This document shows positions 1 to 64,000 of a stretch of 64,000 nucleotides of DNA, one piece after another. This DNA is from Sedimentisphaerales bacterium (GTDB taxonomy: Bacteria > Planctomycetota > Phycisphaerae > Sedimentisphaerales > SM23-30), in assembly GCA_963666285.1 (NCBI GenBank), contig OY762711.1; one strand, 5' to 3'. Under the pieces are notes generated by a model. The model had not been told where the DNA came from. It saw only the letters and a list, made by a program, of their open reading frames with translations, and ran no database searches. Both the position numbers and the translations under genes were made by a program. Within the stretch, counting starts at the first letter, position 1; each line of letters opens with the position of its first letter.

Positions 1-966
1 CATTTCGACAAGAATCGCGTTCAGAGTCTGCTCTCTTTCGTCATTACCGCCACCGGCAATACCTGCTCCACGTTTACGGCCAACAGCATCTATTTCATCG
101 AGAAATATTATACAAGGAGAATTTTCCTTGGCCTGTTTGAATAAATCACGAACGCGTGAAGCACCGACACCAACAAACATTTCAACAAAATCACTTCCAG
201 AAATACTAAAGAAAGGTACATCAGCTTCACCCGCAATAGCTTTGGCCATAAGAGTCTTACCACAGCCCGGCTCACCAATCAGCAGAATACCCCTTGGAAT
301 ACGTCCGCCCAATCTCTGGAACTTACGCGGATTTCTCAGAAACTGAATAATTTCCTGAACTTCGTCCTTGGCTTCATCAATTCCGGCAACATCCTTGAAA
401 GTAACTTTTGATTGTTCCCGACTGTGCACGGTATGTCGACTGCGTCCAAAGTTGCCAAGTAACCCGCCGCCGCCTCGCATCTGCCGGAAGACAAAGAAAT
501 ACATAAAACCAAGCAGCAGGAGCCATGGCAGCATAAAGCCCAGCATTTCCTTAAACATGCTAGGTTCCTTTGGAGTGACAGGTATTCCCTTTTCCACGGC
601 TTTAGATATGACAAACTCTACCAGTTCATGCGGCACGTTTACTACAAAATGCTTCTCTTCAGGATTATGTCCGGAAACATCATCTTTAAGGACACCATAA
701 ACTTTGTATTCCTGGTACTCCAGAGACGCAATAGGAGTATTTACATTATTGATCCTATTAATTAATTCAGTGAGAGTGATCTCAACTCCTTTAGAACCCA
801 TATCACTAAAAAGTGAGGTAATCAACATAACTAGTATGATAAATACAAACATCAGGTTCATCCCGCCACCTGGTGTCTTCATACCAAATATGTTATTCGG
901 CTTCTTACCATCTTTTTTCGGGTCGTTATTATTTTCCTGGTTATTATTTTCTTTTTCAGGGGCCAT
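1..966 (-). CDS. ftsH: ATP-dependent zinc metalloprotease FtsH, N-terminal part (runs off the window start)
   Basis: Not in the ORF track. Manual translation from ATG at 966 gives MAPEKENN..., two hydrophobic segments, then [13 protein letters not shown], Walker [30 protein letters not shown], Walker [12 protein letters not shown] and [14 protein letters not shown]. Confidence 0.97.
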
Positions 967-1077
967 TAGCCATAAGCCTTTCTACTTTTATATATATCAG
1001 TATAGTTTTCTATATCGTTTTTGCACTAATCAAAATTCAGTCTATGTCATAGCAATACATAAAAAGAATAAGGAACT

Positions 1078-1593
1078 TTACCAGCCCTGCTCCATACTTT
1101 CCACAATCTCAACAGCTATTTTATTTACTGCTTCCTGAGAAGCTACCTGCAAACTATCATTTTGCAGGGAAGAATAATGTCCGCTGAAACGAAATCTCTG
1201 GCGATCAATAAGCAGCTTACCGGTTCGAAGATCTTTCCAGGTTACTTCAGCAGTTACAATCAGCTGTTCCTGCATAGGTCGGTCCAAACGACGCTGGTGA
1301 GACAGAACTCGTTCTGAAACGTCGAGAATCTTTCCATATATTACAGAATCAGCATCTTTTTTATTTGCCCGTATTTTATACGGGGTGTTTGCCGCAATAC
1401 GCTGAACCAGAGCATTTGTAAGCTCAAATTCAATTCCTTTACGAAAGCTCAAAGAGTCAAACATTTCAACGCAGACAGTATCGATTTTGTCATCAAACAG
1501 GCTGGCAGTAGAATAACCTTTTTCAGGGTCAACAGAATCACATCCTGCCAAAGAAACAAAGATCAATAAACAAATTATTTTAATTATTTTCAT
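1078..1593 (-). CDS. LptE-like LPS-assembly lipoprotein
   Basis: 171 aa with lipobox LAGC. ELTNALVQRI...ADSVIYGKI...VTWKDLRTGKLL resembles the LptE fold. Adjacent to a BamD-like gene. Confidence 0.7.
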   Translation of the reverse strand: MKIIKIICLLIFVSLAGCDSVDPEKGYSTASLFDDKIDTVCVEMFDSLSFRKGIEFELTNALVQRIAANTPYKIRANKKDADSVIYGKILDVSERVLSHQRRLDRPMQEQLIVTAEVTWKDLRTGKLLIDRQRFRFSGHYSSLQNDSLQVASQEAVNKIAVEIVESMEQGW

Positions 1594-1608
1594 TATATCT
1601 GTATTCTA

Positions 1609-2550
1609 TTAAGAGTCTTGCTCACAGTTTTCTTCAGCATCCTGGATCAATCTTATTGCATTCTGCCCATATTCCGATTCAGGAGCCATTTCCAAAACAT
1701 TTTGCCAATATAAAACAGCCTGTTTAGTTTTACCGGTCCTATAGTAAAAATCGGCTATTTCATACTCCTTCTTAACCTTCTCAAGCCTAATCCAGGCTAA
1801 AGTATCCTCTACTGCATTATCTTTTGCTCTTTCGGGGAATCTAAGTAAAAACTGTTTATAATGCACAGCAGCTTCATCAAGGCATACGTCATCATAAAAA
1901 CAGCCCTGATATTGACTTTTCAGGGATTCAGCCAACATATACAAAGCCCTTGGGAAATGACAACTTTGACTATAGGATATAGTTATTCTCTGGTATTCCT
2001 GCTCAGATTCGAAATACTTGCCTCTCTCGTAAAAATGGTCGGCCCTAAGCATAATTGCCATGGCGGCAGCCTTTGATCCAGGCCAGCGAGAATCAATATC
2101 ATCTAAAATTTTTAATCCTTCCAACCTGGCTGAAGTCCGGAAAAATTTCCAGAAGGTACGCTTTTGACCGGCGAGGAATAACTTGCTAATTTCCATCTCA
2201 CGGTTGATAATATAAGCGAAATAACTGGTAGCACCAAACTGATTTAACAAATCTTCATATTTCAGATATGACTGATAGTAGTGTTTTTTGTCATAAAGTG
2301 CGTCTGCGTAAGTTTTTAGAGCAACTTCAAGATAGAGGGAATTAGGATTTTCCTTTATCCATCTCTTTGACAAACTGCATACCTTATTTATTTTTCCCTC
2401 ATTATACAGGTCAACAATTTTGGTCAGTTCTTCCGGCATCTGATCCTGATTAGTATTCATGGAGGGCTTACCACAACCTCCTGACATCAGCACCATCATA
2501 AGTACTGACAGTATACAAAAATGTTTCAAAATGCCGGATATATTATTCAT
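1609..2550 (-). CDS. BamD/YfiO-like TPR lipoprotein (outer membrane protein assembly)
   Basis: 313 aa, lipobox SGGC, TPR-like helices, and C-terminal KEYEIADFYYRTGK...A..YW typical of BamD. Confidence 0.7.
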   Translation of the reverse strand: MNNISGILKHFCILSVLMMVLMSGGCGKPSMNTNQDQMPEELTKIVDLYNEGKINKVCSLSKRWIKENPNSLYLEVALKTYADALYDKKHYYQSYLKYEDLLNQFGATSYFAYIINREMEISKLFLAGQKRTFWKFFRTSARLEGLKILDDIDSRWPGSKAAAMAIMLRADHFYERGKYFESEQEYQRITISYSQSCHFPRALYMLAESLKSQYQGCFYDDVCLDEAAVHYKQFLLRFPERAKDNAVEDTLAWIRLEKVKKEYEIADFYYRTGKTKQAVLYWQNVLEMAPESEYGQNAIRLIQDAEENCEQDS

Positions 2551-3059
2551 ATGCTAACCTTTCATAAGTCACAGCGATGAAATTGTCACCAAAAAGCCAG
2601 ACAATACATAAGACTAAATTCACACAACAAAAATCACCAGAAACTCTGGATATATAAAACCATATGTATTAACAATTTCTGCCGAATTGTAGATTATAAT
2701 CGAGCTTCTCATATAATTCAACAATAAGCCAGCTCAAGGATTACGAAGAAATTCAAAACTCTGTTCCACCAAATTATTACTTTTTAAGCCAAAAAACAGT
2801 TATACGGACTATTTATCGTCAAAATTGCAGTATGGACAATAAAAATGGGAATATTTCTTATTTTTTCCCAACCATGACAAAAATTACGAGTATAATTAGT
2901 GCCAGCCAGGAGCTAAAACATGCTCACCAATGGAAAAACACATTTTGATTGATTATAATCTTCAAACAACACAAAATAATGTTCGTAGATAATATAAGAG
3001 CTGAAAACAAGCGTTTTCTCTCATTTTTTTAACCTCCCACCCAAGCAGGAGTTGCAACA

Positions 3060-4118
3060 ATGAATAAAGTTTTATCAATGATAATATCCATTGCACTATG
3101 TGCCGGCTATGCTACAGCCGGAGGTGAAGGCTGGATAAACGACTTTGAAGCTGCCAAAAAACAGGCGGCAAAAGAAAAAAAAGACATTCTAATCGACTTC
3201 ACCGGGTCAGACTGGTGCGGATGGTGCATAAAACTTCGCGATGAAGTTTTCAGCAAGGAACATTTTAAGAAAGAGGCACCAAAAAAGTTTATTCTCCTGG
3301 AAATTGATTTCCCCAAAGATAAATCCAAGCTTACCGAAGAAATTATCAAGCAAAATGACTTGATGGCAAAAGAATTCAAAATCAGAGGATATCCTACAAT
3401 TGTACTGACAAATGCCAAGGGCGAACCTTATGCTTCGACAGGATACCGGGAAGGCGGCCCGGAAAAATACATTGAACACCTGAATGAATTTCACAATCAA
3501 AACGCCGAATTCCAGGAAATAATAGCCAAGTCAGAAAAAGCCGAAACAAATGCAGAAAAAGCTAAGCTAATTGACCAGGCTGTAAGCCTGTTGGATGAAG
3601 AAACTTTATCAAAATATTACGGCAAATATCAGGATATGATCATCGAACTTGATGCTGACAACTCACTAAAACTAAGAAATAAATACCTGTTTAAAAAAGA
3701 GCTGCCAGAGCTGTTTGAACTCCAGGATGATCCGGAAAAATTCATAACGAGAGCGGATGAACTGATAAAAGAACTTCAGCTGGAAGGTGAAGACCTGGAA
3801 TTCATCAACGATGCAAAAATAGAGATACAAATTCAGGCTAAAATTAAAACTCTGGCCGGTCTGCAGGAAGAGCCTGAAAAGCTGCTCAAAGGAGTTGATG
3901 ATATCATTGCAGATCTAAAACTGGAAGGTAAGTACAAACAGCAAATGATTACACAAAAGGCAATGATTAACCTGCACCTGCAAAAGGATATGGATGCAGC
4001 TATTGCCAATATTGAAAATGCCATTGAAGTTTCACCTGACTCTGAAGATGCAAAAATGCTGGAAGAGTTCAAGAATAAGATCATAGAAGAAAAGAATAAC
4101 GCAAGCAGCGAAGGTTAA
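3060..4118 (+). CDS. Exported thioredoxin-fold protein with helical C-terminus
   Basis: Signal peptide, DFTGSDWCGWC (CxxC) and cis-Pro loop GYPT. The C-terminal half is helical/TPR-like. Confidence 0.85.
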   Translation: MNKVLSMIISIALCAGYATAGGEGWINDFEAAKKQAAKEKKDILIDFTGSDWCGWCIKLRDEVFSKEHFKKEAPKKFILLEIDFPKDKSKLTEEIIKQNDLMAKEFKIRGYPTIVLTNAKGEPYASTGYREGGPEKYIEHLNEFHNQNAEFQEIIAKSEKAETNAEKAKLIDQAVSLLDEETLSKYYGKYQDMIIELDADNSLKLRNKYLFKKELPELFELQDDPEKFITRADELIKELQLEGEDLEFINDAKIEIQIQAKIKTLAGLQEEPEKLLKGVDDIIADLKLEGKYKQQMITQKAMINLHLQKDMDAAIANIENAIEVSPDSEDAKMLEEFKNKIIEEKNNASSEG

Positions 4119-4173
4119 TTGCACCAGGCAAAAGGCAGGAGTCTAAATCTTTTCTGCTTTTAATCACATCAAC

Positions 4174-4209
4174 AAAAAGGCAGGTAATCATCTTACCCGC
4201 CTTTTTTTT
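4174..4209. terminator. Bidirectional intrinsic terminator
   Basis: AAAAAGGCAGGTAA...TTACCCGCCTTTTTTTT hairpin between convergent genes. Confidence 0.75.
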
Positions 4210-4231
4210 CTTATTTTCAATGAATAATCAT

Positions 4232-6988
4232 CTATAACTCCAAGGCAATTTTAAGAACCTGATCAGCATTGCGAACAAATTCAAACTTCAGGGCCTTGGA
4301 AACTTCTTTTGGCACTTCTGCCAGGTCTTTTTTATTACGTTCCGGTAAAATCACTGTCTTTATCCCAGCTTCGCGGGCTGCCAGCAGTTTTTCTTTCAAA
4401 CCGCCAATCGGCATAGCAAGCCCTCTAAGGGTAATTTCGCCGGTCATAGCAACGTCACTTTGGACAGGAATACCGGTAAGCAGTGAAGCCATTGAAGTAA
4501 ACATAGCCAAACCTGCAGATGGACCATCTTTCGGGACAGCACCAGCCGGGACATGAATATGAATATCACGCTGATCCATTGTCTCAATATCACTCAGTAT
4601 AGCTTTTAACTCGGCAAAAGGTGTTGTCCGCCTAACCCTGGTTTCCAAAGCCATACTCTTAAGCACACTTAACGCTGCTCTGGCAGACTCTTTCATAACA
4701 TCGCCGAGCTGTCCGGTCAGAATCAACTGCCCTTTACCTGGCAGCAGGGTAGATTCAATAAATAATATCTCACCTCCAACCGGAGTATACGCCAATCCGG
4801 TAGCAACACCGGGAGTACTGGTACGAAGTGCAAGCTCAGACTCGTACCTGGTTGGCCCAAGAATATCACTCAACTGCTTGACACTAATAGTAGCGCTCTT
4901 ACGCTTACCTTCGGCAATCTCAGCAGCAGTTGACCTGCAAACCGTAGCAATCTCTCTTTCAAGATTTCTAACACCCGCTTCCCGAGTATACTTATCAATT
5001 ATCAAATGTAAGGCATCTTCCTTCAAAGTAAATGTCTTATCAGTAAGCCCGTTTTCTTTCATCTGGCGGGGAACAAGATATTTTTTACCTATATTAAGTT
5101 TTTCAGACGCGGTATAACCAGGTATCTCGATAACTTCAAGTCGATCTTTAAGGGCATGCGGAACAGCTTCCATATAATTTGCAGTACCAATAAACATGAC
5201 TTTGGAAAGGTCAAAAGGCTGGTCAATAAAGTGGTCGGTAAAAGTATTATTCTGCTGTGGATCCAGCACTTCCAGTAATGCTGATGCCGGATCACCTCTA
5301 AAATCGGCACCAATCTTATCGAGCTCGTCCAACATGAATACTGGATTATTACTGCCGCATTTTCTTATTTCCTGGATTACTCTGCCGGGAAGCGAGCCAA
5401 TATAAGTACGGCGATGACCGCGAATATCTGCCTCATCACGAATACCTCCAAGAGACATGCGGATAAATTTTCGGCCCATACTGCGTGCGATACTTCGTCC
5501 CAGAGAGGTCTTGCCAACACCGGGAGGTCCGGCAAAACACAGTATCGGGCTGCGACCTTCAGGATTCAGTTTACGAACGGCAAGAAACTCCAAAATGCGT
5601 TTCTTAACATTCTTTAATCCAAAATGGTCGGCGTTTAATATTCTGCGAGCACGCGCAATATTCAGATTATCTTCGGTTGACTCATCCCAGGGCAGTTCAC
5701 ATAACCATTCGAGATAATTGCTCAAAACGCTAAATTCAGGACTCATTACCGGTATCTGACTAAGACGCTGTAACTCGCGCATAGCTTCGAATTCAATATC
5801 TTCCGGCATAGATGCTTCACGAATCTGCTCTTCCAGCTCGATTACTTCGGCAGACCTACCTTCGTCCTGCCCAAGCTCTTTTTGTATTGCTTTAAGCTGC
5901 TCCTGAAGGAAATATTCTCTCTGATTCTTGTCAATTGCCTGATGAACCTTACTCTGAATCTTTTCGCTCAACTCCAACATTTCCAGCTGGTTTGCCATTG
6001 AAACAGAAAGCTTGTTCAAACGCTCCTTGATGTCTATTGCTTCAAGAACCCCCTGCTTTTCTTCCTGGGAGAAATGAATATTTCCAGCCAGAAAATCCGC
6101 CAGAGGTCCGGGATCATCAATATTCTGCATGATAACATGCACTTCTTCAGGAATATTAGGTGATAATTGAAGAATACGTTCAGCCATATTCTTGATATTA
6201 TTAAGCTGAGCTTCAACTTCAATTGAGACATTGCCTTTCTCAGGCGGCAGCGGTTCTATTTCAGCCTGAAGATAGGGTTCAGATGTAATCCATTTTTTAA
6301 CTTTGAATCTCATCAAACCATGAACAACAACTGTTTTATTACCATCAGGCATATTAATAGTCTTTAATACAGCAACAATAGTACCGGTCGCATAAACATC
6401 ATTAAAGCCCGGATCATCTGTATCCTGATCTACCTGGGTGATAACTCCAAATACTTTCTCGCTGCCTTCCTGTTCTGTCAAATCCTTGAGCAAAGCCTGG
6501 CTCTGAGGCCTACCTACGCCCAAAGGAACAACAATTCCGGGGAAAAGTACAATATTTCTTAACGCCATAATCCCAATTGTACTTGGAATAATATACCTGT
6601 GTATCTCATCAGGCTGCTCATCATTAGCACCGTTGCCATTACCATTAATCTTTCGATGCTCGACAACAGCTTCAACTTTTTTATCTTTTGCCTGATGAGT
6701 GCTCTTGCTACTGACAACCTTTACACTGTTCTGAGTCTCAATCATATTAGAACTCAGGTCAATGTCTTCAATTTCTGAATCAGATGTATCAACCTGTGAG
6801 GTCATGTCAAAAATATTGAAATTATTTTTTTTGTCTGATTCAGATTCGGACTTACCATTTTTGGTATCATTCTGACTGTCTTCTACTGCCTGATTGGCAG
6901 TTTCATCTGCCGCCAAAGACTCATTATCTGACTTTTCAGCAGGCTTAACGGTACTTTTTTTAGTTTTTTTTGTCTTCTTTTCAGTCAT
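4232..6988 (-). CDS. lon: Lon protease (endopeptidase La)
   Basis: LON N-domain, Walker A GPPGVGKT, HRRTYIGSLPG, MLDELDK, catalytic PKDGPSAG and GGLKEK. Confidence 0.98.
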   Translation of the reverse strand: MTEKKTKKTKKSTVKPAEKSDNESLAADETANQAVEDSQNDTKNGKSESESDKKNNFNIFDMTSQVDTSDSEIEDIDLSSNMIETQNSVKVVSSKSTHQAKDKKVEAVVEHRKINGNGNGANDEQPDEIHRYIIPSTIGIMALRNIVLFPGIVVPLGVGRPQSQALLKDLTEQEGSEKVFGVITQVDQDTDDPGFNDVYATGTIVAVLKTINMPDGNKTVVVHGLMRFKVKKWITSEPYLQAEIEPLPPEKGNVSIEVEAQLNNIKNMAERILQLSPNIPEEVHVIMQNIDDPGPLADFLAGNIHFSQEEKQGVLEAIDIKERLNKLSVSMANQLEMLELSEKIQSKVHQAIDKNQREYFLQEQLKAIQKELGQDEGRSAEVIELEEQIREASMPEDIEFEAMRELQRLSQIPVMSPEFSVLSNYLEWLCELPWDESTEDNLNIARARRILNADHFGLKNVKKRILEFLAVRKLNPEGRSPILCFAGPPGVGKTSLGRSIARSMGRKFIRMSLGGIRDEADIRGHRRTYIGSLPGRVIQEIRKCGSNNPVFMLDELDKIGADFRGDPASALLEVLDPQQNNTFTDHFIDQPFDLSKVMFIGTANYMEAVPHALKDRLEVIEIPGYTASEKLNIGKKYLVPRQMKENGLTDKTFTLKEDALHLIIDKYTREAGVRNLEREIATVCRSTAAEIAEGKRKSATISVKQLSDILGPTRYESELALRTSTPGVATGLAYTPVGGEILFIESTLLPGKGQLILTGQLGDVMKESARAALSVLKSMALETRVRRTTPFAELKAILSDIETMDQRDIHIHVPAGAVPKDGPSAGLAMFTSMASLLTGIPVQSDVAMTGEITLRGLAMPIGGLKEKLLAAREAGIKTVILPERNKKDLAEVPKEVSKALKFEFVRNADQVLKIALEL

Positions 6989-7257
6989 AATTATTATAAA
7001 ATCTTTATTTTCAGTAACTTATAAATTTAAAACACATATAATTACTTTTATGCAAAACACATACCATAATTATACATAATAAGAGATCATTAACACCACC
7101 TATAACAAATAATAATAATTATCGGTCTGCAACCAAACATAAGAACAAAAATATATTTCTATGATATAACTTGATTTAGACAATAGCGATCATATAATTA
7201 TTTAATTGAAAGTAAAGAATGGGGAAAGTTAAATAGCTGCCGGATATCCTTAAAATT

Positions 7258-8775
7258 ATGCTCAATAAACTACTTCACAATTTACTTACCGCATCAATAA
7301 TAATTACAGCAACATTCAATTCATCTTATGCAAAACCTTCCCTAATAAACCAGTCAGAACTGTCAGAGATTATTGCTGATGCCGCTCAGATCGGAATTGA
7401 GCAGCCACAGGAAATAATAGATATTAAGTCTCAACTCGATAACTTAGAAATAATTCAGCAGGAAAAGATCAAAGAACTCGGCATTGCCGGAATTACCCAT
7501 ACCGCCCGAAGTACTCTAATCCAAAAACTAAATTTAGAGTTAGCGGAAATTGAGAAAGAAATAAATAGAACTGAAGACAATCTCCTTAAGGCCTGCCTGC
7601 ATTATTCGATAATGATTTCACAAACTTGTCAGGAAATTGAATCGGAATATATAAATACTTCTAAAACCTATAGACCTGAATCAAATGAATTCCAAAAAAT
7701 TAAATCCAGGCTTTCAGCCGGTAAAAGACTAAAACAAAAATTTCAATCATATCAAATCCTATATCAGGCAAGACAAATATTAACTTCACCGCAAAAAAAC
7801 CTTTTTGACAGTATCACCGCGTACGCCAGATTGCTGTCTCTGGACCCAGGAAACAATGAAGCAATTGAATATTGCCAGGAAATGCTAAAATGGGACAGTT
7901 CGGATGACAATATTTTTTTACTGGATAATATTGACCAGTTAAGCAGCGATACAATTAACACTCTATATAACAACGGTATTGAAATTACTAAATACGGCAG
8001 CCAAGGTATTGAACTTTGCTGGATACCGTCAGGCAGCTATTCCAAAGAGGCAATCCAACAAACAGGTATAGTAAAGAAGAAAGCAAATTCAGAAATAATC
8101 ATCACTAAAGGTTTCTGGCTGAGCAAGTATGAAATAACCGTAGGCCAGTACCTGGAATTCTTAAACAGTGTAGAAACATTTGATAATAATGCCAATTACT
8201 TCAGGAATAGAGCTGAAACTGAGATAATCAATCTTAAGCTAGACAAATACAACTGTTACCAAACAACAAATGACATTTTCCTAGGTAATGCTAACAAACC
8301 TATGATTATGGTAAGCTATAACGATGCAATAGCATTCTGTAAATGGTTAAGCGACCTGGATGGGAAACAATATACTTTACCAACTGAAGCCGAATGGGAA
8401 CTGGCTGCTCGGACCACCTTTGAGACAAAATGGCATTTTGGCGACGATATTCAAATGCTTGATAACTATGCATGCTACGGCAAACTCAGCCAGCTTGCTA
8501 CCGAAGAAGTAGGAAAATTAAAACCTAATCTTTACGGCCTATACGACATATACGGCAATACCTGGGAATGGTGTCGAGACTGGTATGGTAACAACCCATT
8601 CTCGCCAGGAACAATCACTGACCCACAGGGATTAAAATTCAGCAATGAAAAAGTCATTCGTGGCGGAAGCTGGCAAAGCACACCTGATATGTGCAGTTCA
8701 TCCGGCAGAAGCTCGGCAAACCCGGAACTCAAAGATAAAGCGATTGGTTTTCGCATAATGCAAATCATGAAGTAA
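7258..8775 (+). CDS. Exported protein with N-terminal coiled coil and C-terminal FGE-sulfatase (SUMF1-like) domain
   Basis: YEITVGQY, LPTEAEWELAAR, PNLYGLYDIYGNTWEWC, RGGSW and IGFRI motifs. Confidence 0.85.
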   Translation: MLNKLLHNLLTASIIITATFNSSYAKPSLINQSELSEIIADAAQIGIEQPQEIIDIKSQLDNLEIIQQEKIKELGIAGITHTARSTLIQKLNLELAEIEKEINRTEDNLLKACLHYSIMISQTCQEIESEYINTSKTYRPESNEFQKIKSRLSAGKRLKQKFQSYQILYQARQILTSPQKNLFDSITAYARLLSLDPGNNEAIEYCQEMLKWDSSDDNIFLLDNIDQLSSDTINTLYNNGIEITKYGSQGIELCWIPSGSYSKEAIQQTGIVKKKANSEIIITKGFWLSKYEITVGQYLEFLNSVETFDNNANYFRNRAETEIINLKLDKYNCYQTTNDIFLGNANKPMIMVSYNDAIAFCKWLSDLDGKQYTLPTEAEWELAARTTFETKWHFGDDIQMLDNYACYGKLSQLATEEVGKLKPNLYGLYDIYGNTWEWCRDWYGNNPFSPGTITDPQGLKFSNEKVIRGGSWQSTPDMCSSSGRSSANPELKDKAIGFRIMQIMK

Positions 8776-8799
8776 TCAAATACAAATCGGGGAATTGGC

Positions 8800-9945
8800 A
8801 TGCACGCTCCTTCAATATATATACATATTCCATTTTGCAGCAAAAAATGCAGATATTGTAACTTTTATTCGGCACCACCATACAATGACCATCAAATTGA
8901 TTCATTATTGAATGCCGAACTCAAGGAACTCCCTGAAAAACTGGAAGGTTTTGATGGATGTGAAATTCCCAGTATATACATCGGAGGAGGAACTCCTTCC
9001 CTGCTGCAGGAAGAACTTCCCAATTTCATAAAAAACATCCAGTCAACTTTCGACGAGCTTAACCTGAAATACGCTCATAGCGAATTTACTGTCGAAATCA
9101 ATCCCGGTGATGTAGACAGGGATTTTTTTGGCCGAATACGCTCACTTGGTGTCAACAGGTTAAGTATCGGAGCTCAATCATTTGACGACAAAGAATTGAA
9201 AATGCTTGGCCGCAGACATGACTCTGCTGACGTTTATACAGCTGTAACCGCGGCAAGAACCTGTGACTTTGAAAACATATCAATCGATCTGATCTTTGCT
9301 TTGCCATTCCAGACAATTGAAAAATGGAGAGAAAACATCAATAAGGCAATCGAGCTGGTACCTAACCATATCTCTGCATACAGCTTAACTTGGGAAGATG
9401 GCACAGAAATGACTATTGCCAGAAACACAGGTAAACTAACTGAAGCAACAGACCAGCTTGACCGGGAAATGTATTACACAGCAGTTGACCTTTTAAAACA
9501 GGACGGCATGAGCCAATATGAAATTTCAAATTTTTCTTTACCCGGCTTTGAATGCATTCATAATTTGCGATATTGGGATGATAAAGATTATATTGGCATC
9601 GGCCCTTCAGCAGGAAGCCATATAGGTAACACAAGATGGACTAACATAGCAAATACAAAAGAATATATAGGTAGAGTTAATGACAGGGACGATACTTATG
9701 AAGAAATTGATAGTTCAGATTTAATTACTCAAGCCAGGCAGGCTGCGGTTCTTGGACTAAGAAAATCTACCGGTATAGACATCCTGGAATTCAGAGAAAG
9801 ATTCAATATTAATATTGAAGAAATGTACATCACCAAAATTGAAAAACATATAACAAATAACCTCCTGGAGATATCAAAAGGACATATCAGACTCACCAGA
9901 AAAGGTCTTTCATATTGCGATTCGGTCGCAGAAGATTTTGTGTGA
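8800..9945 (+). CDS. hemW: Radical SAM heme chaperone HemW
   Basis: YIHIPFCSKKCRYCNF (CxxxCxxC), GGGTPS, YEISNF and the HNxxYW motif (HNLRYW). Confidence 0.9.
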   Translation: MHAPSIYIHIPFCSKKCRYCNFYSAPPYNDHQIDSLLNAELKELPEKLEGFDGCEIPSIYIGGGTPSLLQEELPNFIKNIQSTFDELNLKYAHSEFTVEINPGDVDRDFFGRIRSLGVNRLSIGAQSFDDKELKMLGRRHDSADVYTAVTAARTCDFENISIDLIFALPFQTIEKWRENINKAIELVPNHISAYSLTWEDGTEMTIARNTGKLTEATDQLDREMYYTAVDLLKQDGMSQYEISNFSLPGFECIHNLRYWDDKDYIGIGPSAGSHIGNTRWTNIANTKEYIGRVNDRDDTYEEIDSSDLITQARQAAVLGLRKSTGIDILEFRERFNINIEEMYITKIEKHITNNLLEISKGHIRLTRKGLSYCDSVAEDFV

Positions 9946-9974
9946 TTTTCTCTATAACTTTAATCAGCTATAAG

Positions 9975-10004
9975 AAAAAGGGCTCCTCTGTTATAAGGAG
10001 CCCT
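9975..10004 (-). terminator. Intrinsic terminator
   Basis: AGGGCTCCT-N8-AGGAGCCCT stem with an A-tract on + (T-tract on -), downstream of 10036..12180. Confidence 0.65.
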
Positions 10005-10035
10005 CGAAATCATAAGCAAGAATCAATGAGACCAT

Positions 10036-12180
10036 TTACTGCAGATACGGCCATTCACAATTTGCATCTGCAGGATTATTACAGCGGAGCCAGTCAGCGG
10101 CAACAGCTGCAAAATCATAGATATCTATATAACAGTCAGCCACACCTTCCGGACCACTAATATCAGAAGCAATACCAAGCCCGTCAGCAATTACTTCCGT
10201 ACAAGATGGAATATCAACCACAATAATAACATCATCGGCATCCGTAGATACCGTATCATCTGCTGTCAGACGTAAAGTATAATTACCTTCCACGTTAGGG
10301 AAAGTCACCATAGGATCTTCAATAGTAGTGTCATCAAAAACAACATCTGTTAATTCAACACCAGCCGGCACACTTACGACAGACCAGACCAGAGACGCAG
10401 CATAAGGTACGCCATCATCTACAACCAGGGTGCCATCCATTGGTACCGGTAAACCTTTCAAATTAACTACCTGATCTTCTCCGGCTGAAACAACAACAGC
10501 ACGATCACCTTCTGCCGCAAGAGCTTCAACTTCAAGAGCAGTCATTGGATAGTTAAATACTTTGATATCATCAATCAGCCCCTTCCATGGACGGTCTGCG
10601 TCACCACGGTTAGCTATCTGTATGGTTGGATAATCGTCACCTTTAGCAAATAAGCTGCCTTGTGCAACAGCGGCAGTAGCCGCCAATTGGCCATCAACAT
10701 AAATATATGCTTCAGAAGCAACACCATCATAAATACCAACAACATGGTGCCATGACCCATCGAAAGGATTAATATCCCTGGCAAACAGGTCGAGTCCAAC
10801 ATCATGACATACCAGGTTAAATGCTGTATCATTTACACCTAATCTCCAGCCATCCAGACCATTACCAACTATCATTGGAGCATAAATAGAAGTATCAGCA
10901 TTATTAACCCATGCCGCAACTGTCATACCTGTTGACAAGTCGTTAAAGTTTGGATCGTTGGCATTGTAAGCATTTGGAACTTCCCAATATTTATCACCCG
11001 TTGCCAGATCTACAGCATCCGAGGAAACAGGAATCATATTACCCGGAACCAGATTTGGATCCAGCTCTCCTGGACGATAGTAAGTTCCATTGAAACCATT
11101 GCCGGTTACATCCGGAAGCAAATCACCTGAGATACCATCAAAATTCCAATGAGCTATCATTGAGTTATCTGCATCATCACGAACATAAACTGTTGTTCTG
11201 TCTGATGATGTTGTTTCGCCATCGGTTACTGTAATTTCCAGAACATAAGTACCTTTAGCAAAAAATGTAACATCTGTATTTACACTTGCAACGTCTGCAA
11301 ACTGTACATTTGAAGGACCACTTATCGCTGCCCAGGTTACATTCAGTTCACTGTCAGGGTCATAAGCTGTTGCAGAAAGACTGACAGGCTCACCAACATT
11401 TGCTATTAAATCATTTCCACCACTAACAAACGGAGGACGATTAAATGTCGCACCTGACATCATATAAACTGCATTCAAAAACAGGGTTGTACCTGCATCT
11501 GTAAAGTTGTAGGCTCCGCGATTGCTGTCTCTAACATCTCCGGAAGCAAGAGCCATACGAGGGCCGGCGGCATAAACATCAACACCGGTAAAGAATTCCT
11601 GCCCGGTTTCCCAATATGCAATCCAGACATAAGGTTCGTTATCAAAATTGCGATGGGCGATCAGCTTACCGTTTCCAACACTTGAAGTTGGCAGTATTGT
11701 AGTATCATTTGCAGCCAATTGTACAACATTATCCTCACTAAGAGTAACACCATTGAAAAGTTTATCATACATTGGATCATCAGTAGACAATGTCACCTTT
11801 GTTGACGCACTTGTAGTAAATGTCGAAGTTGAATCTAACCAATGCCAGCGATTATCCCGCCAAAGCCAGGCGGTAAGATTTATCATTGGACTGGTAATAC
11901 TATTCCAAAGAGCAACTTCATTCGGACTGCTTGCGTAATCGCCACTGCCTGTATCACGACCGATAATAACCAGGTCATATGTATTGGCCAGGTCAACCTT
12001 TTCCAGGGTTAAATCAACTGCCTGATCAAGCCTGTCGACAACATAGCCTTCAGCCTCAAGCACATCAATATACCCCTGATCAAAAGCAGTTCCACTAGAA
12101 ACCCAAAGAATACTCTCAGCCCTCACTGTACCTGCAATGCAGAATAACATTGCCATCAATAAAAAAAGAATTCGCTTCAT
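10036..12180 (-). CDS. Secreted LamG/PKD-like protein with dockerin-like C-terminus
   Basis: Signal peptide, two PKD/Ig-like units (GTYVLEITVTDG, GNYTLRLTADD), a LamG domain (WHHVVGIYDG, GLIDDIKVFN) and C-terminal DISGPEGVADCYIDIYDFAAVAADWL. Confidence 0.75.
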   Translation of the reverse strand: MKRILFLLMAMLFCIAGTVRAESILWVSSGTAFDQGYIDVLEAEGYVVDRLDQAVDLTLEKVDLANTYDLVIIGRDTGSGDYASSPNEVALWNSITSPMINLTAWLWRDNRWHWLDSTSTFTTSASTKVTLSTDDPMYDKLFNGVTLSEDNVVQLAANDTTILPTSSVGNGKLIAHRNFDNEPYVWIAYWETGQEFFTGVDVYAAGPRMALASGDVRDSNRGAYNFTDAGTTLFLNAVYMMSGATFNRPPFVSGGNDLIANVGEPVSLSATAYDPDSELNVTWAAISGPSNVQFADVASVNTDVTFFAKGTYVLEITVTDGETTSSDRTTVYVRDDADNSMIAHWNFDGISGDLLPDVTGNGFNGTYYRPGELDPNLVPGNMIPVSSDAVDLATGDKYWEVPNAYNANDPNFNDLSTGMTVAAWVNNADTSIYAPMIVGNGLDGWRLGVNDTAFNLVCHDVGLDLFARDINPFDGSWHHVVGIYDGVASEAYIYVDGQLAATAAVAQGSLFAKGDDYPTIQIANRGDADRPWKGLIDDIKVFNYPMTALEVEALAAEGDRAVVVSAGEDQVVNLKGLPVPMDGTLVVDDGVPYAASLVWSVVSVPAGVELTDVVFDDTTIEDPMVTFPNVEGNYTLRLTADDTVSTDADDVIIVVDIPSCTEVIADGLGIASDISGPEGVADCYIDIYDFAAVAADWLRCNNPADANCEWPYLQ

Positions 12181-12306
12181 CTCACTAAGCCTTTCTCAAA
12201 AAAAAGTTAATAATACCTCTGGTTAAAATACGGAAACATTCCTTTGCTTAACATATGATAATGCAGTATGCAAAAAATAAGACTTATCGCATAAACACAA
12301 ACAATG

Positions 12307-12346
12307 ATTTCATTAGTGATATGCGACTAAAAGTGAGAGTGTGCCA
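12307..12346 (-). promoter_or_regulatory. Putative ECF-sigma promoter, copy 1 (upstream of the LamG gene)
   Basis: Minus strand reads TGGCACA-N15-GCATAT-CAC-TAATGAAAT. The same motif and spacing recur at 14942-14981. Confidence 0.65.
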
Positions 12347-12480
12347 CAATTATTATATTTTTACCACAATGTGAATATTAGACAACCAAAGTTCAGATAC
12401 AGTCAACTCCTGCACTTCATTTTATTCTCAGTTAACCACAACACTGTGCAGAACAATCGGCAACGTCCAATAACCATAAT

Positions 12481-14220
12481 TCAATAGTTGATACTATCTG
12501 CCTCTAAAGTAATAACAGGATCGACCAAATGCAGAAAATCATTTCCAACTGCCGGAAACTCATAATTTTCCGGCAATGACTCAATACCATCTGTCACGAT
12601 AAATGTCAGAAACCGGTCCCGGCCTGACAAATCTATATCAATATTAATAGTCCCGGTATCAACCTTAAGTGATTTAACCTGATATCGAACCTCTCCGTCA
12701 ACCAAGACCCAAAAATCAACACATGGTATCTGTTCAACATTATTTTTTGCTTCCGTAATTCCGCCATAAGCCTTAAAGCGGCCAAGCTTCATGCCGTGAA
12801 CAGAATTACGAATTGCTTCAAGATCGAAAGTTATTCCTCCATTGCTGTGAAGCACCATGATATTATTATCATTATACTCGACACCATTTTGAACAAAATC
12901 AGGAATAGTCTCGTGCCAATTGCCAATATCACCACGGTAAGCTACCGTTTCATGTGTATATATGCCACTTGTCTTCGGGCATAAAAAACGATAACCATCA
13001 GATGATATTTTCACATTACCACCTTCCTTATCAGGTACAAACACTCCATCTATATATCTCGAAAATGGTACAGAATGATACTCAGAATCCGAAGCTCTGC
13101 CATCCTGTTTAACTTTTGTGATATATGAACCTGTCTTATAATCAATGCCGCCAAACTCTTTAACATTACCAAAACCATCTCCACCGCTAATATAATCTGT
13201 AAGTTTCAAACTTTCACCTCTCCAGACTAAATTAGATCTTGAATCTATCCTTCTCACAAATTTTTGTGAATCGTAAGCAAGTTCACCTATTTCACCTTCT
13301 ACACCTGTTACTTTTCTTGCTGATCCTTCTTCCAAAGTTACAGCACTTAGCGATTCTTTGCTACCGGAACCTAACGCAACTTTCCCCTTAAGGACATACA
13401 GTTCGGAAACTTTGTTTGAATATGATTCAACACCAAACTCAGTGCCAAGGTCAACAATTGTAGAATTAGGCGTTTTAACCGTAAAACCTATCGCAGCTTT
13501 TGGAACATTCGCATAAATCCTGCCATGCTTCATCTCCAGCCTGCAATCATTTTTCACTATAAACTCTGTTGGTGCTTCAATTGTTACAAAGGTATTATTG
13601 TCAAATAATATTTCAGCAAATCCTTTGTTTAACCGGAACACATGGTTTTCACCAACAACGAACCGATATCCTCTTTCTAAATCTATATTTTCCCATTGTG
13701 CATCTAAAGTTGAAACAAGTGTAGCGGTTTCATACCCCGGCTTTGGTGAAAAGATTATCAAACTGAACACAATAACCACAGCCGCTGCCAAAGCATAGTA
13801 ATATAATTTAGACTGCTTTTTGATTTCCTGTTTTGATTGAGTTTCTTTGATCGTATCATTGGGTTCTGGCTGAAATTGCTTTGGCAATTCAACTTCTGGA
13901 ACAGTGCTTTCTCCCCTTGCCAGTTTCAACAAAACATTTATATCAAGTTCTTCATTGTTTTCATCTTTTTGGAAATTTGCAATATCAGCATGATCAAATT
14001 TAATATCATTTTCCTGGCTGCCAAACAAAATACCTGAATTATTATAGTCACTAAAAGCAGTGTATATAGTAAGCATTTTTAGAAAACACTCTCTAGCTTT
14101 TGAATTACATTTAAGCTGAGCTTCTAAATATTCAAACTGGTCATCAGAAACCTTGCCATCAAAAGTCAGCACGATCAACTGTACCATCTCATCTAAATAA
14201 TTGTTATGTTTATCTGTCAT
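12481..14220 (-). CDS. FecR-like anti-sigma factor with C-terminal NPCBM-like domain
   Basis: Single TM (YYYALAAAVVIVFSLIIF), FecR motif FTVKTPNSTIVDLGTEFGV, and C-terminal VDFWVLVDGEVR...LTFIVTDG. Directly follows an ECF sigma gene. Confidence 0.8.
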   Translation of the reverse strand: MTDKHNNYLDEMVQLIVLTFDGKVSDDQFEYLEAQLKCNSKARECFLKMLTIYTAFSDYNNSGILFGSQENDIKFDHADIANFQKDENNEELDINVLLKLARGESTVPEVELPKQFQPEPNDTIKETQSKQEIKKQSKLYYYALAAAVVIVFSLIIFSPKPGYETATLVSTLDAQWENIDLERGYRFVVGENHVFRLNKGFAEILFDNNTFVTIEAPTEFIVKNDCRLEMKHGRIYANVPKAAIGFTVKTPNSTIVDLGTEFGVESYSNKVSELYVLKGKVALGSGSKESLSAVTLEEGSARKVTGVEGEIGELAYDSQKFVRRIDSRSNLVWRGESLKLTDYISGGDGFGNVKEFGGIDYKTGSYITKVKQDGRASDSEYHSVPFSRYIDGVFVPDKEGGNVKISSDGYRFLCPKTSGIYTHETVAYRGDIGNWHETIPDFVQNGVEYNDNNIMVLHSNGGITFDLEAIRNSVHGMKLGRFKAYGGITEAKNNVEQIPCVDFWVLVDGEVRYQVKSLKVDTGTINIDIDLSGRDRFLTFIVTDGIESLPENYEFPAVGNDFLHLVDPVITLEADSINY

Positions 14221-14229
14221 TACTCACCA

Positions 14230-14769
14230 TTAAATTTCCATCCCCATACATTGAAGCAAAGTTGAATGTATTTTTGCAATATTCCTGTAAAAGGTTCTCA
14301 GAGACATACCGAATCTTGTTGCAATCTTTTGAGCTGTTAAACTATCTTCATACTTAAGCTTAAGTAAATTTGAATCTTTTAAAGGAAGCTTTTTAATACA
14401 TTCTCTTAAAGTCTCAAGTTGAGAATCATATTGCTGCATTTGGCTACCGGCTTGATCATTTATTGCTTCTAATGTCTCATGTGAAAATTGAATAGGATTA
14501 TTCTTGTGTTTTCTTCTAAAACCGGAAATAACATATTTGGTAACAGTAAAAGCCCATGCTAAAAACTCGGTGCCGGGTTCATAAGTATCAAATTTCTGCC
14601 AGAGAATGGAAATAGCCTCCTGCATAATATCGTCAGCATCAGATTTATTAGGCCATCTACTCAAGATATATGCATAAATTCGCCCCTGAACAGGAGTTAA
14701 TAAATAAAGAAAATATTCAGGCCCTTTTTTGTCCTGAAACTTATCTTTATCTTGGCTGTTATCAAACAA
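14230..14769 (-). CDS. ECF RNA polymerase sigma-70 factor
   Basis: ADDIMQE...LWQKFDTYEPGTEFLAWAF (region 2) and LRECIKKLP...KIATRFGMS (region 4). TTG start with AAGGA RBS. Confidence 0.9.
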   Translation of the reverse strand: MFDNSQDKDKFQDKKGPEYFLYLLTPVQGRIYAYILSRWPNKSDADDIMQEAISILWQKFDTYEPGTEFLAWAFTVTKYVISGFRRKHKNNPIQFSHETLEAINDQAGSQMQQYDSQLETLRECIKKLPLKDSNLLKLKYEDSLTAQKIATRFGMSLRTFYRNIAKIHSTLLQCMGMEI

Positions 14770-14941
14770 AACTAATCCTTTACGAATCGGAAGAAGTTAT
14801 AATATATTATATATTGCATAAAATGATTCGAATTTAGCAGATAAGCAAAAAATATTACTGCAATAATCAAATACATCTACTCCGCACCATGAAATTTCAG
14901 GACGGCAATGCGATGCACTTAAGCTTTCGTATCATTCTGGC

Positions 14942-14981
14942 ATTTCATTATTTATATGCTTGATCAATGCAAAATGTGCCA
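14942..14981 (-). promoter_or_regulatory. Putative ECF-sigma promoter, copy 2 (upstream of the sigma gene; autoregulatory candidate)
   Basis: Minus strand reads TGGCACA-N15-GCATAT-AAA-TAATGAAAT. Confidence 0.65.
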
Positions 14982-15113
14982 ATAAAAAAATAATGAATAA
15001 ATTCCCCAATAGAACGCTCTACAGCAACTAAAATATAAATAATTGCAAAAAAAAGACTTACCACCATTACCCTTAAGCCGCAAATACAATTATTTCATTA
15101 TCTATAATAAAAA

Positions 15114-18100
15114 TTATTTTATACTTAGCCACCCTTGAGCAAATTCAGTAAGATCATTAAAATCTATACCACCGCTGCGGTCGATATCGGCCCCATCACA
15201 CCTGAACCAGCTGGCTGAACAATCCGAATTAAGCCAGTTCGCAGCAAGATAACTCATATCTGCAATATCTACCTTGCAATCGCCATCAAAATCGACATTT
15301 GATCCACTGGTTGTAAATGACCAGACAGGTCCGGAGATATAATCACCACAATCATTACTGACATCTACTTTCCAGTAATATTGCATATCAGTCTCAAGAA
15401 CTCCAGGATCAAATATCTTAAACCTGTACCCTTCTGCGGCCAGGTTTACAGGTGGATTAACTGTATCCAGGTAGATATCATAGCTCAAATCAGAAATACC
15501 AAGCCTGACAGCATTGGCAATCAGCCTGGCATAATTATCATCATATGAATAAAAATCCCAACCCAGCAATATTGCCATACCGTGTCCCATATAGTTGGAA
15601 ACAGCAACAGGTTTGCCCTGATAACTAATCAGTATCTCATTTTCTGTTGAATCATAAGCTACAGTACCAATACTACTTACAAAGGATTGATCCATATTTT
15701 CTGTCAATAAATTATCCGAAGCCTTCTCAATTTCCATGCCACCAATAATTGCAGGCTGGTCGGCCAGAACCTGCATCATCCCAGCTGAGTTCATTAACTC
15801 ATAAGCACCCCAGAAATAATCACATGCGATTACTATTCCACCTCGCTCGACAAATTCATTAAGTATTTCTGACCAGCTTTCGCCAAGTGCAGAAGCTACA
15901 GAAACAATTGTATTTTGCTGCTCAGGTATAATGAATACCTGATTGGATTCTAATAACTGCCCAAGTAAGATCGGATCTTCCTCATCTGTCAGTGTTACGG
16001 AAAAATCTGTAAAATACTGTGCAACAGCATTTAATGTATTTTCAACCTCACCTCCAACAGTATTGTTGGCATACTTAACAAACATAAGTACGTTAACAGT
16101 AGCGTCCGGAATATCGATAAATGCCTTTGTTGGTAATGCACTAACAGTTGGTATGCCCTTCTCAGATTCGCAGGTAAGTTTTTTATCCAGAATACTTTGC
16201 TGCAACTCAACAGAACGAGTTTCACTATATGCCAGCGAAGATTTCGTTTCAACAACCGGAACATCCCACATCAGCGGCAGGTTAACCGGGCGGCACACGC
16301 TCTGATCTTCCGGCATAACCGGCTCAGGCTCCAGAATTTCTTCACAACTATGGATAAGAATATCAACTGTTGCTGTATTGGAGACCGTCATCATGTCAGA
16401 GGTGGAATTATAGCAATACCACTGGAATTGATCTGAAGATAGAGCATCTCGATCAGCAGAATACAGTAAGATATTGTCATTACCCAAACCATAAGGAACT
16501 GTATCTATCAAAGTCTGTCCAACATATAAATCACCATATTCAGGTAAAGATGAAATAATGTATTCATCTGCAAATTCAGCTTCCAGCAACACTGCCGCAG
16601 ACTGGCCGGCCCACACATCAATTGTGCTGTCAAGTGCGATCGGATTATTCGCTATACAAGATGAACTGCTGCTAAAGTCAGTTTCAACAAAGGATGATGG
16701 TATGCCCTGACCTTCAGAGAAACCGACACCAACCAACTCAGAATTGCCATCAACATCCAGCCAGTGAATTTTTATTACACCGTTAAAAAACAGTTCCGTT
16801 TGAAAAGTGTAATCGTTATTATCCCAGTCCCATACTTGATTAAAAGTAATAACAACCCTGTCATCCAACTGGTTGTAATAAACTTCGCCACCAAAATCCG
16901 GGTTAAGGTCAGCGTAGAACATGGAAATCCTGGGAACTGCGAAATGTTCAGAATAAGAAAAGGCCGGAACAGTACTACCACTTCCAAAAGTAATGTTACC
17001 ATTAGCACTTACATAAAAATATGAATAACCAGTTCCATAGTGTAATACCTGTTTACTATCACTAAGAACAATTTCCTGATAAATATCATCATTATTACCA
17101 GAGTAATTTAATATCCTGGTTCCCGCATTGGGGTCATTTGGCAGATCAGTCAGAGAATCAATACAAACGGAATAGCCTCCTTCAGAATCATCCGGAGTAA
17201 AAGTAGCACTCAAACCTGAAAGATCTGATTCACCTGCTAAAAACGATTCGGTAATATAATCTACGGGAGGGAGAACCTCTATTGTAATAGAAGCAATATT
17301 AGAGCTACTATCACCATCGTTAGCATACCAATTGAAATAATCAATACCTTCAACGTAATCATCTATTTGATAAGTTAAGATGTTATTAAAACCTAACGAA
17401 TATGGTACAGTAGTAATTTCTACTTCACCATCGTAGAGTTTACCAATAACCGGCAATTCTGTGATAACATATTCCAGCTCCTGCGGAGTACCATCATCAT
17501 AAGCACTTAGAATAATACTTTGTGACATTACCTGGTTAACAGTTAAATAGATATCAAGAGCAATAGGAGCAATTGGACCTACCTGCTGACATTGCTGATA
17601 TCTATTCAAGTTACTTTCCAGAAATACTTCAGGAATTACACCATTGGACAGTCCAACCAGCCCATCACCAGCTTCTATATTTATCCAGGTTATCTTTATA
17701 ACCCCACTAAAAAACAGCAGCAGCTGAAAACTGTTTACATTGCCAGTCTGGCTACCACTGCTATTTAATTCACCGATATCTTCATATGTTACTACCAGCT
17801 TTTCATCATCAATTAAATAGCTGATTCTAGTAACACCTGATATTGGACAGAGATCATCAAAAAATGCCGAAATTCTTGGCATATTAAAATGTGAGGAAAC
17901 AGATTCAGTAAACTCGGTATCAGCAACAAATGTCAGGTAACCATTTGATCCTACATAAATTGCATTATACAGCTGCCCAAAAAACGGGAAATTATGATCA
18001 TTCAACAATATCTCACGGGCATCATCGTCATTAAGAGATATCTCAGTAGAACCGGATGGATCAACTTCAAAATCAACTGTATCCCGGACACAGGCCAGAT

Positions 18101-19793
18101 AAAAACTGTTAGCATTACCGGGGGTAAATACAATAGTTTTACCGTTAAGGTCAAAGCTGTTATCTCCAATGCCGGTAAAGGTTTCAGTTAAATAATCAGT
18201 ATATCCAAGGGCCATCAGAATTGTGATATGTCTTACAAGATTGTTACTATCTATAATTTCAATATTTGCAGTATATATACCATCACTCATCGAAGCTGTT
18301 GTTTCAGGATTTATACTGACAGTAATATCCTCAGAATCCCCGGCAACCAAAGTTCCTGATACCGGACTGACAGAAAGCCATGAAACCGGGACAGAGGCCT
18401 GCCAGGAAAGCTCCTCTGTTGTTTCGTTCGCAAAGACATATTCAACATTAGATTGCGAAAATGGGCCACCGGCCTGACCAAAGAAGATATAATCATCTAC
18501 CGGGCTAATATCCAGCCCAACCGGAGACTCCTGAATGATTTTTTCACAGAATGTGTACAGATCATAATAATTCCAGTACGAGCCATATCTTAAAGACGAA
18601 CTCCGGCAGCCGCTTATCCAGCTGTCAGATGCAATGGTTTCATAATAAGCAAGAAAATCTTCCCAACTTGTAGCATCTAAAAACTGCATATTGCTAGAGT
18701 TATAATCAGTTTCCGGACCACCGGAAGGGAAATTAACAGATAAACCATGCGCTCCCTGATAGGAAGCACCATGCATTTCTGCAATAGTAATATTACTCAA
18801 AGCCGTTTCGACATTTGAAGCATCCAGCAGGCATAATTCCGGATTGCTCATACCATTAGCAATAAGACTGTCAGAAAAATCATTTACCGCGGTTAATAGC
18901 GTATCAACGCCTGAAAGATCAAAAGCAGCCAAAGTTTCACCAGTTAAATATGACTGATAATAACGGTTTACAATCACAGAACCTAATTCAGGTGTGGTGA
19001 TAAAGGGATTAGTTTGTAAATCTTCGAAGATAGTGTCATAGGGCCAACCATCAGCGGGTATTTCAGCTGGAGAACCGATAAAGTAATCAACCACATCTTT
19101 GTATTCAGAAATCACTTCAACCATAGCCATGAGACACGCATCCATGCCTAAGACATCGATATTTATAAGTTCTTCTGTTTTAAGCTCTTCCAGAACTACC
19201 CTGATCTCTGCCAGAGATAATTCATCCTGACTGGTAGAATCTAGACAAATAGCTTTGGCAGGGTCTTCCTCAATCTTGGGTAAACCCAGCCCTCGCGATA
19301 AACTGTAGGCTGCAGCCTGACTTACATAGTAATCGGCCCAGCCGTTACCATGGTTCCATAGAACAAGAGCGGTTCTGGTTGACGGGAAACTGGCAGCACC
19401 CCAGGAGATAAAATCTTTCAGATTTTGCGGGTCGCCCATATTTATTTCGCCGAGATCCTCACCCCATGAGCTGCCGGGGGTATCGCCGAATTGCACATAC
19501 CCCCTGCGGGTAGTAGTCCAATTGTCATATGAGTAGCTGTAACTACCTATCCTATCAAGCATTACCACAATATTTATATTGGTATCACTGCCAATAGAAG
19601 ACATTTCGATAAAATCCAAGAGTGCATATTCTTCAAGGTCATTGTCGCCATCGACATAGATAAGGAAAGTCCATTCTTTCAAAGGTGCCGGGTTGGTTGG
19701 TGAATATTGCGCATATATATGCCCAGATATGCAGAGCAACAATATCATCACCCAGAAAGTATTGTTAATAAGAGATTTACAGGCTGTTCTCAT
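15114..19793 (-). CDS. Secreted clostripain-family (C11) cysteine peptidase, multidomain, with dockerin-like C-terminus
   Basis: WTFLIYVDGDNDLE, LVLWNHGNGW (His) and MDACLM (Cys). A BACON-like unit, two NIDO-like repeats, and two C-terminal DxDxD-type loops. Confidence 0.85.
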   Translation of the reverse strand: MRTACKSLINNTFWVMILLLCISGHIYAQYSPTNPAPLKEWTFLIYVDGDNDLEEYALLDFIEMSSIGSDTNINIVVMLDRIGSYSYSYDNWTTTRRGYVQFGDTPGSSWGEDLGEINMGDPQNLKDFISWGAASFPSTRTALVLWNHGNGWADYYVSQAAAYSLSRGLGLPKIEEDPAKAICLDSTSQDELSLAEIRVVLEELKTEELINIDVLGMDACLMAMVEVISEYKDVVDYFIGSPAEIPADGWPYDTIFEDLQTNPFITTPELGSVIVNRYYQSYLTGETLAAFDLSGVDTLLTAVNDFSDSLIANGMSNPELCLLDASNVETALSNITIAEMHGASYQGAHGLSVNFPSGGPETDYNSSNMQFLDATSWEDFLAYYETIASDSWISGCRSSSLRYGSYWNYYDLYTFCEKIIQESPVGLDISPVDDYIFFGQAGGPFSQSNVEYVFANETTEELSWQASVPVSWLSVSPVSGTLVAGDSEDITVSINPETTASMSDGIYTANIEIIDSNNLVRHITILMALGYTDYLTETFTGIGDNSFDLNGKTIVFTPGNANSFYLACVRDTVDFEVDPSGSTEISLNDDDAREILLNDHNFPFFGQLYNAIYVGSNGYLTFVADTEFTESVSSHFNMPRISAFFDDLCPISGVTRISYLIDDEKLVVTYEDIGELNSSGSQTGNVNSFQLLLFFSGVIKITWINIEAGDGLVGLSNGVIPEVFLESNLNRYQQCQQVGPIAPIALDIYLTVNQVMSQSIILSAYDDGTPQELEYVITELPVIGKLYDGEVEITTVPYSLGFNNILTYQIDDYVEGIDYFNWYANDGDSSSNIASITIEVLPPVDYITESFLAGESDLSGLSATFTPDDSEGGYSVCIDSLTDLPNDPNAGTRILNYSGNNDDIYQEIVLSDSKQVLHYGTGYSYFYVSANGNITFGSGSTVPAFSYSEHFAVPRISMFYADLNPDFGGEVYYNQLDDRVVITFNQVWDWDNNDYTFQTELFFNGVIKIHWLDVDGNSELVGVGFSEGQGIPSSFVETDFSSSSSCIANNPIALDSTIDVWAGQSAAVLLEAEFADEYIISSLPEYGDLYVGQTLIDTVPYGLGNDNILLYSADRDALSSDQFQWYCYNSTSDMMTVSNTATVDILIHSCEEILEPEPVMPEDQSVCRPVNLPLMWDVPVVETKSSLAYSETRSVELQQSILDKKLTCESEKGIPTVSALPTKAFIDIPDATVNVLMFVKYANNTVGGEVENTLNAVAQYFTDFSVTLTDEEDPILLGQLLESNQVFIIPEQQNTIVSVASALGESWSEILNEFVERGGIVIACDYFWGAYELMNSAGMMQVLADQPAIIGGMEIEKASDNLLTENMDQSFVSSIGTVAYDSTENEILISYQGKPVAVSNYMGHGMAILLGWDFYSYDDNYARLIANAVRLGISDLSYDIYLDTVNPPVNLAAEGYRFKIFDPGVLETDMQYYWKVDVSNDCGDYISGPVWSFTTSGSNVDFDGDCKVDIADMSYLAANWLNSDCSASWFRCDGADIDRSGGIDFNDLTEFAQGWLSIK

Positions 19794-20159
19794 AATTATC
19801 CGCCACGAGCGAGTAAAAATCTGCGCTCGTATCTTTGCTATATTGATTTTACAGTAATTGCCGGCAACAAGTCAACAATAGTTATGCACACTTAAATCCT
19901 GGTCACAAAGTAACCAATTACTGCCTTAATTATTTAATTACATATACTTATAATTTTATTACATAATATAAGCGTAAAGTTAACAGGCTTAGTTTTTATC
20001 GGGTAAACTATTGGTGCATTTTAGCTTACAACATATATCTACAGCGATATTATAGTCCGGCGAAATAAATTGTATTAGTTATAACGATTATAACTCTATT
20101 GATGAAAGAGCGTTGCAAACCATACAATCGTAACAATCAAATTTATTTTGATAATTTAT

Positions 20160-20202
20160 TTGCAAGTTCGACAAATGTCGTATATATTCTAAACATGTAG
20201 AA
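20160..20202 (+). promoter_or_regulatory. Sigma70-like promoter overlapped by two BlaI/MecI-type operator palindromes
   Basis: TTGCAA (20160-20165), N17, TATATT (20183-20188). Palindromes TTCGACAAATGTCGTA (20167-20182) and TTCTAAACATGTAGAA (20187-20202). Confidence 0.7.
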
Positions 20203-20327
20203 TGTGTGTTTGAGTGAAGAGTATAAATTGAATATTTAAGAGTTATGGGACCCGTCTGCAGCGGGACAATTTATAATTATAATATATTTATTTACAAATA
20301 CTTATAATCATTAAACGGAAAGATAAT

Positions 20328-20723
20328 ATGACAAAACCAACTGAAGAAAAACAAGGCAAATATGAGCTAACCGAGGCGGAATGGTCTATTATGCGGCATA
20401 TCTGGGATAACGGTGCCAGTACTGCGGGTATGGTGCAGGAGGCATTGGAAAAGAGTAAAGGCTGGGCGTACAGTACAGTAAAGACAACGATGGACCGTAT
20501 GGTAAAGAAAAATTTACTATTTACCGAGCGTATCCGCAACCTGCAATTGTTTAAGGCGTGTATCAGCCGGGAGCAGGCACAAAAAGGAGAGTTTCAAAAG
20601 ATGCTCTCACGAGCGTTTAACGGTGCTTTAACGCCAATGATGCAGTTTCTTCTGGAGAATGAAGAGATATCGAAGAACGAACTGGATGAGTTAAGGCAGA
20701 TGATAGAAGATAAGAAAAGTTAA
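20328..20723 (+). CDS. BlaI/MecI/CopY family transcriptional repressor
   Basis: LTEAEWSIMRHIW...WAYSTVKTTMDRMVKK...FNGALTPMMQFL...ELDELRQMI. Directly upstream of an M56 gene. Confidence 0.95.
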   Translation: MTKPTEEKQGKYELTEAEWSIMRHIWDNGASTAGMVQEALEKSKGWAYSTVKTTMDRMVKKNLLFTERIRNLQLFKACISREQAQKGEFQKMLSRAFNGALTPMMQFLLENEEISKNELDELRQMIEDKKS

Positions 20724-20726
20724 ATA

Positions 20727-20780
20727 AATAAGTGAAGAATTAAGATGTCGCTCCGCCTGAGGCGGATTTCATTCTGCGAC
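20727..20780 (+). repeat. Intergenic heptamer-plus-hairpin repeat element
   Basis: AATAAGTGAAGAATTAAGA followed by hairpin TCCGCC-TGA-GGCGGA (20752-20766). Matches in-gene linker L9 (AATAAGTGAAGAACTAAGA...TCCCCCTACGGCGGA). Confidence 0.6.
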
Positions 20781-20901
20781 CGTGTATTAATTCGCCTAGT
20801 AACGCCACTTACAAATTATTTGTGTAACGGAAATGAGTTTTCAACGTCTGGATATATAGACATAAAGCTATAAAATTAAGATACTTAAGAAAGGTCGGAA
20901 C

Positions 20902-23900
20902 ATGGACATTACAACCATGATCAATGAATTGGGCCAATGGTTCTGTAAAGAAAACTTTGCTATGCTGGTTCAGTCGAGCGTGTTAATAGCAGTACTAATG
21001 CTGCTGGATCTAGTTATCAAGAAACGAGTTAGAGCGGTTATTCGATATTGCATCTGGATGCTGGTACTGGTGAAGCTGGTACTGCCGACGAGCATATCTA
21101 TGCCTACCGGTTTAGGGTACTGGATAAGCGACCAATGGTCGATGGAAGCCAGAACAGTCGAACAGCCGAACAGTCGAGAAGAAATTTCAAAAGAAGGGAC
21201 ACGGGAGGATAGCGAAGCAATTGCGGCGGCGGACAGTATGGTCACAGATGGTGTACGGGTGGTACGCAACGGCGCGAAGCGTAACGGCGAAGAGTTAACT
21301 GAAACGGCGGATAGCGGCGGTATAGCGGCTAACAGCGGAAAGGTATCGAATGGTAACGGCGATGCAGCGGCGGAAGACCAAATAAGTGGAGTGACAGGCT
21401 TACGGGATATTAATATTTTGCAAAATGACGTAAGTGCAGAAAAAAAATCAGCGGGCCTACCAGATGGGATGAAGTCTGAAGTAAGAAGTCTGAAGTCTGA
21501 AAATGAAGAAATTAAGAATTCAGAATTTAAAAATCAGGAAGAAGAAGAAAAGGGATATGGGATAAGGGATAAGGGATTAGGGAATGTGCTCGCTAACGCT
21601 CGGTTAATTAATAATGAAGAAGCAACCACGAAAAAGGGGACGGAGAATCTGAAGTCTGAAGTAGGAAGTCTGAAGTCTGAAAATGAAGAAAAACAGTTAG
21701 CGGCCGGGAATCAAATAACCTGGCAGGGCTGGATATTTATGGGCTGGTCGGTTGGTGTGCTGGTGCTGGTGAGTGTGCTGGTGCAGCGGTTCTGGTTTGT
21801 TAAGAGCCTGGTAGCGCAGAGTGAGCCGGTGAAGGCCGAGCGTATAAGGCAATTGATGGCTGAATGCCGGGAGCTGGTCAGAGTAAGCAGTAAAGTAGAG
21901 CTAAGGCTGACACGTAATATGATGAGTCCGGCGGCGTGCGGATTGTGGAAGCCTGTGATACTTATGCCGGAAGAGCTGCTGGAGAAATTGAGTAAGGACC
22001 AGCTGAAAGCGGTACTGCTGCATGAGCTGTCGCATATCAAGCGAGGCGACCTGTGGGTGAACCTGGCACAGACACTTTTGCAGATAGTGTACTTCTTTAA
22101 CCCCCTGCTCTGGATCGCAAATGCGATAATTCGCAATGTGCGAGAGAAAGCGGTAGATGAGTTGGTGATCGCGAAGCTAGAAGGTGATGCCGGGATGTAC
22201 AGCAGTACACTGGTTGATATAGCCGAGATCGCATTTTCCCGACCGCATTTCAGTTTGAGGCTGGTCGGGGTAGTCGAGTCCAAGAAGGCGTTGAAAGACC
22301 GTATAAAGCATATCTTATCGAGGAAGTTTCCCAAATCAGCCAGATTGGGTGCGGCGGGTATTGTGAGTATAATTGTACTGGCGGCGGTGCTGCTGCCGAT
22401 GGCGAGCGGGCAAGGTGCACAGGATAAATATATCTTTGAATATGGAGATGGCCATAAAATCGAGCTGGTCGGAATATGCAGCTGGCCGCCAAACGGCAAC
22501 AAATGGCATAGTCCGGATGGTATGCCGCTGGATATAAAGATCCAGACCTCTGACAGCAGCGGTATAGAATCGGATGAGCCCGGCTATCAGCTGGCGTTCA
22601 GGTCTGACAAGGGAGCAGCGTTCAAGTTAGAGTATATCAAAGGCTGCAGAGCGAAAAGTGAGCTTGGCGTATTTGACAAAAATGAAATAACAGCTTTTAA
22701 GGCTCATATCAATGGCAATTTAAATAAAACCAATATTAGAATCGCGGTACCGGATGGCAACTGGGAAACGTCATGTTCGAGCAGATCGATAACAGGTACG
22801 AGCGGCCATAAAGTAGATGGTAAGCCGTTAATATTCGGCGGGATGCAGTCCGGCGATAATATGATTATTACCTGCAGTGATAATGTAGGCTATAAAAAAG
22901 CGAGCAGGATAGTTGTAATTGACAAAAGCGGAAAGATAGTTGACGGAAAATCAATCGCGGATACCGGTTTTAATAATGTTCGACAGCGGACAATAGAATA
23001 TAAGAACATTGGACCTGCCGATATTGATAAGATCGAATTTATGACATGTTCGTATAAGACACATACGTTTAAGAATGTGGTTTTGAAATCGATACCCAAG
23101 AATCTTCAGTTCAGAATCGAGGGAACTGTAACTGATGCAGATACGGGCGATCCGATTGCCGGTGCAAAGGTAGGCGATGTTTCAGGCTATAACAGCGGCA
23201 GGTTTTCTACTACGACAGACGAAAACGGTAAATACGAATACCTGACATATTATGAAGAGCATAATATTGTTGCGAAAGCAGCCGGTTATGAAACTAAGCA
23301 GGAGATACTGCTGACGAAGCTGATCGGGAAAGAAGATAAAAAGACTATTGATTTTAATCTGAAGGATGAAAGAAAACAGGGATCAGGGATCGGGGATAAG
23401 GGATTAGGGAAAGTGCTCGCTAACGCTCGGTTAATTAATAATGAAGAAGCAACCACGAAAAAGGGGACGGAGAATCTGAAGTCTGAAGTAGGAAGTCTGA
23501 AGTCTGAAAGTGAAGAAATTAAGAATTCAGAATTAAAAATTAAGGAAGAAGAAGAAGAAGAAGAAGAAGAAAAGGGATATGGGATAAGGGATAAGGGATT
23601 AGGGAATGTGCTCGCTGACGCTCGGTTAATTAATAATGAAGAAGCAACCACGAAAAAGGGAATGGACAATCTGAAGTCTGAAGTAGGAAGTCTGAAGTCT
23701 GAAAAAGAATATATTAAGAAAGAAGAAAATAACCCAAAAGAAAGTGAAGAGCTAAGAACTAAGTATACTTTGTCAGAATTATTAAAAAATATACAAAATG
23801 CTGATAATGTTAGAAGTCAGCTACTATCGAATTCACAAGGTAAAGCATTGATCAATATCACATTAAGTAAAATGGCTACCAACGGGAAAGGTAAGCTACA

Positions 23901-26900
23901 GGATGAGTCTGTCAAGAAGTTTGATACAGACGACTATAGCTGCGTTATTGACAAAAACGGTAATTTCACCATAGACTGGTACCAGAGCGTTGTCAAAAGA
24001 AGGTTTGATTTACATTCTGTCGATCAACTAAACAATACAACACAGGCTAAGCCACTATGGTCAAATGTTGACGCACGCACTTTTATTGACCCTAATAAAT
24101 GGATAGTTTATGATGCGATAAAAGATGAATGTTCTGCAAAAAACGCAAAAGCACGAGCTAAGCATGCAACAAATCCGCTATCGATAATATTTGATTTTGA
24201 TATTGAACGACTTTACAGCGTAAACCTTCATTCTCAAATCCGAAACATTGTCCTCTTGTATGCAAATAATGGAACTAAGCCTAAAATAGCTGCTGAGACC
24301 GTTAACGGTATACCCTGTATTAAGATTTCAATCTTTAAAGAAGCTGAAAATGATAATGGCAACATAATGAATAAGCTAATTGAGTTCTGGGTTTCACCGG
24401 AGATGGGACATTCGCTGATTAAATATAGATTTTCTATGGGCAAATGGTCCCAAGGAATAGACCTCCCCCTTTGGCAAAGTTATGATGCAAGCTATATAGA
24501 GTCCAAAGAAAATCATGGAGTGTGGCTGCTTAATAAGCTGGAAATGTCACATAAAGATATTACGATGGGCAATATTGAAACTCTTCGGGTAGAGTTTGTT
24601 GAGACAGAGATTGATACTGCTATTTCTGGTGAAGTATTTACTACCAAGGGTTTGGGCGTAACAGATAAGACTAAGTTTGTTGATAAATTGATGGAAGAGA
24701 AAGAAAGTCAGAGATATGGCGAAGAAATTAAGAAAGAAGAATTAAAAATTAAGAAAGAAGAAGAAGAAAAGGGATATGGGAAGGAAAACATAAAGGATGA
24801 AGTATCAAGTATCAAGTATAAAAAGAATTCAAACACGAAAGACGGAAAAGATGCGGAAATGGGGACGGACCCCATTAATTCATTGGATATTAAACAAGAA
24901 TGGAAAACAATTGCAGAATCATATAAAGTGAATTCCAATATTCCGGTGCAAGTTGCTTCAGTGGCAACGGATTACGGACAGGTAGTCTTTGGAAATGCGT
25001 ACAGTAAAGATGATGGAGCCTGGATATCAACAACTGACGATATTGACAGAAATATTTGTGAGGTACGCATTGTCGCAATCGATATCGATGGTAATATATT
25101 ACTTCAAAATGGCGGAGGAAGCAGCACTGTAAACAAAACAAATACACTGCAATGTCGATTTGACACTGAATTGAGCAAAGTCAGTCTTTTTGAAATTCAG
25201 ATCAGGAATAATGAAACCACAAAAGATGCAGAAGCTGAAATTAATATAGAAACGATTAAGGGATGGGTAATAGATTATTATAAAGATTATGACCTGGAGC
25301 ATCCGAGTGATCGAATATTGAAAAGAAGATTCCTCGAATGGAATGAACCGGCAGTTGACAGCAGCAACCGACATCTGATAAATTGCACGGTTGAAGAGAC
25401 AAGCCGGAAAAGCGGAGATGATATTATAGTTATCAAGGGCGAGGACTTTACCTTTAACCCGGACGGCAGTTGTGCATCGAAGAAGAAAACAAACACAAAT
25501 TCACTATTTGATTATATCGCGAGCGATATTGTCGGTAGATACATAAGAAACAATATAGATGATGGCTATAGCTGGAAAAGTTATGTTGAGAAAGGAAATT
25601 TAGGAACAGATGAAAATGGTAACTATACATATAGGATTAAATATGAGTTGAGATATAATGATAGCAGCTATTCTTATACATATTTCACGAAAACATTTAC
25701 GGTGAATCCGGATTACGAGATAATTGCGATTGAAGAACTGCCGAAGGAGCTGACCAGTTATGATAAACGCAGGATTGCGAACATGGTGAGTGAATACAGA
25801 GAGAAGATGAGGAAAAGGGATATTGCCGGGATACTTGAGATGCTGGTGATTGAGGATGATAAACATCTGGAGATGGTTAAGCAATATCTTGAAGAAACTT
25901 TATACGGGAAATGGTCAGATTGGAATTTTTATTCAGAAGAGAATAATAAGTTCGTTGACGTTTATGAAGATGGTAATAATAACTTTGAAGCCTGGACACT
26001 GACTAAATCTTTGGATGATAAATGGACTATAGGAGTGATACCGGTAAGGTATAAGAATGGGGAATTTAAGCTTGACAACTTTAACAAGGAAACAATAGAA
26101 AAGTGTAAAATAATTAAGACAACAGATATAGACAGTATGGGCAAGATATTGCAGCAGAAGAATGCCGAGGGATGGGTTCATGCCGAAGGAAAAGAACTGA
26201 AGAAGCTTTATCTGGATAAGATAACTCATGAACAGAGAAGCCTGGCGACATTAAGCGTTGCTGATAAGTACAAATTAGAGATGATGAGATTTTGTACAAG
26301 AGAAGAAATTGAGAAACGGTTGAACGAACTTGAGAGTATGACACCGGAAGAGCTGAAGGAGAAAATGATATCGGAAGCCCTACTACGACCAGCTCAGAAC
26401 AAAGCGGCAAGAGGAGAGAAGTCTGAAGTAAGAAGTCTGAAGGCTGAAAGTGAAGAAATTAAGAATTCAGAATTAAAAATTAAGGAAGAAGAAGAAAAGG
26501 GATATGGGGTGGAAAACATAAAGGATGAAGTATCAAGTATCAAGTATAAAAAGAATTCAAACACGAAAGACGGAAAAGATGCGGAAATGGGGACGGACCC
26601 CTTTAATTCAACCTATCTGCAAAATTCCGGCAGTATATGGGATCTGCACAAGACAGACAGGATGCAGGATATCTTTATGCTTGACCTGGAAACGGGGCTG
26701 AAAGCGAAGCTTAAAGATATCGCTGATATCGAACAGCTGAAAAGGACACAAGAATCATTCAACGCAGGTGATATCTATTATTGCTATGATCAACAGCCAT
26801 GGCTGGGGATAGTTCAAGAAGCACATTTCGCGAATGGAAATATAGAATTTGACCCGGCTTTGAAAAGGACAGTAATCAGCGGGTTAAACAATATTATTGT

Positions 26901-29900
26901 TATAACTAAAGATAACAGGACGTTCGATATAAACTTCAGCTATTCAGATGAGAATGGCTGTATGATAAAATACCGAGAGATAGCGGCAGGTGAACCGATG
27001 CCGAAGATTAAGTTCAAGGCGCAGGTTAGCACAGAAATTCGGTTTGCCGCTATTGACAATAAGGCCGTGCCAGGTTATGACAATTCAGACTGCAGCATAG
27101 TCAGTAAAGATGAATATGAAGAGATTATCGAAAAAACTAAAAAGGATAGTAAAGGCAGGTTAATTACAGCACCTAACGTAACATTATTTGACGGGGAAAA
27201 AACGGACATTTCGTTATCGACTGAAATATTTCGCCAACTAGGATATGATAATATGGATATCCGGTTTACTCCTTATGTAATGGATAATAATATAGTATCT
27301 CTTGCGGTCAAATTCAATCGGGAAATAGACAGCGGCAGACGGGCCGAAATACAAAAATATGTCAGGTTTGAAGCTGGTCAATATGGCGTACTGCCTCTAA
27401 AGAATATTATCGGGATTGATTACCTGATGATTGTCAATTGTCAGATTATTGAGCCTGACGATGGCAGCAACGGTAATCATGGCAGCTGGGAAAAAGATAA
27501 AAAGGAGAAAAGTGATCCCCTATTCGATAGAGAGTACCTGGGCGAGTGGAAGATGCCAGAGCTAGATATTAAAGAGGGAAAGAAAATTAAAAGCTTAAGG
27601 CTGAACATAAAAGATAACGGTACTATGACGATCAGATATATCGATATGAATGGAGATACAATATTACTTGATGCAGATTATGATGTTCAGGATGGCATGG
27701 TCATAGCCGGGAACGGGGATAATATCTACGTAAGATGCTATTTCAAAGATGATATATTTTCAGCTGAGATGCCTGAATTTGATATGACAGTACTGTTGGA
27801 ACAAGTGATGCCGGAAGCTAATTTAAAGACTGACGGCGAAGAAATTAAGAATTCAGAATTAAAAATTGAGGAAAATATAAAGGATGAAGTATCAAGTATA
27901 AAGTATAAAAAGAATTCAAATACGAAAGATGGAAAAGATGCGGAAATGGGGACGGACCCCATTAATTCACTGGATATTAAACAAGGATGGAAAACAATTG
28001 CAGAATCATATAAAGTGAATTCCAATATTCCGGTGCAAGTTGCTTCAGTGGCAACGGATTACGGACAGGTAGTCTTTGGAAATGCGTACAGTAAAGATGA
28101 TGGAGCCTGGATATCAACAACTGACGATATTGACAGAAATATTTTTGAGGTACGCATTGTCGCAATCGATATCGATGGCAATATATTACTTCAAAATGGC
28201 GGAGGAAGCAGCACTGTAAACAAAACAAATACACTGCAATGTCGATTTGACACTGAATTGAGCAAAGTCAGTCTTTTTGAAATTCAGATCAGGAATAACG
28301 TAGAAATGGGGACGGACCCCATTAATTCAACGTTCAAAACAGTTGTACTTAAAAATTCAATCCAGGCGATCAATTTAAGTAATAATCAGAAAACATATGA
28401 TTTTTATGTACTGGATATGGCAAGCGGAAATGTGAAAGAGTACGAAAATGTACAAGATTTCAATCATTTGACAAATATCCTGAATAGCGTCGGCAAAGGA
28501 GATATGGCGTTTGTATTTACTAAAGACAGATGTATGCCGGTAATCAACTGGGTTCGGAATGCTCGGCCTGTTGAAAAAGCCGATGAAAGACAGAGCCACT
28601 ACTTCTACAGTGCGAAGTGGTATCCGGACGATAATATAATTACCAATGAAGGCAAACGATATTATGTATATTTCAAGGATTGCGATGAAAACGGGTGTGA
28701 GATATATTACAGGGAGATCATGCCGGGAGAATCGCTGCCGAAAAATGTCGAGAGAGAATATGTCAATGAAAATAACGAGATAGTATCAATAGAGATGGAA
28801 CTGTTCAGTCTGAATGGAACTGAATACAGTATAGACACAGAAAGGATAATTAAAAACGGCGACGAGCTGGATGAGACCCAGATAAGTTTTCTGCGGAAGA
28901 TCTCAGAAAGTGGAAAAGTGAATTTCTGGGAAAAGCTGCCAAAGATAAAAGCGTTTAAGACAGAAAAGGTAGATATGAGCTCACTAGGGGCAATATTGCC
29001 AGCCGACAAATTCCAAATAGACAAGCTGACCGTCATCCCAAATGATATAAACGGCGGAAGTTTATGCCTGGATATTGATCTTGCCGGTTCGTTTCATGCC
29101 GTCGACTATACAGGCGATAACAAAACAGATGCGATAATGAGTTCGTTCACACGCAAGGTTACGAATATTATGCCTGAAAACAAGGCGGCATTGCTGGAGC
29201 TGTGCGGAGTAAATGGCATTCATTATTTCATGCTGGTTAAAATGCAAAATGCAGGCAGTGATCTGAAGGATGAAAATGAAGAAATTAAGAATTCAGAATT
29301 AAAAATTGAGGAAGAAGAAGAAGAAGAAAAGGGATATGGGATAAGGGATAAGGGATTAGGGAATGTGCTCGCTGACGCTCGGTTAATTAATAATGAAGAA
29401 GCAACCACGAAAAAGGGGACGGACCCCATTAATTCCTTTACCCCCTCCTGGATTGGACTGCCAGAAGGGTGGGACAGAGATAAGGCCTGGAAAGAGATAA
29501 CCAGCTACCTGGAAAATAATATAAAAAGAGATTTGCCGGAAAGTAATATAAGTTATTTCAATGATGACATAAAGCATGGACCGGTTGAAATATCGTACCA
29601 TACACAAAAATATCAAGTTGAAAGTCCGGTATCTAAGGCAAGAATTGATACAGAGAAACAAACAGAAACAGGCCCTCAGCCAGACGGACTGATAATCAGG
29701 ATATATCTAACTGAAAATATTGAACAGATGGTAAGGCCGCAAACTCTGGATAAAACTTTCTGGAAAGTTGATTTCCTGAAAATATATCTGCCTGAACTTA
29801 AATTGTTCCTGATGGCCAACATATCATACGGCAATCAAACCGACCAGACACTTCTCAGTAAATATAGAAATTTAAACGGAATAATGGCTAACATTATCGA

Positions 29901-32900
29901 AAGTACGCAAACCACAAAAATCACAGAAGTGGATAACCAAAGGTACGATACAGTTGATAAAAAATATATGGATAAGATGGCGGGTGAGGTTTTGTTCTGC
30001 GGTGAGTATAAGCATATAAGCCGGAGACGTGAGATAGAGACGCCCAGCACACTGCTTGTAACTCGAGGGGCAGACGGAGAGATAAACGCTTTGGCGTATA
30101 TGCCGTGGATGGGCAGCTATGACATGGCGGTTGGTGATAAAGAAGGTAAGCTGTCGGGCTATTTTACGTGGCGGGCAGAGTCGGAAGGTAAGCCCGGGTT
30201 CGATACGGAGCTGGAGCTGGGTGATGGCAAGGCGGTATTGAACCGGCACGGGATACGTGAAGACAAGGTAAATGTGGAGTTGAGTGTGGCGGAAGGAGCG
30301 AGGTTTAGCCCAAATAGCAGGCCGGACAGCTATTGTGCAGATAATATATTTATGCGCGGGCTGGATATAGCAGTTGAAACGAGTAAGGAATTTGAAGTTT
30401 ACGACTGGGATAACAGCGGCGAGGCGATGGCGAGCTATACGATAGAGGTGTATAATGCCGGGAAAGAAGAGGTTGTGGTGCCGGCGGGCACGTTTGAGGC
30501 GAACCATTATGTGCTGACGCAGACCAGTACCGGAAATACGTGGTATAAGAAACAAAACGGACATATTACCGATTATTGGGTGATGGATGACGGGATAATT
30601 GTGCGGGTGCTTCGACACAGGGAGCCGTATGAAATACAGTTAATGAAAAATGAAAGAATACAGGGATCAGGTTTCAGAGGTCAGGGATCAGGGAAGGTGC
30701 TCGCTGACGCTCGAGCTAATAATACTGTATCTAAAGGGGAATATGAGATATGCGGTACTGTAACAACAGAAATGTCAGAAGGTCGCTGGGAAGAGTTTTT
30801 TGCCAGAATGGATGCCGCCAAGACAGAAAAAGAGCTGAATGATATTGTAACGTCAGAGAGGCAGCCAGGAAAAGAACCAGCGGCAAATGTTGAGGTAAAA
30901 CTAATCGGCCGGTATGGGAATAAACCGTTTGAGCGAATAACATCAACCGATAATAATGGCAATTACTGGTTCAAAGACCTGCCGATCGGCAGTTACAGAA
31001 TATCATGCCAAGATAACATTGTTTATAATCGAACCGGCAGTATAGTGACAATGGTCGGTGAAGGAGATAAACCGATAGAGTTTGTTTTGTCCGGTAAGAA
31101 GAGAGCCGAGATGGATATCGAACTTCGTGATAATAACCTGCTGACTGTAACAGGGAGAGTACTTGATCAAAAAGGCAGGCCAATCACAAATGCTGTTGTA
31201 ACCGGGACAAGTACCCCACTTGAAAATGGCGGGATAGGCGAAACAAGCGAACAAACGAGGATTTTCAGTCCGCAGATAATAACCGGCAAAACTGATGCCG
31301 AGGGCAGGTATCAGCTGGCAGGGTTTGAAGCAGCCCATTATATAAACGTATTTCGCAGTTTGATCAATACGAATAAGGATGCACGCGGACCATATAAATT
31401 CTTTGCTGATATTACGGTACGGGCGGATGGGTATGTGCCGGCTGAGAGGAAAGCGTACAGAGTTCCGCTGGCAGGTGAAGAACAGCTATATCGTGCCAGG
31501 CGGCTGCTGAAAGCATATGAGAAATTGGATACTGATGCCAAAGTGAAGGAAAACCCTGAGCCGGTATGGCCGTTTGCGAAATGTGAAGGTTCAAAGCTGG
31601 TTGGTGTAGATATAGTAATGAAGTCTGAAAGAATAAGTGAAGAACTAAGAACTAAGAGTGAAGAGTTCAGGAATCCCCCTACGGCGGAAGCTAATTTAAA
31701 GACTGACGGCGAAGAAATTAAGAATTCAGAATTAAAAATTAAGAAAGAAGAAAATGCAAATACAGCAGTTGGAAATGATGAGCTAGTCGTTGAAGATGCG
31801 GAAAAAGAGACGGTCAGCATAAATTCCAGTTTAATTTTTTCAGAATCTGCATATGACAAGATGAAAAAAGAGCTGGTTCAGGAGACCGCGGAAAATACAA
31901 AAGAGTCTTCTATCGATCAATTTGTCGGTATCTGGGAAAATCCGGGATTTATCGGTAACGATGAAGGAAGGCCAAAGTACACATACTTACTGATAATATA
32001 CGAAGACGGAAAAGTCATACATGAAGAACTCGAGCTGGGCGTTTATAAAGTTGAAGAAGGAAAATATGATATAAAACAGAACGCCATTATTATCTGCGGC
32101 AGCAAGGGTGAAGAATATGCAATTTGCAAGATAGACAAAATCGGGAAACTAATTGTTGCCCAAAAAGCATATTCAATATCAACCAGATATAATAAAATCA
32201 TGTCAACAACAGACATATCTACCAAAACAATGAAGCAATGGTTCAGCTTGCGGTCTGTAGTACCATTTTTAGGTAAATGGTATCTGTTTAATCATATCAT
32301 AGTAGATAACATTGGAAATAATTCATCTCTGGTTAAAAGTGCAGAGTGTAAGTTTAATAATGACTCGACTTTTGATATTACATTAGACGATGGAACAGGA
32401 CAGGATGCGATTTCTGGTTTTCAGTGTAACTTCAAAGACGGTAAAATTAATATTTTGATGGGCAATTCCATCTTTGGTGTATGCCGTATCGATGACGGCG
32501 ACCTGATAATCGAACAGCCAAACCTTGGAACGCGAATGATATTTAAACGAGAGAAGCCATCAGATAAAAAAGAACTGACAGAGGCGGATAAGGGAGAGAT
32601 AAAGGCGTTGGTGCTAAAGTTCTGGCGAAAGATACGAGAGAAGGACATGGATGCCCTGATAAGCATGCATATTATCGAAAGTAACGAGCATCGAGAGCAG
32701 CTGGAGAAATATCTGGGGATGATATTGGACGATATTAGACCGGGCGATCCGGGGTATCCGAGTGAAGAGAATTTGCGGATAGTTGATGTTTTTGCCGAAA
32801 ATGATTATTTTGCGGCTACATTACTGCAAAAGGTATCCGATGAATGGATAGTGAGGGATATCCTGGTGAAAGAAGAGGCCGGCGAGTATAAGATGAATAT

Positions 32901-34743
32901 GATGACGCCTGATTACCTGGAACAGATGTTGGTAGTCAAGACAGCAAGCGGAGAAAAAATCGCAGAAAAGATAAAAGAGAAGAATATCGAGATATGGGAG
33001 AGGTTTGATGACAAAAAGCTGAACGAGGTATATAACAGTTTAATAGCCGGCCAGGAAAGAGGGATAATCGCGGCGAAATATGCGAAGGAAAACGGGATGA
33101 AGCTGGTGAGTGTGTTTACTGAAGAAGTGATACGTAAGCGGCTGGAAAAGCTGAAGGCATTGACTCCGGAAGAGCTGAAGCGGGAGATATTGAGTGGAAG
33201 TGACCCGATGAACATTAAAGTTGAAGAACAGGAAAGCGGTAGAGAAGAAAAAGAAAGGCTTAAAGCTGAAAAGCCATCTGCGGAAAGTGGTTTTGGGCCG
33301 GTGGATTTTGAAGGGTTTTACCCGGATAGTGAAGATGGCGGCAGGAAACTGGATGAATTGATGGCGGCGAAAGATCGCGAGCTGCGGGCTGCGGACGAGA
33401 TAATAGAGACGGTACGAAACGGGCTGCGGCGGTATAGCGGCCGGGAAAATGTGCTGCGGTGGATTGGCAATATGTTTATCTGGGGTAAGGAGCCGCAGAA
33501 TATAAAGGCGATTGAGCTGATGTACCATGCAAGCGAATCGAAGGATTTCGGGACGGCGGTTTATTTCGGGCTGTCGGTGGTAGATGATATGACAGCTGAG
33601 ATAATCGCGGCAATGGGCGAGGTGGCGATGGAGACGGACGATTATCATAACCAGATCGGTCGGATACACTGGGGTTGTAAGAATCGCGGCAAGGTGGATG
33701 AGCTGACAGAGTATATAAAGCAGTATCTCAGAGATGAAGACCCGGCAAAACGGGAAAAGGCAAAGGATCTGATAGATTATTTTGCTGACAGTAAGGCGTT
33801 TATGGCAAAGAAAGCGGAAGAATATAAAAAAGAGATGGAGCAGAAATATGCCGGGCGGAAGGATGAGTTTAAGGAAAGATTGCTGACGGGCAGCTCTAAA
33901 GAGCGTATGTCGGTGCTGAAAGAGGAAGGCTTATTTACTATACTGGATGAATCGTTTATCGACGGGCTGGCGGCGTGTCTGAAAGACAAGGACGACGATG
34001 TTCGCAACCAGGCGGCGCGGATACTGGGCAATAAATTCGTATGGAGCGGTAAGGAACAGAATGAGCGGGTGATCGAGCTGCTGACCGCCCTGCTGGATGA
34101 TCCATCGCGTGAGGTTCGGTATACGGCGAATTATTTTGGCTTGTCGACGGTGAGCAAGCCGAGTGAAAAGCTGGTTGGGAAAATGCTGGAGACGGTGCTG
34201 GATGACCGGGAGATCAATTATTACGGGCGTGCAATTGGCGGAGTGCGTCGGAACAGTAAGTCGAGCGATGAGATTTTGAAGGGCTGGATGGAAGCCGGGG
34301 GTGAAAAAGCGGTAAAGGCATATGAGATATACGAGGATGTTTTGGGCAAACCGCTACCGAAAGAATATGCGGAGCGTTATGCCGGGCAGAAGTCTGATGT
34401 GCATGCCGGAGCGGCGGCGATGATATTCAGACTTGAACCGATTGGCAAGGAAGAATTGAGTCAGACTGTCTTGAGCTGTCTGAATGATAATAACCTGTTG
34501 GGGAAAGCGAGCGAGCTGTATATCATTGAGAAGCGTGAATCGGCGGTTGGAGTGGTAATATGTGAGAACCTGGCCGACAGAAACGCGGTGCGAGATGCGC
34601 TGGCGAAGAAAGGTTTGACAACACAGGGCTATGTGCATGGGATGATAGGCGTTGTCGGCAGCGGCTGGATGGAGCAGGGTAATCTTGACAAGATCAGGGA
34701 ACAATACAAACAAGATAAAGTAAGAATAAACAATGTGCGGTAA
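20902..34743 (+). CDS. Giant BlaR1/MecR1-like M56 metallopeptidase receptor (4613 aa) with modular ectodomain
   Basis: N-terminal TM helices, SPAACGLWKPVILMP, HELSHIKRGD zinc motif at 22021, YFFNPLLW, REKAVDE and LKDRIKHIL. About 4100 aa of modules follow, including carboxypeptidase-regulatory-like Ig, secretin-fragment-like, lipocalin-like, VPAGTF (DUF3108-like) and HEAT-like regions. Confidence 0.9.
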   Translation: MDITTMINELGQWFCKENFAMLVQSSVLIAVLMLLDLVIKKRVRAVIRYCIWMLVLVKLVLPTSISMPTGLGYWISDQWSMEARTVEQPNSREEISKEGTREDSEAIAAADSMVTDGVRVVRNGAKRNGEELTETADSGGIAANSGKVSNGNGDAAAEDQISGVTGLRDINILQNDVSAEKKSAGLPDGMKSEVRSLKSENEEIKNSEFKNQEEEEKGYGIRDKGLGNVLANARLINNEEATTKKGTENLKSEVGSLKSENEEKQLAAGNQITWQGWIFMGWSVGVLVLVSVLVQRFWFVKSLVAQSEPVKAERIRQLMAECRELVRVSSKVELRLTRNMMSPAACGLWKPVILMPEELLEKLSKDQLKAVLLHELSHIKRGDLWVNLAQTLLQIVYFFNPLLWIANAIIRNVREKAVDELVIAKLEGDAGMYSSTLVDIAEIAFSRPHFSLRLVGVVESKKALKDRIKHILSRKFPKSARLGAAGIVSIIVLAAVLLPMASGQGAQDKYIFEYGDGHKIELVGICSWPPNGNKWHSPDGMPLDIKIQTSDSSGIESDEPGYQLAFRSDKGAAFKLEYIKGCRAKSELGVFDKNEITAFKAHINGNLNKTNIRIAVPDGNWETSCSSRSITGTSGHKVDGKPLIFGGMQSGDNMIITCSDNVGYKKASRIVVIDKSGKIVDGKSIADTGFNNVRQRTIEYKNIGPADIDKIEFMTCSYKTHTFKNVVLKSIPKNLQFRIEGTVTDADTGDPIAGAKVGDVSGYNSGRFSTTTDENGKYEYLTYYEEHNIVAKAAGYETKQEILLTKLIGKEDKKTIDFNLKDERKQGSGIGDKGLGKVLANARLINNEEATTKKGTENLKSEVGSLKSESEEIKNSELKIKEEEEEEEEEKGYGIRDKGLGNVLADARLINNEEATTKKGMDNLKSEVGSLKSEKEYIKKEENNPKESEELRTKYTLSELLKNIQNADNVRSQLLSNSQGKALINITLSKMATNGKGKLQDESVKKFDTDDYSCVIDKNGNFTIDWYQSVVKRRFDLHSVDQLNNTTQAKPLWSNVDARTFIDPNKWIVYDAIKDECSAKNAKARAKHATNPLSIIFDFDIERLYSVNLHSQIRNIVLLYANNGTKPKIAAETVNGIPCIKISIFKEAENDNGNIMNKLIEFWVSPEMGHSLIKYRFSMGKWSQGIDLPLWQSYDASYIESKENHGVWLLNKLEMSHKDITMGNIETLRVEFVETEIDTAISGEVFTTKGLGVTDKTKFVDKLMEEKESQRYGEEIKKEELKIKKEEEEKGYGKENIKDEVSSIKYKKNSNTKDGKDAEMGTDPINSLDIKQEWKTIAESYKVNSNIPVQVASVATDYGQVVFGNAYSKDDGAWISTTDDIDRNICEVRIVAIDIDGNILLQNGGGSSTVNKTNTLQCRFDTELSKVSLFEIQIRNNETTKDAEAEINIETIKGWVIDYYKDYDLEHPSDRILKRRFLEWNEPAVDSSNRHLINCTVEETSRKSGDDIIVIKGEDFTFNPDGSCASKKKTNTNSLFDYIASDIVGRYIRNNIDDGYSWKSYVEKGNLGTDENGNYTYRIKYELRYNDSSYSYTYFTKTFTVNPDYEIIAIEELPKELTSYDKRRIANMVSEYREKMRKRDIAGILEMLVIEDDKHLEMVKQYLEETLYGKWSDWNFYSEENNKFVDVYEDGNNNFEAWTLTKSLDDKWTIGVIPVRYKNGEFKLDNFNKETIEKCKIIKTTDIDSMGKILQQKNAEGWVHAEGKELKKLYLDKITHEQRSLATLSVADKYKLEMMRFCTREEIEKRLNELESMTPEELKEKMISEALLRPAQNKAARGEKSEVRSLKAESEEIKNSELKIKEEEEKGYGVENIKDEVSSIKYKKNSNTKDGKDAEMGTDPFNSTYLQNSGSIWDLHKTDRMQDIFMLDLETGLKAKLKDIADIEQLKRTQESFNAGDIYYCYDQQPWLGIVQEAHFANGNIEFDPALKRTVISGLNNIIVITKDNRTFDINFSYSDENGCMIKYREIAAGEPMPKIKFKAQVSTEIRFAAIDNKAVPGYDNSDCSIVSKDEYEEIIEKTKKDSKGRLITAPNVTLFDGEKTDISLSTEIFRQLGYDNMDIRFTPYVMDNNIVSLAVKFNREIDSGRRAEIQKYVRFEAGQYGVLPLKNIIGIDYLMIVNCQIIEPDDGSNGNHGSWEKDKKEKSDPLFDREYLGEWKMPELDIKEGKKIKSLRLNIKDNGTMTIRYIDMNGDTILLDADYDVQDGMVIAGNGDNIYVRCYFKDDIFSAEMPEFDMTVLLEQVMPEANLKTDGEEIKNSELKIEENIKDEVSSIKYKKNSNTKDGKDAEMGTDPINSLDIKQGWKTIAESYKVNSNIPVQVASVATDYGQVVFGNAYSKDDGAWISTTDDIDRNIFEVRIVAIDIDGNILLQNGGGSSTVNKTNTLQCRFDTELSKVSLFEIQIRNNVEMGTDPINSTFKTVVLKNSIQAINLSNNQKTYDFYVLDMASGNVKEYENVQDFNHLTNILNSVGKGDMAFVFTKDRCMPVINWVRNARPVEKADERQSHYFYSAKWYPDDNIITNEGKRYYVYFKDCDENGCEIYYREIMPGESLPKNVEREYVNENNEIVSIEMELFSLNGTEYSIDTERIIKNGDELDETQISFLRKISESGKVNFWEKLPKIKAFKTEKVDMSSLGAILPADKFQIDKLTVIPNDINGGSLCLDIDLAGSFHAVDYTGDNKTDAIMSSFTRKVTNIMPENKAALLELCGVNGIHYFMLVKMQNAGSDLKDENEEIKNSELKIEEEEEEEKGYGIRDKGLGNVLADARLINNEEATTKKGTDPINSFTPSWIGLPEGWDRDKAWKEITSYLENNIKRDLPESNISYFNDDIKHGPVEISYHTQKYQVESPVSKARIDTEKQTETGPQPDGLIIRIYLTENIEQMVRPQTLDKTFWKVDFLKIYLPELKLFLMANISYGNQTDQTLLSKYRNLNGIMANIIESTQTTKITEVDNQRYDTVDKKYMDKMAGEVLFCGEYKHISRRREIETPSTLLVTRGADGEINALAYMPWMGSYDMAVGDKEGKLSGYFTWRAESEGKPGFDTELELGDGKAVLNRHGIREDKVNVELSVAEGARFSPNSRPDSYCADNIFMRGLDIAVETSKEFEVYDWDNSGEAMASYTIEVYNAGKEEVVVPAGTFEANHYVLTQTSTGNTWYKKQNGHITDYWVMDDGIIVRVLRHREPYEIQLMKNERIQGSGFRGQGSGKVLADARANNTVSKGEYEICGTVTTEMSEGRWEEFFARMDAAKTEKELNDIVTSERQPGKEPAANVEVKLIGRYGNKPFERITSTDNNGNYWFKDLPIGSYRISCQDNIVYNRTGSIVTMVGEGDKPIEFVLSGKKRAEMDIELRDNNLLTVTGRVLDQKGRPITNAVVTGTSTPLENGGIGETSEQTRIFSPQIITGKTDAEGRYQLAGFEAAHYINVFRSLINTNKDARGPYKFFADITVRADGYVPAERKAYRVPLAGEEQLYRARRLLKAYEKLDTDAKVKENPEPVWPFAKCEGSKLVGVDIVMKSERISEELRTKSEEFRNPPTAEANLKTDGEEIKNSELKIKKEENANTAVGNDELVVEDAEKETVSINSSLIFSESAYDKMKKELVQETAENTKESSIDQFVGIWENPGFIGNDEGRPKYTYLLIIYEDGKVIHEELELGVYKVEEGKYDIKQNAIIICGSKGEEYAICKIDKIGKLIVAQKAYSISTRYNKIMSTTDISTKTMKQWFSLRSVVPFLGKWYLFNHIIVDNIGNNSSLVKSAECKFNNDSTFDITLDDGTGQDAISGFQCNFKDGKINILMGNSIFGVCRIDDGDLIIEQPNLGTRMIFKREKPSDKKELTEADKGEIKALVLKFWRKIREKDMDALISMHIIESNEHREQLEKYLGMILDDIRPGDPGYPSEENLRIVDVFAENDYFAATLLQKVSDEWIVRDILVKEEAGEYKMNMMTPDYLEQMLVVKTASGEKIAEKIKEKNIEIWERFDDKKLNEVYNSLIAGQERGIIAAKYAKENGMKLVSVFTEEVIRKRLEKLKALTPEELKREILSGSDPMNIKVEEQESGREEKERLKAEKPSAESGFGPVDFEGFYPDSEDGGRKLDELMAAKDRELRAADEIIETVRNGLRRYSGRENVLRWIGNMFIWGKEPQNIKAIELMYHASESKDFGTAVYFGLSVVDDMTAEIIAAMGEVAMETDDYHNQIGRIHWGCKNRGKVDELTEYIKQYLRDEDPAKREKAKDLIDYFADSKAFMAKKAEEYKKEMEQKYAGRKDEFKERLLTGSSKERMSVLKEEGLFTILDESFIDGLAACLKDKDDDVRNQAARILGNKFVWSGKEQNERVIELLTALLDDPSREVRYTANYFGLSTVSKPSEKLVGKMLETVLDDREINYYGRAIGGVRRNSKSSDEILKGWMEAGGEKAVKAYEIYEDVLGKPLPKEYAERYAGQKSDVHAGAAAMIFRLEPIGKEELSQTVLSCLNDNNLLGKASELYIIEKRESAVGVVICENLADRNAVRDALAKKGLTTQGYVHGMIGVVGSGWMEQGNLDKIREQYKQDKVRINNVR
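21471..21690 (+). repeat. In-frame linker repeat L1
   Basis: Encodes KSEVRSLKSE-EEIKNSEFK-EEEE-KGYGIRDKGLG-NVLANARLINNEEATTKKGTENL-KSEVGSLKSE. Confidence 0.9.
23356..23763 (+). repeat. In-frame linker repeat L2 (two tandem units)
   Basis: Near-identical DNA to L1 and L7. Contains (GAA)9 and ends with SEELRTK. Confidence 0.9.
24718..24882 (+). repeat. In-frame linker repeat L3
   Basis: Encodes EEIKKEELKIK-EEEE-KGYG-ENIKDEVSSIKYKKNSNTKDGKDAEMGTDPINS. Palindrome at 24861-24873. Confidence 0.9.
24784..25211 (+). repeat. Copy 1 of a ~428-bp near-identical internal duplication
   Basis: Matches 27871-28298 at offset 3087. By eye, 4 substitutions in the ~330-nt domain part. Confidence 0.95.
26418..26610 (+). 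repeat. In-frame linker repeat L4
   Basis: Encodes KSEVRSLKAE-EEIKNSELKIK-EEEE-KGYG-ENIKDEVSS...MGTDPFNS. Palindrome at 26589-26601. Confidence 0.9.
27813..27969 (+). repeat. In-frame linker repeat L5
   Basis: Encodes EANLKTDG-EEIKNSELKI-ENIKDEVSS...MGTDPINS. Palindrome at 27948-27960. Confidence 0.9.
27871..28298 (+). repeat. Copy 2 of the ~428-bp internal duplication
   Basis: Matches 24784-25211. Confidence 0.95.
28303..28329 (+). repeat. Minimal linker L6 (palindrome site only)
   Basis: GAAATGGGGACGGACCCCATTAATTCA, identical to 27943-27969. Confidence 0.9.
29261..29435 (+). repeat. In-frame linker repeat L7
   Basis: Encodes LKDENEEIKNSELKI-E7-KGYGIRDKGLG-NVLADARLINNEEATTKK-GTDPINS. Palindrome at 29415-29427. 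Confidence 0.9.
30643..30723 (+). repeat. In-frame linker repeat L8
   Basis: CAGGGAT-type heptamers, then AGGGAAGGTGCTCGCTGACGCTCGAGCTAATAA (QGSGFRGQGSGKVLADARANN). Confidence 0.8.
31618..31755 (+). repeat. In-frame linker repeat L9
   Basis: Encodes KSERISEELRTKSEEFRNPPTA-EANLKTDG-EEIKNSELKIKKEEN. Confidence 0.85.
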
Positions 34744-34750
34744 CAGGTGC

Positions 34751-34879
34751 CAGGGAAGGAAAGCCGCGAAGCGGTAAACAAATCAATAACTCAAACTGAC
34801 CGATGGTCAGTTTGAGAGGTATTAGTTATTAGTTATTTGGTATTAGGGAAGGTTTGCCGCAAAGCGGCAGGCTAATTAA
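34751..34879 (+). repeat. Intergenic composite repeat (hairpins plus GTATTAG-type heptamers); may also act as a terminator
   Basis: Perfect 12-bp stem CTCAAACTGACC-GAT-GGTCAGTTTGAG (34790-34816), a heptamer tract, then AGGGAAGG-TTTGCCGCAAAGCGGCA-GGCTAATTAA. Confidence 0.75.
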
Positions 34880-35291
34880 ATCATTAATGTAACAATTTGC
34901 ATTGAATTATGTTACCGCAATAAAAAATGTAAAATCGGTCACTTTGAGTCAATAAAAATAATCCGGGAAATTTAGCTGGAAATCGGTTATAAAGGAACCA
35001 TGTGCTTGTGTTGGGCATTGTTTTTTGACATTAGCAAAAAAAGGAATGCAAAGTTATGACTCGGCTTATTACTATAATAATATCATTTTCATTATTCTGG
35101 ATATGCAGTTGCAGCAATAGGCAAGATAGCAGTTCGGTTGATATTCGAAGTCTGAATTCAGAAAATAAGCGGGCAGACAACGGAAGAGATAAAGTATAAG
35201 TATGGATATAAATACTTATGACCGGCGATTGGGTGCAGATCGAAAAAATAATCGGAACAGAAAATATAAAGGCACACTGAAAATTGAAGTG

Positions 35292-35807
35292 TTAGATAGT
35301 ATCTTTTGCGTTTACCGGTTTAAAAATCTCAATGCCGGTGAGTGTCATGCAAGCAATAATGGCATAGAACATGCCAATTACCATAGTTGCGAGCCACGGT
35401 CCGCACCATGACGGGTCGGTATTGCGTGTAAGTACGAGCATGCCGGAGAAATATGGTATAAGCCCAATGGCAAGGCAGGCAAGACCGGTAGTATGAAGCG
35501 AAAATCTCTTTTTGTGACGCATGAGATAGTATATGTATGCCATTACAGGTACGGTCAGTAAAAATGCACGGAAGTCAACCATTATATACATATAATGAAA
35601 CGGAATAATGGCAGGAAAATTCATCCAGAACTCAGTTGAGGTAAATACATGCAGAATGTGCCCTTCTGTGAGTAAATCCAAGTCGATATCGATAACGCGT
35701 CCCATATTCATCAACAGGTATATAAACGATAATATCGCAGTTGAAGCTGCCAGACAGACGAAAAAGATCGAATAATTCAGTATTTTTTGTATTATCCCTT
35801 TAACCAT
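35292..35807 (-). CDS. Hypothetical multi-pass membrane protein
   Basis: 171 aa with about 4 hydrophobic segments. GAGG RBS upstream of the ATG. Confidence 0.6.
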   Translation of the reverse strand: MVKGIIQKILNYSIFFVCLAASTAILSFIYLLMNMGRVIDIDLDLLTEGHILHVFTSTEFWMNFPAIIPFHYMYIMVDFRAFLLTVPVMAYIYYLMRHKKRFSLHTTGLACLAIGLIPYFSGMLVLTRNTDPSWCGPWLATMVIGMFYAIIACMTLTGIEIFKPVNAKDTI

Positions 35808-36220
35808 AATATTTTACCTCAATACATAGTAACCATTTATACGGTTACAGTAATAAGAAACGAGTAAACAGGAAGCTGAGGTAAATATACGATTTAAAAG
35901 GACAAAAAGCAATATATGCCGGGAGGATATGATTTCCATGGTAATTACAGTAATAATATGATATAAGATATATGGCAACCTCTTAAAATTCATTTCGAGC
36001 GACAAGTTTATCTTTTGCTTGCTGACATGCGTCACATAAAACAGTGAATATAGCTCAATATGCACGATTTTTATATTCCTTGTCAGCAACCAAAATCTTA
36101 AACTATCGCATCAAAAGCAATATCCAGAGGTCACCATAAGGCTATCTAAAATAGATTCATTCAGTTTTTAATCTGTAAACAAACTAACTGTATAATATTA
36201 ATCTTAAATAGAGGACAGTC

Positions 36221-39200
36221 ATGTTAAAGTCAATTAAAGTATTGTTATGTTTATCTTTCACATTGTTAAATTTAACGAATTCTGCCAGTAGTAATGAAGC
36301 CAGATTTAACAGTTTCGAGTTCCGTTATTATTCTCAATCTGAAAAAGCAAACGGCGAAACTGATTTTAAAGGTAAAACAGAAGTATTTGACACAAATGCC
36401 CGGATAGATTTTTTGAATGCCTATACCGATTACGCATCAAAATATTTCAACGTGCCTAACCTGGATGCAAAAGCTGTATATGAGGAGCAAATATCAGATG
36501 TCATTAAAGGTATAAAGGCTCAGCCGCTGTCCGAAGTGCGCCGGACAATAAAACTGGAAGACTGGAAAGCACTGGGCTATCGTACAGGTCAGGAAGAAAC
36601 GGAAAAAGCGGTAATTGCTTTATGGGAAAAATACCCCAATGCCCAGGCAGCAGATAATCACCTGACAGTTAGTGCCGGGCGTATTGACCATAAGCTGGAC
36701 ACAGGGATGAACTGGCGATTCAAATTCAGATGGCAAGCCGGAATAGAGAAAAATAATAATACATCATTCTGTCTATCCGGTTCAGGGAAAAACATATTAG
36801 AAGTCGGCTTCGATAAAAACGGCAGTATATATATCAGGAAAGCTTCAGAAAAAACCAATATACAGTCTTACAAAACAGGAAATAATATAGAGTTTACAAT
36901 TGAAGGAGACCTGGAGAATAATTTTTACAACCTTTACCTGGATGGCAAACTTGTATTATATGCCGAACCAATGCTGGAAAAAGCAATTGAAGCAGTTGAC
37001 ACATTTTCAATTGCTACAGACGATAAAGTGATGATCGATAAGATATTTGGATATGACTATGTCAGAGATATGAAGAATAATCGGGTGCCCTACTCTCCGC
37101 GGCTGGTTATCAATAATTATTTCAGTATCAAGCCATCAATTGACCAATGGCAGGAATCGGGCTATAACGATGATAGATGGCAGTCGACGACATTGCCAGC
37201 GGTACACGGCGGATTTTACGGTAAAGAGGAAGATCTTTACCTGCGGAAAAAGATTCGTATAGGCGACTACGAGAAAGCAATATTGTCATTTGAGACAATT
37301 GACCCGGGCGGAGTAGTCTATATTAATAATAAAAAGGCAGCGACCATCAATAACCGGCTGCCGGTGAGTATCGATGCAACGCCCTACCTTAAAAAGAATG
37401 CGCAGAACCAGATAGCGGTAAAGGTGAACAGTTTCAGACTGAACAATCCTATGCTGCACTCATGTGCCGACAGGTATATAGGCTGGTTTGCGGGCAGATG
37501 CAAACTGGAGCTTACCTCAGCAGTTAATATCGATAAAATACTGATTCATACGGAAATACTTGATGGAAGCAAAGCAACACAAAGACATAAGGTAGCATTA
37601 GAAAATAGTACCGACCAGGAATTTACCGGGAAATTAGAAATATGCTACCGACCCTGGTATCCTGAGGAAGGAGCTGAACAGCTCAAGCAGATATTCGAGA
37701 TTAGAATACCAGCTCACCAGAGTATTGTACAGGAACATGATACGACTTTGAATAATGCTTCGTTATGGACATTTAAGACACCGAATCTCTACAAGGTACA
37801 AGTACTATTGAAAAACGATAAGGGTCAGCCAGTAGATGATATTGCAGCAACAACCGGCATACGAACAGTCAGCCAGGAAGGTGGTACGTTCCGGATTAAC
37901 AGCAAAGAAGAGATACTCAATGGAGTCCAGAATATGGGCTTTCGTATGCCATTTGAGGACCTGGCAAAAAATAACCGCTGCGCCCCGCTGGAAGTCCTGG
38001 TGGAAGAACTGCTAATGGCGAAAAATTGCGGGTCAAATGCCTTTCGAGTACACGTGCATGCGGCATTGAATACAGCAGACGGCATTAATGACCCAAGAAT
38101 AGCCGAGCTATGCGATCAGCTTGGCATTATGCTGATATGGCAGACCGGGGCATGGATACGTGAAGGCAGCTGGGAAGGAATCGACCTGGAAGGGCTGCCA
38201 CATTATATGGAGCAGGTTTATAATCATCCATCTATCGTAGTCTGGGAGCTGAGCAACCATCCCAATAAGTTCAAGCCAGAACCAGTGAGTAATTCATTTG
38301 ATTTTGTCAGAAAGACAATACAGGCAGCAACAGCGGTAGATACCAGCAGGTTGATATCCCCTACAACATTCTGGCAGCATACGCATATTAAAAATGATGC
38401 CGGTACCAGGGACATTCACGGCAACGATATAACAGCTCCAAGTGAATATACCCACCCATTGTGTACACGCGGCACACAGGATTCCTTAACGGGCTATGGT
38501 TTCGACTGGTATAAAGTGAGGAACTGGCCTTCAGGCTGGTCAAAAGACTGCCTGGATAACGGTCAGCGAGCGTATTTCAACTGGGAGCATGAAGAATCCA
38601 TCGCCCAGCCAAACTGGACACTATGCAAGGGTAAACCATGGTACCAGATGCAATCTTATGAATGGGACTATGACAACGGCAGTATCGGTAAAAAACTTGA
38701 TGCCGATCAATGGCGGGCCAGCCAGGGTTTCCAGGCTTTTAGCGCATATGAAGCAATGAAGAAGCAGCGTATGTTCGGCGTGTCGGGTTTTTCATGGTGC
38801 TGTCTGCATGGCGGAGCAAACTCAGGCACATATAAGAAACCTTTGATAGACTGCCTGGGCTATCCCAAACTTGCCTGGTACATACATAAATTCATATATC
38901 AGCGGGTACTGGCCGGAAGTGATAATGTAGATGTGGTTTACGGGCCGGACGATACGGTTACGCCGGTAATTCTAAACTTTGATGATGCCAAAGTAGTCGG
39001 ACTTACAATAAAGGTTCGCAACCAGAAGAACCAGGTAGTAAAGGAATTAAGCTATCCCGGAATTACGCTTGGAGAAGGTCGCAGTGTAACGAAACTGGAA
39101 CCGGTAAAGATTGACTTCCCCGGGGAAGGGTATTATGCCATAGAGTACATAGTAGAGCGGCAGGATGGTAAAGATATTTCCATGACAGCTGATTTTAAGG

Positions 39201-40387
39201 AATGGTCAGAGAAATCCCAAATAATGTTTCCGGTCAAACCAATAACATCAGGTCCTTTGCATCACTGGTTCGGCTATTATGACAAATTTCAAACAGACCC
39301 TTCCGACCGGTATGTACTGTCAATGGAAGTGGACTTTGAACATCGGACCCCTACCGAGAATGATAAGATCAAAATCGGGATGATCGACCTGAACAATAAT
39401 AACAAATGGACCGAACTGGGCAGCAGCAAAGCCTGGAACTGGCAGCAAGGGTGTATGCTGCAATGGCGGCCCGGCACAAATGAAGTGTTGTGGAATGATC
39501 GGGAGCAGGGTAAATATGTATGCCGGATCGTGAACGTGCGGACAATGGAAAAAAGAACGATCCCATACCCGATTTATACACTGAGCCCGGACGGTAAGTT
39601 TGCCTTGTCAACAGATTTCGAGCGAATACAGGATTGCAGGGCCGGTTACGGATATCCTGGAATCAGCGACAGGAACAATAAAGTGCTTGCCCCGGAAGAT
39701 GCGGGCATATATAAGATATCGCTGGACGACGGCAGCAGAAAGCAGATAGTATCAATAAAAGAGATAGCGGATATCCCCTATCCTGTTGAAAAATTATCAG
39801 GCTATAAACATTACTTCAACCACCTGGATATTAATACAGATGGAACTCGATTTGTATTTCTAAATAGATGGGTAAAACCAGGCGAAGGCAGACGTATATC
39901 ACCGTTGGGTACCCGTATGCTGACGGCTTCGGTTGACGGCGGTGAGATTCATGTGCTGAATGATTCCAAAATGACTTCGCATTTCTGGTGGAAAAACGCA
40001 AAACAATGCCTGGCATATGCCAACAGGCCGGAATCCGGCAATCACTTTTACCTGTTTGATGATGTGGTTGAAAAAAGCTATTCGATAGAAGGCAAGGAAG
40101 TATTTAACACAGACGGGCATTGCAGTTACCTGCAGAACACCGACTGGATAATGAATGATACTTACCCGGATGGAAACAGACAGATCACTTTATACCTGTA
40201 TAATACGAAAACGAAACAGAAAATCGTACTGGGTAAGTTTTTTGTGGATAAGAAATACCAGGGCGAATGGCGGGTTGATCTGCATCCGAGACAGAGCCGG
40301 GACGGTAAGAAGATTTTCGTGGACTGCCCGATAGGGAAAGAAGGCCGACAAATACTAATGGTGGATATCAGTGAATTGGACCTGTAG
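36221..40387 (+). CDS. Secreted GH2-like glycoside hydrolase fused to a C-terminal beta-propeller (TolB/oligogalacturonate-lyase-like)
   Basis: Signal peptide, LWTFKTPNLYKV, TGIRTV, ELCDQLGIMLIW and YNHPSIVVWELSNH. Second domain HHWFGYYDK...AWNWQQGCMLQW...RVDLHPRQSRDG. Confidence 0.75.
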   Translation: MLKSIKVLLCLSFTLLNLTNSASSNEARFNSFEFRYYSQSEKANGETDFKGKTEVFDTNARIDFLNAYTDYASKYFNVPNLDAKAVYEEQISDVIKGIKAQPLSEVRRTIKLEDWKALGYRTGQEETEKAVIALWEKYPNAQAADNHLTVSAGRIDHKLDTGMNWRFKFRWQAGIEKNNNTSFCLSGSGKNILEVGFDKNGSIYIRKASEKTNIQSYKTGNNIEFTIEGDLENNFYNLYLDGKLVLYAEPMLEKAIEAVDTFSIATDDKVMIDKIFGYDYVRDMKNNRVPYSPRLVINNYFSIKPSIDQWQESGYNDDRWQSTTLPAVHGGFYGKEEDLYLRKKIRIGDYEKAILSFETIDPGGVVYINNKKAATINNRLPVSIDATPYLKKNAQNQIAVKVNSFRLNNPMLHSCADRYIGWFAGRCKLELTSAVNIDKILIHTEILDGSKATQRHKVALENSTDQEFTGKLEICYRPWYPEEGAEQLKQIFEIRIPAHQSIVQEHDTTLNNASLWTFKTPNLYKVQVLLKNDKGQPVDDIAATTGIRTVSQEGGTFRINSKEEILNGVQNMGFRMPFEDLAKNNRCAPLEVLVEELLMAKNCGSNAFRVHVHAALNTADGINDPRIAELCDQLGIMLIWQTGAWIREGSWEGIDLEGLPHYMEQVYNHPSIVVWELSNHPNKFKPEPVSNSFDFVRKTIQAATAVDTSRLISPTTFWQHTHIKNDAGTRDIHGNDITAPSEYTHPLCTRGTQDSLTGYGFDWYKVRNWPSGWSKDCLDNGQRAYFNWEHEESIAQPNWTLCKGKPWYQMQSYEWDYDNGSIGKKLDADQWRASQGFQAFSAYEAMKKQRMFGVSGFSWCCLHGGANSGTYKKPLIDCLGYPKLAWYIHKFIYQRVLAGSDNVDVVYGPDDTVTPVILNFDDAKVVGLTIKVRNQKNQVVKELSYPGITLGEGRSVTKLEPVKIDFPGEGYYAIEYIVERQDGKDISMTADFKEWSEKSQIMFPVKPITSGPLHHWFGYYDKFQTDPSDRYVLSMEVDFEHRTPTENDKIKIGMIDLNNNNKWTELGSSKAWNWQQGCMLQWRPGTNEVLWNDREQGKYVCRIVNVRTMEKRTIPYPIYTLSPDGKFALSTDFERIQDCRAGYGYPGISDRNNKVLAPEDAGIYKISLDDGSRKQIVSIKEIADIPYPVEKLSGYKHYFNHLDINTDGTRFVFLNRWVKPGEGRRISPLGTRMLTASVDGGEIHVLNDSKMTSHFWWKNAKQCLAYANRPESGNHFYLFDDVVEKSYSIEGKEVFNTDGHCSYLQNTDWIMNDTYPDGNRQITLYLYNTKTKQKIVLGKFFVDKKYQGEWRVDLHPRQSRDGKKIFVDCPIGKEGRQILMVDISELDL

Positions 40388-40424
40388 AAATGGATTATGC
40401 AGGAAGCGTACCAATTGACGTAAG

Positions 40425-40456
40425 AAAAAAGCCTGTATCCAGATGATACAGGCTTT
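40425..40456. terminator. Intrinsic terminator between convergent genes
   Basis: AAAAAAGCCTGTATC-CAGAT-GATACAGGCTTT. Confidence 0.75.
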
Positions 40457-40515
40457 GGGGATTTATAATTGTCTTCGGCGAAGGATAAAATCACAAGCGA
40501 GGAGCTTGTACTATT

Positions 40516-42330
40516 TTATGCTTCTTCGGGGACAGGACCAACGATAGCATCGTATTCTTTTATTGAAGAAACATCACCAGCTGTGATAAGTTTGAACAGA
40601 GTTTCAATCTTAGCTGCATTGTTGGTTATGAATCGTTTGGCAACGATTGCTTTATGCTGACGATGTTTATCGTAAGCAGAGATATCCTGATCCTTGCCAG
40701 GCTCGCAGAAGCTGTCTTTCCAGGCAGGTTCGGCAACTGACTGCTGCAGGAACAGGTGACCGACGATAAGGTCGATAGCGATATCAACCAGCTTGCGGCC
40801 ATGCAGGTCCATGTAGTCAGTACCAGGCTGAGATTTGATAAAGCTGACCGCTTCGACCATCTTTTCACGACCGGCGATAAGGATATCAACCAGATCTTTA
40901 ACTTCAGCCGGATAATCAAATGCTTCCAGCCCAGCGAGGAATTTCTCGCCGGTACCAGAACATACGCCACGCACAGCGGCGACGATCTGAAGCTGGGAAG
41001 TACCTTCATAGATAGAGGTGATACGAGCGTCACGCATGTGACGTTCAACCGGATAGTCCTTCATATATCCGCTACCACCCAAAACGCTCATAGATTCGTA
41101 TGCGACCCTGCTGCACATTTCCGAGGCATAGTATTTGCTCATCGGGGTAAGCATATCAGCCAGACGGCGATAATGCTTGAATTCTTTTTTCATTTCCTTG
41201 AGAAGAGCTTTGTCTTCAATTTCGCCTGATTCAGTTTTCAGCTCAAGACCGTTGCTGAAATCAACCGCCCAGCATGTTTCCATAGTGAGAGTACGGGCAG
41301 CTTCCAGCTCGATCTTCATTTCAACGAGAAGATCACGAACACTAGGCAGTTTTTCGATCGGCATGCCGAACTGTTCACGACTGGCGGCATAATCACGTGC
41401 CACACGGAAAGCAGCTTCGCCGATACCAAGCGACTGGGAAGCGATACCGACACGGGCACCGTTCATAAGGCTCATAACATACTTGGCCAGCCCGCGTTTA
41501 CGTTCGCCAACAAGCTGGCAAGGGGTATGATCAAAATACATTTCACAGGTAGGCGAACCATGGATACCCAGTTTGTTTTCCAGACGACGAACTTTTACGG
41601 TCGGACCGTTATCACAAACAAACAGGCTAAGGCCCATACCACCGGCACGATCTGGCTCACTGCGGGCAAGAACGAGAAGCACTTCGCCGCAACCGTTCGT
41701 GATGAAACGTTTAACACCATGCAGACGCCACTGACCGTTTGAATCCTGATAGGCACGCAGCTTAACAGCCTGTAGGTCAGAACCGGCATCAGGCTCGGTA
41801 AGAACCATAGCACCGGTACTCTTACCTTCGGCAAAGTCAGGCAGATACTGCTGTTTGATATCTTCGTTAGCAAAAGCATTGATAGTTTCCGCGATACCCT
41901 GCAGACCGTAGATGTTCATAAGAGAGGCATCGGCACGAGAAACAACATCGTTACTCATTGTATAGATAAAGTTCGGGCAATTCAGGCCGCCGAAACGGTG
42001 AGGGAGAGTAAAGCCCATAAGCTTGGCTTCGCCGAACCTGTCGATACATTCCTGCATGCCGGGAGCGTAGCTGACAGTACCATCATCATGGAGAGTATTG
42101 CCGTCGATATCTATCTGTTCAGAACGAGGCGCTACAAAATCGCCTGAGATCTGACCAACAGTATCAAGCAGCATATTATAGTTTTCAACCGCGTCATCGG
42201 CATTATCAGGAGCCCAATTGTATTTCTGGCTGTCTGAATAGTCGCCTTCCATGATATCAGCCAGCTTACCAACCGGATAATACCTGAAAAGGAACATTAC
42301 ATCATCATTATCTTTATAAAAGTTTGCCAT
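40516..42330 (-). CDS. Acyl-CoA dehydrogenase
   Basis: MVLTEPDAGSDL, GVKRFITNG, KLGIHGSPT, REQFG, VLGGSGY and IYEGTSQLQ. Start set at ATG 42330 (MANFYKDN). Confidence 0.93.
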   Translation of the reverse strand: MANFYKDNDDVMFLFRYYPVGKLADIMEGDYSDSQKYNWAPDNADDAVENYNMLLDTVGQISGDFVAPRSEQIDIDGNTLHDDGTVSYAPGMQECIDRFGEAKLMGFTLPHRFGGLNCPNFIYTMSNDVVSRADASLMNIYGLQGIAETINAFANEDIKQQYLPDFAEGKSTGAMVLTEPDAGSDLQAVKLRAYQDSNGQWRLHGVKRFITNGCGEVLLVLARSEPDRAGGMGLSLFVCDNGPTVKVRRLENKLGIHGSPTCEMYFDHTPCQLVGERKRGLAKYVMSLMNGARVGIASQSLGIGEAAFRVARDYAASREQFGMPIEKLPSVRDLLVEMKIELEAARTLTMETCWAVDFSNGLELKTESGEIEDKALLKEMKKEFKHYRRLADMLTPMSKYYASEMCSRVAYESMSVLGGSGYMKDYPVERHMRDARITSIYEGTSQLQIVAAVRGVCSGTGEKFLAGLEAFDYPAEVKDLVDILIAGREKMVEAVSFIKSQPGTDYMDLHGRKLVDIAIDLIVGHLFLQQSVAEPAWKDSFCEPGKDQDISAYDKHRQHKAIVAKRFITNNAAKIETLFKLITAGDVSSIKEYDAIVGPVPEEA

Positions 42331-42487
42331 TTTAAATTCCGTTTTATTTGATTTACTCTTTGTGCAATTCCGCACTTTTGATTGTTCAACGTTATTTGCA
42401 AAGGCCCATTTGGGCGTTTATTGCAGCTTAAAAACTGCGAAATTAACTCTTATGCAAACGAATCTTTTTCCTGACTAATAAGCAAAA

Positions 42488-43516
42488 TTAATCCTTGGCA
42501 CGAATAGCCTTGATCATCTTTGGAAGTACTTCCTGATAATCGCCAACGATACCATAGTGTGCAACAGAGAAAATAGGAGCGTCCGGGTCGTTATTGATAG
42601 CAATAATACGAGAAGATTCGCTCATACCGGCTACGTGCTGGATAGCGCCACTAACACCAACAGCAATATATAGAGCCGGTCTAACGGTAGTACCGGTCTG
42701 CCCTACCTGGTGATCGTGGTCGATATAGCCAAGGTCAACCGCAGCACGGCTGCCGCCGGGAACACCGCCAAGCACATGGGCCAGATCCCAGATCATCTTG
42801 AAGTTTTCCTTGCTGCCGACACCGGCACCGCCGGTAACAATAACACGAGCAGCTTTGAGATTAACCTTTTTCTTGGCAACATGACGGTCAAGAATATTGA
42901 GCGGCAGATCTTCAGCAGTGATATAGCTTTCCTCGTTGATGATTTCAGCTTTTTTCTTCAGATCCTTATCAGGCATCGCCATAACGCCTTCGCGAACAGT
43001 TGCCATCTGCGGCCAGCGATCATAGTTGATAATAGTCGCGATAATATTTCCGCCGAAAGCAGGACGAATCTGCTGGAGCAGGTTTTTGTGAACATCCTTA
43101 GTCTTTGGCTCTGTATAGTCATCGATCTGGAGGTCGGTACAGTCAGCAGTCAGACCGGCACGCATAGTTGAAGCTACACGAGGAGCAAGGTCGCGACCGA
43201 TATGACTGGCACCATAAAGCATAATCTGCGGTTTGTGCTTTTGGATAAGCTCGCAGATAACCTTGGTATAACTGCAAGTCTGGTAGATGCCAAGGTCATC
43301 GTTATCGACAACATACACCTTATCGGCACCATAGTAGCCCAGTTCTTTGGCAGCTTCTGAAACGCTTCTACCGGCGAGTACAGCACCCAGTTTCACTTTA
43401 AGTGTATCGGCAAGTTCGCGCCCGCGTCCCATAAGCTCAAGAGAGACATCAGCAAGTTTGCCGTCAATCTGCTCGGCATAAACCCAGACTTCACCATTTC
43501 TGTTTACTTCTATCAT
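42488..43516 (-). CDS. etfA: Electron transfer flavoprotein alpha subunit
   Basis: GLTADCT, RPAFGGN, QVGQTGTTVRP and GVSGAIQHVAGM. Confidence 0.95.
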   Translation of the reverse strand: MIEVNRNGEVWVYAEQIDGKLADVSLELMGRGRELADTLKVKLGAVLAGRSVSEAAKELGYYGADKVYVVDNDDLGIYQTCSYTKVICELIQKHKPQIMLYGASHIGRDLAPRVASTMRAGLTADCTDLQIDDYTEPKTKDVHKNLLQQIRPAFGGNIIATIINYDRWPQMATVREGVMAMPDKDLKKKAEIINEESYITAEDLPLNILDRHVAKKKVNLKAARVIVTGGAGVGSKENFKMIWDLAHVLGGVPGGSRAAVDLGYIDHDHQVGQTGTTVRPALYIAVGVSGAIQHVAGMSESSRIIAINNDPDAPIFSVAHYGIVGDYQEVLPKMIKAIRAKD

Positions 43517-43610
43517 AATATTAAACTCTTTGTTTGCTGTTAGTTAATTAAGTTTTCAATCTATATTAAGAAAAACCGGCCCAAACAGTCAAAATGTTCG
43601 AGCCAACTGT

Positions 43611-44480
43611 TTAGCCGATAGTATGGTCTTCGATAAGTTCGTGTATCAGTTCCCTGATGCCATCATCGGTCGGCTCAATGCTTTTATGTTCACTGGCGGT
43701 AAGAACAACACTCTGGATGCGGTTGACCTTGGTCGGGCTGCCGCTCTTGCCACACCACTGCAAATCAGCTTCGAGATGGTCGAGATCCCATTCGTCAATA
43801 AGCAATCCGCGATCCCTAAGCGATTCGATGTCAGCGTCTGTGCCGCCGGTCGCCTTGACCTCGGTAGGACCTTTCGCCTTTTTGAACCACATCATCTGGC
43901 GAGAAACTGCCGGACGAGGGTCATTAGCGGTATCAAGAACAGTAAGGAGAGCCGGTAACTGGCACTGAACCTTTTCCCAGCCGGAACCAACACCGCGTTT
44001 GGCAGTGATAGTTTTGCCGTCAAGCTCCAGTTCTTCAACATAAGTTATCTGAGGGAATCCCAGCTTTTCAGCAGCCTGAGGTCCAACCTGAGCGGTATCA
44101 CCGTCAATCGCCTGGCGACCACAGAAAACGAGGTCTACATCTTCGATTTTCTTGACAGCACAGCTAAGAATATAGCTGGTAGCAAGAGTATCACTAGCAG
44201 CAGCACGACGGTCTGTAACAAGAATCGCACGGTCAGCACCACGGAACAGTCCCTGTCGCAGCACATCGCAGGCAGATGGCAGGCCCATAGTGAGAACAGT
44301 CACAGTACCGCCATGTTTAGCTTTTACAGCAAGAGCCATTTCCAGGGCATTTAAATCTTCAGGATTGAAGACAGCCGGCAAAGCAGCACGATTGACAGTA
44401 CCATCGTCATTCATGGCTTTTCCAGTAACTGCCTTAGTGTCTGGAACCTGTTTAACCAGTACAACACTGTTATAAGACAT
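43611..44480 (-). CDS. etfB: Electron transfer flavoprotein beta subunit
   Basis: VKQVPDT, NPEDLNALE, SDTLATS, CGRQAIDGDTAQVGP and GSPTKV. Confidence 0.95.
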   Translation of the reverse strand: MSYNSVVLVKQVPDTKAVTGKAMNDDGTVNRAALPAVFNPEDLNALEMALAVKAKHGGTVTVLTMGLPSACDVLRQGLFRGADRAILVTDRRAAASDTLATSYILSCAVKKIEDVDLVFCGRQAIDGDTAQVGPQAAEKLGFPQITYVEELELDGKTITAKRGVGSGWEKVQCQLPALLTVLDTANDPRPAVSRQMMWFKKAKGPTEVKATGGTDADIESLRDRGLLIDEWDLDHLEADLQWCGKSGSPTKVNRIQSVVLTASEHKSIEPTDDGIRELIHELIEDHTIG

Positions 44481-44895
44481 ATAAACCTCTCTTAAATGTT
44501 TACTTACGCACCAAGTGCAGAAGCGTTATTGCCATAGATAAGCGTACAACTTCCCTTATCAGCACTTTTAATATCAATTAACGTCCCGGCAGGTAGTCCG
44601 AGACTGGGTAATGATAAGTTAAAACTTAATAGAAGTCAACCTTCGATTTAGCGGTTTTAACGTTTCTAACACTGAAAATAAGGTTTTATGAGCAAAACAA
44701 GAGTAAAATATCATAGATAAAACCGGAATAATACCGTATAATACAGGGCTAATCTTAATGCAATCCAAATGAAAGCTTGAGATGTAATAGATAAGTAAAG
44801 AGTAAATATGACCTTTAAGTCACATCGAAAGACGGCAGGAAAGCCAACAGCGGCTAAACTAACACTGTAAACCAAATAATAATGGATAAAAAGGT

Positions 44896-46419
44896 ATGGA
44901 ACTTCCAGTAGTATCAATTGTAGGCAGGCCAAATGTAGGAAAGAGCAGTTTGCTGAACATTCTGGCAAAAGAGCGTATTAGTATTGTAGAAGATACGCCG
45001 GGCGTAACGCGCGACCGCGTAAGTGCGGTTATAGAGATGGACGGCAAGTATTTTGAGCTGGTCGATACAGGTGGTTATGGCATTGAAGACCATGACAACC
45101 TTACCGAGCATGTTGAAAACCAGATTATGTCTGCCCTGCTGCAATCTGATGTAGTATTATTTGTGGTAGATATCCGGAGCGGTATGCTGCCGCTGGACCT
45201 GAAGGTTGCCCAGCTGCTGCGAAAGGAGAAGCTGGACGTGATCCTGGTAGCGAACAAATCCGATTCGGTGGAGCTGGACGCCGGTGCAGGAGAATTCTAC
45301 AAGCTGGGTTTCGGCGAGCCGTTATGCATCTCCGCATTGCATGCCCGCAGGCGACAGGAACTGGTAGAAGAAATCCTTGACCGCCTGGAAGGGCGTAATA
45401 CCGAAAAGCCTCAAGAAGAAGCTATGAAGATAGCGGTTGTGGGTAAGCGAAATGTCGGGAAGAGCACATTCATCAACTCACTGGCCGGTGAAGAGCGAGT
45501 GATAGTGAGTGATGTCGCAGGTACAACAAGAGATGCGGTTGATATTCGATTTGAAAAAGATAACCGCACATTTATTGTTATCGATACCGCGGGAGTTCGC
45601 AAGAAGAACAAGATGAACGACGCTAACGGAATCGAGTTCTACAGCTATACCAGAGCAGTGAATTCGATCAAGCGAGCAGATGTATCACTGTTTTTTGTTG
45701 ATGCAGCTGAGCCAATATCACAAGTTGATAAGAAACTGGCACGATTCATTATCGATAATCATAAGCCGGTAATTATTGTTGTAAATAAATGGGACCTGGC
45801 AAAAGATCGGGCAGCAACCGAAGAATACAGTGAATATTTCGATAAGGTTCTGCCAGGTTTGAACTTTGCCCCGATATGCTTTATAACGGCAAAAGAGAGT
45901 AAGAACATCAATTCCCTGATCGACCTGGCGAGTAATATTTTCAAACAGAGCCGAACAAGAGTAACAACAGGTAAAATCAATAAGCATCTGAAAAACATTA
46001 CAGCAGAGCGTTCTCCATCAGTACGCAAAAAGATTGGTCTGCCAAAGATTTATTATGGCACCCAGGTTGCGGTTAACCCACCTACCGTACTGTTGTTTGT
46101 TAATAACCCTGATAGAATAGACGAAAACTACCAGCGTTTTCTGATTAACCGCATGCGAGATGTAATGCCTTGGGGAGAGGTACCTATCAGGCTGATATTG
46201 CGGGCACGAGATGAGAAAGTCGATATCGAGTTTGACTATAAACGTGAAGAGTCAATGGAAGGTTCTATCACAGAAGAGCAGTATCGTTCAGAAGCTGTCG
46301 ATGTTACATTTGAAATAGAAGTTCCGGATGAGCCGGAATATGACGGCAGTGAAGCAGAAGAATACAATGACGACGATTTTGATTACGAATCTGAAAAGGA
46401 CAGGCACGAAGGATTTTAG
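44896..46419 (+). CDS. der: Ribosome biogenesis GTPase Der (EngA)
   Basis: Two GTPase domains (GRPNVGKS/DTGG/NKSD and GKRNVGKS/DTAG/NKWD), a KH-like C-domain and an acidic tail. Confidence 0.97.
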   Translation: MELPVVSIVGRPNVGKSSLLNILAKERISIVEDTPGVTRDRVSAVIEMDGKYFELVDTGGYGIEDHDNLTEHVENQIMSALLQSDVVLFVVDIRSGMLPLDLKVAQLLRKEKLDVILVANKSDSVELDAGAGEFYKLGFGEPLCISALHARRRQELVEEILDRLEGRNTEKPQEEAMKIAVVGKRNVGKSTFINSLAGEERVIVSDVAGTTRDAVDIRFEKDNRTFIVIDTAGVRKKNKMNDANGIEFYSYTRAVNSIKRADVSLFFVDAAEPISQVDKKLARFIIDNHKPVIIVVNKWDLAKDRAATEEYSEYFDKVLPGLNFAPICFITAKESKNINSLIDLASNIFKQSRTRVTTGKINKHLKNITAERSPSVRKKIGLPKIYYGTQVAVNPPTVLLFVNNPDRIDENYQRFLINRMRDVMPWGEVPIRLILRARDEKVDIEFDYKREESMEGSITEEQYRSEAVDVTFEIEVPDEPEYDGSEAEEYNDDDFDYESEKDRHEGF

Positions 46420-46461
46420 TTAAGCTGCAACGCCTGCTGTAAACGAAGTTGTCTTAATAAA

Positions 46462-46539
46462 ACTTAGGGCGGTCAAGTGAGCAACCTAAGTAAGGTATTA
46501 GGTATTAGGGAAGGAAACGCCTTCGGCGAGGCTAATTAA
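46462..46539 (+). repeat. Intergenic repeat (same family as 34751-34879)
   Basis: ACTTAGG...CCTAAGT inverted pair, then AGGTATTAGGTATTAGGGAAGG-AAACGCCTTCGGCG-AGGCTAATTAA. Confidence 0.7.
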
Positions 46540-46661
46540 TTTTAGCTGACGCATATGTTGGCTCCTTTTGTAATCGTTGCAATTATATATATTGTAATAT
46601 TTTATGAACGATATAAATAAAAACGAGACATAAAAAACAACGTTTTGAATGATAGTAGTAT

Positions 46662-46711
46662 AAATACAAGACCCGCTGAAGTAAAACGAACCTCAACGGG
46701 TCTTGTATTTT
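46662..46711. terminator. Long inverted repeat / intrinsic terminator between convergent genes
   Basis: AAATACAAGACCCG...CGGGTCTTGTATTT. Confidence 0.7.
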
Positions 46712-46747
46712 ATAGGTTATATATCGTTAAATATACTGGAATTAGTT

Positions 46748-47662
46748 TTAGAAAACATCCGGGTATTTATCAAGCCAGGAAAAATTAGAATTTGAGTTAC
46801 CCATAAACTGGCTCCATACAGTTTTATTAAACCTGTCAAAAGAAACATGCCACTTGAGCGTCCATAATTCCTTCACATTGACATTGCGAGCGGAAGAATC
46901 GCCAAACAGCATATTGATGCCTTTACCATGACGGTCCATGGCAAAATTACCCATCTCTCTAGCAGCTATACCACAACCATCAGCTCCAAAAGATGGTTGA
47001 GGGACAACACATGCAATAGAGGTATCAGTATAAGGTAAATATTTTTCAGCAGAAGTATAGTCAGGAGCACCGCCACGCCATTTGCAATCACCAAAAATCG
47101 GGACATCGCCACCATGTTTAATCCTGGCGCGAGATACCCAGTAGTTATTTGCATCTCTACCCTGACTTTGCGTATCACCGGTTGGGAGAGGATTACTATG
47201 GCACCAGACGTTCATCCCGTAACTGGCAAACTCATCTTCACCCTGATTTTCATAAAGCTGACTGTCATGAGCAGGAATACTGTACATATACTTAACACCA
47301 CCAAAGACTTCATTGTTACTTGGATTCTGACGTCCCTGAATATCAACTTTATTAGCAGAAGGACAAGCTAACAATTCAGAGTTTTTCTCATATCTTTTTT
47401 TAAGACAGTAAACCCAGGAAGCACGAGGAGTGTTGCCTGCATTTTGAGTAATAAAACTCTGATAGTCAGGGAATCTATCACCCCATTCATCGGTATACAT
47501 CTGCCAGACAATACCCCACTGCTTGAGATTCGAGAGACAGACAGCACTTCTAGCCTGGTCTTTGGCTTTGTTCAAAGCCGGCATTAAAATGGCTACAAGC
47601 AGAGCAATGATAGAAATAACAACCAACAACTCGATAAGGGTAAAACCTTTTTTAGATTTCAC
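46748..47662 (-). CDS. Prepilin-type N-terminal cleavage/methylation protein (planctomycete DUF1559 / H-X9-DG type)
   Basis: KKGFTLIELLVVISIIALLVAILMPAL...CLSNLKQWG and C-terminal RHGKGINMLFGDSS. GTG start at 47662 with GGAGGT RBS. Confidence 0.88.
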   Translation of the reverse strand: MKSKKGFTLIELLVVISIIALLVAILMPALNKAKDQARSAVCLSNLKQWGIVWQMYTDEWGDRFPDYQSFITQNAGNTPRASWVYCLKKRYEKNSELLACPSANKVDIQGRQNPSNNEVFGGVKYMYSIPAHDSQLYENQGEDEFASYGMNVWCHSNPLPTGDTQSQGRDANNYWVSRARIKHGGDVPIFGDCKWRGGAPDYTSAEKYLPYTDTSIACVVPQPSFGADGCGIAAREMGNFAMDRHGKGINMLFGDSSARNVNVKELWTLKWHVSFDRFNKTVWSQFMGNSNSNFSWLDKYPDVF

Positions 47663-48239
47663 AATAATTACCTCCAAAAAAAATATCAATACTTATTTAT
47701 AAATTTTTCTATATGCAGAGGAAAAACAATATGAATTATACAAAAGATCATCTCAGTTAAACCAGAAAGATTAACTCGCATCTCATCGCCTAACAAAAAC
47801 GAGTTGCTTCTGTTTTGTTTATAAAAACAATATTAAATGTTCGGTGAAAAACCTATTTTGCTCATAATCTTCTTAATTAAAACAGTACAAGTAAAACATT
47901 CTATACTCAGTTCAATTTTGCAATAGAACATACATGCCTACAAAGTACACATATCCAAGCCCGGTTTCAGGATATTCGCCCTTGTTCATTATATAATGTC
48001 GCAGGAGTGGCAAATGTTAACGCAAAAAATATAATAAATTCTAATTTATAGAAAAAATACAGGTATTCAGTACCAGAAAGAAAAGATAGGTAACCCCTGG
48101 AATAAAGCTGAGATATATCAGAAATACTACATGATATCAGCTAAAAATGGGCAAAATTAACATGATTGGATATTAATATAATAATTACAATAGTTTACAG
48201 AACAAGATATAAAATGGAAAGCATAGCGATATCACAAGA

Positions 48240-49082
48240 CTATAATTTGGGCTGGCATTTGGGGCAGAAATGAGTTGACCTGTTAGAAATGACAATCTTT
48301 TTGATCTCTGTGCCGCAAGTTCTGCATGCAAGTCCGGTTCGCTGATACACTTTCAGCATTTTTACGAAGTTTCCCATATCACCATAAGCATTGCGGTAAT
48401 CACTGAAAGATGTGCCACCTGCACGAATTGCTTTTTTAAGAATCTTCCTGATAGATTTTAACAGGTTATCCGCCTGTTTTTCAGAAATCTCCGAGGCTAT
48501 TGTCTCGGGATAAATTCCAGAATCAAAAAGAGATTCATCGGCATAAATATTGCCAAGCCCGGCAATACGAGTCTGGTCAAGGAGCAGATTTTTGATAACC
48601 CGCTGAGACTGCAAGATGTTATAAAACTGGCGGGAACTAATATCAAATGGCTCAGGGCCAAGTTTGCCCATCCCGGCAGAAATCATTTGCCGGTCAGGAT
48701 TGGAAATATCAAGCCGGGGATATAGCCATACCCTGCCAAAGCGGCGATGGTCAACAAACCTAAGCTGAATATTTCCAGATAAATTTATAACCAGATGGGC
48801 GTGCATTTCTAATTCTGCTTTCGGATCGGTAATCACAAATCTCCCAGTCATACCCAGCTGAATTAAAAGAGCGGTTCCCCGTGAAAAGGAAATGATAAGC
48901 CGCTTAGCACGACGACTGACAGATAACACCTTTTGCCCGACAAGTACATCAATAGATTCCTTAGCACCTTGCGGCACACACAGAATATCAGAACGGCGTA
49001 GATTAACGCTCTTAACAGTTTTGCCAGGGATAACTTCGGAGAGTCCCATGGCAATATTTTCTACTTCCGGCAACTCAGGCAC
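48240..49082 (-). CDS. mutM: Formamidopyrimidine-DNA glycosylase
   Basis: PELPEVE N-terminus (GTG start overlapping the upstream TAG), LLDQTRIAGLGNIYADE, and C4 zinc finger CRTC...FCPKCQ. Confidence 0.96.
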   Translation of the reverse strand: MPELPEVENIAMGLSEVIPGKTVKSVNLRRSDILCVPQGAKESIDVLVGQKVLSVSRRAKRLIISFSRGTALLIQLGMTGRFVITDPKAELEMHAHLVINLSGNIQLRFVDHRRFGRVWLYPRLDISNPDRQMISAGMGKLGPEPFDISSRQFYNILQSQRVIKNLLLDQTRIAGLGNIYADESLFDSGIYPETIASEISEKQADNLLKSIRKILKKAIRAGGTSFSDYRNAYGDMGNFVKMLKVYQRTGLACRTCGTEIKKIVISNRSTHFCPKCQPKL

Positions 49083-49987
49083 TACTCTACTTCTCCTGCA
49101 AAATTCGATTTCCACGCCTCTGGCAGCGACTGAATAATATCCTGAGGGGTAACAGCAACTTCAGTATATTGCTCGCAGGCAAAATCGCCTGCCAGGCCAT
49201 GAATATGAACCGCAAGTGCCGCAGCATCCATTAAAGACAATCCGCTGTTTTTATATCCACAGATTCCGGCAATAATACCGGTAAGCACATCACCGCTGCC
49301 ACCGACAGCCATCCCCGGATTACCAGTACCATTTTCATAGCTTATGTTACCATTAGAAATAATAGTACCGATACCTTTAAAGATTACAATAGCTCCAGTT
49401 GTTCTCGCAAATTTTTCTGCAACCCTGATACGATTGGCAGGCATATCCTGTCTGAACCACCCTTGCCACAACCGAATCATTTCACCATGATGAGGAGTAA
49501 GAATAAAATTATCGGAAAGTTTGTCATCAATAATATTAGCCAATGCCAAACGTGCCAGACAGTTTAAGCCATCAGCATCGATAATAACAGGCTTATCTTT
49601 AACCGACAAAATCACCTCAAAAAGTAAAGCAAAACTATCCGGACTGCGACTCATACCCGGGCCTATAACAATAACGTCATTTTGAGCCACTAATGCTGCG
49701 ATATCATCCCTTTCCATTCGATTATCATCGATAACACCATCTTCGGAACACGGCAATATGTAGCTGGTAGCACCAGGAGCAAGCGAAATCGTTGTAAGCT
49801 GGCACGCCTCTGGTAATGCCATTCTTACTAATCCTGCCCCGCTCCGAAAAGCAGCATTAGCCGTCAATGCCGGAGCACCCGGCATACATCTACATCCTCC
49901 AATGATCAGGATTCTGCCAAAATCGCCTTTATGGGCGTCCTTATTCCGAGGTGGAAGCTTAATTTGATGACTGATTTTGTTAACCAT
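49082..49987 (-). CDS. nnrD: ADP-dependent NAD(P)H-hydrate dehydratase (stand-alone YjeF C domain)
   Basis: HKGDFG, GAGLV, IGPGM, IDADGL, LTPHHGEM and GSGDVLTG. Confidence 0.9.
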   Translation of the reverse strand: MVNKISHQIKLPPRNKDAHKGDFGRILIIGGCRCMPGAPALTANAAFRSGAGLVRMALPEACQLTTISLAPGATSYILPCSEDGVIDDNRMERDDIAALVAQNDVIVIGPGMSRSPDSFALLFEVILSVKDKPVIIDADGLNCLARLALANIIDDKLSDNFILTPHHGEMIRLWQGWFRQDMPANRIRVAEKFARTTGAIVIFKGIGTIISNGNISYENGTGNPGMAVGGSGDVLTGIIAGICGYKNSGLSLMDAAALAVHIHGLAGDFACEQYTEVAVTPQDIIQSLPEAWKSNFAGEVE

Positions 49988-50197
49988 TCACTTTGATGAT
50001 AGCACTTGAAATATAAATTGTCTAGAAGTTTATAATGTAATCCAGATAAAATAATAAGTAAAATGACGGATTGAAAAACATTTGTGATTTAGCCGGAATG
50101 GTAATATAATTGATTTTTACCAGCCATAGAGGTTGGTCAAGTAACGAAATAACAAAATAGAACTCAATTAGCGACGGACTGTTTGTATTATTAATGT

Positions 50198-51160
50198 ATG
50201 GAAGCGTTAGAATTTACACAAGGAAAGTTGTATTTCAGGCAGGCTGCTCCAGAGCCCAAAACATCTGCCGGTGAAGTTTTACTAGAGGTTGAAGCGGCGG
50301 GTATATGTTCGACAGACCTGGAAATTATGAAAGGATATATGGGCTTTGAAGGCATCCCGGGCCACGAGTTTGTCGGGAGAGTGGTAAAAGGACCAGACGA
50401 GCTGGTAGGTAAAAAAGCAGTCTCAGAAATAAATTGTGTGTGCGGCAAATGTAAGATGTGCCGCGGCGGTTTATCTACCCATTGCACAAACCGTCAGACA
50501 ATAGGCATATATAACCATAACGGAGCCTTTGCCGAGCGAATTTCAGTACCTGTCGAAAATATCCATATACTCCCTGAAGATTTTAGTAATGACCAGGCCA
50601 TATTTATAGAGCCATTGGCAGCCGCTTTCCAGATATGTCGGCAAATAGATATAACAGGCCTTGAAAAGGCAGCAGTAATCGGTGATGGCAGGCTTGGTCT
50701 GCTGGTAGTCCAGGCACTGGGAACCAAGGTAGTAAAAGAAAACCTCTTATTACTCGGTAAACACCAGGAAAAGCTGGATATAATTGAAAAACTGGGATTC
50801 CAGGGATTTTTACCTGATGAACTTCAGGTAAAACCGGAATGGGATATTGTCGTAGATTGTACCGGTAAATCCAGCGGATTTGAGACAGCAGTAAACATGC
50901 TTCGTCCGCGTGGAACTCTAATACTAAAAAGTACCTTTGTGCCTGATAAAGCAATAGACCTATCGCCGGTAGTAATTAATGAGATACAAATAATAGGTTC
51001 CAGATGCGGACCTTTTGAAGAAGCAATAAGAGCTTTAGAGGCAGGCAGAGTATCAACCGCCGGTATGATAACCGGCAGATATAAACTGAAAGATGGGATT
51101 GAAGCATTCCACGCGGCAAGCCGGCCGGAGCATGTAAAAGTAAAGATAGAAATAAAATAA
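50198..51160 (+). CDS. Zinc-dependent MDR-family dehydrogenase
   Basis: GICSTD, GHEFVG, CGKCKMC...HC, EPLAAA and GDGRLG. Confidence 0.9.
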   Translation: MEALEFTQGKLYFRQAAPEPKTSAGEVLLEVEAAGICSTDLEIMKGYMGFEGIPGHEFVGRVVKGPDELVGKKAVSEINCVCGKCKMCRGGLSTHCTNRQTIGIYNHNGAFAERISVPVENIHILPEDFSNDQAIFIEPLAAAFQICRQIDITGLEKAAVIGDGRLGLLVVQALGTKVVKENLLLLGKHQEKLDIIEKLGFQGFLPDELQVKPEWDIVVDCTGKSSGFETAVNMLRPRGTLILKSTFVPDKAIDLSPVVINEIQIIGSRCGPFEEAIRALEAGRVSTAGMITGRYKLKDGIEAFHAASRPEHVKVKIEIK

Positions 51161-51218
51161 CTTAAACTGACCGCCGACCAGTTTGATAGGTATCAGATAT
51201 TAGATTTTAGGTATTAGG
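51161..51218 (+). repeat. Degenerate intergenic repeat (same family as 34790-34850)
   Basis: CTTAAACTGACCGCCGACCAGTTTGATAGGTATCAGATATTAGATTTTAGGTATTAGG aligns with CTCAAACTGACCGATGGTCAGTTTGAGAGGTATTAGTTATTAG... Confidence 0.7.
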
Positions 51219-51248
51219 CTAAAGATAGAATAGAAAAGAAAAACCAAG

Positions 51249-52883
51249 ATGAAACAATTTTTGCATGAAATAGCAGTCGAAGCTGGTGAGCTGGCAATGT
51301 ATTACCGGGAAAAGCTGGCAACCATAAAAATCGACCATAAAAGTAAGAAAGACCTGGTAACAGAAGCCGATGTTGCGGTTGACAACCTGCTGGTAAAGAG
51401 AATCAAAGAGAAATATCCGGACCATGGCGTCCTGGCAGAAGAAAGCGGCACCCACAGCGGAAATGAATATCGCTGGATAATTGACCCTATAGATGGTACC
51501 GGCTCATTTGTTTACGGCCACCCGGTATTTTCAATATCGATAGCGGTAGAGAGAAATGGTGAAACAATCCTGGCAGCAGTAAATGTACCGGTACTAAACA
51601 AACTGTTTGAGGCAGAACTGGGCAAAGGTGCGACATTAAACGGTTCTCCAATAGAAGTATCAGCCTGTGACGATTTCGGTTTCAGTATGCTGGCAACAGG
51701 ATTTGCCTGTCTTAGATCAGATTACGAACACAACAACATGCCTTACCTGCAGGAAATATTACCGAGAATCCAGGATTTAAGGCGACACGGCTCAGCTGCG
51801 GCAGATCTGTGCATGGTAGCCTGCGGCAGCCTTGACGGATTCTGGGAACTGCATCTGCATGAATATGATGTAGCCGCGGGAATACTCATCCTGACCGAAG
51901 CAGGCGGTAAGGTAACAAACTTTAAGGGTGAAGAACTAGCCGGAGACTTTTCTGAAATAGCCGCCTCAAACGGGATTCTGCATGACACTCTTGTTGACAT
52001 CCTAAAGAATGTCCGCCGCAAAGCTTTGCCGTTTGACTATGGCCCGGCCGAACTGGCTATGATAGATGATAAGATTACTCCCCTGGACGAGGCAATGATA
52101 AGTATTCACGACCGCAGCGTCTATTTCGGGGATGGTGTCTATGAAGCAATGCGAATATGTAACGGCAGGATCTTTGAGTTTGAAAGGCATATGGAACGGC
52201 TGAAAAACAGCCTGCAATCACTAGAGATGCTAAAATCGACAGACCTGGCCCTGGTTACAAAAAGAATACATCGGGCAGTAGAAACCTCAGGTCTGCCGGA
52301 AGCAATAGTTTATTTCCAGATAAGTCGCGGTCAGGAATACAGGAAGCACAGCTGGAGCGACGGCATTCAATCCAGATTTCTGCTGACAATCAAGAAATTT
52401 GCAATTACCGGAAAAGATTGTGTAAGTGCTATCACTCAACCGGATATGAGATGGAAGCAATGCCATATTAAATCCCTGAATTTACTACCTAATGTCCAGG
52501 CCCGCCATGCGGCAAGCCAGGCAGGGGCATATGAAGCCGTCTTGTATGATGAGCAAAAAGTTGTAACGGAAGCTACCAGTTCATCGGTACTTATGATAAA
52601 AGATAATGTAATATACGCCCCGCCATTATCAGTAAATATCCTGCCGGGAGTGACCAGGGCATTGATACTTGAATGGGCTCCGGAAATCGGGCTGGAAGTA
52701 AAAGAGGAATCATTTTCACTTGATGACATCTTTGATGCCGATGAAATTATCCTTACCGGTACGGCAACAGAGGTAAAATCAGTTGTGAAACTGGACGACA
52801 AGGAGATAGGAGACGGCAACCGCGGCCCATATGCCGAAAAGCTGCATAATATGCTGAAAAAAGCATTAAACGAGAATGCATAG
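51249..52883 (+). CDS. Fusion: inositol monophosphatase family plus class IV (D-amino acid/branched-chain type) aminotransferase
   Basis: N half has DLVTEAD, EES, WIIDPIDGT, GSAAADLC and YDVAAG. C half has DRSVYFGDGVYE, IKSLNLLPN (PLP Lys) and ILPGVTR. Confidence 0.88.
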   Translation: MKQFLHEIAVEAGELAMYYREKLATIKIDHKSKKDLVTEADVAVDNLLVKRIKEKYPDHGVLAEESGTHSGNEYRWIIDPIDGTGSFVYGHPVFSISIAVERNGETILAAVNVPVLNKLFEAELGKGATLNGSPIEVSACDDFGFSMLATGFACLRSDYEHNNMPYLQEILPRIQDLRRHGSAAADLCMVACGSLDGFWELHLHEYDVAAGILILTEAGGKVTNFKGEELAGDFSEIAASNGILHDTLVDILKNVRRKALPFDYGPAELAMIDDKITPLDEAMISIHDRSVYFGDGVYEAMRICNGRIFEFERHMERLKNSLQSLEMLKSTDLALVTKRIHRAVETSGLPEAIVYFQISRGQEYRKHSWSDGIQSRFLLTIKKFAITGKDCVSAITQPDMRWKQCHIKSLNLLPNVQARHAASQAGAYEAVLYDEQKVVTEATSSSVLMIKDNVIYAPPLSVNILPGVTRALILEWAPEIGLEVKEESFSLDDIFDADEIILTGTATEVKSVVKLDDKEIGDGNRGPYAEKLHNMLKKALNENA

Positions 52884-52913
52884 CACTTTTATCAGGTTTC
52901 AGCTAATCAAAAC

Positions 52914-52951
52914 AAAAAAGGCCATAAGAGTAATTCTTACGGCCTTTTTTT
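52914..52951. terminator. Bidirectional intrinsic terminator
   Basis: AAAAAAGGCCATAAGA...TCTTACGGCCTTTTTTT between convergent genes. Confidence 0.8.
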
Positions 52952-52971
52952 ATTGCTTTACGAAAGACTTA

Positions 52972-55900
52972 TCACTGTATATCTTCAATAGAAGGTGCTT
53001 TTGTAGCAAGGTTTCTCAATAATGAATCAATTTCGTTCTGGAAACCAGGCTGTGGAACCGAATAACTATAATAGTCAGTATCAGCCATCTTGTTACGTTC
53101 TTCAAACTTAGCACCTGCCAAGTCAATAGCAGCCGGGTTATAATTCATAACATTATCAGGTTCGTATACAGCAGCACTGTCAACCGGATAAGTAAGGTCA
53201 GGATTAACTTCTGTAGAGTGTTCCAGACCTAAAATATGTCCTAACTCGTGAATCGCCGTACCGGCAATAGCTGTAACAGCCATATCAACATTTTCCTCAT
53301 CAGTTCCGTCAAGGAATAAATTGTAATAATCGCCTATACTGGCCGAACCAACTGTACACATATCAGATCTGTCACTATTGTGTCTGTCAACAGTTTCTGC
53401 AATACCCATCAATCCAGAAAGCGGATAACTACCACCAATAACAACAGTGGAATGCTCCATCCTATTGACATTGAAGTCCGCAACGGAAAGAACAGCGGAA
53501 TCAGGATAATCCTCTTCGCCGTCACCATCCCGATCAACGTGGACATCAATATCAGTAACAAACTGGATAAGCTGCAGGTCTTCTCTGACTTCGGTGTCAG
53601 GATCATCCAGAGCTTCACGATAAGCATTTTCAATTTCAACGACCATACGAGCTACCATGTATTCCCAGGTAACATCAACACGATCATCAGCCAGACCGTC
53701 ACCATCGACATCATCCATAAAGTATGATGGCAGATCTTTAAAATCGTCCAGACTGAATGCAGAACGCTCAACTACATCTTCATAGGAAGCGGCAGGAAAG
53801 CTATCAGCCAAATATTCTGCGATGGTGTTTTCGCCGGTTTCCTTATCGCCAAATGACAGGTAAACAATTTGAGGTCCATCACTAGTTGCAATATTACTCT
53901 TTCCGCCATCGGTAGTTGTAATAGAAAGAGTATATGGATTAACCGAGCCATAATTATTAGTATCTACAAATCCATCACTAGTACTATTTACAAGCATTGA
54001 TACAACAATATAATAAGTACCAACTAATGTCTCAGCCACACCGTCGCCATCAAGATCTTTAAGTGTCATTGGGTCAAGGACATGATCTTCATATCCATCA
54101 ACATCCAGTGTATTGATAGCCTGAACCACATAATCAGGATCAACTAACTCATCCGGAGTAACAGTATCAGTAGAGTCTGTATAAATAGTTGCAATAGCTT
54201 CAAGGTCACTATTATACACACCCACCAGGAACTCAACATCAGATCCACCGGTATACTTAAGGGCATCAACATCAACCTGCATATACTGTCCTTCTGCAAG
54301 CTCGACTTTATAAATATCAATATCCTGCAGCATAGCCAGTTCAGAAGTGACTTCAATATGTCCGGCGGTCCCGGCGGTAAGAAGCTTACCTTCAGCACTC
54401 ATGCTCCAATCGGTACTGCCGGCAATGTCATCTCTATTAAAAATGTAAAGATTGTCATCTGAATCTTCGTCATAACGTCTCTCATCTGCAATCCATTCTG
54501 TCCCCAGACTTGAATCCATCAGATCAACAGCACTATCGTCAGGAGCAGAAGAATCATAGGCAAGCCCGCTATCAGTGACAGTAATGCCAAAATCACTATC
54601 ACCATCATTGAAGGCATAGATATTAAGATCATATTTGATCGGCTCACTGGCTACAAGGTTGTAACCGAAAAATGAATATATCAGGCTGGAACTACTGAAA
54701 GTCGGGCCAACACGCAATACATAATTGCCGTCTTCTTCAATATTTGCAACCAGTTCGATAGTACCGGAATACGGGTCGATAGTAATTTCGGCATCTTCAA
54801 CCGGTGTTGTGGTAGTATAACCCAATCCGGGACGAAGAATATCAACTGTAGAACCAAAATACAATTCCAGACTGCCGGAACCAGAGTCGGTATCAATAGA
54901 GATTGTAATGGTATTATCATCATAATCAAGAATAGCGGCACTATAAGTATCATCAATCTTGACTGAGTCAACATCGCCAAGCACAGACCAGTCGATATCA
55001 TCAATCACGAGAGTAATGTCTCCCTGACCCGTTGTATAGCTAATATCAAATTTATAGTAACCATGATCAGTATCAGTATTACCACTGCTGCTGACCTGGA
55101 CAGTACCAAGGTCTGTAGCTGTCGTCTGACCAAAATCATGTGTCTGCCAATCGCCATCATTAAGACGAATAAACATGCCGTCAGAATCATATTCAGGACT
55201 ACCCTGAACCGTACGAATCAGAATAGGTTCGCTATCATCTAAAGTACTATCAAAAGTCAGAACAGAATATTCACCTTCTTCGAGCAGCTCTATTGTCTTT
55301 GTCCTGTCCGAACCGGCATTAATAGCAGTGTCAATCTGAATAATACTGTTACCGTTATTTTCAACTGCCAGCAAGCGAGTCTTACTGTCGAAGTCCATCG
55401 CGGTAATCTCATACCCGCTATCAATAGTACCAATAATTTCCGGCCTGCCAAAATCTACATTAACGATAACATCCTGGCTACCGGAATCCGTATCAATCTT
55501 CACTTCTCGAGTATCAAATCTGATCAAGGTGTTTGTAAGAGTATCAAAACCGAAAAGTTCGTTTTTATCTTCACTTAAGACAGGATTGACATCATTTGAC
55601 GGGAAGGATCCAAATGCCAGCTCAGACACATTCCCAAGGTCAAATCCACTCATGGTCCAGTCAGAAGTAACCATGTTTTCACCCGGATTGAGAATATCTT
55701 CAAACTTGATAAGATGGTCAGTTGTGACAACTTCAATATCACCACTGCCAAAAGGATCGAAAGTGGAAGTAACCTCCACAATAGCCCAAAGCTCCGCACG
55801 ATCAACTAATTCAGTCGAGCCATCCGCAGCATTGATTTGCTTAACAGCACCAAATTCGATGCCTTTAATGCCCGTTATTCTCAGCTGAGTCTCGCCTTCG

Positions 55901-58900
55901 GTACTGACAATACTTGGAGTAATCTTTTCATAAATATCACCAAGTACACTTAAAGTCAGTTCAACATCGCCTTTTTCCGGGTTAATAGGATCTTCAACCA
56001 TAATAGGTTTAGCATCATATGTTTCTGTACTGACAAGAGCAAATACCCCCTGATCAGAATCATAAGCTAAAGCATTATAATCTGTATACACCAGAGACGC
56101 CTGGAACTCTGCCAGCAATTCATCCTGCCCTTTTTCAATCAGGTCATTCTGAATTTCAATCAATAAATCTCCGTCAAGTTCGCCTTCTAACTGACTGTAA
56201 AGGTAATTAGACAGGTATTTTCTCAGGTTGAAATCAAGAATATCATTAGCATCAAGCCTGATAGTTGTTTCAAGAACAACCGAACTAACAGTCAAATCAG
56301 TAATATCCGGCAAAATCATATCATGCTGCGGAAGGGTAGAAGTAGCATCACGGGTATCTTCACCCTGCAGTTCGCCAACCTTATCCATTGAGAACTGGCC
56401 CATAGTCCAGACAGAACCGGAATCAGCAGAGAAGTAAATATTTGCCTCACCCTCGGCAAAAGTAGCGTCAATATCAATAATCAAACTAGAACTGACATTG
56501 CCAAAAACATCTACTTCGTTAACCACTGTCACGTCAACAAACTGATTATCGCTATAAGCCCAATCAACTATACTACCGGCAAGCATTGTCTGGGTCTGGC
56601 CATTTACGGTTACGGTTTCCCAGAAATCAATATCATCGATTTCAACCTGTAGCTGCCCGGTCAGAGCCGAATTATATTCAATTGTAAAGCCATAATACAA
56701 ATCATTCTGAACAAAAGAGAATGTTTCCTTGTTTTCAGGATGATTATCGAGGTCACTGTAAATATTCAGTAAACCAGCCTGTAATGAAGCGACATCATCG
56801 CTGCCAAATTCATGGGAAGTAGTTTCGTTGGCATAAGTTATAGTAAAGGTATCACCCTTTGGCGAACCGTAATTAGGCATACCAATAAGAGTATAGCCAT
56901 CCGGACTAGAGGCAAGTCCGGCAAAATCATACTCACCGTCTTCAGCCGGATCCGGGTTCAGCCAATATTCAGCTACCGGCTGATTAGAGCTGTTAAAGGT
57001 AATTTTATAAATGGCATCCGTACGGGTAGAAGAATAATCACCTCTTTGCAGATCATGCAGGATGAGTAAGCCATCACCTTCACGAGATTGACTGATACCG
57101 GTAATATTCAGATCAGTAATTACATTACCATCAGTATCAACAATATTGCCAATCGGTGTGGCAGGATCTGAGTCTGTGGCATCCTGATCAACTATTGAGC
57201 CAAAATCACTACTGAAAATATCAGCATTCAATTCGTACAAAATTCCATCAGCTGTGACACCATAAAGAATATCACGAACCTCACCTTCGCGGTAATCCTT
57301 GTCTTCAACAAGACCAACAAGACCGTAACTGCTCAGATCAACATCAGCAACAACAACTGCAAGAGATTCACTCTGATCAATTTCGACATCTCTTTCGATA
57401 TTCTGCACTTGCACAAGTGTATAATAAGAATCACCAGAAGCTGGGATATATTCAGCAATAGCCCAGAATGAGTCACCTGAATGACCGCCAAAAGCAGATA
57501 GTGACTCGATGACACCCTGAGTTCTTATTGTAGAATTAACATCAATGAGATCATTAGCAAGAACTTCAAAAGAAGTAACAGTCTGACCATCATAACCGTC
57601 AGGACTCTCTACGCTTATCTTGAAGAAATTGCCACCCTCGTCATCGTAACCATAGAAGCTGTCACCACTGTAGAATAATTCAGACAACTCAGAAGCAACG
57701 GTAGGAGCATCACTTAAACCTTCATAATACTCATTATAGGCCACTGTACTAGTAAGCCCCAGATCGTTGTATTCTTCATGTTCTTCAACTTTGAGTAATT
57801 CAACAAATAAATTATCATACCAGTCAGCCAGGTAGTACCAGGAATCATCGTAGATACTCATATCAGATAATTGCACAGAAAGAATCTGTCCTTCCTGAAG
57901 ATTATTAAGAGTGTAATAATCATTATCCAACATTGAAACGCCACCGGTATAGCTTCTGTTATCACCCAGAGTACTGGTATATTCCCAATAATAATTCTGA
58001 GGGAAACCATCATTGGCATCAAAAGGTGCAAATGCGGTTGTAGCCAGATCACCAACATCAGCAACAGCAAATGTATAAACGAAGTCGCCGCCAGGCTGAG
58101 AGTCACCAGAAGGCAGTTCACCGGTAAATTCACCATCTAATTTAATACCCATCTTATTCTGAATAACATCAGAGTTGAGTATGATCTTATAATAATTAGC
58201 ACCTTCCAGATTTTCGAGCAATCCGCTTTCATCTGTAAACAGGATAGTATTAGTAGCCTCATCGTACCTGATACTTACACCGGTACCATAAACAAAAGTA
58301 TCATCAGTTACACCCTGCTGGAAAACCTCTTCAGTTGAAGCAAATCTCTGGTCCAGGCCATCCACCTGCACCCAAACAGCAGAACTTGCTACGTCTTCCA
58401 ATGAAAGAATATCTTTATTGATAAGATCAGTATTCAACTGTTTAGTCGAAACTTCGGCCAAATTGACATTGTCATCTCCGGCAAAACGTTCGCCATGAAC
58501 AACTACATTATCAATATCGCCGGCAGCTATAATTGCATATTCATAGCTGGTCCACTGCGTCTCATCGATAATACCTTTGATAGTAACACTATCAATATTT
58601 GAAGACTTCTCCTGAACAGTATCAACAAGTTTAATACGGATTGTATTAAAACCGGTACCGCCACCGTCAATATCAATAGAAACCGACTCTACTTGAGGAG
58701 CGTCATACTTTTCAATAATCTTAGTATTAAGAACATCATCTCCGGTAGAGAACTGTCCATCCTCACCAGGTGCAACACCGGCGGCAATGTTTGATTCAAG
58801 GAAATTACCACCAATGTATACCTTAACTATATCACCTTGATTAACTTCAACATCGCTGTCTCTGAGGTCATCGACACTTTCGAGAATCACACCTGCAACA

Positions 58901-61900
58901 ATATCACTACGGGTAACATCTCCTTTAATCTTGACGCTGACAAGGTCTTCACCCGCGACAACGGAAGCATTTTCCATACTGGCCGCAGAGAAACTCTTAA
59001 TATACCCGGTAGCTGAAATAGTAGCCTCGGCACGATCACTGGAACGTTCATCGCCAATAGCTCCGCCAACAGCAACTTTTTTAATGTCTCCATCTACGAA
59101 GATAATGCCGTCATAGTTGTTTTTGATTTGAATATTATCAACATTATCATTTGAAGTGAGAATACCTTCAAAACTGCCGTTCACCAGAATCGACCTGGCA
59201 GAATCAATACCAATAACGGCATAAGTTGAAACATTGTCAATTACGGCACGGGATATACTACCCTGGACATTGAATTCTATAGGATTATCAGAATCTGCAT
59301 TTATATCCTTAACGATCAGGTTGCCAATACTGCCGCCAACTGAAAGGCTCATAGCAGCATCAGCATCATCCAAAGTGGAATCAATACCATTGAGTACGAG
59401 TTTTCCTATGTTACCGCCGATATTTAACGAATCACCATCTTCGGAATAAACAAGGGTACCATCAACTACCAGGTTCTTTAATGAACCATCATCGCCGGTA
59501 AAAATACGACCGATCTGAAGTTCTTCATCCAGATCCCTGGTTTGAATCGTTACACTAGTCTTCGAATTAGTATCCTTCAATTGTATCGCTAGGATCTGCC
59601 CGGTTGCTGTATCAAACTGAACAGCCCCCTTTCCGACACCTGACATTTTGAAGGTTACGGTACCATCACCAACCGGGTATTCCAGACTGTCGCCAGCCTC
59701 AAAGCTCAAAAGCTGAGTACCGGGTTCCGCGGTAAGATCAAATTCATCTATATCTATAATTTCCCAGGCACGGAAACCAGAACTTCCGGAAGGTTGTGCC
59801 GGGACATTAACAGTTGTACCACCAATTTTTAATTTACCAATTTCGCCGTCGGCAAAAATACCAAACGGACGATAAGAGCCATTTTCAAGAATACCGATAT
59901 GAGAGCCAATAGTAACGCTTCCTATAGTACTGATACCATCGCCGGCTTTATCCGTTCCGTTCAGGTCACCATACATCCCATCACTACCCGGAGAAACACC
60001 CGCTGCTATACTGGAATATCTTAGGCTTTCAATCTTGATACTGTTAATATTTCCAGAGGTAGCAACTTCTCTAGTATCAACGACATCACCTTCGATTGTA
60101 TATTTAGTCATCAGGAATGCTTCATAAACTGAACAAATTTCAGCCTGTACTGTATCGCTGGTATAATCACCAGCCAGCCAGCCAGCTTCATAGTCGGCTG
60201 CCCAGGCCTGCCCCTGGAAATCTTCCAGTTCCCAGAAATCATCAGTTCCCTGACCGTCTATCTTGGCAAAATCTGCCGGATCGATAGTGCCACCAGCTCC
60301 AGGATCATAACCAACTACAATCACACTATCAGTTACATCAGTAGTAACTTCGATCTTACCGATATTACCGCCAACTACAATAGAAGCGCCACGGATAGCT
60401 GTTGCATAAATAGTACCGACATTACCAGTTACATAAATAGTACCTGAAATTATATCATCGACGATCAATTTATCAAGATCACCATCGATCAGAATTACAC
60501 CGTCTTCGGTAAGACTGCCTTCTTCACCCTCATAACTGCGAAGTATAATCTGTTCGACATCATCAGTTGAAACATAATAACTATCAAGAGAACCGGTAAT
60601 ATCAAGTCCATATCCACCATCAATAATAGCATTTCCGTAAAGATCGCAACCAACAGTCTTAATAGCACCCGTTGTCTCACCTTCAACATTTATCGCACCG
60701 TTAAGGTCACCATTTTTCACGGTAATAGAACCCAGATCATTGCCAATAGTAACATCACCGTTTAGACCGTGGGTTCCTGAAGTCTTTTCTGCCAGGTTAA
60801 TAGAAATACTTTTCGCATTTCCGGCGACAGTAATATCACCTTCGATGTCACCTGTAGTCTTTATAGTTCCCAGATCACCATCAATATTCAAATCTACTAA
60901 AATCTCAGCTTCTGTTTTACCACTGCCTAATTGAAGTTTGTTAAGATCACCGTAGATATTCAGTTCATCACCGTAATTGCCAAGATCGCCGCCACCCTTG
61001 ATCGTTCCAATATCTCCATAAATATTACCTGTAAGATCAAGGATGCCGCCAACTATAAGACTCTTGAGCTCGTAGCCTTTGAAATCGGAATTGGAGTAGT
61101 ACTGATGGCTCTGGTTCAGATAAAGGTCTGCTTCAAAATCTCCTTTAACGTTAATTGTCCCAATCTGGCCTTCAACCGTAATATTTCCACCGCCCAGCGT
61201 GCCTAGATCGCCACCAACCTGCACCTTTTTGAGATAACCGTAATCACCACCAACAACGATATTACTGATAAGGTCCTTGCCTGCCTTAATCAGGTTAAGA
61301 TCACCTTCAACCCATATCGAAGAACCGGTAATATAATTTTTCGCGGAAAGTACATTTAATGAACCGGTAGAAACGGTAAGATCATATATCGAATCACGAG
61401 CTATAATTTTATCAATACCATTGATATTATTAACACCACCAAAAATATTGGTGTCGCTGATAATATTAGCTGAAATAGTGCCTATTTTCATATCAGCACT
61501 AATATATGTACCTTCAATCGAGCCTTCTTTCTTAACATCTAATTTGTTAAGAGAATAACCGGCAGAAATATAACTATCACGAATACCATAACCGCAAACA
61601 CTAATCTGGTTAATCAAACCTGACTGATCGGTTCCGTATACAATAGTTTGGATAGCACTGGAATCTATACCAACGGCATTATTGGTTAAAGTGATTTTAT
61701 TGATATTAGAAGTTCTAATATAAGCCCCTGTCATTTCAGAATCTGCACCAGAAATCAGCAACTCATTTAGAGTATATGTATCAAAAGTGAAATCAAAATA
61801 GACAGACAGACCATTGGCAATACCAAATTCCTGGAAACCGATAGTCGAACCTATGTTAGGGCAACTCCAGCTACCTGCATAATTATAACCTTCAAGGTCG

Positions 61901-64000
61901 GCGCCATCCAGAATGGCAACCTTGTTAATATTTCCAGCAGCAATGATAGCACCGGCAATATCATGATCATAACCTTCAGCCAGTACATAATTGATATCAT
62001 TTGAAACAAAAATACCTGCCTGTGCCCATTCACCGGTACCAGGCGCTTCGAGTCCGTCACCAACATCTATCCTGCCAAGATCACCACGTACCACAATTGC
62101 AGCGCTGACCCCATCAAACTGGCCTTCAAAATCACTGTTATCTGAATTCAATTTAATACTGGAAACAGAAGCTGAAACAAAAATATCGCCATCAGCTCTT
62201 CCGGCAATACTAATTTTTTCGATAGCAACCGAGGAATACATGCCATTGTACATCGAACCGCCCGGAGCTATAGTCAAGGCATTTGCGTAAACAGTCGTTG
62301 GATCGTAAACCAATGGAGCTACAATATATTGACCGGTAGTATTTTCTGAATACCCCAGGTTGCCCTTAAGATTCACACTTTCTAAATCATAGGTAATGTC
62401 CAACAGAGCTTCTAATTCACTATCAGTCACTGCACTACCAAAATCTTCATCTGAAACGTCAGGCAGGCTCACTTCACCCACTACAATGCTAAGCATATCA
62501 CCGCCAACCCATTTTGTCTTTGTTAAACTGCTTCGCTTATCATATGGATTACCGTTCTCATCAAGCCAGTATCCACTACTATTAACAATTGTAGTTATAC
62601 CAGTATATCCAGAAGTGTTTTCTGTTGCTGTATCATCAGTATCATCAGTATCATCGTTAGTAGTGTCGGTATCAGTATCTTCAACTGCAACAGGTGCTTC
62701 AACTTCCAGCCTGAAGATTGAAACAGGTGCATTGCCAGATATAATTACATTGTTATCGATGTTACCACTTACCTGCACATAACCAATTTCTACCGGATCG
62801 TCACCTGTTGTAGATATTCGTATGCCATCTGTTGAAGTGACAGAAACAATAACATTACCGGCACCACCAGGCCATTCGCTTGGAGAAATAGTCGCAATCT
62901 CGCCCGGTAAGATACCATATACCGGGATAAGCCCCACGCTAATCACACCCCCATCATTCAAAATGGTAGTAACTTCCTCTTCTTCGCCATCTTCATTCTC
63001 AATGATCTCAGTTACTTCATAGTCCTCACCTTCATATCCGGGACTTATGGATACTTCGGAACCGGAGTCATCAATAATCTTAATAGTCTGGCCTTCATTA
63101 GAAGTCCATACAGCCGTGCCGCCACCACCAATATAAACATATCGTATATTACCAGCACCACTATATATATCAGGATTATGTGGATCAATGTTTCGACCGG
63201 TACTATAGTCAGCATAATTTGTGCCATGAATAACTATACTATCAATAATACCAGGGGAACCTTCACCATCAGCATTAGCAATCGCCCAGATATCAAACAA
63301 CCAGGTAGTATCGCCGTCGGTAATACCGCCATAATTTCCACCCGTATAAATGGAACCAATATTACCATCAGCATAAATACTGGCTGCTAAATCAGCATCA
63401 CAGTGAACAGATTGGATATCGCCACCGGCATTAATTTCCAGGTATGAATTACCTGCTGCTCTTACCTCGCCAATATTACCAAATGCCACAACATAAGATT
63501 CATCTCCAACATATGCTCCACCGGCATCATCGATCTCATATACAAAGCTTTGCAACCCTTCATGAAGAGTCTCAGTTGAAAGAGAACGAACAGATAAAAT
63601 ATCACCATTGTTTGTTTTAAACTGGCCAAGATGAATATATCCTACAACACTAATAACACCAAGATTACCATTCAAAACCTGGATACCAGGCCTGGAATCT
63701 ACCCCACCGGCATAACTGTCACTGCGGAAATCTTCTAATATTGTACCTCCGCCTAAAGCCGTCTCAGAAACACCTTCAATATCCAGACGGTAATATGACA
63801 GAGCATCTTGAATTAAAACTGTATATGCGCCGGCAATTTCGGTGGTAAATGATATTGATTTATATGCATAGGTTATAGGATCGTACTCTCCGCTTTGAGC
63901 AATTATTTCGCCATTAGGATCGTAAACGACAATACTGCCAACACTTAATGAATAGACAGCTTGAGAACCTGGATCATATGGTATACCGGTTATATCATTT
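52972..64000 (-). CDS. Giant acidic extracellular protein with C-terminal metzincin motif; 5' end lies beyond the window
   Basis: The frame stays open from 63675 to the window edge (manual translation NDITGIPYDPGSQ...). Beta-helix-like GDIGTI repeats, an LDGEF...PSGD...GGDF motif, PPC-like units, HELGHILGLEH and Met-turn NVMNY. Confidence 0.85.
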   Translation of the reverse strand, partial: NDITGIPYDPGSQAVYSLSVGSIVVYDPNGEIIAQSGEYDPITYAYKSISFTTEIAGAYTVLIQDALSYYRLDIEGVSETALGGGTILEDFRSDSYAGGVDSRPGIQVLNGNLGVISVVGYIHLGQFKTNNGDILSVRSLSTETLHEGLQSFVYEIDDAGGAYVGDESYVVAFGNIGEVRAAGNSYLEINAGGDIQSVHCDADLAASIYADGNIGSIYTGGNYGGITDGDTTWLFDIWAIANADGEGSPGIIDSIVIHGTNYADYSTGRNIDPHNPDIYSGAGNIRYVYIGGGGTAVWTSNEGQTIKIIDDSGSEVSISPGYEGEDYEVTEIIENEDGEEEEVTTILNDGGVISVGLIPVYGILPGEIATISPSEWPGGAGNVIVSVTSTDGIRISTTGDDPVEIGYVQVSGNIDNNVIISGNAPVSIFRLEVEAPVAVEDTDTDTTNDDTDDTDDTATENTSGYTGITTIVNSSGYWLDENGNPYDKRSSLTKTKWVGGDMLSIVVGEVSLPDVSDEDFGSAVTDSELEALLDITYDLESVNLKGNLGYSENTTGQYIVAPLVYDPTTVYANALTIAPGGSMYNGMYSSVAIEKISIAGRADGDIFVSASVSSIKLNSDNSDFEGQFDGVSAAIVVRGDLGRIDVGDGLEAPGTGEWAQAGIFVSNDINYVLAEGYDHDIAGAIIAAGNINKVAILDGADLEGYNYAGSWSCPNIGSTIGFQEFGIANGLSVYFDFTFDTYTLNELLISGADSEMTGAYIRTSNINKITLTNNAVGIDSSAIQTIVYGTDQSGLINQISVCGYGIRDSYISAGYSLNKLDVKKEGSIEGTYISADMKIGTISANIISDTNIFGGVNNINGIDKIIARDSIYDLTVSTGSLNVLSAKNYITGSSIWVEGDLNLIKAGKDLISNIVVGGDYGYLKKVQVGGDLGTLGGGNITVEGQIGTINVKGDFEADLYLNQSHQYYSNSDFKGYELKSLIVGGILDLTGNIYGDIGTIKGGGDLGNYGDELNIYGDLNKLQLGSGKTEAEILVDLNIDGDLGTIKTTGDIEGDITVAGNAKSISINLAEKTSGTHGLNGDVTIGNDLGSITVKNGDLNGAINVEGETTGAIKTVGCDLYGNAIIDGGYGLDITGSLDSYYVSTDDVEQIILRSYEGEEGSLTEDGVILIDGDLDKLIVDDIISGTIYVTGNVGTIYATAIRGASIVVGGNIGKIEVTTDVTDSVIVVGYDPGAGGTIDPADFAKIDGQGTDDFWELEDFQGQAWAADYEAGWLAGDYTSDTVQAEICSVYEAFLMTKYTIEGDVVDTREVATSGNINSIKIESLRYSSIAAGVSPGSDGMYGDLNGTDKAGDGISTIGSVTIGSHIGILENGSYRPFGIFADGEIGKLKIGGTTVNVPAQPSGSSGFRAWEIIDIDEFDLTAEPGTQLLSFEAGDSLEYPVGDGTVTFKMSGVGKGAVQFDTATGQILAIQLKDTNSKTSVTIQTRDLDEELQIGRIFTGDDGSLKNLVVDGTLVYSEDGDSLNIGGNIGKLVLNGIDSTLDDADAAMSLSVGGSIGNLIVKDINADSDNPIEFNVQGSISRAVIDNVSTYAVIGIDSARSILVNGSFEGILTSNDNVDNIQIKNNYDGIIFVDGDIKKVAVGGAIGDERSSDRAEATISATGYIKSFSAASMENASVVAGEDLVSVKIKGDVTRSDIVAGVILESVDDLRDSDVEVNQGDIVKVYIGGNFLESNIAAGVAPGEDGQFSTGDDVLNTKIIEKYDAPQVESVSIDIDGGGTGFNTIRIKLVDTVQEKSSNIDSVTIKGIIDETQWTSYEYAIIAAGDIDNVVVHGERFAGDDNVNLAEVSTKQLNTDLINKDILSLEDVASSAVWVQVDGLDQRFASTEEVFQQGVTDDTFVYGTGVSIRYDEATNTILFTDESGLLENLEGANYYKIILNSDVIQNKMGIKLDGEFTGELPSGDSQPGGDFVYTFAVADVGDLATTAFAPFDANDGFPQNYYWEYTSTLGDNRSYTGGVSMLDNDYYTLNNLQEGQILSVQLSDMSIYDDSWYYLADWYDNLFVELLKVEEHEEYNDLGLTSTVAYNEYYEGLSDAPTVASELSELFYSGDSFYGYDDEGGNFFKISVESPDGYDGQTVTSFEVLANDLIDVNSTIRTQGVIESLSAFGGHSGDSFWAIAEYIPASGDSYYTLVQVQNIERDVEIDQSESLAVVVADVDLSSYGLVGLVEDKDYREGEVRDILYGVTADGILYELNADIFSSDFGSIVDQDATDSDPATPIGNIVDTDGNVITDLNITGISQSREGDGLLILHDLQRGDYSSTRTDAIYKITFNSSNQPVAEYWLNPDPAEDGEYDFAGLASSPDGYTLIGMPNYGSPKGDTFTITYANETTSHEFGSDDVASLQAGLLNIYSDLDNHPENKETFSFVQNDLYYGFTIEYNSALTGQLQVEIDDIDFWETVTVNGQTQTMLAGSIVDWAYSDNQFVDVTVVNEVDVFGNVSSSLIIDIDATFAEGEANIYFSADSGSVWTMGQFSMDKVGELQGEDTRDATSTLPQHDMILPDITDLTVSSVVLETTIRLDANDILDFNLRKYLSNYLYSQLEGELDGDLLIEIQNDLIEKGQDELLAEFQASLVYTDYNALAYDSDQGVFALVSTETYDAKPIMVEDPINPEKGDVELTLSVLGDIYEKITPSIVSTEGETQLRITGIKGIEFGAVKQINAADGSTELVDRAELWAIVEVTSTFDPFGSGDIEVVTTDHLIKFEDILNPGENMVTSDWTMSGFDLGNVSELAFGSFPSNDVNPVLSEDKNELFGFDTLTNTLIRFDTREVKIDTDSGSQDVIVNVDFGRPEIIGTIDSGYEITAMDFDSKTRLLAVENNGNSIIQIDTAINAGSDRTKTIELLEEGEYSVLTFDSTLDDSEPILIRTVQGSPEYDSDGMFIRLNDGDWQTHDFGQTTATDLGTVQVSSSGNTDTDHGYYKFDISYTTGQGDITLVIDDIDWSVLGDVDSVKIDDTYSAAILDYDDNTITISIDTDSGSGSLELYFGSTVDILRPGLGYTTTTPVEDAEITIDPYSGTIELVANIEEDGNYVLRVGPTFSSSSLIYSFFGYNLVASEPIKYDLNIYAFNDGDSDFGITVTDSGLAYDSSAPDDSAVDLMDSSLGTEWIADERRYDEDSDDNLYIFNRDDIAGSTDWSMSAEGKLLTAGTAGHIEVTSELAMLQDIDIYKVELAEGQYMQVDVDALKYTGGSDVEFLVGVYNSDLEAIATIYTDSTDTVTPDELVDPDYVVQAINTLDVDGYEDHVLDPMTLKDLDGDGVAETLVGTYYIVVSMLVNSTSDGFVDTNNYGSVNPYTLSITTTDGGKSNIATSDGPQIVYLSFGDKETGENTIAEYLADSFPAASYEDVVERSAFSLDDFKDLPSYFMDDVDGDGLADDRVDVTWEYMVARMVVEIENAYREALDDPDTEVREDLQLIQFVTDIDVHVDRDGDGEEDYPDSAVLSVADFNVNRMEHSTVVIGGSYPLSGLMGIAETVDRHNSDRSDMCTVGSASIGDYYNLFLDGTDEENVDMAVTAIAGTAIHELGHILGLEHSTEVNPDLTYPVDSAAVYEPDNVMNYNPAAIDLAGAKFEERNKMADTDYYSYSVPQPGFQNEIDSLLRNLATKAPSIEDIQ

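Follow-up and report, generated by a model that had tools for sequence, protein, structure and literature searches.

The gene pair at positions 20328 to 34743 is probably a non-canonical BlaI/M56 envelope sensor of a family with hypervariable ectodomains, in which joints filled with repeats take part in some in-frame crossovers, in a manner like DoMo of type I restriction-modification specificity genes. The window, that is, the whole stretch of 64,000 nucleotides analysed, corresponds to C1:4512001-4576000 of a 6.35-Mb genome in 4 contigs. Its named relatives belong to Sedimentisphaerales and other Phycisphaerae, and the host most likely falls there too.

The repressor gene blaI is located at 20328-20723 on the plus strand and encodes a 131-aa protein of the BlaI/MecI/CopY family (PF03965, E 1.1e-30). 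It precedes, on the same strand, an uninterrupted ORF of 4613 aa at 20902-34743 (PF05569, E 2e-46), which is protein P0002 of the library. BlaI and an M56 protein form a textbook pair, and at least 5 other BlaI/M56 pairs are present in the same genome. No transpeptidase family is found in the receptor by profile searches, and no SxxK, SxN and KTG triad of a penicillin-binding domain is found in it at the usual spacing; NF000326 scores 149 on aa 1-503, with 400 required, and the match spans the protease part only. The initial annotation had described blaI followed by a BlaR1-type ORF of 4613 aa with intact frame and no recognisable penicillin-binding domain, and it is borne out in each respect. 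The protease part occupies 20902-22410 (+), scores 159 bits in the PF05569 profile search versus a cut-off of 31, and matches BlaR1 structures at E 9e-7. It possesses four hydrophobic helices (aa 17-35, 43-61, 275-293 and 479-497) and two zinc motifs, H374-E375-x-x-H378 (HEXXH) and E415-x-x-x-D419 (EXXXD), and ends in a signal-peptide-like P-M-A-x-G. HEXXH and EXXXD are the zinc motifs given for BlaR1 in the accessible part of PMC9834060.

Two tandem palindromes at 20167-20202, 161 and 141 bases before blaI, form a putative BlaI operator. Operator-like sites occur in 16 of 58 blaI upstream regions (this one included and one locus counted twice), versus a mean of 4.9 and a maximum of 13 in shuffled controls; 13 of the 15 other positive rows have the site at -46 to -70. 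Near-matches in C1 number 13, three of them outside ORFs, and two of these three are the palindromes at 20167-20202. Autoregulation of the blaI operon through these palindromes may be predicted from the motif. A clostripain-family protein of 1559 aa with BACON and nidogen-like domains is encoded divergently from blaI (15114-19793, minus strand); its gene shares the intergenic region with blaI and may be a target of the repressor. Among the neighbours of 130 loci the sole conserved match is an ECF sigma factor, at 3 of 130, two of these being the same place. Farther along the window, an ORF of 4483 aa (52972-64000, minus strand) runs past the window end; its C-terminal part has the zinc motif HExxHxxGxxH, and the part scanned matches no other Pfam family. 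Each of contigs C2-C4 measures about 65 kb and has both an integrase and one large ORF; C2 and C3 are 64-95% alike in long blocks. The three are probably related phages.

The outer part, about 4100 aa, is composed of modules, all on the plus strand. Module A (22411-23091), an unnamed PVC domain common in M56 ectodomains, falls near unnamed PVC/Armatimonadota clusters in the Atlas (0.94, low recognition). It is followed by module B (CarboxypepD_reg, 23098-23373) and by module C (23761-24711), which has 24% identity to a stand-alone 493-aa ORF elsewhere in the genome. Modules D, E and G occupy 24883-26415, D being half of an A-type domain. Modules H, I and J occupy 26611-27810; I is weakly secretin-like (PF00263, E 0.069), and the Atlas offers for H-I only a lead to secretin (0.87). 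A recent 430-bp duplicate of the L3 tail and module D (98%, 8 differences) lies at 27869-28298. It is succeeded by H2 and I2 (28327-29259), distant paralogues of H and I, and by module K (29437-29901). Module LM (29962-30654) has a LolA-like open beta-barrel in the predicted structure (pLDDT 95.5; 2h1t, Z 13.6, rmsd 3.2 over 160 aligned residues; 6ntr, Z 12.2; LolA 8t5j, Z 9.7); the predicted fold alone would indicate no function. Module N (30730-31620) contains two CarboxypepD_reg/SdrD-B-like domains and is bounded by L8 and L9. Modules J2, J3 and G2 (31837-33216) are collinear in the orthologue P0001, and module Z (33259-34740) is a HEAT-repeat domain. The single-sequence structure model of aa 1898-2990 has a pLDDT of 29.7. 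GC3 ranges from 0.31 to 0.58 between ectodomain modules. The modules were said at first to be largely unrelated; exceptions are D and D2 (98% identical in DNA), G and G2 (65 of 208 aligned residues) and H-I and H2-I2 (67 of 281).

Nine linkers, together about 540 aa, are present on the plus strand. L1 (21472-21690) is a repeat-derived stretch in the TM2-TM3 loop, at the position of EL1 in BlaR1, and joins no modules. The others are L2, the longest (23374-23760), L3 (24712-24882), L4 (26416-26610), L5 (27811-27969), L6, consisting of the palindrome word only (28303-28326), L7 (29260-29436), L8 (30655-30729) and L9 (31621-31836), which has a decayed palindrome word at its end. The linkers consist of runs of about three 7-mers, words phased at 10 bases and small palindromes. 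Self-BLASTN gives 28 repeat pairs within the locus at 78-100% identity, all borne by linkers except for the 430-bp duplication. L2-L9 had been described in the initial annotation as near-identical in DNA and built of sub-blocks in varied order; this description stands, but it was incomplete as regards L1, and the nature of the sub-blocks as repeat vocabulary of the host was missed.

Borders defined by homology coincide with linkers to a large extent. Of 133 other M56 proteins, 43 are matched by ectodomain windows, and the order of the matches varies widely. A search with aa 2468-3640 of 1.84 billion representatives gives 407 hits; among the 150 listed, alignment ends cluster at linkers, and an M56 domain is present in 40 of the 149 listed non-self hits. 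In a comparison with 383 proteins outside the clade, 0 of 280 ectodomain alignments cross L2-L7 or L9, and 6 cross L8. Alignments end at the linker edge in 29 of 38 cases at L2, 61 of 92 at L8 and 13 of 38 at L9, and start there in 27 of 38 at L8; after L7, 13 of the 15 alignments that reach its edge start at module K. The edges of L3-L6 are reached by only 0-2 outside alignments each, so the absence of crossing is weak there. That linkers mark module borders is supported by the alignment ends. As a description of the linkers as module joints it holds in part, since L1 belongs to a loop, the junction at L8 also occurs without it, and several borders (A/B, E/G, H/I, I/J, J2/J3 and J3/G2) carry no linker; D/E and K/LM carry one short repeat word each.

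The linker words are those of the intergenic DNA of the genome, where they occur in changing order. Period-7 runs in C1 are located outside called ORFs in 274 of 316 cases, and the receptor gene alone contains 15 of the 42 inside, compared with 27 in all other called ORFs of C1 and about 0.07 expected per 13.8 kb. By tandem-run period, C1 has 110 runs of period 7 versus 2-38 for periods 5, 6 and 8-11. Among 133 other M56 ORFs with DNA, two have one run each and none has more; these are the unrelated genes L082, with the run near the end of the protease domain, and L119. With up to 4 mismatches allowed, 11 additional copies of linker block A, 8 of C and 21 of H are found, 0 of them inside ORFs longer than 250 aa. 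Outside the receptor gene, block copies are interrupted by a stop in the frame of the linker in 22 of 22 cases for block C, 3 of 3 for E and 21 of 40 for H, and in 8 of 9 for A and 13 of 17 for B, the reversed-block control being uninformative for the last two (15 and 12 hits, equal to the test). Block D occurs only in the receptor gene and in one distant M56 paralogue, and block F in the receptor gene only; no intergenic DNA matches either of them at 6 mismatches or fewer, and resemblance is the basis for assigning them an intergenic origin. For most blocks the comparison of sequences demonstrates that the linkers are intergenic 7-mer and hairpin repeat words of the host, read in frame. Seven pairs of linker copies differ by 11 non-synonymous and 6 synonymous codon changes (small numbers), which indicates that the likeness of linkers is kept at the DNA level.

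Clusters of at least 5 linker words are found in 3 of 2377 ORFs of C1, namely the receptor gene, the distant paralogue and one probable chance case. The paralogue (G000:C1:6078597-6082385, 1262 aa) carries linker DNA in the first loop and just after TM4, 84-91% alike over 42-83 bases. No stretch of metagenome_contigs fits a 28-base linker pattern, and the matches to L2 DNA in 24 family genomes are confined to short heptamer stretches in 2 of them, 0 in M56 genes; in a weak search, the L2 peptide matches 0 of 962 candidates. After the gene, at 34771-34965, lies a dispersed element of about 170 bases (a hairpin and a heptamer run) with matches at 87 places of the genome, itself included; 11 of the 87 are at least 150 bases long and 85% alike. 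In a relative, G012 (L042:1280-1590 and L049:1480-1570), heptamer arrays extend into ordinary genes at the 3' end, where they are translated into tails of the proteins. The palindrome word has 5 further copies in C1 and is absent from the printed flanks of the two Y1 loci inspected; its origin from a REP-associated transposase is unsupported.

An assembly artefact, in which repeat-flanked cassettes are stitched into a single ORF, is very improbable. It would fit the fact that short-read contigs break at every linker tested, so that the module order is without independent bridging. Against it, short-read contigs from two runs of one sample, possibly the source sample, show 0 differences in the unique segments of the region compared (25212-35300), and read depth over unique parts is even (25-27 in X1; about 1.6-fold over the 430-bp duplicate). 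The modules are single-copy in the 6.15-Mb contig and, the D duplicate within the gene aside, no module has a second DNA-level copy elsewhere in the genome; a merger of paralogous M56 genes, named initially as the refuting case, is therefore unsupported. Orthologues also retain A-B, LM-N, J2-J3-G2-Z and the overall order of shared modules, and all nine joints are in frame. Run X3 covers the gene patchily and shows only first-copy letters in the duplicate. One X3 contig with about 480 unlike bases from 30989, inside module N, is set aside as evidence; coverage holes prove nothing.

Within the size range 1320-4200 aa, the best three M56 hits are P0001 (2379 aa), P0078 (2084 aa) and P0003 (3236 aa). 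Together with the query they form one clade (support 100/96) in a tree of 50 rows, that is, the 45 best-scoring domains and paralogues. Among 283 M56 proteins, clusters of at least 5 linker words occur only in the four clade members and one paralogue; linkers of orthologues are judged from peptide words, not from DNA, and P0001 has one clear cluster only. With a slash for linker words, the query order is A B / C / D E G / H I J / D / H I / K LM / N / J J G Z. P0003 reads A B / H, other, I, others / ... / LM N / Z, tail. P0078 reads A / A / G / J J, other, H I, and P0001 reads other, LM / E-like, J J G, Z, tail. Neighbours change accordingly: B is followed by C in the query and H in P0003, N by J2 in the query and Z in P0003, LM by N in the query and an E-like module in P0001, and G by H in the query and J2 in P0078. 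The same module may occupy different slots: D occurs twice in the query, and H stands after B in P0003, after G in the query and at the end in P0078. The proteins compared are orthologues with 76-87% identity in M56 rather than alleles within a species, and the modules they share with the query have diverged to 45-71% identity. The neighbourhood LM-N is present in P0003 without L8, and module C has no significant match in P0003. The proposed test of whether other M56 genes share linkers with different module orders is thus answered positively by the three closest orthologues.

Recombination at linkers is suggested by two observations. The 430-bp duplication (24782-25211 and 27869-28298, 98%) starts within L3 and takes in module D, and the palindrome word closes it. 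In run X4, from another study, contig 26 (391 nt, depth 4) reads 27630-27841, 31736-31801 and 29411-29523 with 1, 5 and 4 differences, that is, the end of J, an L9-type piece and the start of K, which account for its whole length. J is joined to K, D2, H2 and I2 are missing, and both joints are in frame and in linkers. The rearranged junction rests on this single contig; in its first joint about 40 bases are shared, which leaves room for an assembly hop, and its second joint shares no more than 4 letters, the linker that precedes K being a different one. No well-supported linker-to-linker junction variant is found in X1 and X2, the two deepest runs, where joints with 23-28 bases on one side are counted as repeat noise and where contigs drop rare forms. 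The initial view of linkers as recombination joints finds some support in one duplication and one in-frame contig, and lacks junction variants in X1 and X2. Its statement that the window encodes no recombinase is confirmed, with no match to PF00589, PF00239 or PF01797. Inverted repeats of at least 25 bases are absent from 19000-36000. The genome as a whole has 9 four-helix-bundle genes over the cut-off, 5 Y1 transposase matches, and 19 tyrosine and 2 serine recombinases; no match to PF13366 is found. Tandem four-helix-bundle genes, two whole and a third partial, lie behind a 14-base repeat run at G000:C1:45310-46200, and several other such genes are flanked by heptamer runs.

Ectodomains are replaced throughout the M56 family, with linkers or without. 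The comparison comprises 159 proteins and 557 pairs at 72% M56 identity or more, with an ectodomain stretch counted as shared from 40% identity upwards; the pairs are interdependent, and since DNA is missing for most of them, other types of joint are possible. In pairs without linker words the median shared fraction of the ectodomain is 0.08 at 90-100% M56 identity (20 pairs, two of them duplicates; 10 of 20 share nothing), 0.11 at 78-90% (227 pairs) and 0.0 at 72-78% (304 pairs). The six pairs within the linker clade share 0.0-0.4, no less than other pairs. The break in similarity falls sharply after TM4 family-wide. In P0233, P0243, P0228, P0255, P0220 and L090 the M56 parts are 88-95% identical, while the ectodomains are largely unrelated right after TM4 and no such linker words are present. 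An M56 search of metagenome_contigs gives 10 loci, the best at 54%. Because relatives without linker words replace ectodomains as much or more, linkers are probably not the general cause of shuffling, and the earlier claim that they make the receptor combinatorial is unsupported. As judged from these sequences, linkers appear unnecessary for shuffling, and there is no sign that they speed it.

Four other readings of the linkers and of the outer part are to be weighed. A bolder one takes the intergenic repeats as domesticated into universal in-frame joints, so that any repeat-flanked domain can be plugged in, with exchange ongoing between living strains, all within a PVC-wide family of 'polymorphic receptors' whose BlaI/M56 core hardly varies and whose outer part is exchanged whole at the end of TM4, like the tips of polymorphic toxins; it is rather doubtful. 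Somewhat less probable still is passive filler, according to which heptamers colonise disordered loops and are homogenised by conversion, while modules move as in the rest of the family and linkers are never crossover points. It agrees with L1 in a loop that joins no modules, with the six alignments across L8 and the adjoining LM and N in P0003, with the ectodomain sharing of clade pairs and with the heptamer arrays of G012 that extend into gene ends. It disagrees with the 98% duplication, which has its start in a linker and a linker word at its close, with the X4 contig that switches neighbours inside linkers, and with multi-block linkers such as D, which occur in only two M56 genes of the genome and were therefore copied between M56 joints. 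Quite improbable is an active combinatorial system with dedicated joints that recombine at high rate in populations, possibly through a trans-acting enzyme responsible for spreading the intergenic repeats as well, resulting in a mixture of receptors. Every joint is in frame, the sub-blocks are interchangeable, the X4 contig is rearranged, and the genome offers four-helix-bundle genes (several heptamer-flanked), Y1 transposase matches, and tyrosine and serine recombinases. However, none of these genes lies in the window, the genome has no silent cassette pool, X1 and X2 give no well-supported linker-to-linker joint (rare variants being dropped by contigs), and shared modules at 45-71% identity point to slow turnover.

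The remaining reading concerns function and is compatible with either view of the linkers. TM4 would be an internal signal peptide, and the outer part would be released as a periplasmic or surface protein whose variety is under selection, e.g. by phage or predator contact. In 169 of 170 subfamily members TM4 consists of a basic stretch, a hydrophobic core and P-M; 143 of the 169 fit P-M-[AGSV]-x-[AGS], a putative signal peptidase I site, and conservation stops there. Module C, moreover, resembles a stand-alone, exported-looking protein. In BlaR1, as far as the accessible part of PMC9834060 describes it, the sensor instead remains attached to the terminal helix, through which it signals. Ectodomain shedding is unlikely on balance, but the motif at the end of TM4 makes it a live alternative to the multi-input sensing proposed initially.

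The sensor reading with some crossovers in linkers is preferred and would operate as follows. BlaI would bind the two palindromes before its own operon, and the membrane zinc protease, by analogy to BlaR1, would cleave BlaI once the outer part changes state. The 4100-aa outer part is a mosaic from a pool of domains exchanged family-wide by PVC M56 proteins, as seen in the comparison of ectodomains. In one clade, intergenic 7-mer and hairpin repeats have invaded floppy joints, lost in-frame stops and spread from joint to joint, as is visible in the linkers themselves. Ordinary homologous recombination or gene conversion would then use the near-identical linkers as crossover points, with modules duplicated, dropped or replaced in frame as a result; this step is inferred from one duplication, the module orders of orthologues and one contig. 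Linkers would thus be a by-product that takes part in shuffling, neither a programmed system nor its general cause. The likeliest signal, suggested weakly by one predicted LolA-like fold and the weak secretin-like hits, may be a state of the envelope (lipid, lipoprotein or outer-membrane assembly).

The locus illustrates a way in which abundant intergenic repeats can turn into protein linkers and sites of recombination, and strain genomes would allow the crossovers to be mapped. It exposes a large family of PVC receptors whose signalling cores are 90-95% identical but carry entirely different outer parts. For non-beta-lactam BlaIR systems, the sensed signal becomes testable by domain swaps on one reporter. 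Diverse M56 C-termini, DoMo, heptamers in ORFs and Rickettsia palindromic elements (RPEs) are already in print. In literature searches, with subscription papers and bioRxiv supplements outside the scope, no description is found of M56 receptors with joints derived from repeats, or of near-identical M56 domains whose ectodomains have been replaced.

The pair resembles BlaI-BlaR1 and MecI-MecR1 (MEROPS M56; PDB 8EXP-8EXT; PMC9834060, accessible part) in the repressor gene before a four-helix gluzincin, HEXXH and EXXXD, the outer C-terminal part and the upstream palindromes. It differs from them in lacking a penicillin-binding domain and a beta-lactamase neighbour, in the 4100-aa mosaic, and in a loop of about 200 aa with repeat DNA at the EL1 position. 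With the CenIR-type non-canonical BlaIR (bioRxiv 10.64898/2026.04.08.717257) it shares an M56 protein with a C-terminus other than a transpeptidase; the accessible text of that preprint counts 254 architectures in a set of about 15,000 proteins, about 6% with a transpeptidase domain, has 0 occurrences of planctomycetes, and treats no multi-module giants, swapping between near-identical M56 domains or DNA linkers. Intergenic heptamers (MacGregor 2015, PMC4679880), RPEs (PMC1779305) and Borg tandem repeats (PMC9879509) are likewise mostly intergenic, enter coding sequence and are tolerated at ends or in disordered parts. Here, by contrast, nine multi-block copies fill the joints of one gene, and the accessible parts of those sources describe no link to domain exchange. 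A site-specific shufflon or cassette system is not matched, with no linked recombinase, inverted sites or silent cassettes. A further comparison is with DoMo (PMC3077401, accessible part), in which domains move, duplicate or vanish by recombination at flanking intragenic repeats, also between loci. Part of the modules here likewise lie between near-identical DNA repeats. DoMo has two slots, one domain type and dedicated repeats, whereas the receptor has about twenty unlike domains and repeats drawn from intergenic words.

Follow-up and report, generated by a model that had tools for sequence, protein, structure and literature searches.

In-frame linkers of non-coding repeat origin in a giant BlaR1/M56-type gene, and their possible use as crossover sites between domains

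How domains are shuffled in bacteria, which must do so free of introns, is an old question, since unrelated domains do not as a rule share homology in frame. Heptamer repeats form a class of small repeats that in cyanobacteria carries the name STRR. In the account of MacGregor (2015, PMC4679880), TAACTGA heptamer direct repeats of Beggiatoaceae, Cyanobacteria, and Bacteroidetes are mostly intergenic; forward repeats are described there only at gene ends, those internal to genes being reversed, and their tolerance between protein modules is offered as speculation. GGGAATC heptamer repeats are described from Xanthomonas and Nostoc (PMC4692102). A second precedent is the Rickettsia palindromic element, or RPE (Ogata et al., 2000, in the summaries of PMC10969869 and PMC3184786), an intergenic repeat also found in frame within genes, where it is translated and tolerated; the two summaries describe palindromes of ~105–150 nt, present as single insertions in many unrelated genes. 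A third is domain movement (DoMo) in the specificity genes of restriction-modification systems of type I, for which Furuta et al. (2011, PMC3077401) report repeated coding DNA that flanks the domains and propose that recombination at these repeats moves, deletes, or duplicates them, both inside one gene and from gene to gene.

The locus considered here lies in a 64,000-nucleotide stretch of DNA from a Sedimentisphaerales bacterium (GCA_963666285.1 OY762711.1), the whole of which we call the window; all features named below are on its plus strand. The closest named M56 relative likewise points to a Sedimentisphaerales-like planctomycete. A BlaI/MecI-type repressor gene (20328–20723; Pfam Penicillinase_R, E = 1e-30) precedes a giant BlaR1/M56-type sensor-protease ORF of 4613 aa (20902–34743; Pfam Peptidase_M56 at E = 1.8e-46, CarboxypepD, and HEAT), from the reading of which a full-length product is predicted. 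With blaI upstream, an M56 unit bearing HEXXH (here the zinc motif HELSH), and four membrane segments predicted from hydropathy (aa 17–40, 43–68, 275–305, and 479–506), the protein is like the BlaR1/MecR1 sensor-transducers, and it resembles the BlaR1 structures 8exs/8exp (E ~1e-6). It differs from them in that no penicillin-binding domain is among its Pfam matches, the C-terminal part consisting instead of ~4100 aa of modular domains. An AlphaFold model of aa 730–1278, built with no alignment, is uninformative (pLDDT 33).

Nine linkers, amounting to 13% of the protein, are found in this ORF, where linkers adjoin the ends of homologous domains; their blocks, of 20–60 nt, are 7-nt tracts and small GC-rich cores, chained in varying order. 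L1 (21463–21699; blocks A-B-C-D-E-A) lies within the M56 unit, in the loop that connects membrane segments 2 and 3, and the M56 loop of the giant protein measures 284 aa versus 147–209 in 18 relatives. The double linker L2 (23359–23769) stands immediately 3' of a CarboxypepD-type domain, and L3 (24697–24891) runs B-C-G-H-F. L4 (26413–26616) resembles L1/L2 in its 5' part and L3 in its 3' part, being identical to L2 over 53 nt and to L3 over 91 nt; L5 (27811–27975) resembles L9 in its 5' part (56 nt exact) and L3/L4 in its 3' part (39 nt exact to L3). L6 (28297–28335) is the F hairpin alone, and L7 (29254–29442) begins like L5, equals L2 over 107 nt in its middle, and ends in the F hairpin as in L3/L5/L6. 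L8 (30646–30732) is a tract and core whose nearest kin is the tract-and-core block of an intergenic element family of ~500 bp, and L9 (31621–31836) is composed of a tract, a degenerate hairpin, block B, and degenerate H/F. A weak motif match to an E/H-type block (25210–25251) is probably a decayed tenth linker, and several junctions of the gene have no repeat linker. Short-read contigs span every inter-linker segment with 0 differences, at a uniform 27–38x for the unique segments; since these contigs break at the linkers, the domain order is that of the assembly alone.

The link between linker and intergenic DNA is far beyond chance. Genome-wide, 7-nt tracts number 181 between genes and 21 within them, 15 of the latter in the giant gene and the other 6 in ORFs of 68–174 aa, five with a very low coding score. 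Period 7 alone is enriched between genes, other periods from 4 to 12 giving at most 13 tracts; the density is 185 per Mb intergenic versus 3.9 per Mb in genes, and 15.2 per 10 kb in the giant gene versus 0.07 in 2267 other genes. Resampling of codons for the same protein at genome codon usage gives a mean of 0.07 period-7 tracts and a maximum of 1 over 200 trials, where 15 are observed. The motif AGGGAADG-N14-22-GGYTAATTAA has 6 matches in the window (expected from 100 shuffles, 0.00), at 21579, 23406, 23601, and 29358 in the gene and at 34845 and 46507 between genes, and 12 in the whole genome, 8 of them intergenic and 4 in the giant gene. All nine linkers match intergenic repeats by BLAST (96 of 100 matches for L1, 22 of 23 for L8, and weakly, 1 of 3, for L6), as against 1 of 60 control coding segments with any intergenic match. 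A profile built from intergenic cores only finds 50 intergenic matches, 1 on another contig, and 3 in genes, all 3 in the giant gene and its M56 paralogue.

An earlier note on this DNA had proposed the same kinship from a handful of elements. The strings that it quoted are all in place, L8 reading as quoted, with the correction that the core reads TAAC, not TGAC, in L1 and in the first copy within L2. The likeness that it saw holds for the motif above, found on both sides, and fails for the core, which is a different one in the intergenic examples cited. The intergenic units of the window include two of tract plus hairpin that start directly 3' of the giant gene's stop codon (34744–34879, as 34744–34779 and 34785–34879), one of tract plus core (46490–46539), and a further tract unit (51156–51218) that is 83% like 34785–34847; the in-gene core has 43 intergenic copies, outside the window, and the 19 extracted all sit in one ~500-bp element family. 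L9 had been matched to the unit between blaI and the M56 gene (20727–20766), a short purine-rich tract with a small hairpin whose family counts 16 intergenic copies and 2 in frame in M56 genes; the likeness between the two is confined to the beginning of the tract and a comparable hairpin, and L9 has better matches elsewhere. Folding gives a hairpin for 34810–34882 (z = −2.6) and a weak fold for 46495–46542 (z = −0.9), the in-gene core being a short direct repeat with no fold (z = −0.9 and −1.6); overall, two of three intergenic cores and the F block are hairpins (z = −2.1 to −2.6), and the remaining intergenic core, like the D and L9 cores of the gene, is unremarkable (z = −0.3 to −1.6). Two repeat islands have no match in Rfam, and no terminal inverted repeats or target-site duplication, the marks of a MITE, are evident by eye in the linker blocks. 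Of the label "REP/STRR-like", the heptamer, STRR-like half is apt; for a REP in the strict sense the folding is mixed, and in the flanks listed no Y1 (RAYT-type) transposase match is bordered by the repeats.

Stop codons bear on origin. Units that begin with a stop triplet make up 677 of 891 intergenic units, 44 of 54 units out of frame, and 0 of 20 in frame, and it is the last two figures from which we conclude that the linker DNA was once non-coding; the counts are not independent, because only about five types of tract, in several copies, make up the 15. No forward frame is open in 122 of the 181 intergenic tracts, at least one reverse frame is open in 164, and of the 281 readings of intergenic units that are open, only 40 run forward, with a mean hydropathy of −0.72 for forward and +0.42 for reverse readings. 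All in-gene tracts nonetheless lie in the stop-rich orientation, all five tract types of the giant gene being forward. The linkers, then, originate from non-coding repeats, avoid stops in frame, and are placed in loops and at domain boundaries; from their composition, the linker peptides are probably just flexible tethers.

By their divergence, the linkers are evidently much younger than what they connect, near-identical mosaics next to saturated domains. All 53 exact linker matches of at least 20 nt are in frame, in one phase, and 21 linker pairs have an exact match of at least 25 nt; among other genes longer than 4.5 kb, 9 of 61 have internal matches of at least 25 nt. Domains Y1 and Y2 both follow the same F block, yet are 24% alike with pS 0.76. 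For the linker copies, pS is 0.17 summed over up to 8 copies, with pN/pS 0.49 (p = 0.09); the synonymous-site comparison that the earlier note advised thus finds little silent difference and does not discriminate, since recent copying or gene conversion explains low divergence without DNA-level selection. The F block, a perfect hairpin (z = −2.5), is followed by four different sequences and preceded by three; L3, L5, and L6 carry a compensated arm variant, the arms of L4 and L7 have the look of reciprocal recombinants, and L1 and L2 have only the left half of F, fused to a different block. F also occurs in loops of three unrelated genes of this genome and of a radical-SAM-like gene of a congener; in the two of these genes that were compared with 2 orthologues each, it adds 0 to about 6 residues, replacing and not lengthening the loop.

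The presence of the linkers is lineage-specific. Four of the six M56 genes in the genome are free of repeat tracts, and relatives' M56 frames hold 1 heptamer tract in a set of 20 genes and 0 in another of 22 (one locus of which repeats a first-set gene), so capture is not general for M56 genes. Profile searches with two linker alignments found the composite linker in 0 of 400 other genomes of the class in either case, a phmmer search of 1.84 billion representatives with L7 returned only the giant gene and its paralogue, linker searches of a 5.8-billion set gave nothing beyond these two, and pattern scans of metagenome, genome, and viral contigs gave 0. The module 27934–29277 has 45 candidates in metagenomes, none confirmed, and its DNA has only heptamer-tract matches, in 2 of 24 family genomes; among 300 genomes of the order, best 2 candidates per genome, the C-terminal DNA has at least 4 matches at 64–66%. 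A GxxExxY family (PF13366) partner was not found. In the literature searched, mainly open journals and main texts, we found no earlier description of a nine-joint network with module exchange.

The suggestion of the earlier note that such elements hold domain boundaries and supply homology for shuffling gains from three linker-bounded rearrangements of unequal strength. The first is a 430-nt duplication of a linker end plus domain X, copy 1 (24782–25211) beginning within L3 and ending at the decayed linker, and copy 2 (27869–28298), 98% identical, beginning within L5 and ending at L6. The second comes from run X5, another organism, in which a 1,345-nt module of domains X2, Y2, and Z2 (27934–29278) occurs in frame at 96.2% identity, as compared with 86.1% for blaI and 83.8% for the M56 start. 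There the module is flanked on both sides by L9-type linker DNA in a differing order, both joints being in frame, and the 96% match starts and stops within linker blocks and continues on both sides, in register, into another linker type; the two records concerned, 24 and 25, are assigned to one organism by equal depth alone (10.3 and 10.7). The third is a contig of run X4 that joins L5 to L7 for a net loss of 1503 nt, or 501 codons; its depth is 4, and it could be a chimera of the assembly, formed at a shared 31-mer, in which case the frame would be kept automatically. Both strain variants are single assembled contigs, not full alleles. Short contig joints with sides of 22–43 nt were set aside as intergenic repeat copies. 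A contig of run X3 (contig 11) that shows the letters of copy 2 at 24883 and 24899 amid copy-1 sequence is not evidence, since bubble collapse between 98% copies explains the mix, and a 6-nt GAA insertion at 26484 in run X1 was rejected because it is probably an L2 copy placed wrongly. Slippage by 7 nt as a means of phase variation, in which gain or loss of one unit would bring stops into frame at a domain boundary, was considered and set aside, the tracts being short and imperfect; no 7-nt change within the giant gene appears in the listed strain contig comparisons, from which rare variants could escape.

The reading that we favor, at a probability of roughly 0.68, is that captured repeats spread by ectopic recombination and now serve as crossover sites between domains. 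The genome's small intergenic repeats, 3–6 purine-rich heptamers, mostly stop-initial, followed by a short GC-rich core, would have supplied about seven blocks that came in frame into extracytoplasmic loops of BlaR1/M56 genes in this lineage. Such loops would tolerate free sequence provided that they stay open and hydrophilic, and only versions whose in-frame unit is no stop would have survived. Blocks would then have spread by copying, both among the junctions and across two distant M56 paralogues, presumably by ectopic recombination or gene conversion. With one phase and exact matches of 25–107 nt, a crossover between any two linkers would result in in-frame deletion, duplication, or replacement of a whole domain; because they are near-identical and in one reading frame, the linkers appear to permit copying and swapping of domains between strains, as general-purpose joints comparable to the repeats that flank DoMo domains, exchange perhaps proceeding by RecA-type homologous recombination. 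The joint role is supported, at the level of sequence, by the one internal duplication and the two variant contigs. A bolder version, tentative and on balance doubtful, is that the repeats have been domesticated as "translated introns", interchangeable joints of the same phase that make the extracellular part of the sensor an array of cassettes, in which domains are duplicated, dropped, and exchanged between species by crossing over at the joints; such joints would propagate themselves, since modules bounded by them move more easily and carry them along. If true, bacteria would have here an equivalent of symmetric-exon shuffling, observed not long after it arose, with a possible preferred crossover at the F hairpin.

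The most serious competitor, though an improbable one, is that the repeats are passive passengers, which entered loops that tolerate them, became uniform through gene conversion, and have no special part in domain rearrangement, linker-bounded variants merely reflecting that surviving rearrangements must break between domains. Relatives have the same domains in other orders without such linkers, so domain shuffling in the M56 family does not need them; the F-bearing loops in the unrelated genes and in the congener give no sign of shuffling; and the paralogue at C1:6078597 has linker blocks in common with the giant gene (24 nt exact) and no C-terminal domain in common at E 1e-6. Against passengers, on the other hand, stand the X5 match, bounded within linker blocks and passing in register into another linker type, the internal duplication, which also begins within a linker, and the mosaic linkers themselves, which record crossovers within blocks.

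A dedicated system, in which the strand-specific enzyme that writes or mobilises the repeats (a reverse transcriptase, or one of HUH/RAYT-like kind) would also cut, or change template, at the F hairpin and so make the joints programmed exchange sites, strikes us as quite unlikely. The perfect hairpin with its compensated arm variant, the apparent reciprocal recombinants L4 and L7, the left half of F joined to another block in L1 and L2, the loop replacement in two other genes, and the excess of forward tract types over the 40 of 281 intergenic readings would all suit it. However, point mutation could account for the arm variants, selection against hydrophobic tethers explains the bias in orientation equally well, and no recombinase gene was seen beside either M56 gene. 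PF01797 (Y1) has five matches in the genome (97% complete), namely three IS200-like copies of equal score and identical ends, a broken one, and a partial one, and in the flanks listed none has F or tracts at its ends.

Slightly less probable still is growth by fusion across spacers, an idea raised in the earlier note; in the version considered here, read-through of stop codons would have joined separate genes, each linker being a fossil spacer. Intergenic tracts favor the sense strand of flanking genes (86, versus 33 on the opposite strand), overlap the upstream stop in 13 of 148 cases and lie within 30 nt of it in 35 of 148, an element begins right behind the giant gene's own stop, and in the relative G012 the C-terminus of one gene runs through forward heptamer tracts; all in-gene tracts are in the stop-rich orientation. 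Such 3' capture could be the entry route of the first blocks. But L1 and the paralogue block lie inside an M56 unit that is continuous in all relatives, by which fusion is largely refuted for L1, and the flanking C-terminal domains are already joined to M56 in relatives, free of repeats. Linkers, moreover, match each other (up to 107 nt exact) far better than intergenic copies (best matches of about 30–75 nt at 76–100%), and are for this reason not nine independent spacers. That the linkers are ordinary peptide repeats or an assembly artefact, like intergenic DNA by chance, is barely credible: they are low-complexity K/E-rich peptides at which short-read contigs break, but a 7-nt period cannot come from peptide repetition, codon resampling, controls, and stop counts refute chance, unique segments are evenly covered with 0 differences, and the same blocks recur in the paralogue and in another organism.

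Returning to the crossover-site reading, the locus offers a concrete source of homology between unrelated domains, in junk repeats that tolerant loops took in and that were cleared of stops in frame and homogenised to one phase. It predicts that strain breakpoints fall inside shared blocks, and that recoding the joints would freeze the architecture without altering the protein. Like RPEs, the present repeats occur both intergenically and in frame in genes; unlike them, they are several types of short stop-rich tracts and cores, chained, concentrated in one gene and its paralogue, and made alike from junction to junction, with RPE-like behavior confined to the F hairpin. With the heptamer repeats they share 7-nt units, few copies per set, a mostly intergenic and strand-biased distribution, and stop codons in all forward frames, but here forward tracts lie deep in a gene, the in-frame unit is substituted, and many heptamers follow one unit layout; the case that MacGregor (2015, PMC4679880) only speculated upon, forward heptamer repeats between protein modules, is realised at this locus. 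As in DoMo, domains are flanked by in-frame DNA repeats in common. DoMo, however, involves two or three equivalent DNA-recognition domains and is documented by many alleles, whereas here there are about ten unrelated extracytoplasmic sensor domains and three events, and the flanking repeats, themselves recent, come from non-coding repeat DNA.

In the 6.35-Mb genome, of which the window occupies C1:4512001-4576000 (C1 to C4 being contigs), a single open frame of 4613 codons (20902-34743) lies downstream of a blaI-type repressor gene (20328..20723). The protein encoded by this giant gene shows a peptidase M56 domain, a weak match to BlaR1 structures and four hydrophobic segments; by BlaR1 topology, we take the loop at residues 75-270 and everything beyond residue 506 to lie outside the cytoplasm. 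Its nearest named M56 relative, from a Sedimentisphaeraceae bacterium, is 68% identical. Sequencing run X1 may represent the source sample; its short-read contigs cover every unique segment of the giant gene at 27-38x with zero differences yet end at the gene's linkers, so that the pieces are real while their order is assembly-dependent. On the minus strand, from 52972 to 64000 and on to 66414, there is an ORF of 4481 codons that has no internal exact repeats of 25 nt and whose part in the window has no Pfam match.

Nine linkers are delimited in the giant gene: L1 (21463..21699), L2 (23359..23769, double), L3 (24697..24891), L4 (26413..26616), L5 (27811..27975), L6 (28297..28335), L7 (29254..29442), L8 (30646..30732) and L9 (31621..31836). 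Together they account for 581 residues (13% of the protein), and a tenth, decayed linker is probable at 25210..25251. About seven blocks, chained in a conserved order, compose the linkers: besides heptamer tracts (A, B, D, G and I) these comprise the 19-nt hairpin F, a 9-mer-like block, a run of GAA and a short core rich in GC. The strings that the earlier note had quoted are present in the sequence, with corrections. Loop segments of the gene at 21139-21190, 29905-29940 and 33240-33280 are also weakly repeat-like and may be older, decayed captures.

The proposal that the linkers are translated intergenic repeat DNA is borne out by their period-7 tracts, by in-frame stop avoidance and by their intergenic matches, and we put the probability that they originate from intergenic repeats at about 95%. 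By our own gene calling (4563 ORFs), period 7 is the sole repeat period enriched between genes genome-wide, with 181 tracts intergenic, 17 at gene edges and 21 within ORFs. The giant gene has 15 of these 21, and the remaining six lie in ORFs of 68-174 aa, five of which score very low for coding. With the threshold relaxed, tract density is 15.2 per 10 kb in the giant gene and 0.07 across 2267 other genes, and the same protein re-encoded 200 times gave at most one tract at the strict threshold, against the 15 observed. Of 891 intergenic units, 677 start with TAA, TGA or TAG; within the giant gene such a start is retained at 44/54 out-of-frame and 0/20 in-frame positions, counts that are not independent because its 15 tracts go back, as copies, to about five types. 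With both block-bearing M56 genes masked, every linker matches intergenic DNA, as does 1 of 60 control coding segments. The nucleotide-profile scan of the genome suggested in the earlier note points the same way: a profile built from 42 intergenic cores alone, which fails on three of six known in-gene cores, gave 50 intergenic matches, one on another contig, and three in-gene matches, all within the two M56 genes. The intergenic family is laid out as tract then core, single or chained in 1-2 kb islands. Similar units flank a relative's M56 locus and none lies inside its M56 gene; the repeat family is therefore older, and its capture lineage-specific.

Several features of the surrounding repeat landscape may be recorded here. 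An intergenic element family of ~500 bp (19 copies examined, 84-90% alike; e.g. C1 713229, 5930301 and 422636) stands at the head of islands of 1-2 kb in which heptamer tracts and nested palindromes form a mosaic; some islands contain recent IS copies, and a comparison of two islands with Rfam gave no match. At 34785-34812 and 51156-51186 of the window, a palindromic block precedes a heptamer tract, both elements lying directly behind or overlapping a gene end. Ten matches to PF05635, a four-helix-bundle family, include C1:8296, 42099, 45310, 45729, 5096210, 5863748 and 6020412; by eye, a tandem tract of 7- or 10-nt units lies immediately upstream of most of the nine listed, and those at 45310 and 45729 form a tandem duplication behind which a third copy begins. 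Contigs C2, C3 and C4 (~65-66 kb) have ~100-nt elements in common with the chromosome, and two of them carry ~5000-codon ORFs.

The linkers are far more like one another than like any of the intergenic copies, and form mosaics of each other. Along L7 the matches are, in order, to L5 (36 nt), to L2 (107 nt), then to L3, L5 and L6 (21 nt); L4 matches L2 (53 nt), then L3 (91 nt); and L5 matches L9 (56 nt), then L3 (39 nt). Every one of the 53 exact matches of at least 20 nt between linkers keeps the reading frame; 21 of the 36 linker pairs have at least 25 nt in common. The paralogous domains Y1 and Y2, both of which follow the same F block, are only 24% identical with saturated silent sites (pS 0.76), whereas the linker blocks, summed over all copies, give pS 0.17 and pN 0.08; the linkers are therefore either younger than their flanking domains or continually converted. 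Synonymous sites had been put forward in the earlier note as a test of DNA-level selection; the low silent divergence is indeed seen, but the test does not discriminate, because in linkers that are young or continually converted such selection cannot be parted from recent copying.

Elements at domain boundaries had also been envisaged as supplying homology for shuffling, and we think it reasonably probable that the joints do act as crossover sites. The two copies of a 430-nt duplication, 98% identical, start within L3 and L5, respectively, and end at the decayed linker and L6. Run X5 belongs to a different study and bears the label of another organism; one of its contigs, 8554 nt long and among the longest pieces listed, carries the module of domains X2, Y2 and Z2 (27934-29278) at 96.2% identity and gap-free. 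Upstream stand an exact 67-nt match to L9 and nine other letters, directly downstream another L9-type stretch, with both joints in frame, and a third L9-like linker, with 27 letters extra, lies farther along. At the same depth in X5, blaI is 86.1% and the start of the M56 gene 83.8% identical, on a contig that stops approximately where L1 would begin. Because the module is more conserved than the repressor, is linker-ended on both sides and stands in a different order, it would most simply represent a recent transfer through crossover in the joints. Weaker is a 391-nt contig of run X4 (also among the longest pieces listed) in which L5 runs into L7, for a net shortening by 501 codons; given its depth of 4, this joint may be a chimera. 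Against these observations must be weighed the alternative that the linkers have no special role in shuffling, since the M56 family shuffles domains without such linkers, some giant-gene junctions have no repeat linkers, and internal repeats are also found in 9 of 61 other long genes. That the joints form a self-propagating domesticated shuffling system seems to us doubtful.

As to how the blocks came to lie in the gene, invasion and spread is much to be preferred over the other course envisaged, growth by fusion of gene pieces across the elements, which is contradicted by the position of L1 inside the M56 stretch and by relatives that join the same domains without repeats. L1 falls between two conserved M56 motifs, a span of 284 aa here versus 147-209 aa in 18 of 20 relatives, the other two being without a motif match. 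L2, L3, L4, L6 and L9 begin at the ends of homologous domains, and one homologous domain starts near the end of L8. In relatives, giant-gene domains are fused to M56 in varied orders through ordinary short linkers, with tracts in 1 of 20 genes in one set and 0 of 22 in another. A single in-frame heptamer tract occurs at about residue 996 of one relative's M56 gene (locus L035, G010:C41), just ahead of a CarboxypepD-type domain, and is possibly an independent capture. A distant paralogue at C1:6078597 (1262 aa) has the linker blocks as well, in its loop and after the last of its membrane segments, including a 24-nt exact match to the giant gene; no C-terminal domain common to the two was found at E 1e-6, and the other four M56 genes of the genome have no such blocks. 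A first entry in which read-through at a gene end brought in the blocks is possible: tracts often touch stop codons (overlap in 13 of 148), and in the relative G012 a 346-codon open frame (locus L042, G012:C7) has forward heptamer tracts as its C-terminal coding sequence, a case of 3' capture. Every tract of the giant gene is in the stop-rich orientation, whereas among 281 open readings of intergenic units just 40 are, and mean hydropathy is -0.72 for stop-rich (forward) readings versus +0.42 for reverse ones. Selection for hydrophilic tethers, or a strand-biased source, would explain this in-gene bias.

Three unrelated genes of the genome (C1:1089729-1091414, 1336137-1338239 and 5620706-5621356) and a radical-SAM-like gene of the congener G002 (locus L095) likewise contain the F hairpin in frame; in their loops it is translated, in two different frames. 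Exact copies occur in 2 of 3 congeners and in 0 of 57 other relatives searched. Relative to orthologues, it brings little or no added length in two genes tested, and it looks as though it overwrote host sequence. Although L4 and L7 have F arm variants that resemble products of reciprocal recombination, a dedicated enzyme acting at the hairpin is a minor rival, because no cognate Y1 transposase (a term unrelated to domain Y1) was found in the genome, as judged by the flanks listed for five matches.

Rickettsia palindromic elements (RPEs) and others are intergenic repeats translated in frame (PMC10969869, PMC3184786), in which respect the linkers resemble RPEs. Heptamer repeats with a stop-rich forward orientation appear in PMC4679880 and PMC4692102, the former placing forward copies at gene ends only, and DoMo (PMC3077401) is domain movement via recombination at flanking coding repeats. 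A literature search of incomplete coverage found no publication on a multi-joint network from non-coding repeats or on these M56 genes. The linker network is real, and joins two known kinds of phenomenon.

Follow-up and report, generated by a model that had tools for sequence, protein, structure and literature searches.

How did a bacterial gene acquire a complete additional domain in frame, enclosed exactly by two identical copies of a short, hairpin-forming sequence? This question is raised by a 360-bp stretch in planctomycete DNA, located within a gene for a 4613-aa BlaR1-type (peptidase M56) protein. The initial annotation of the window, i.e. the whole analysed stretch of 64,000 nucleotides, regarded it as the footprint of a recent cassette integration with site duplication. 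We analysed the duplicate, its junctions, the repeated motif and the linkers of the giant gene, and compared them with contigs of public sequencing runs and with known recombination systems.

Results

A giant BlaR1-type gene built from modules and repeated linkers

The giant gene encodes an N-terminal M56 domain (PF05569, aa 249-471, E 1.8e-46 in Pfam), in the translation of which the HEXXH motif reads HELSH, followed by about ten modules with repeated low-complexity linkers between them and by a HEAT-repeat C-terminus (Table 1). The M56 domain with its HEXXH motif and the adjacent BlaI-type repressor gene place the host gene in the BlaR1/MecR1 class. Older module duplications are seen for the pair STY/STFKT, for C/C2 and for three CarboxypepD_reg domains; the paralogy of STFKT... 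(28330) and STYLQNS... (26611), already noted in the initial annotation, was confirmed at ~26% identity. The counterpart protein P0004 from another genus has 2376 aa, is free of linkers and contains an A-type domain followed by a C-type region, in the same order as in 24883-26400. The older duplications and this linker-free counterpart show that the giant gene was built by repeated module gain.

Table 1. Positions in the window of the giant gene, its neighbour and the elements surrounding the duplicated domain.
Feature	Position	Strand	Basis or remark
BlaI/MecI-type repressor gene, immediately 5' of the giant gene	20328..20723	+	Pfam Penicillinase_R (PF03965), E 1.1e-30
Giant BlaR1-type gene, 4613 aa	20902..34743	+	ORF; Pfam Peptidase_M56, CarboxypepD_reg, HEAT_2
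Linker L3, 3' part	24754..24882	+	repeat family D6; exact 33-mer match; 27-mer at its end (24856-24882)
Domain A (LDIKQEWKT...FEIQIRNN), followed by a different module	24883..25212	+	98-99% identical to 27970-28299
Linker L4, 3' part	26482..26610	+	ends in one-mismatch 27-mer; joined directly to STYLQNS module
STYLQNS module	26611-27840	+	paralogue of STFKT; begins directly after L4, no A-type domain between
Linker L5 upstream of first 27-mer	27841..27942	+	4 L5-specific letters in last 74 nt
27-mer copy 1 (EMGTDPINS), end of linker L5, left junction	27943..27969	+	within 41 nt identical to L3
Domain A' (LDIKQGWKT...FEIQIRNN), duplicated beta-sandwich domain	27970..28300	+	4/329 differences from A; AlphaFold2
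TA, two right-junction letters from neither parent	28301..28302	+	alignment; with preceding G forms a Val codon
27-mer copy 2 (EMGTDPINS), solo linker end between A' and STFKT module	28303..28329	+	exact match; spanning contigs
STFKTVVLKNS... module	28330..29260	+	paralogue (~26%) of STYLQNS module
Linker L6	29281..29436	+	ends ...AAAAAGGGGACGGACCCCATTAATTCC (KKGTDPINS)
Linker L8 end	31795..31827	+	decayed linker-end homologue, 25/33 identical, hairpin lost

The 360-bp stretch is a second copy of one domain

The two copies of the 27-mer GAAATGGGGACGGACCCCATTAATTCA at 27943-27969 and 28303-28329 are exact, as annotated initially, with a start-to-start spacing of 360 bp or 120 codons; a third exact copy is present at 24856-24882, and the sequence at 26584-26610 departs from it by a single mismatch. 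Also the claim that the bracketed DNA copies 24883-25211 with four substitutions was reproduced upon counting: 24883-25211 and 27970-28298 differ at 4/329 positions (T>C, synonymous; A>G, E>G; G>T, C>F; T>C, synonymous), one more difference, again a synonymous T>C, is located at 25212/28299, and the similarity ends abruptly at 25213/28300. This supports the reading of the 360 bp as a true in-frame duplication of a single domain between two identical 27-mers. Mutagenic copying of the diversity-generating retroelement (DGR) type was rejected as the changes from A to A' (T>C, A>G, G>T, T>C, T>C) involve a template A only once.

AlphaFold2, applied to a 160-aa target, predicts an all-beta structure with a pLDDT of ~90 for residues 12-120, corresponding to LDIK...IRNN, and a pLDDT below 50 beyond; the product is in frame and spans exactly one predicted fold. 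Since a Foldseek search against the PDB returned nothing at E <=0.001, the best match being a DUF4426 protein at 4.3e-3, we name the fold of A' only generically as a beta-sandwich. A protein database search with aa 2290-2790 found only the protein itself among 5719 candidates of near length and none among 7999 shorter ones, a metagenome scan resulted in 119 pattern matches with 0 confirmed, and comparing the DNA of 27700-28600 with 40 relatives gave short low-complexity matches only, in two of them, and no orthologous locus.

Homology on the left, microhomology on the right

A longer coding linker, repeated in the gene, has the 27-mer as its 3' end, which places the left junction within homology: 41 nt are identical and L3 and L5 agree at 97/102 positions. 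L5-specific letters continue up to 13 nt before the first 27-mer. The upstream linker differs at 4/74 nt between L3 and L5, compared to 4/329 in the module, and these four letters, specific to L5, indicate that the upstream part of L5 is resident and lies outside the copied tract.

At the right junction, ...AATAA(C)G is joined to GAAATGG... with a microhomology of at most 4 nt (1-4), consisting of a single common G or, if offset by 3 nt, of GAAA, and with two untemplated letters, the TA at 28301-28302, which contributes to an outer stem AACGT/ACGTT flanking the hairpin. The similarity of the DNA downstream of A to the linker is not significant, with 241 and 435 of 2000 shuffles scoring equally well, for which reason a candidate decayed linker end after A (ETTKDAEAEINI; 12/13 in a local alignment) was dropped. 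The solo 27-mer contains the linker-specific letters GAAATGGGG...CCCCATTAATTCA, unlike the dispersed form AAAAAGGGG...CCCCTTTAATT, and thus derives from a linker. The insert ends, CTGGATATT... and ...GGAATAACGTA, show no inverted-repeat relation.

The repeated motif is a hairpin with few copies in the genome

The 13-mer GGGGACGGACCCC occurs five times in the window, always on the + strand (expected 0.01; 0/100 shuffles reach 5), and each copy encodes GTDP right before the start of a module. These are the five palindromes placed before module starts by the initial annotation; number and position are correct, and what remains of the palindrome is a hairpin core. The reverse complement of the 13-mer is GGGGTCCGTCCCC, hence it is not a true palindrome, and pairing comprises GGGG/CCCC (4 bp), or AATGGGG/CCCCATT including the flanks (7 bp), around a 5-nt loop. 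As described, AAGGGGACGGA is present as a half-site at 21634 and at 23461. As DNA hairpins, 27-mer copy 1 has a predicted energy of -6.9 kcal/mol (z -2.8) and copy 2 of -10.5 kcal/mol (z -3.75; 0/200 shuffles as good), and for the copies of L4 and L6 shuffled sequences fold equally well (z -0.3 and -0.2).

The genome of 6.35 Mb contains 8 copies of the motif, 5 of them in the giant gene, and sister genomes contain 1-4 copies; among the 16 GGGG-N5-CCCC sites of the genome 8 have this loop. The three other genomic motif sites are located in ordinary coding sequence (two) or just after a stop codon (one). The 25-mer is also found in two genes of this genome (G000) in a different frame, in one case as a patch of the same length without insertion. 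In sister genomes, 5/8 motif sites are found 5-10 nt past a stop codon on the same strand and have an 11-bp stem and a T-run. A radical-SAM enzyme carries 28 and ~14 extra codons with the hairpin in the sister genomes G002 and G001, respectively, which are absent in the orthologues of G000, G003, G010 and G015, and the hairpin inside this sister-species gene shows compensating arm changes. Its presence in a different frame in other genes, and in sister-species DNA that is noncoding, supports the motif being a DNA-level element, more than a peptide motif. Like RPE/MITE-like elements, it appears in frame in genes unrelated to one another and is inserted when compared to orthologues; the many dispersed copies and the signs of transposition (TIRs, TSDs) of such elements were not found, as 5 of the 8 copies are in one gene and no TSDs were seen. 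Uniting AAAGG...CCTTT hairpins genome-wide in one family was rejected, as inner pairing is present in 18/111 and they resemble ordinary terminators. Decayed linker ends without the hairpin are still found at module boundaries.

Could a recombinase have recognised the GGGGACGGACCCC hairpin, inserted a circular 333-bp domain cassette and thereby duplicated a 27-bp target? Such site-specific integration would account for the exact bracket, the in-frame length and the motif preceding all five motif-bearing module starts, and it would agree with a DNA-level motif, the loop of which is shared by 8/16 GGGG-N5-CCCC sites; other genes carry this motif in a different frame, and in sister species it lies, with compensating arm changes, in the enzyme-gene insertion. 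We nevertheless judge it very unlikely. None of 14 neighbouring ORFs between 4232 and 46419 (those of at least 150 aa and the repressor) matched recombinase, integrase, resolvase or transposase families in a Pfam scan, so that a recombinase gene beside the array as in integron-like systems was not found there, and the nearest Y1 transposase gene is ~306 kb away. The left junction lies within 100 nt of ordinary homology and the insert is devoid of terminal inverted repeats. Transposases and integrases usually produce staggers far shorter than a 27-bp duplication, and here the 27 nt are part of a longer repeat, unlike the fixed short duplication of a transposable element. Further points against integration are the location of 2/3 of the other genomic motif sites in ordinary coding sequence and of 1/3 just past a stop, the hairpin-less decayed linker ends at module boundaries and the 2/27 differences between the two 27-mers of a second organism described below. 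Instead of structured sites at every boundary and several cassettes, as expected for an integron-like array, only one bracketed unit is present. A link to IS200/IS605 was rejected as well: the Y1 genes (three identical and two partial) are distant, and the ends of the three identical copies would require a GGGG-N5-CCCC type occurring three times, which none does. The view that the motif marks the crossover holds insofar as the breakpoints are at a hairpin-forming linker end, which is the last 27 nt of a linker of at least 100 nt and no palindromic recombinase site. Likewise, the in-frame duplicate between the 27-mers stands, and its explanation by cassette integration with site duplication is opposed by the homology on the left, the microhomology on the right and the missing recombinase match in the 14 ORFs.

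Contigs of public runs support the arrangement and argue against a very recent event

Read evidence was obtained as assembled contigs of public runs. Contigs from two runs of one sample cover both right-hand junctions (25182-26473 and 28269-29300), the latter representing the right junction of the duplicate outside the assembly, and a gap-free contig over 27934-29283 from another organism among the public reads, organism B, shows the same filled arrangement, whereby the second 27-mer has spanning support from both sources. A repeat falsely duplicated in the long-read assembly might be suspected as short-read contigs break at each linker and 31-mers cannot phase the left junction. The two right-hand junctions in both runs, the ~1.6x depth of a 368-nt domain contig relative to its neighbours (40 vs 25-26, and 55.5 vs 30-34) and the A'-27-mer-STFKT junction in organism B make such an artefact extremely unlikely. 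An empty-site allele was not seen among the contigs of the public runs. A contig of run X3 (24844-25639) with A'-type letters at 24883 and 24899 was counted neither as gene conversion nor as an empty site, because the loose ends of this run begin or stop at GATC, and contigs built from k-mers may jump from one branch to another where variants are separated by more than 31 nt.

Compared to G000, organism B has 2/27 differences in the second 27-mer, 33/499 in the adjoining module start and 5/329 in A'; no difference is listed in its first 27-mer and its two 27-mers differ at 2/27. This pattern agrees with the second 27-mer as the resident end and the older of the two. The divergence of A and A' (5/357) equals that of A' and the organism B copy (5/329). 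As organism B has the same filled arrangement, the duplication is not very recent, and the word "recent" in the initial annotation was an overstatement. No contig of organism B was found for the A-C region at >=90%, and its contig runs unbroken through A', without the break expected from a second near-identical copy.

Recombination at linker ends as the probable origin of the duplicate

Our data support a model according to which the 360 bp, a second in-frame copy of a complete beta-sandwich domain, probably arose by recombination at linker ends or by template switching during replication, rather than through a dedicated integrase. Two routes could lead to this product. In the first, a homology-anchored illegitimate event, an exchange anchored in the L3/L5 homology would copy domain A and rejoin 27 nt upstream of the point of departure. 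In the second, unequal crossing-over between L3 and L5 would first duplicate 3087 bp, and the same product would then result from a deletion reaching back to the resident linker end. Both would leave the resident 27-mer on the right and the recombinant 27-mer on the left, mimicking a target-site duplication. The hairpin probably would favour breakage or strand switching at its base, and selection would have retained only an in-frame, fold-preserving product. Extended homology at one junction (41 nt; 97/102) and no more than microhomology at the opposite one (a common G, or GAAA, with the two odd letters) is the pattern of repeat-mediated duplication or homology-facilitated illegitimate recombination (HFIR). 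Some observations do not fit smoothly with recombination at linker ends: a simple microhomology join leaves the two right-junction letters unexplained, the hairpin in frame in unrelated genes makes an element-driven process possible, and one genome gives neither the direction nor the number of steps.

The contig pattern of organism B, unbroken over A'-27-mer-STFKT and with nothing at >=90% over the module downstream of A, would allow A' beside STFKT to be the older copy. A'-STFKT would then be native with TFKTVVLKNS as last strand, the second 27-mer being a 9-codon insertion of a linker end into the last loop, and the copy at 24883 would be derived and truncated, or the two old paralogues would have been homogenised by gene conversion that started in the linker. 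Without the nine codons A' reads ...QIRNNVTFKTVVLKNS, resembling the canonical end of the domain family, ...RDYKSVTFKDVALKS, which hints that A' and TFKT may be native. Related domains end in ...R.Y..V.FKNV.LK, which A' + V + TFKTVVLKNS mimics once EMGTDPINS is removed, they align out to profile positions 130-132 in a profile search, and in-frame hairpin patches have been written into genes of the genus. Against this, AlphaFold2 closes the fold with LDIK...IRNN and gives TFKTVVLKNS a pLDDT below 50, weak evidence given the shortened target, and MAFFT places TFKT away from the last strand; on both grounds TFKTVVLKNS was rejected as last strand of A' and kept within this alternative only. Moreover, the paralogous STYLQNS module starts at the same point without an A-type domain, the counterpart of the other genus has the A-type domain before the C-type region as in 24883-26400, and the solo 27-mer is identical to the ends of L3 and L5. 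Overall, we regard a reversed polarity or an old arrangement as rather unlikely.

Linkers resemble noncoding repeats

Three linker ends are 96-99/102 identical, and the modules flanked by them are 26-28% identical. The differences between linker copies are distributed evenly across codon positions (98/72/109 and 106/92/97), and the changed codons are mostly nonsynonymous (134/149 and 160/170). The linker peptide was found in 0/60 related genomes, and in a related organism another linker precedes the same A' module. The building blocks (GAAGTCT)n, (GGGATAA)n and the terminator-like hairpin have near-identical noncoding counterparts in the own genome or in sister species; in the heptamer search, a reversed-pattern control was uninformative as the pattern is nearly its own reverse. 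The linkers are species-specific mosaics of noncoding repeats of their own genome, i.e. heptamer arrays and a hairpin being terminator-like in sister species. They look like domesticated copies of noncoding short repeats, by which the gene would be prone to gain and loss of modules. We tentatively propose, as a possibility that may well prove wrong, that these domesticated heptamer arrays and the in-frame-writable terminator-type hairpin serve as portable recombination joints for in-frame gain, loss or swap of domains.

Discussion

HFIR, documented in bacteria, combines one homologous anchor with 3-10 bp at the other side (PMC6382021). HFIR and repeat-mediated segmental duplication share with the giant gene a homologous anchor (41 nt; ~100 nt at 95-97%) with a microhomology of a few bases opposite, and a direct copy on the same replicon. 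HFIR has been described for DNA taken up in natural transformation (PMC6382021), whereas donor and recipient in the giant gene are 3 kb apart within one gene, and the domain-exact in-frame insertion and the hairpin at the breakpoint are further differences from HFIR. If recombination at linker ends is the true origin, it would represent no new recombination system and instead a clear natural case of growth of a giant modular bacterial gene, in which DNA-level repeats coding for unconstrained spacer peptide supply the homology for in-frame duplication of a whole domain.

The more unusual part would be the origin of the spacers from noncoding repeats, with the hairpin found in frame also in an enzyme gene. 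In-frame recruitment of palindromic repeats is, to our knowledge, known mainly from Rickettsia, and a planctomycete case coupling it to domain shuffling would widen this picture. Rickettsia palindromic elements (RPEs; MITE-like) resemble the hairpin in being in frame in unrelated genes and adding a short peptide (PMC10969869). They are ~150 bp long, numerous and fall into ten families, in contrast to a hairpin unit of 25-27 nt with 8 copies in the genome, which is mostly terminator-like after genes in sister species and is a candidate for mobility only. SPRITE, a pneumococcal dispersed repeat resembling rho-independent terminators, has a core similar to an intrinsic terminator, as does the hairpin (PMC10969869); in the giant gene, however, the hairpin is part of the translated sequence, its 7-bp stem is weaker and a T-run is missing, and the copy number is very low.

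Integron gene cassettes (attC x attI) are, like the 360-bp unit, discrete and bracketed by copies of a structured site. They differ from it in that no integrase was found nearby among the 14 ORFs and in the size of the site, being 27 nt compared to attC with 55-140 nt. Furthermore, an integron cassette is a promoterless gene, whereas the 360-bp unit is a domain inside an ORF with plain homology in its left flank. If the linkers were indeed domesticated repeats, selfish or structural repeat DNA would have been turned into a device for domain shuffling, with the 360-bp cassette as an example caught. For annotation, the locus is a warning that exact direct repeats flanking an in-frame segment are not necessarily target-site duplications.

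The M56 HEXXH domain and a Penicillinase_R gene directly upstream are common to the giant gene and BlaR1/MecR1 with BlaI; the penicillin-binding sensor of the latter is replaced by a modular extracellular part of ~4100 aa with repeated linkers. In addition, the M56 domain's own loop in the giant gene contains one linker unit.

A near-exact domain copy within a giant M56 gene

The 360-bp segment lies in a giant gene with an N-terminal peptidase M56 (BlaR1) domain (E 1.8e-46) containing HELSH, with CarboxypepD_reg domains and with C-terminal HEAT repeats; a Penicillinase_R (BlaI-type) repressor gene is located directly upstream, and the genome of this organism (G000) encodes six M56 genes. The extracellular part consists of modules chained by low-complexity linkers (L1-L8), and modules that resemble each other are old paralogues, i.e. 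the STYLQNS and STFKT modules (~26% identity) and amino acids 1615-1824 and 3890-4098 (28%). P0004, a 2376-aa counterpart from another genus of the family, has the M56 start and the HEAT end in common with the giant gene and carries an A-type domain followed by a C-type region, without linkers; the window gene is therefore an expanded version.

The exact 27-mer GAAATGGGGACGGACCCCATTAATTCA occurs twice at a spacing of 360 bp, exactly 120 codons, and one further exact copy and one copy with a single mismatch are found upstream. The segment between the paired 27-mers (A') differs at 4 of 329 positions from 24883-25211, part of the domain following L3 (A), two changes being synonymous and the others E>G and C>F. 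One more difference, at 25212/28299 and also synonymous, brings the total to five. The 13-mer GGGGACGGACCCC is present five times in the window, all on the + strand (~0.01 expected by chance), and all copies encode GTDP immediately before a module start. Our comparison confirms what the initial annotation had observed, an in-frame copy with 4 substitutions bracketed by 27-mers and five 13-mers each directly preceding a module; its interpretation is supported in part. The 13-mer is not a palindrome as had been stated, its reverse complement being GGGGTCCGTCCCC, and it forms a hairpin core, with a 5-nt loop closed by 4 base pairs, or by 7 when the AAT/ATT flanks are included.

Positions of features in the window and of further loci in G000
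Feature	Position	Strand	Remark
Giant gene, single open frame	20902-34743		4613 aa; contains the 360-bp segment
L1 linker unit	21440-21720		
27-mer, third exact copy	24856-24882		
Domain copy A	24883-25212		after L3
27-mer, one mismatch	26584-26610		
STYLQNS module	26611 on		after L4
27-mer, first of pair	27943-27969		end of L5
Domain copy A'	27970-28300		after L5
Outer stem	28297-28334		around second 27-mer
27-mer, second of pair	28303-28329		between A' and STFKT module
STFKT module	28330 on		
ORFs with 25-mer (L001; L007)	G000:C1:1090738; 5620932	both -	566-aa membrane protein; 229-aa protein
Radical-SAM gene	G000:C1:4306023-4307066		compared with sister species
Long GGGATAA tandem arrays	G000:C1:5610200-5610393; 5188145-5188219		outside window; no long frame
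Dispersed ~150-nt repeat	G000:C1:714066; 2801988; 3157385; 3961138		outside window; noncoding
Y1 transposase genes	G000:C1:2682800; 4206138; 5410617		outside window
Second giant frame	52972-63675	-	at least 3567 aa
Clostripain-family (Peptidase_C11) frame	15114-19793	-	1559 aa
ECF sigma factor and FecR pair	12481-14769		

The cassette is predicted to comprise one fold: AlphaFold2 (11-row alignment) models LDIK...IRNN as an all-beta domain with pLDDT ~90, and VEMGTDPINS-TFKTVVLKNS... stays below 50. Foldseek hits to this domain were confined to generic beta-sandwiches, all with E above 0.001, and 1.8 billion representatives contained just 12 homologues, with identities reaching 47%. The canonical look of ...NNV followed directly by TFKTVVLKNS speaks for copying in the reverse direction, or for gene conversion that homogenised old paralogues. 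We regard this explanation as unlikely; it is opposed by the model, by the STYLQNS paralogue, which has the same start but no A domain, and by the order A then C seen in another genus.

Linkers built from DNA repeats

The sequences mark the linkers as repeats at the DNA level, as opposed to conserved peptides. Over their last 102 nt, L3, L4 and L5 agree at 96-99 positions, although the modules they join are just 26-28% identical. Differences between linker copies are spread evenly over the codon positions (98/72/109 and 106/92/97), and the changed codons are mostly nonsynonymous (134/149 and 160/170). A search of 60 related genomes did not turn up the linker peptide, which outside the giant gene was detected only in one other M56 gene of G000. 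The L1 unit resides within a loop of the M56 domain, where the Pfam match splits into profile positions 4-73 and 71-296, showing that repeats were also inserted into a conserved domain and not just between modules.

Building blocks of the linkers recur in noncoding DNA. (GAAGTCT)n arrays occur 13 times in G000, 5 in the giant gene and 8 elsewhere, and one of the latter, an identical 32-mer, closely follows an unrelated frame; no match to this pattern was obtained in the three sister genomes of the genus. Eight additional loci carry (GGGATAA)n arrays, and most of them lack a long frame. Within the linkers this array reads GYGIRDKGLG, one unit being changed (GGATTA) where the perfect repeat would give a TAA stop. 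The dispersed ~150-nt repeat ends with the hairpin GATGCCGCGAAGCGGCATC and then TGAAGTCTGAAGTTTGAAGTCTGAATTCTGAAAA, the same heptamer array that codes for SEVRSLKSE in the linkers.

A hairpin element shared across the genus

Genome-wide, the 13-mer is found eight times in G000, five times in the giant gene and three times elsewhere as AAAAAGGGGACGGACCCCTTTAATT, and 8 of 16 GGGG-N5-CCCC sites have its loop. All three sister genomes of the genus contain the motif (3, 4 and 1 copies), as do just 5 of 57 more distant relatives with one or two copies, about the level of a reversed-pattern control. The sister-genome form is AATTAAAGGGGACGGACCCCTTTAATT, whose stem measures 11 bp; five of eight sites, including two orthologous pairs, are located 5-10 nt past a same-strand stop codon and are followed by a T-run, which gives these sites the look of an intrinsic terminator.

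The motif also enters coding sequence. The 25-mer AAAAAGGGGACGGACCCCTTTAATT lies within two unrelated G000 ORFs in another frame, reading EKRGRTPLI; orthologues of the membrane protein have KQKGQTRDW of the same length at its place, so that it looks like a short patch and not an insertion. A radical-SAM enzyme is extended in frame after ...EQYEQTLQWLAE in two sister species: in G002 (L032) by 28 codons that include the hairpin, translated as KGTDPFN, and in G001 (L057) by ~14 codons at the same place, there with a different self-complementary core, GGTGTC...GACACC. The cores, GGGGACGGACCCC in G002 and GGTGTCAGACACC in G001, are both embedded in AAAGG...CCTTTAATT arms, so the two hairpin arms have changed in concert. 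Orthologues in G000 and in three further compared genomes (G003, G010 and G015) lack the insertion. The presence of the motif in unrelated genes and another frame, in the radical-SAM insertions and at the sister-genome sites bears out the earlier view of the motif as a DNA-level element. Rickettsia palindromic elements and SPRITE, a terminator-like repeat, provide the closest published parallels (PMC10969869).

Two decayed linker ends without the hairpin, the L8 end (25/33 identical) and one in the second M56 gene, are still positioned at linker-module boundaries, so the hairpin is not needed for a boundary. Three identical 155-aa Y1 (IS200/IS605-type) transposase genes are present in G000; no link between these genes and the hairpin motif was found.

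Junctions and route of duplication

On the left side, letters specific for L5 persist to 13 nt before the 27-mer, with 4 differences in the preceding 74 nt, followed by 41 nt identical to L3, which places the exchange point in plain homology including the 27-mer. On the right side, the similarity of A and A' ends at 25213/28300, A continuing with GAAACC... and A' with G-TA-GAAATGG..., leaving microhomology of no more than 4 nt plus two letters present in neither parent; DNA downstream of A has no significant similarity to the linker. An outer stem (AACGT/ACGTT), formed by the two letters together with the first bases of the following module, encloses the second 27-mer and makes its hairpin the most stable of the five (-10.5 kcal/mol, z -3.75); for the L4 and L6 copies, shuffled sequences fold equally well. 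Pairing of both new letters (~1 in 16) is a weak hint at fold-back templated repair, and the hairpin may have contributed to breakpoint placement. The solo 27-mer contains linker-specific letters, not those of the dispersed form, and therefore derives from a linker.

We consider linker-mediated recombination the probable origin of the 360-bp copy. One route would be an illegitimate event anchored in homology, or a template switch, in one step: departure from L5 at the 27-mer, copying of A in its L3 context and a return 27 nt upstream. Alternatively, an unequal L3 x L5 crossover would be followed by deletion back to the resident linker end. Either route would account for the product exactly and leave what looks like a target-site duplication. 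Insertion by a dedicated integrase is very improbable in our view, and a scan of 14 ORFs between 4232 and 46419 gave no match to any recombinase or transposase family. Selection may have acted for frame and fold. The event is of an ordinary kind, a repeat-mediated domain duplication; unusual is its substrate, species-specific coding linkers built from the genome's noncoding repeats and including a terminator-type hairpin that also turns up, in frame, within further genes of this genus.

Read support and age of the duplication

Read evidence comes from k-mer contigs of four of the six runs containing part of the window. In two runs of one sample each linker interrupts the contigs, the right-hand contexts of both copies are present (25182-26473 and 28269-29300) and a 368-nt domain contig has ~1.6x the depth of its neighbours. 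The second copy is therefore real, and an assembly artefact is hardly conceivable. Neither an empty site nor a circle was seen in the k-mer contigs of the four runs, which drop rare variants.

In a second organism (B, run X4), an 8554-nt contig spans 27934-29283 gap-free with 48 differences and shares the A'-27-mer-STFKT junction, which dates the event to before the split of B and G000. At the five sites differing between A and A', B is intermediate (C, A, T, T, C), and private changes are similar (~3 in A, 2 in A', 3 in B), which makes the duplication about as old as this split and not very recent, unlike the recent integration proposed initially. The B contig is unbroken at A' and no match to 24931-26346 was obtained at 90% or more; B may hold the domain just once, which counts in favour of reversed copying or homogenised paralogues. 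Among the differences listed between B and G000, none falls in the first 27-mer, 5/329 in A', 2/27 in the second 27-mer and 33/499 in the next 499 nt. This step in divergence at the right junction would fit the second 27-mer being an old resident linker end, as expected for linker-mediated recombination. The linker piece preceding A' differs in B, with 39 other letters and an L8-type head before the same domain, so linkers turn over faster than modules.
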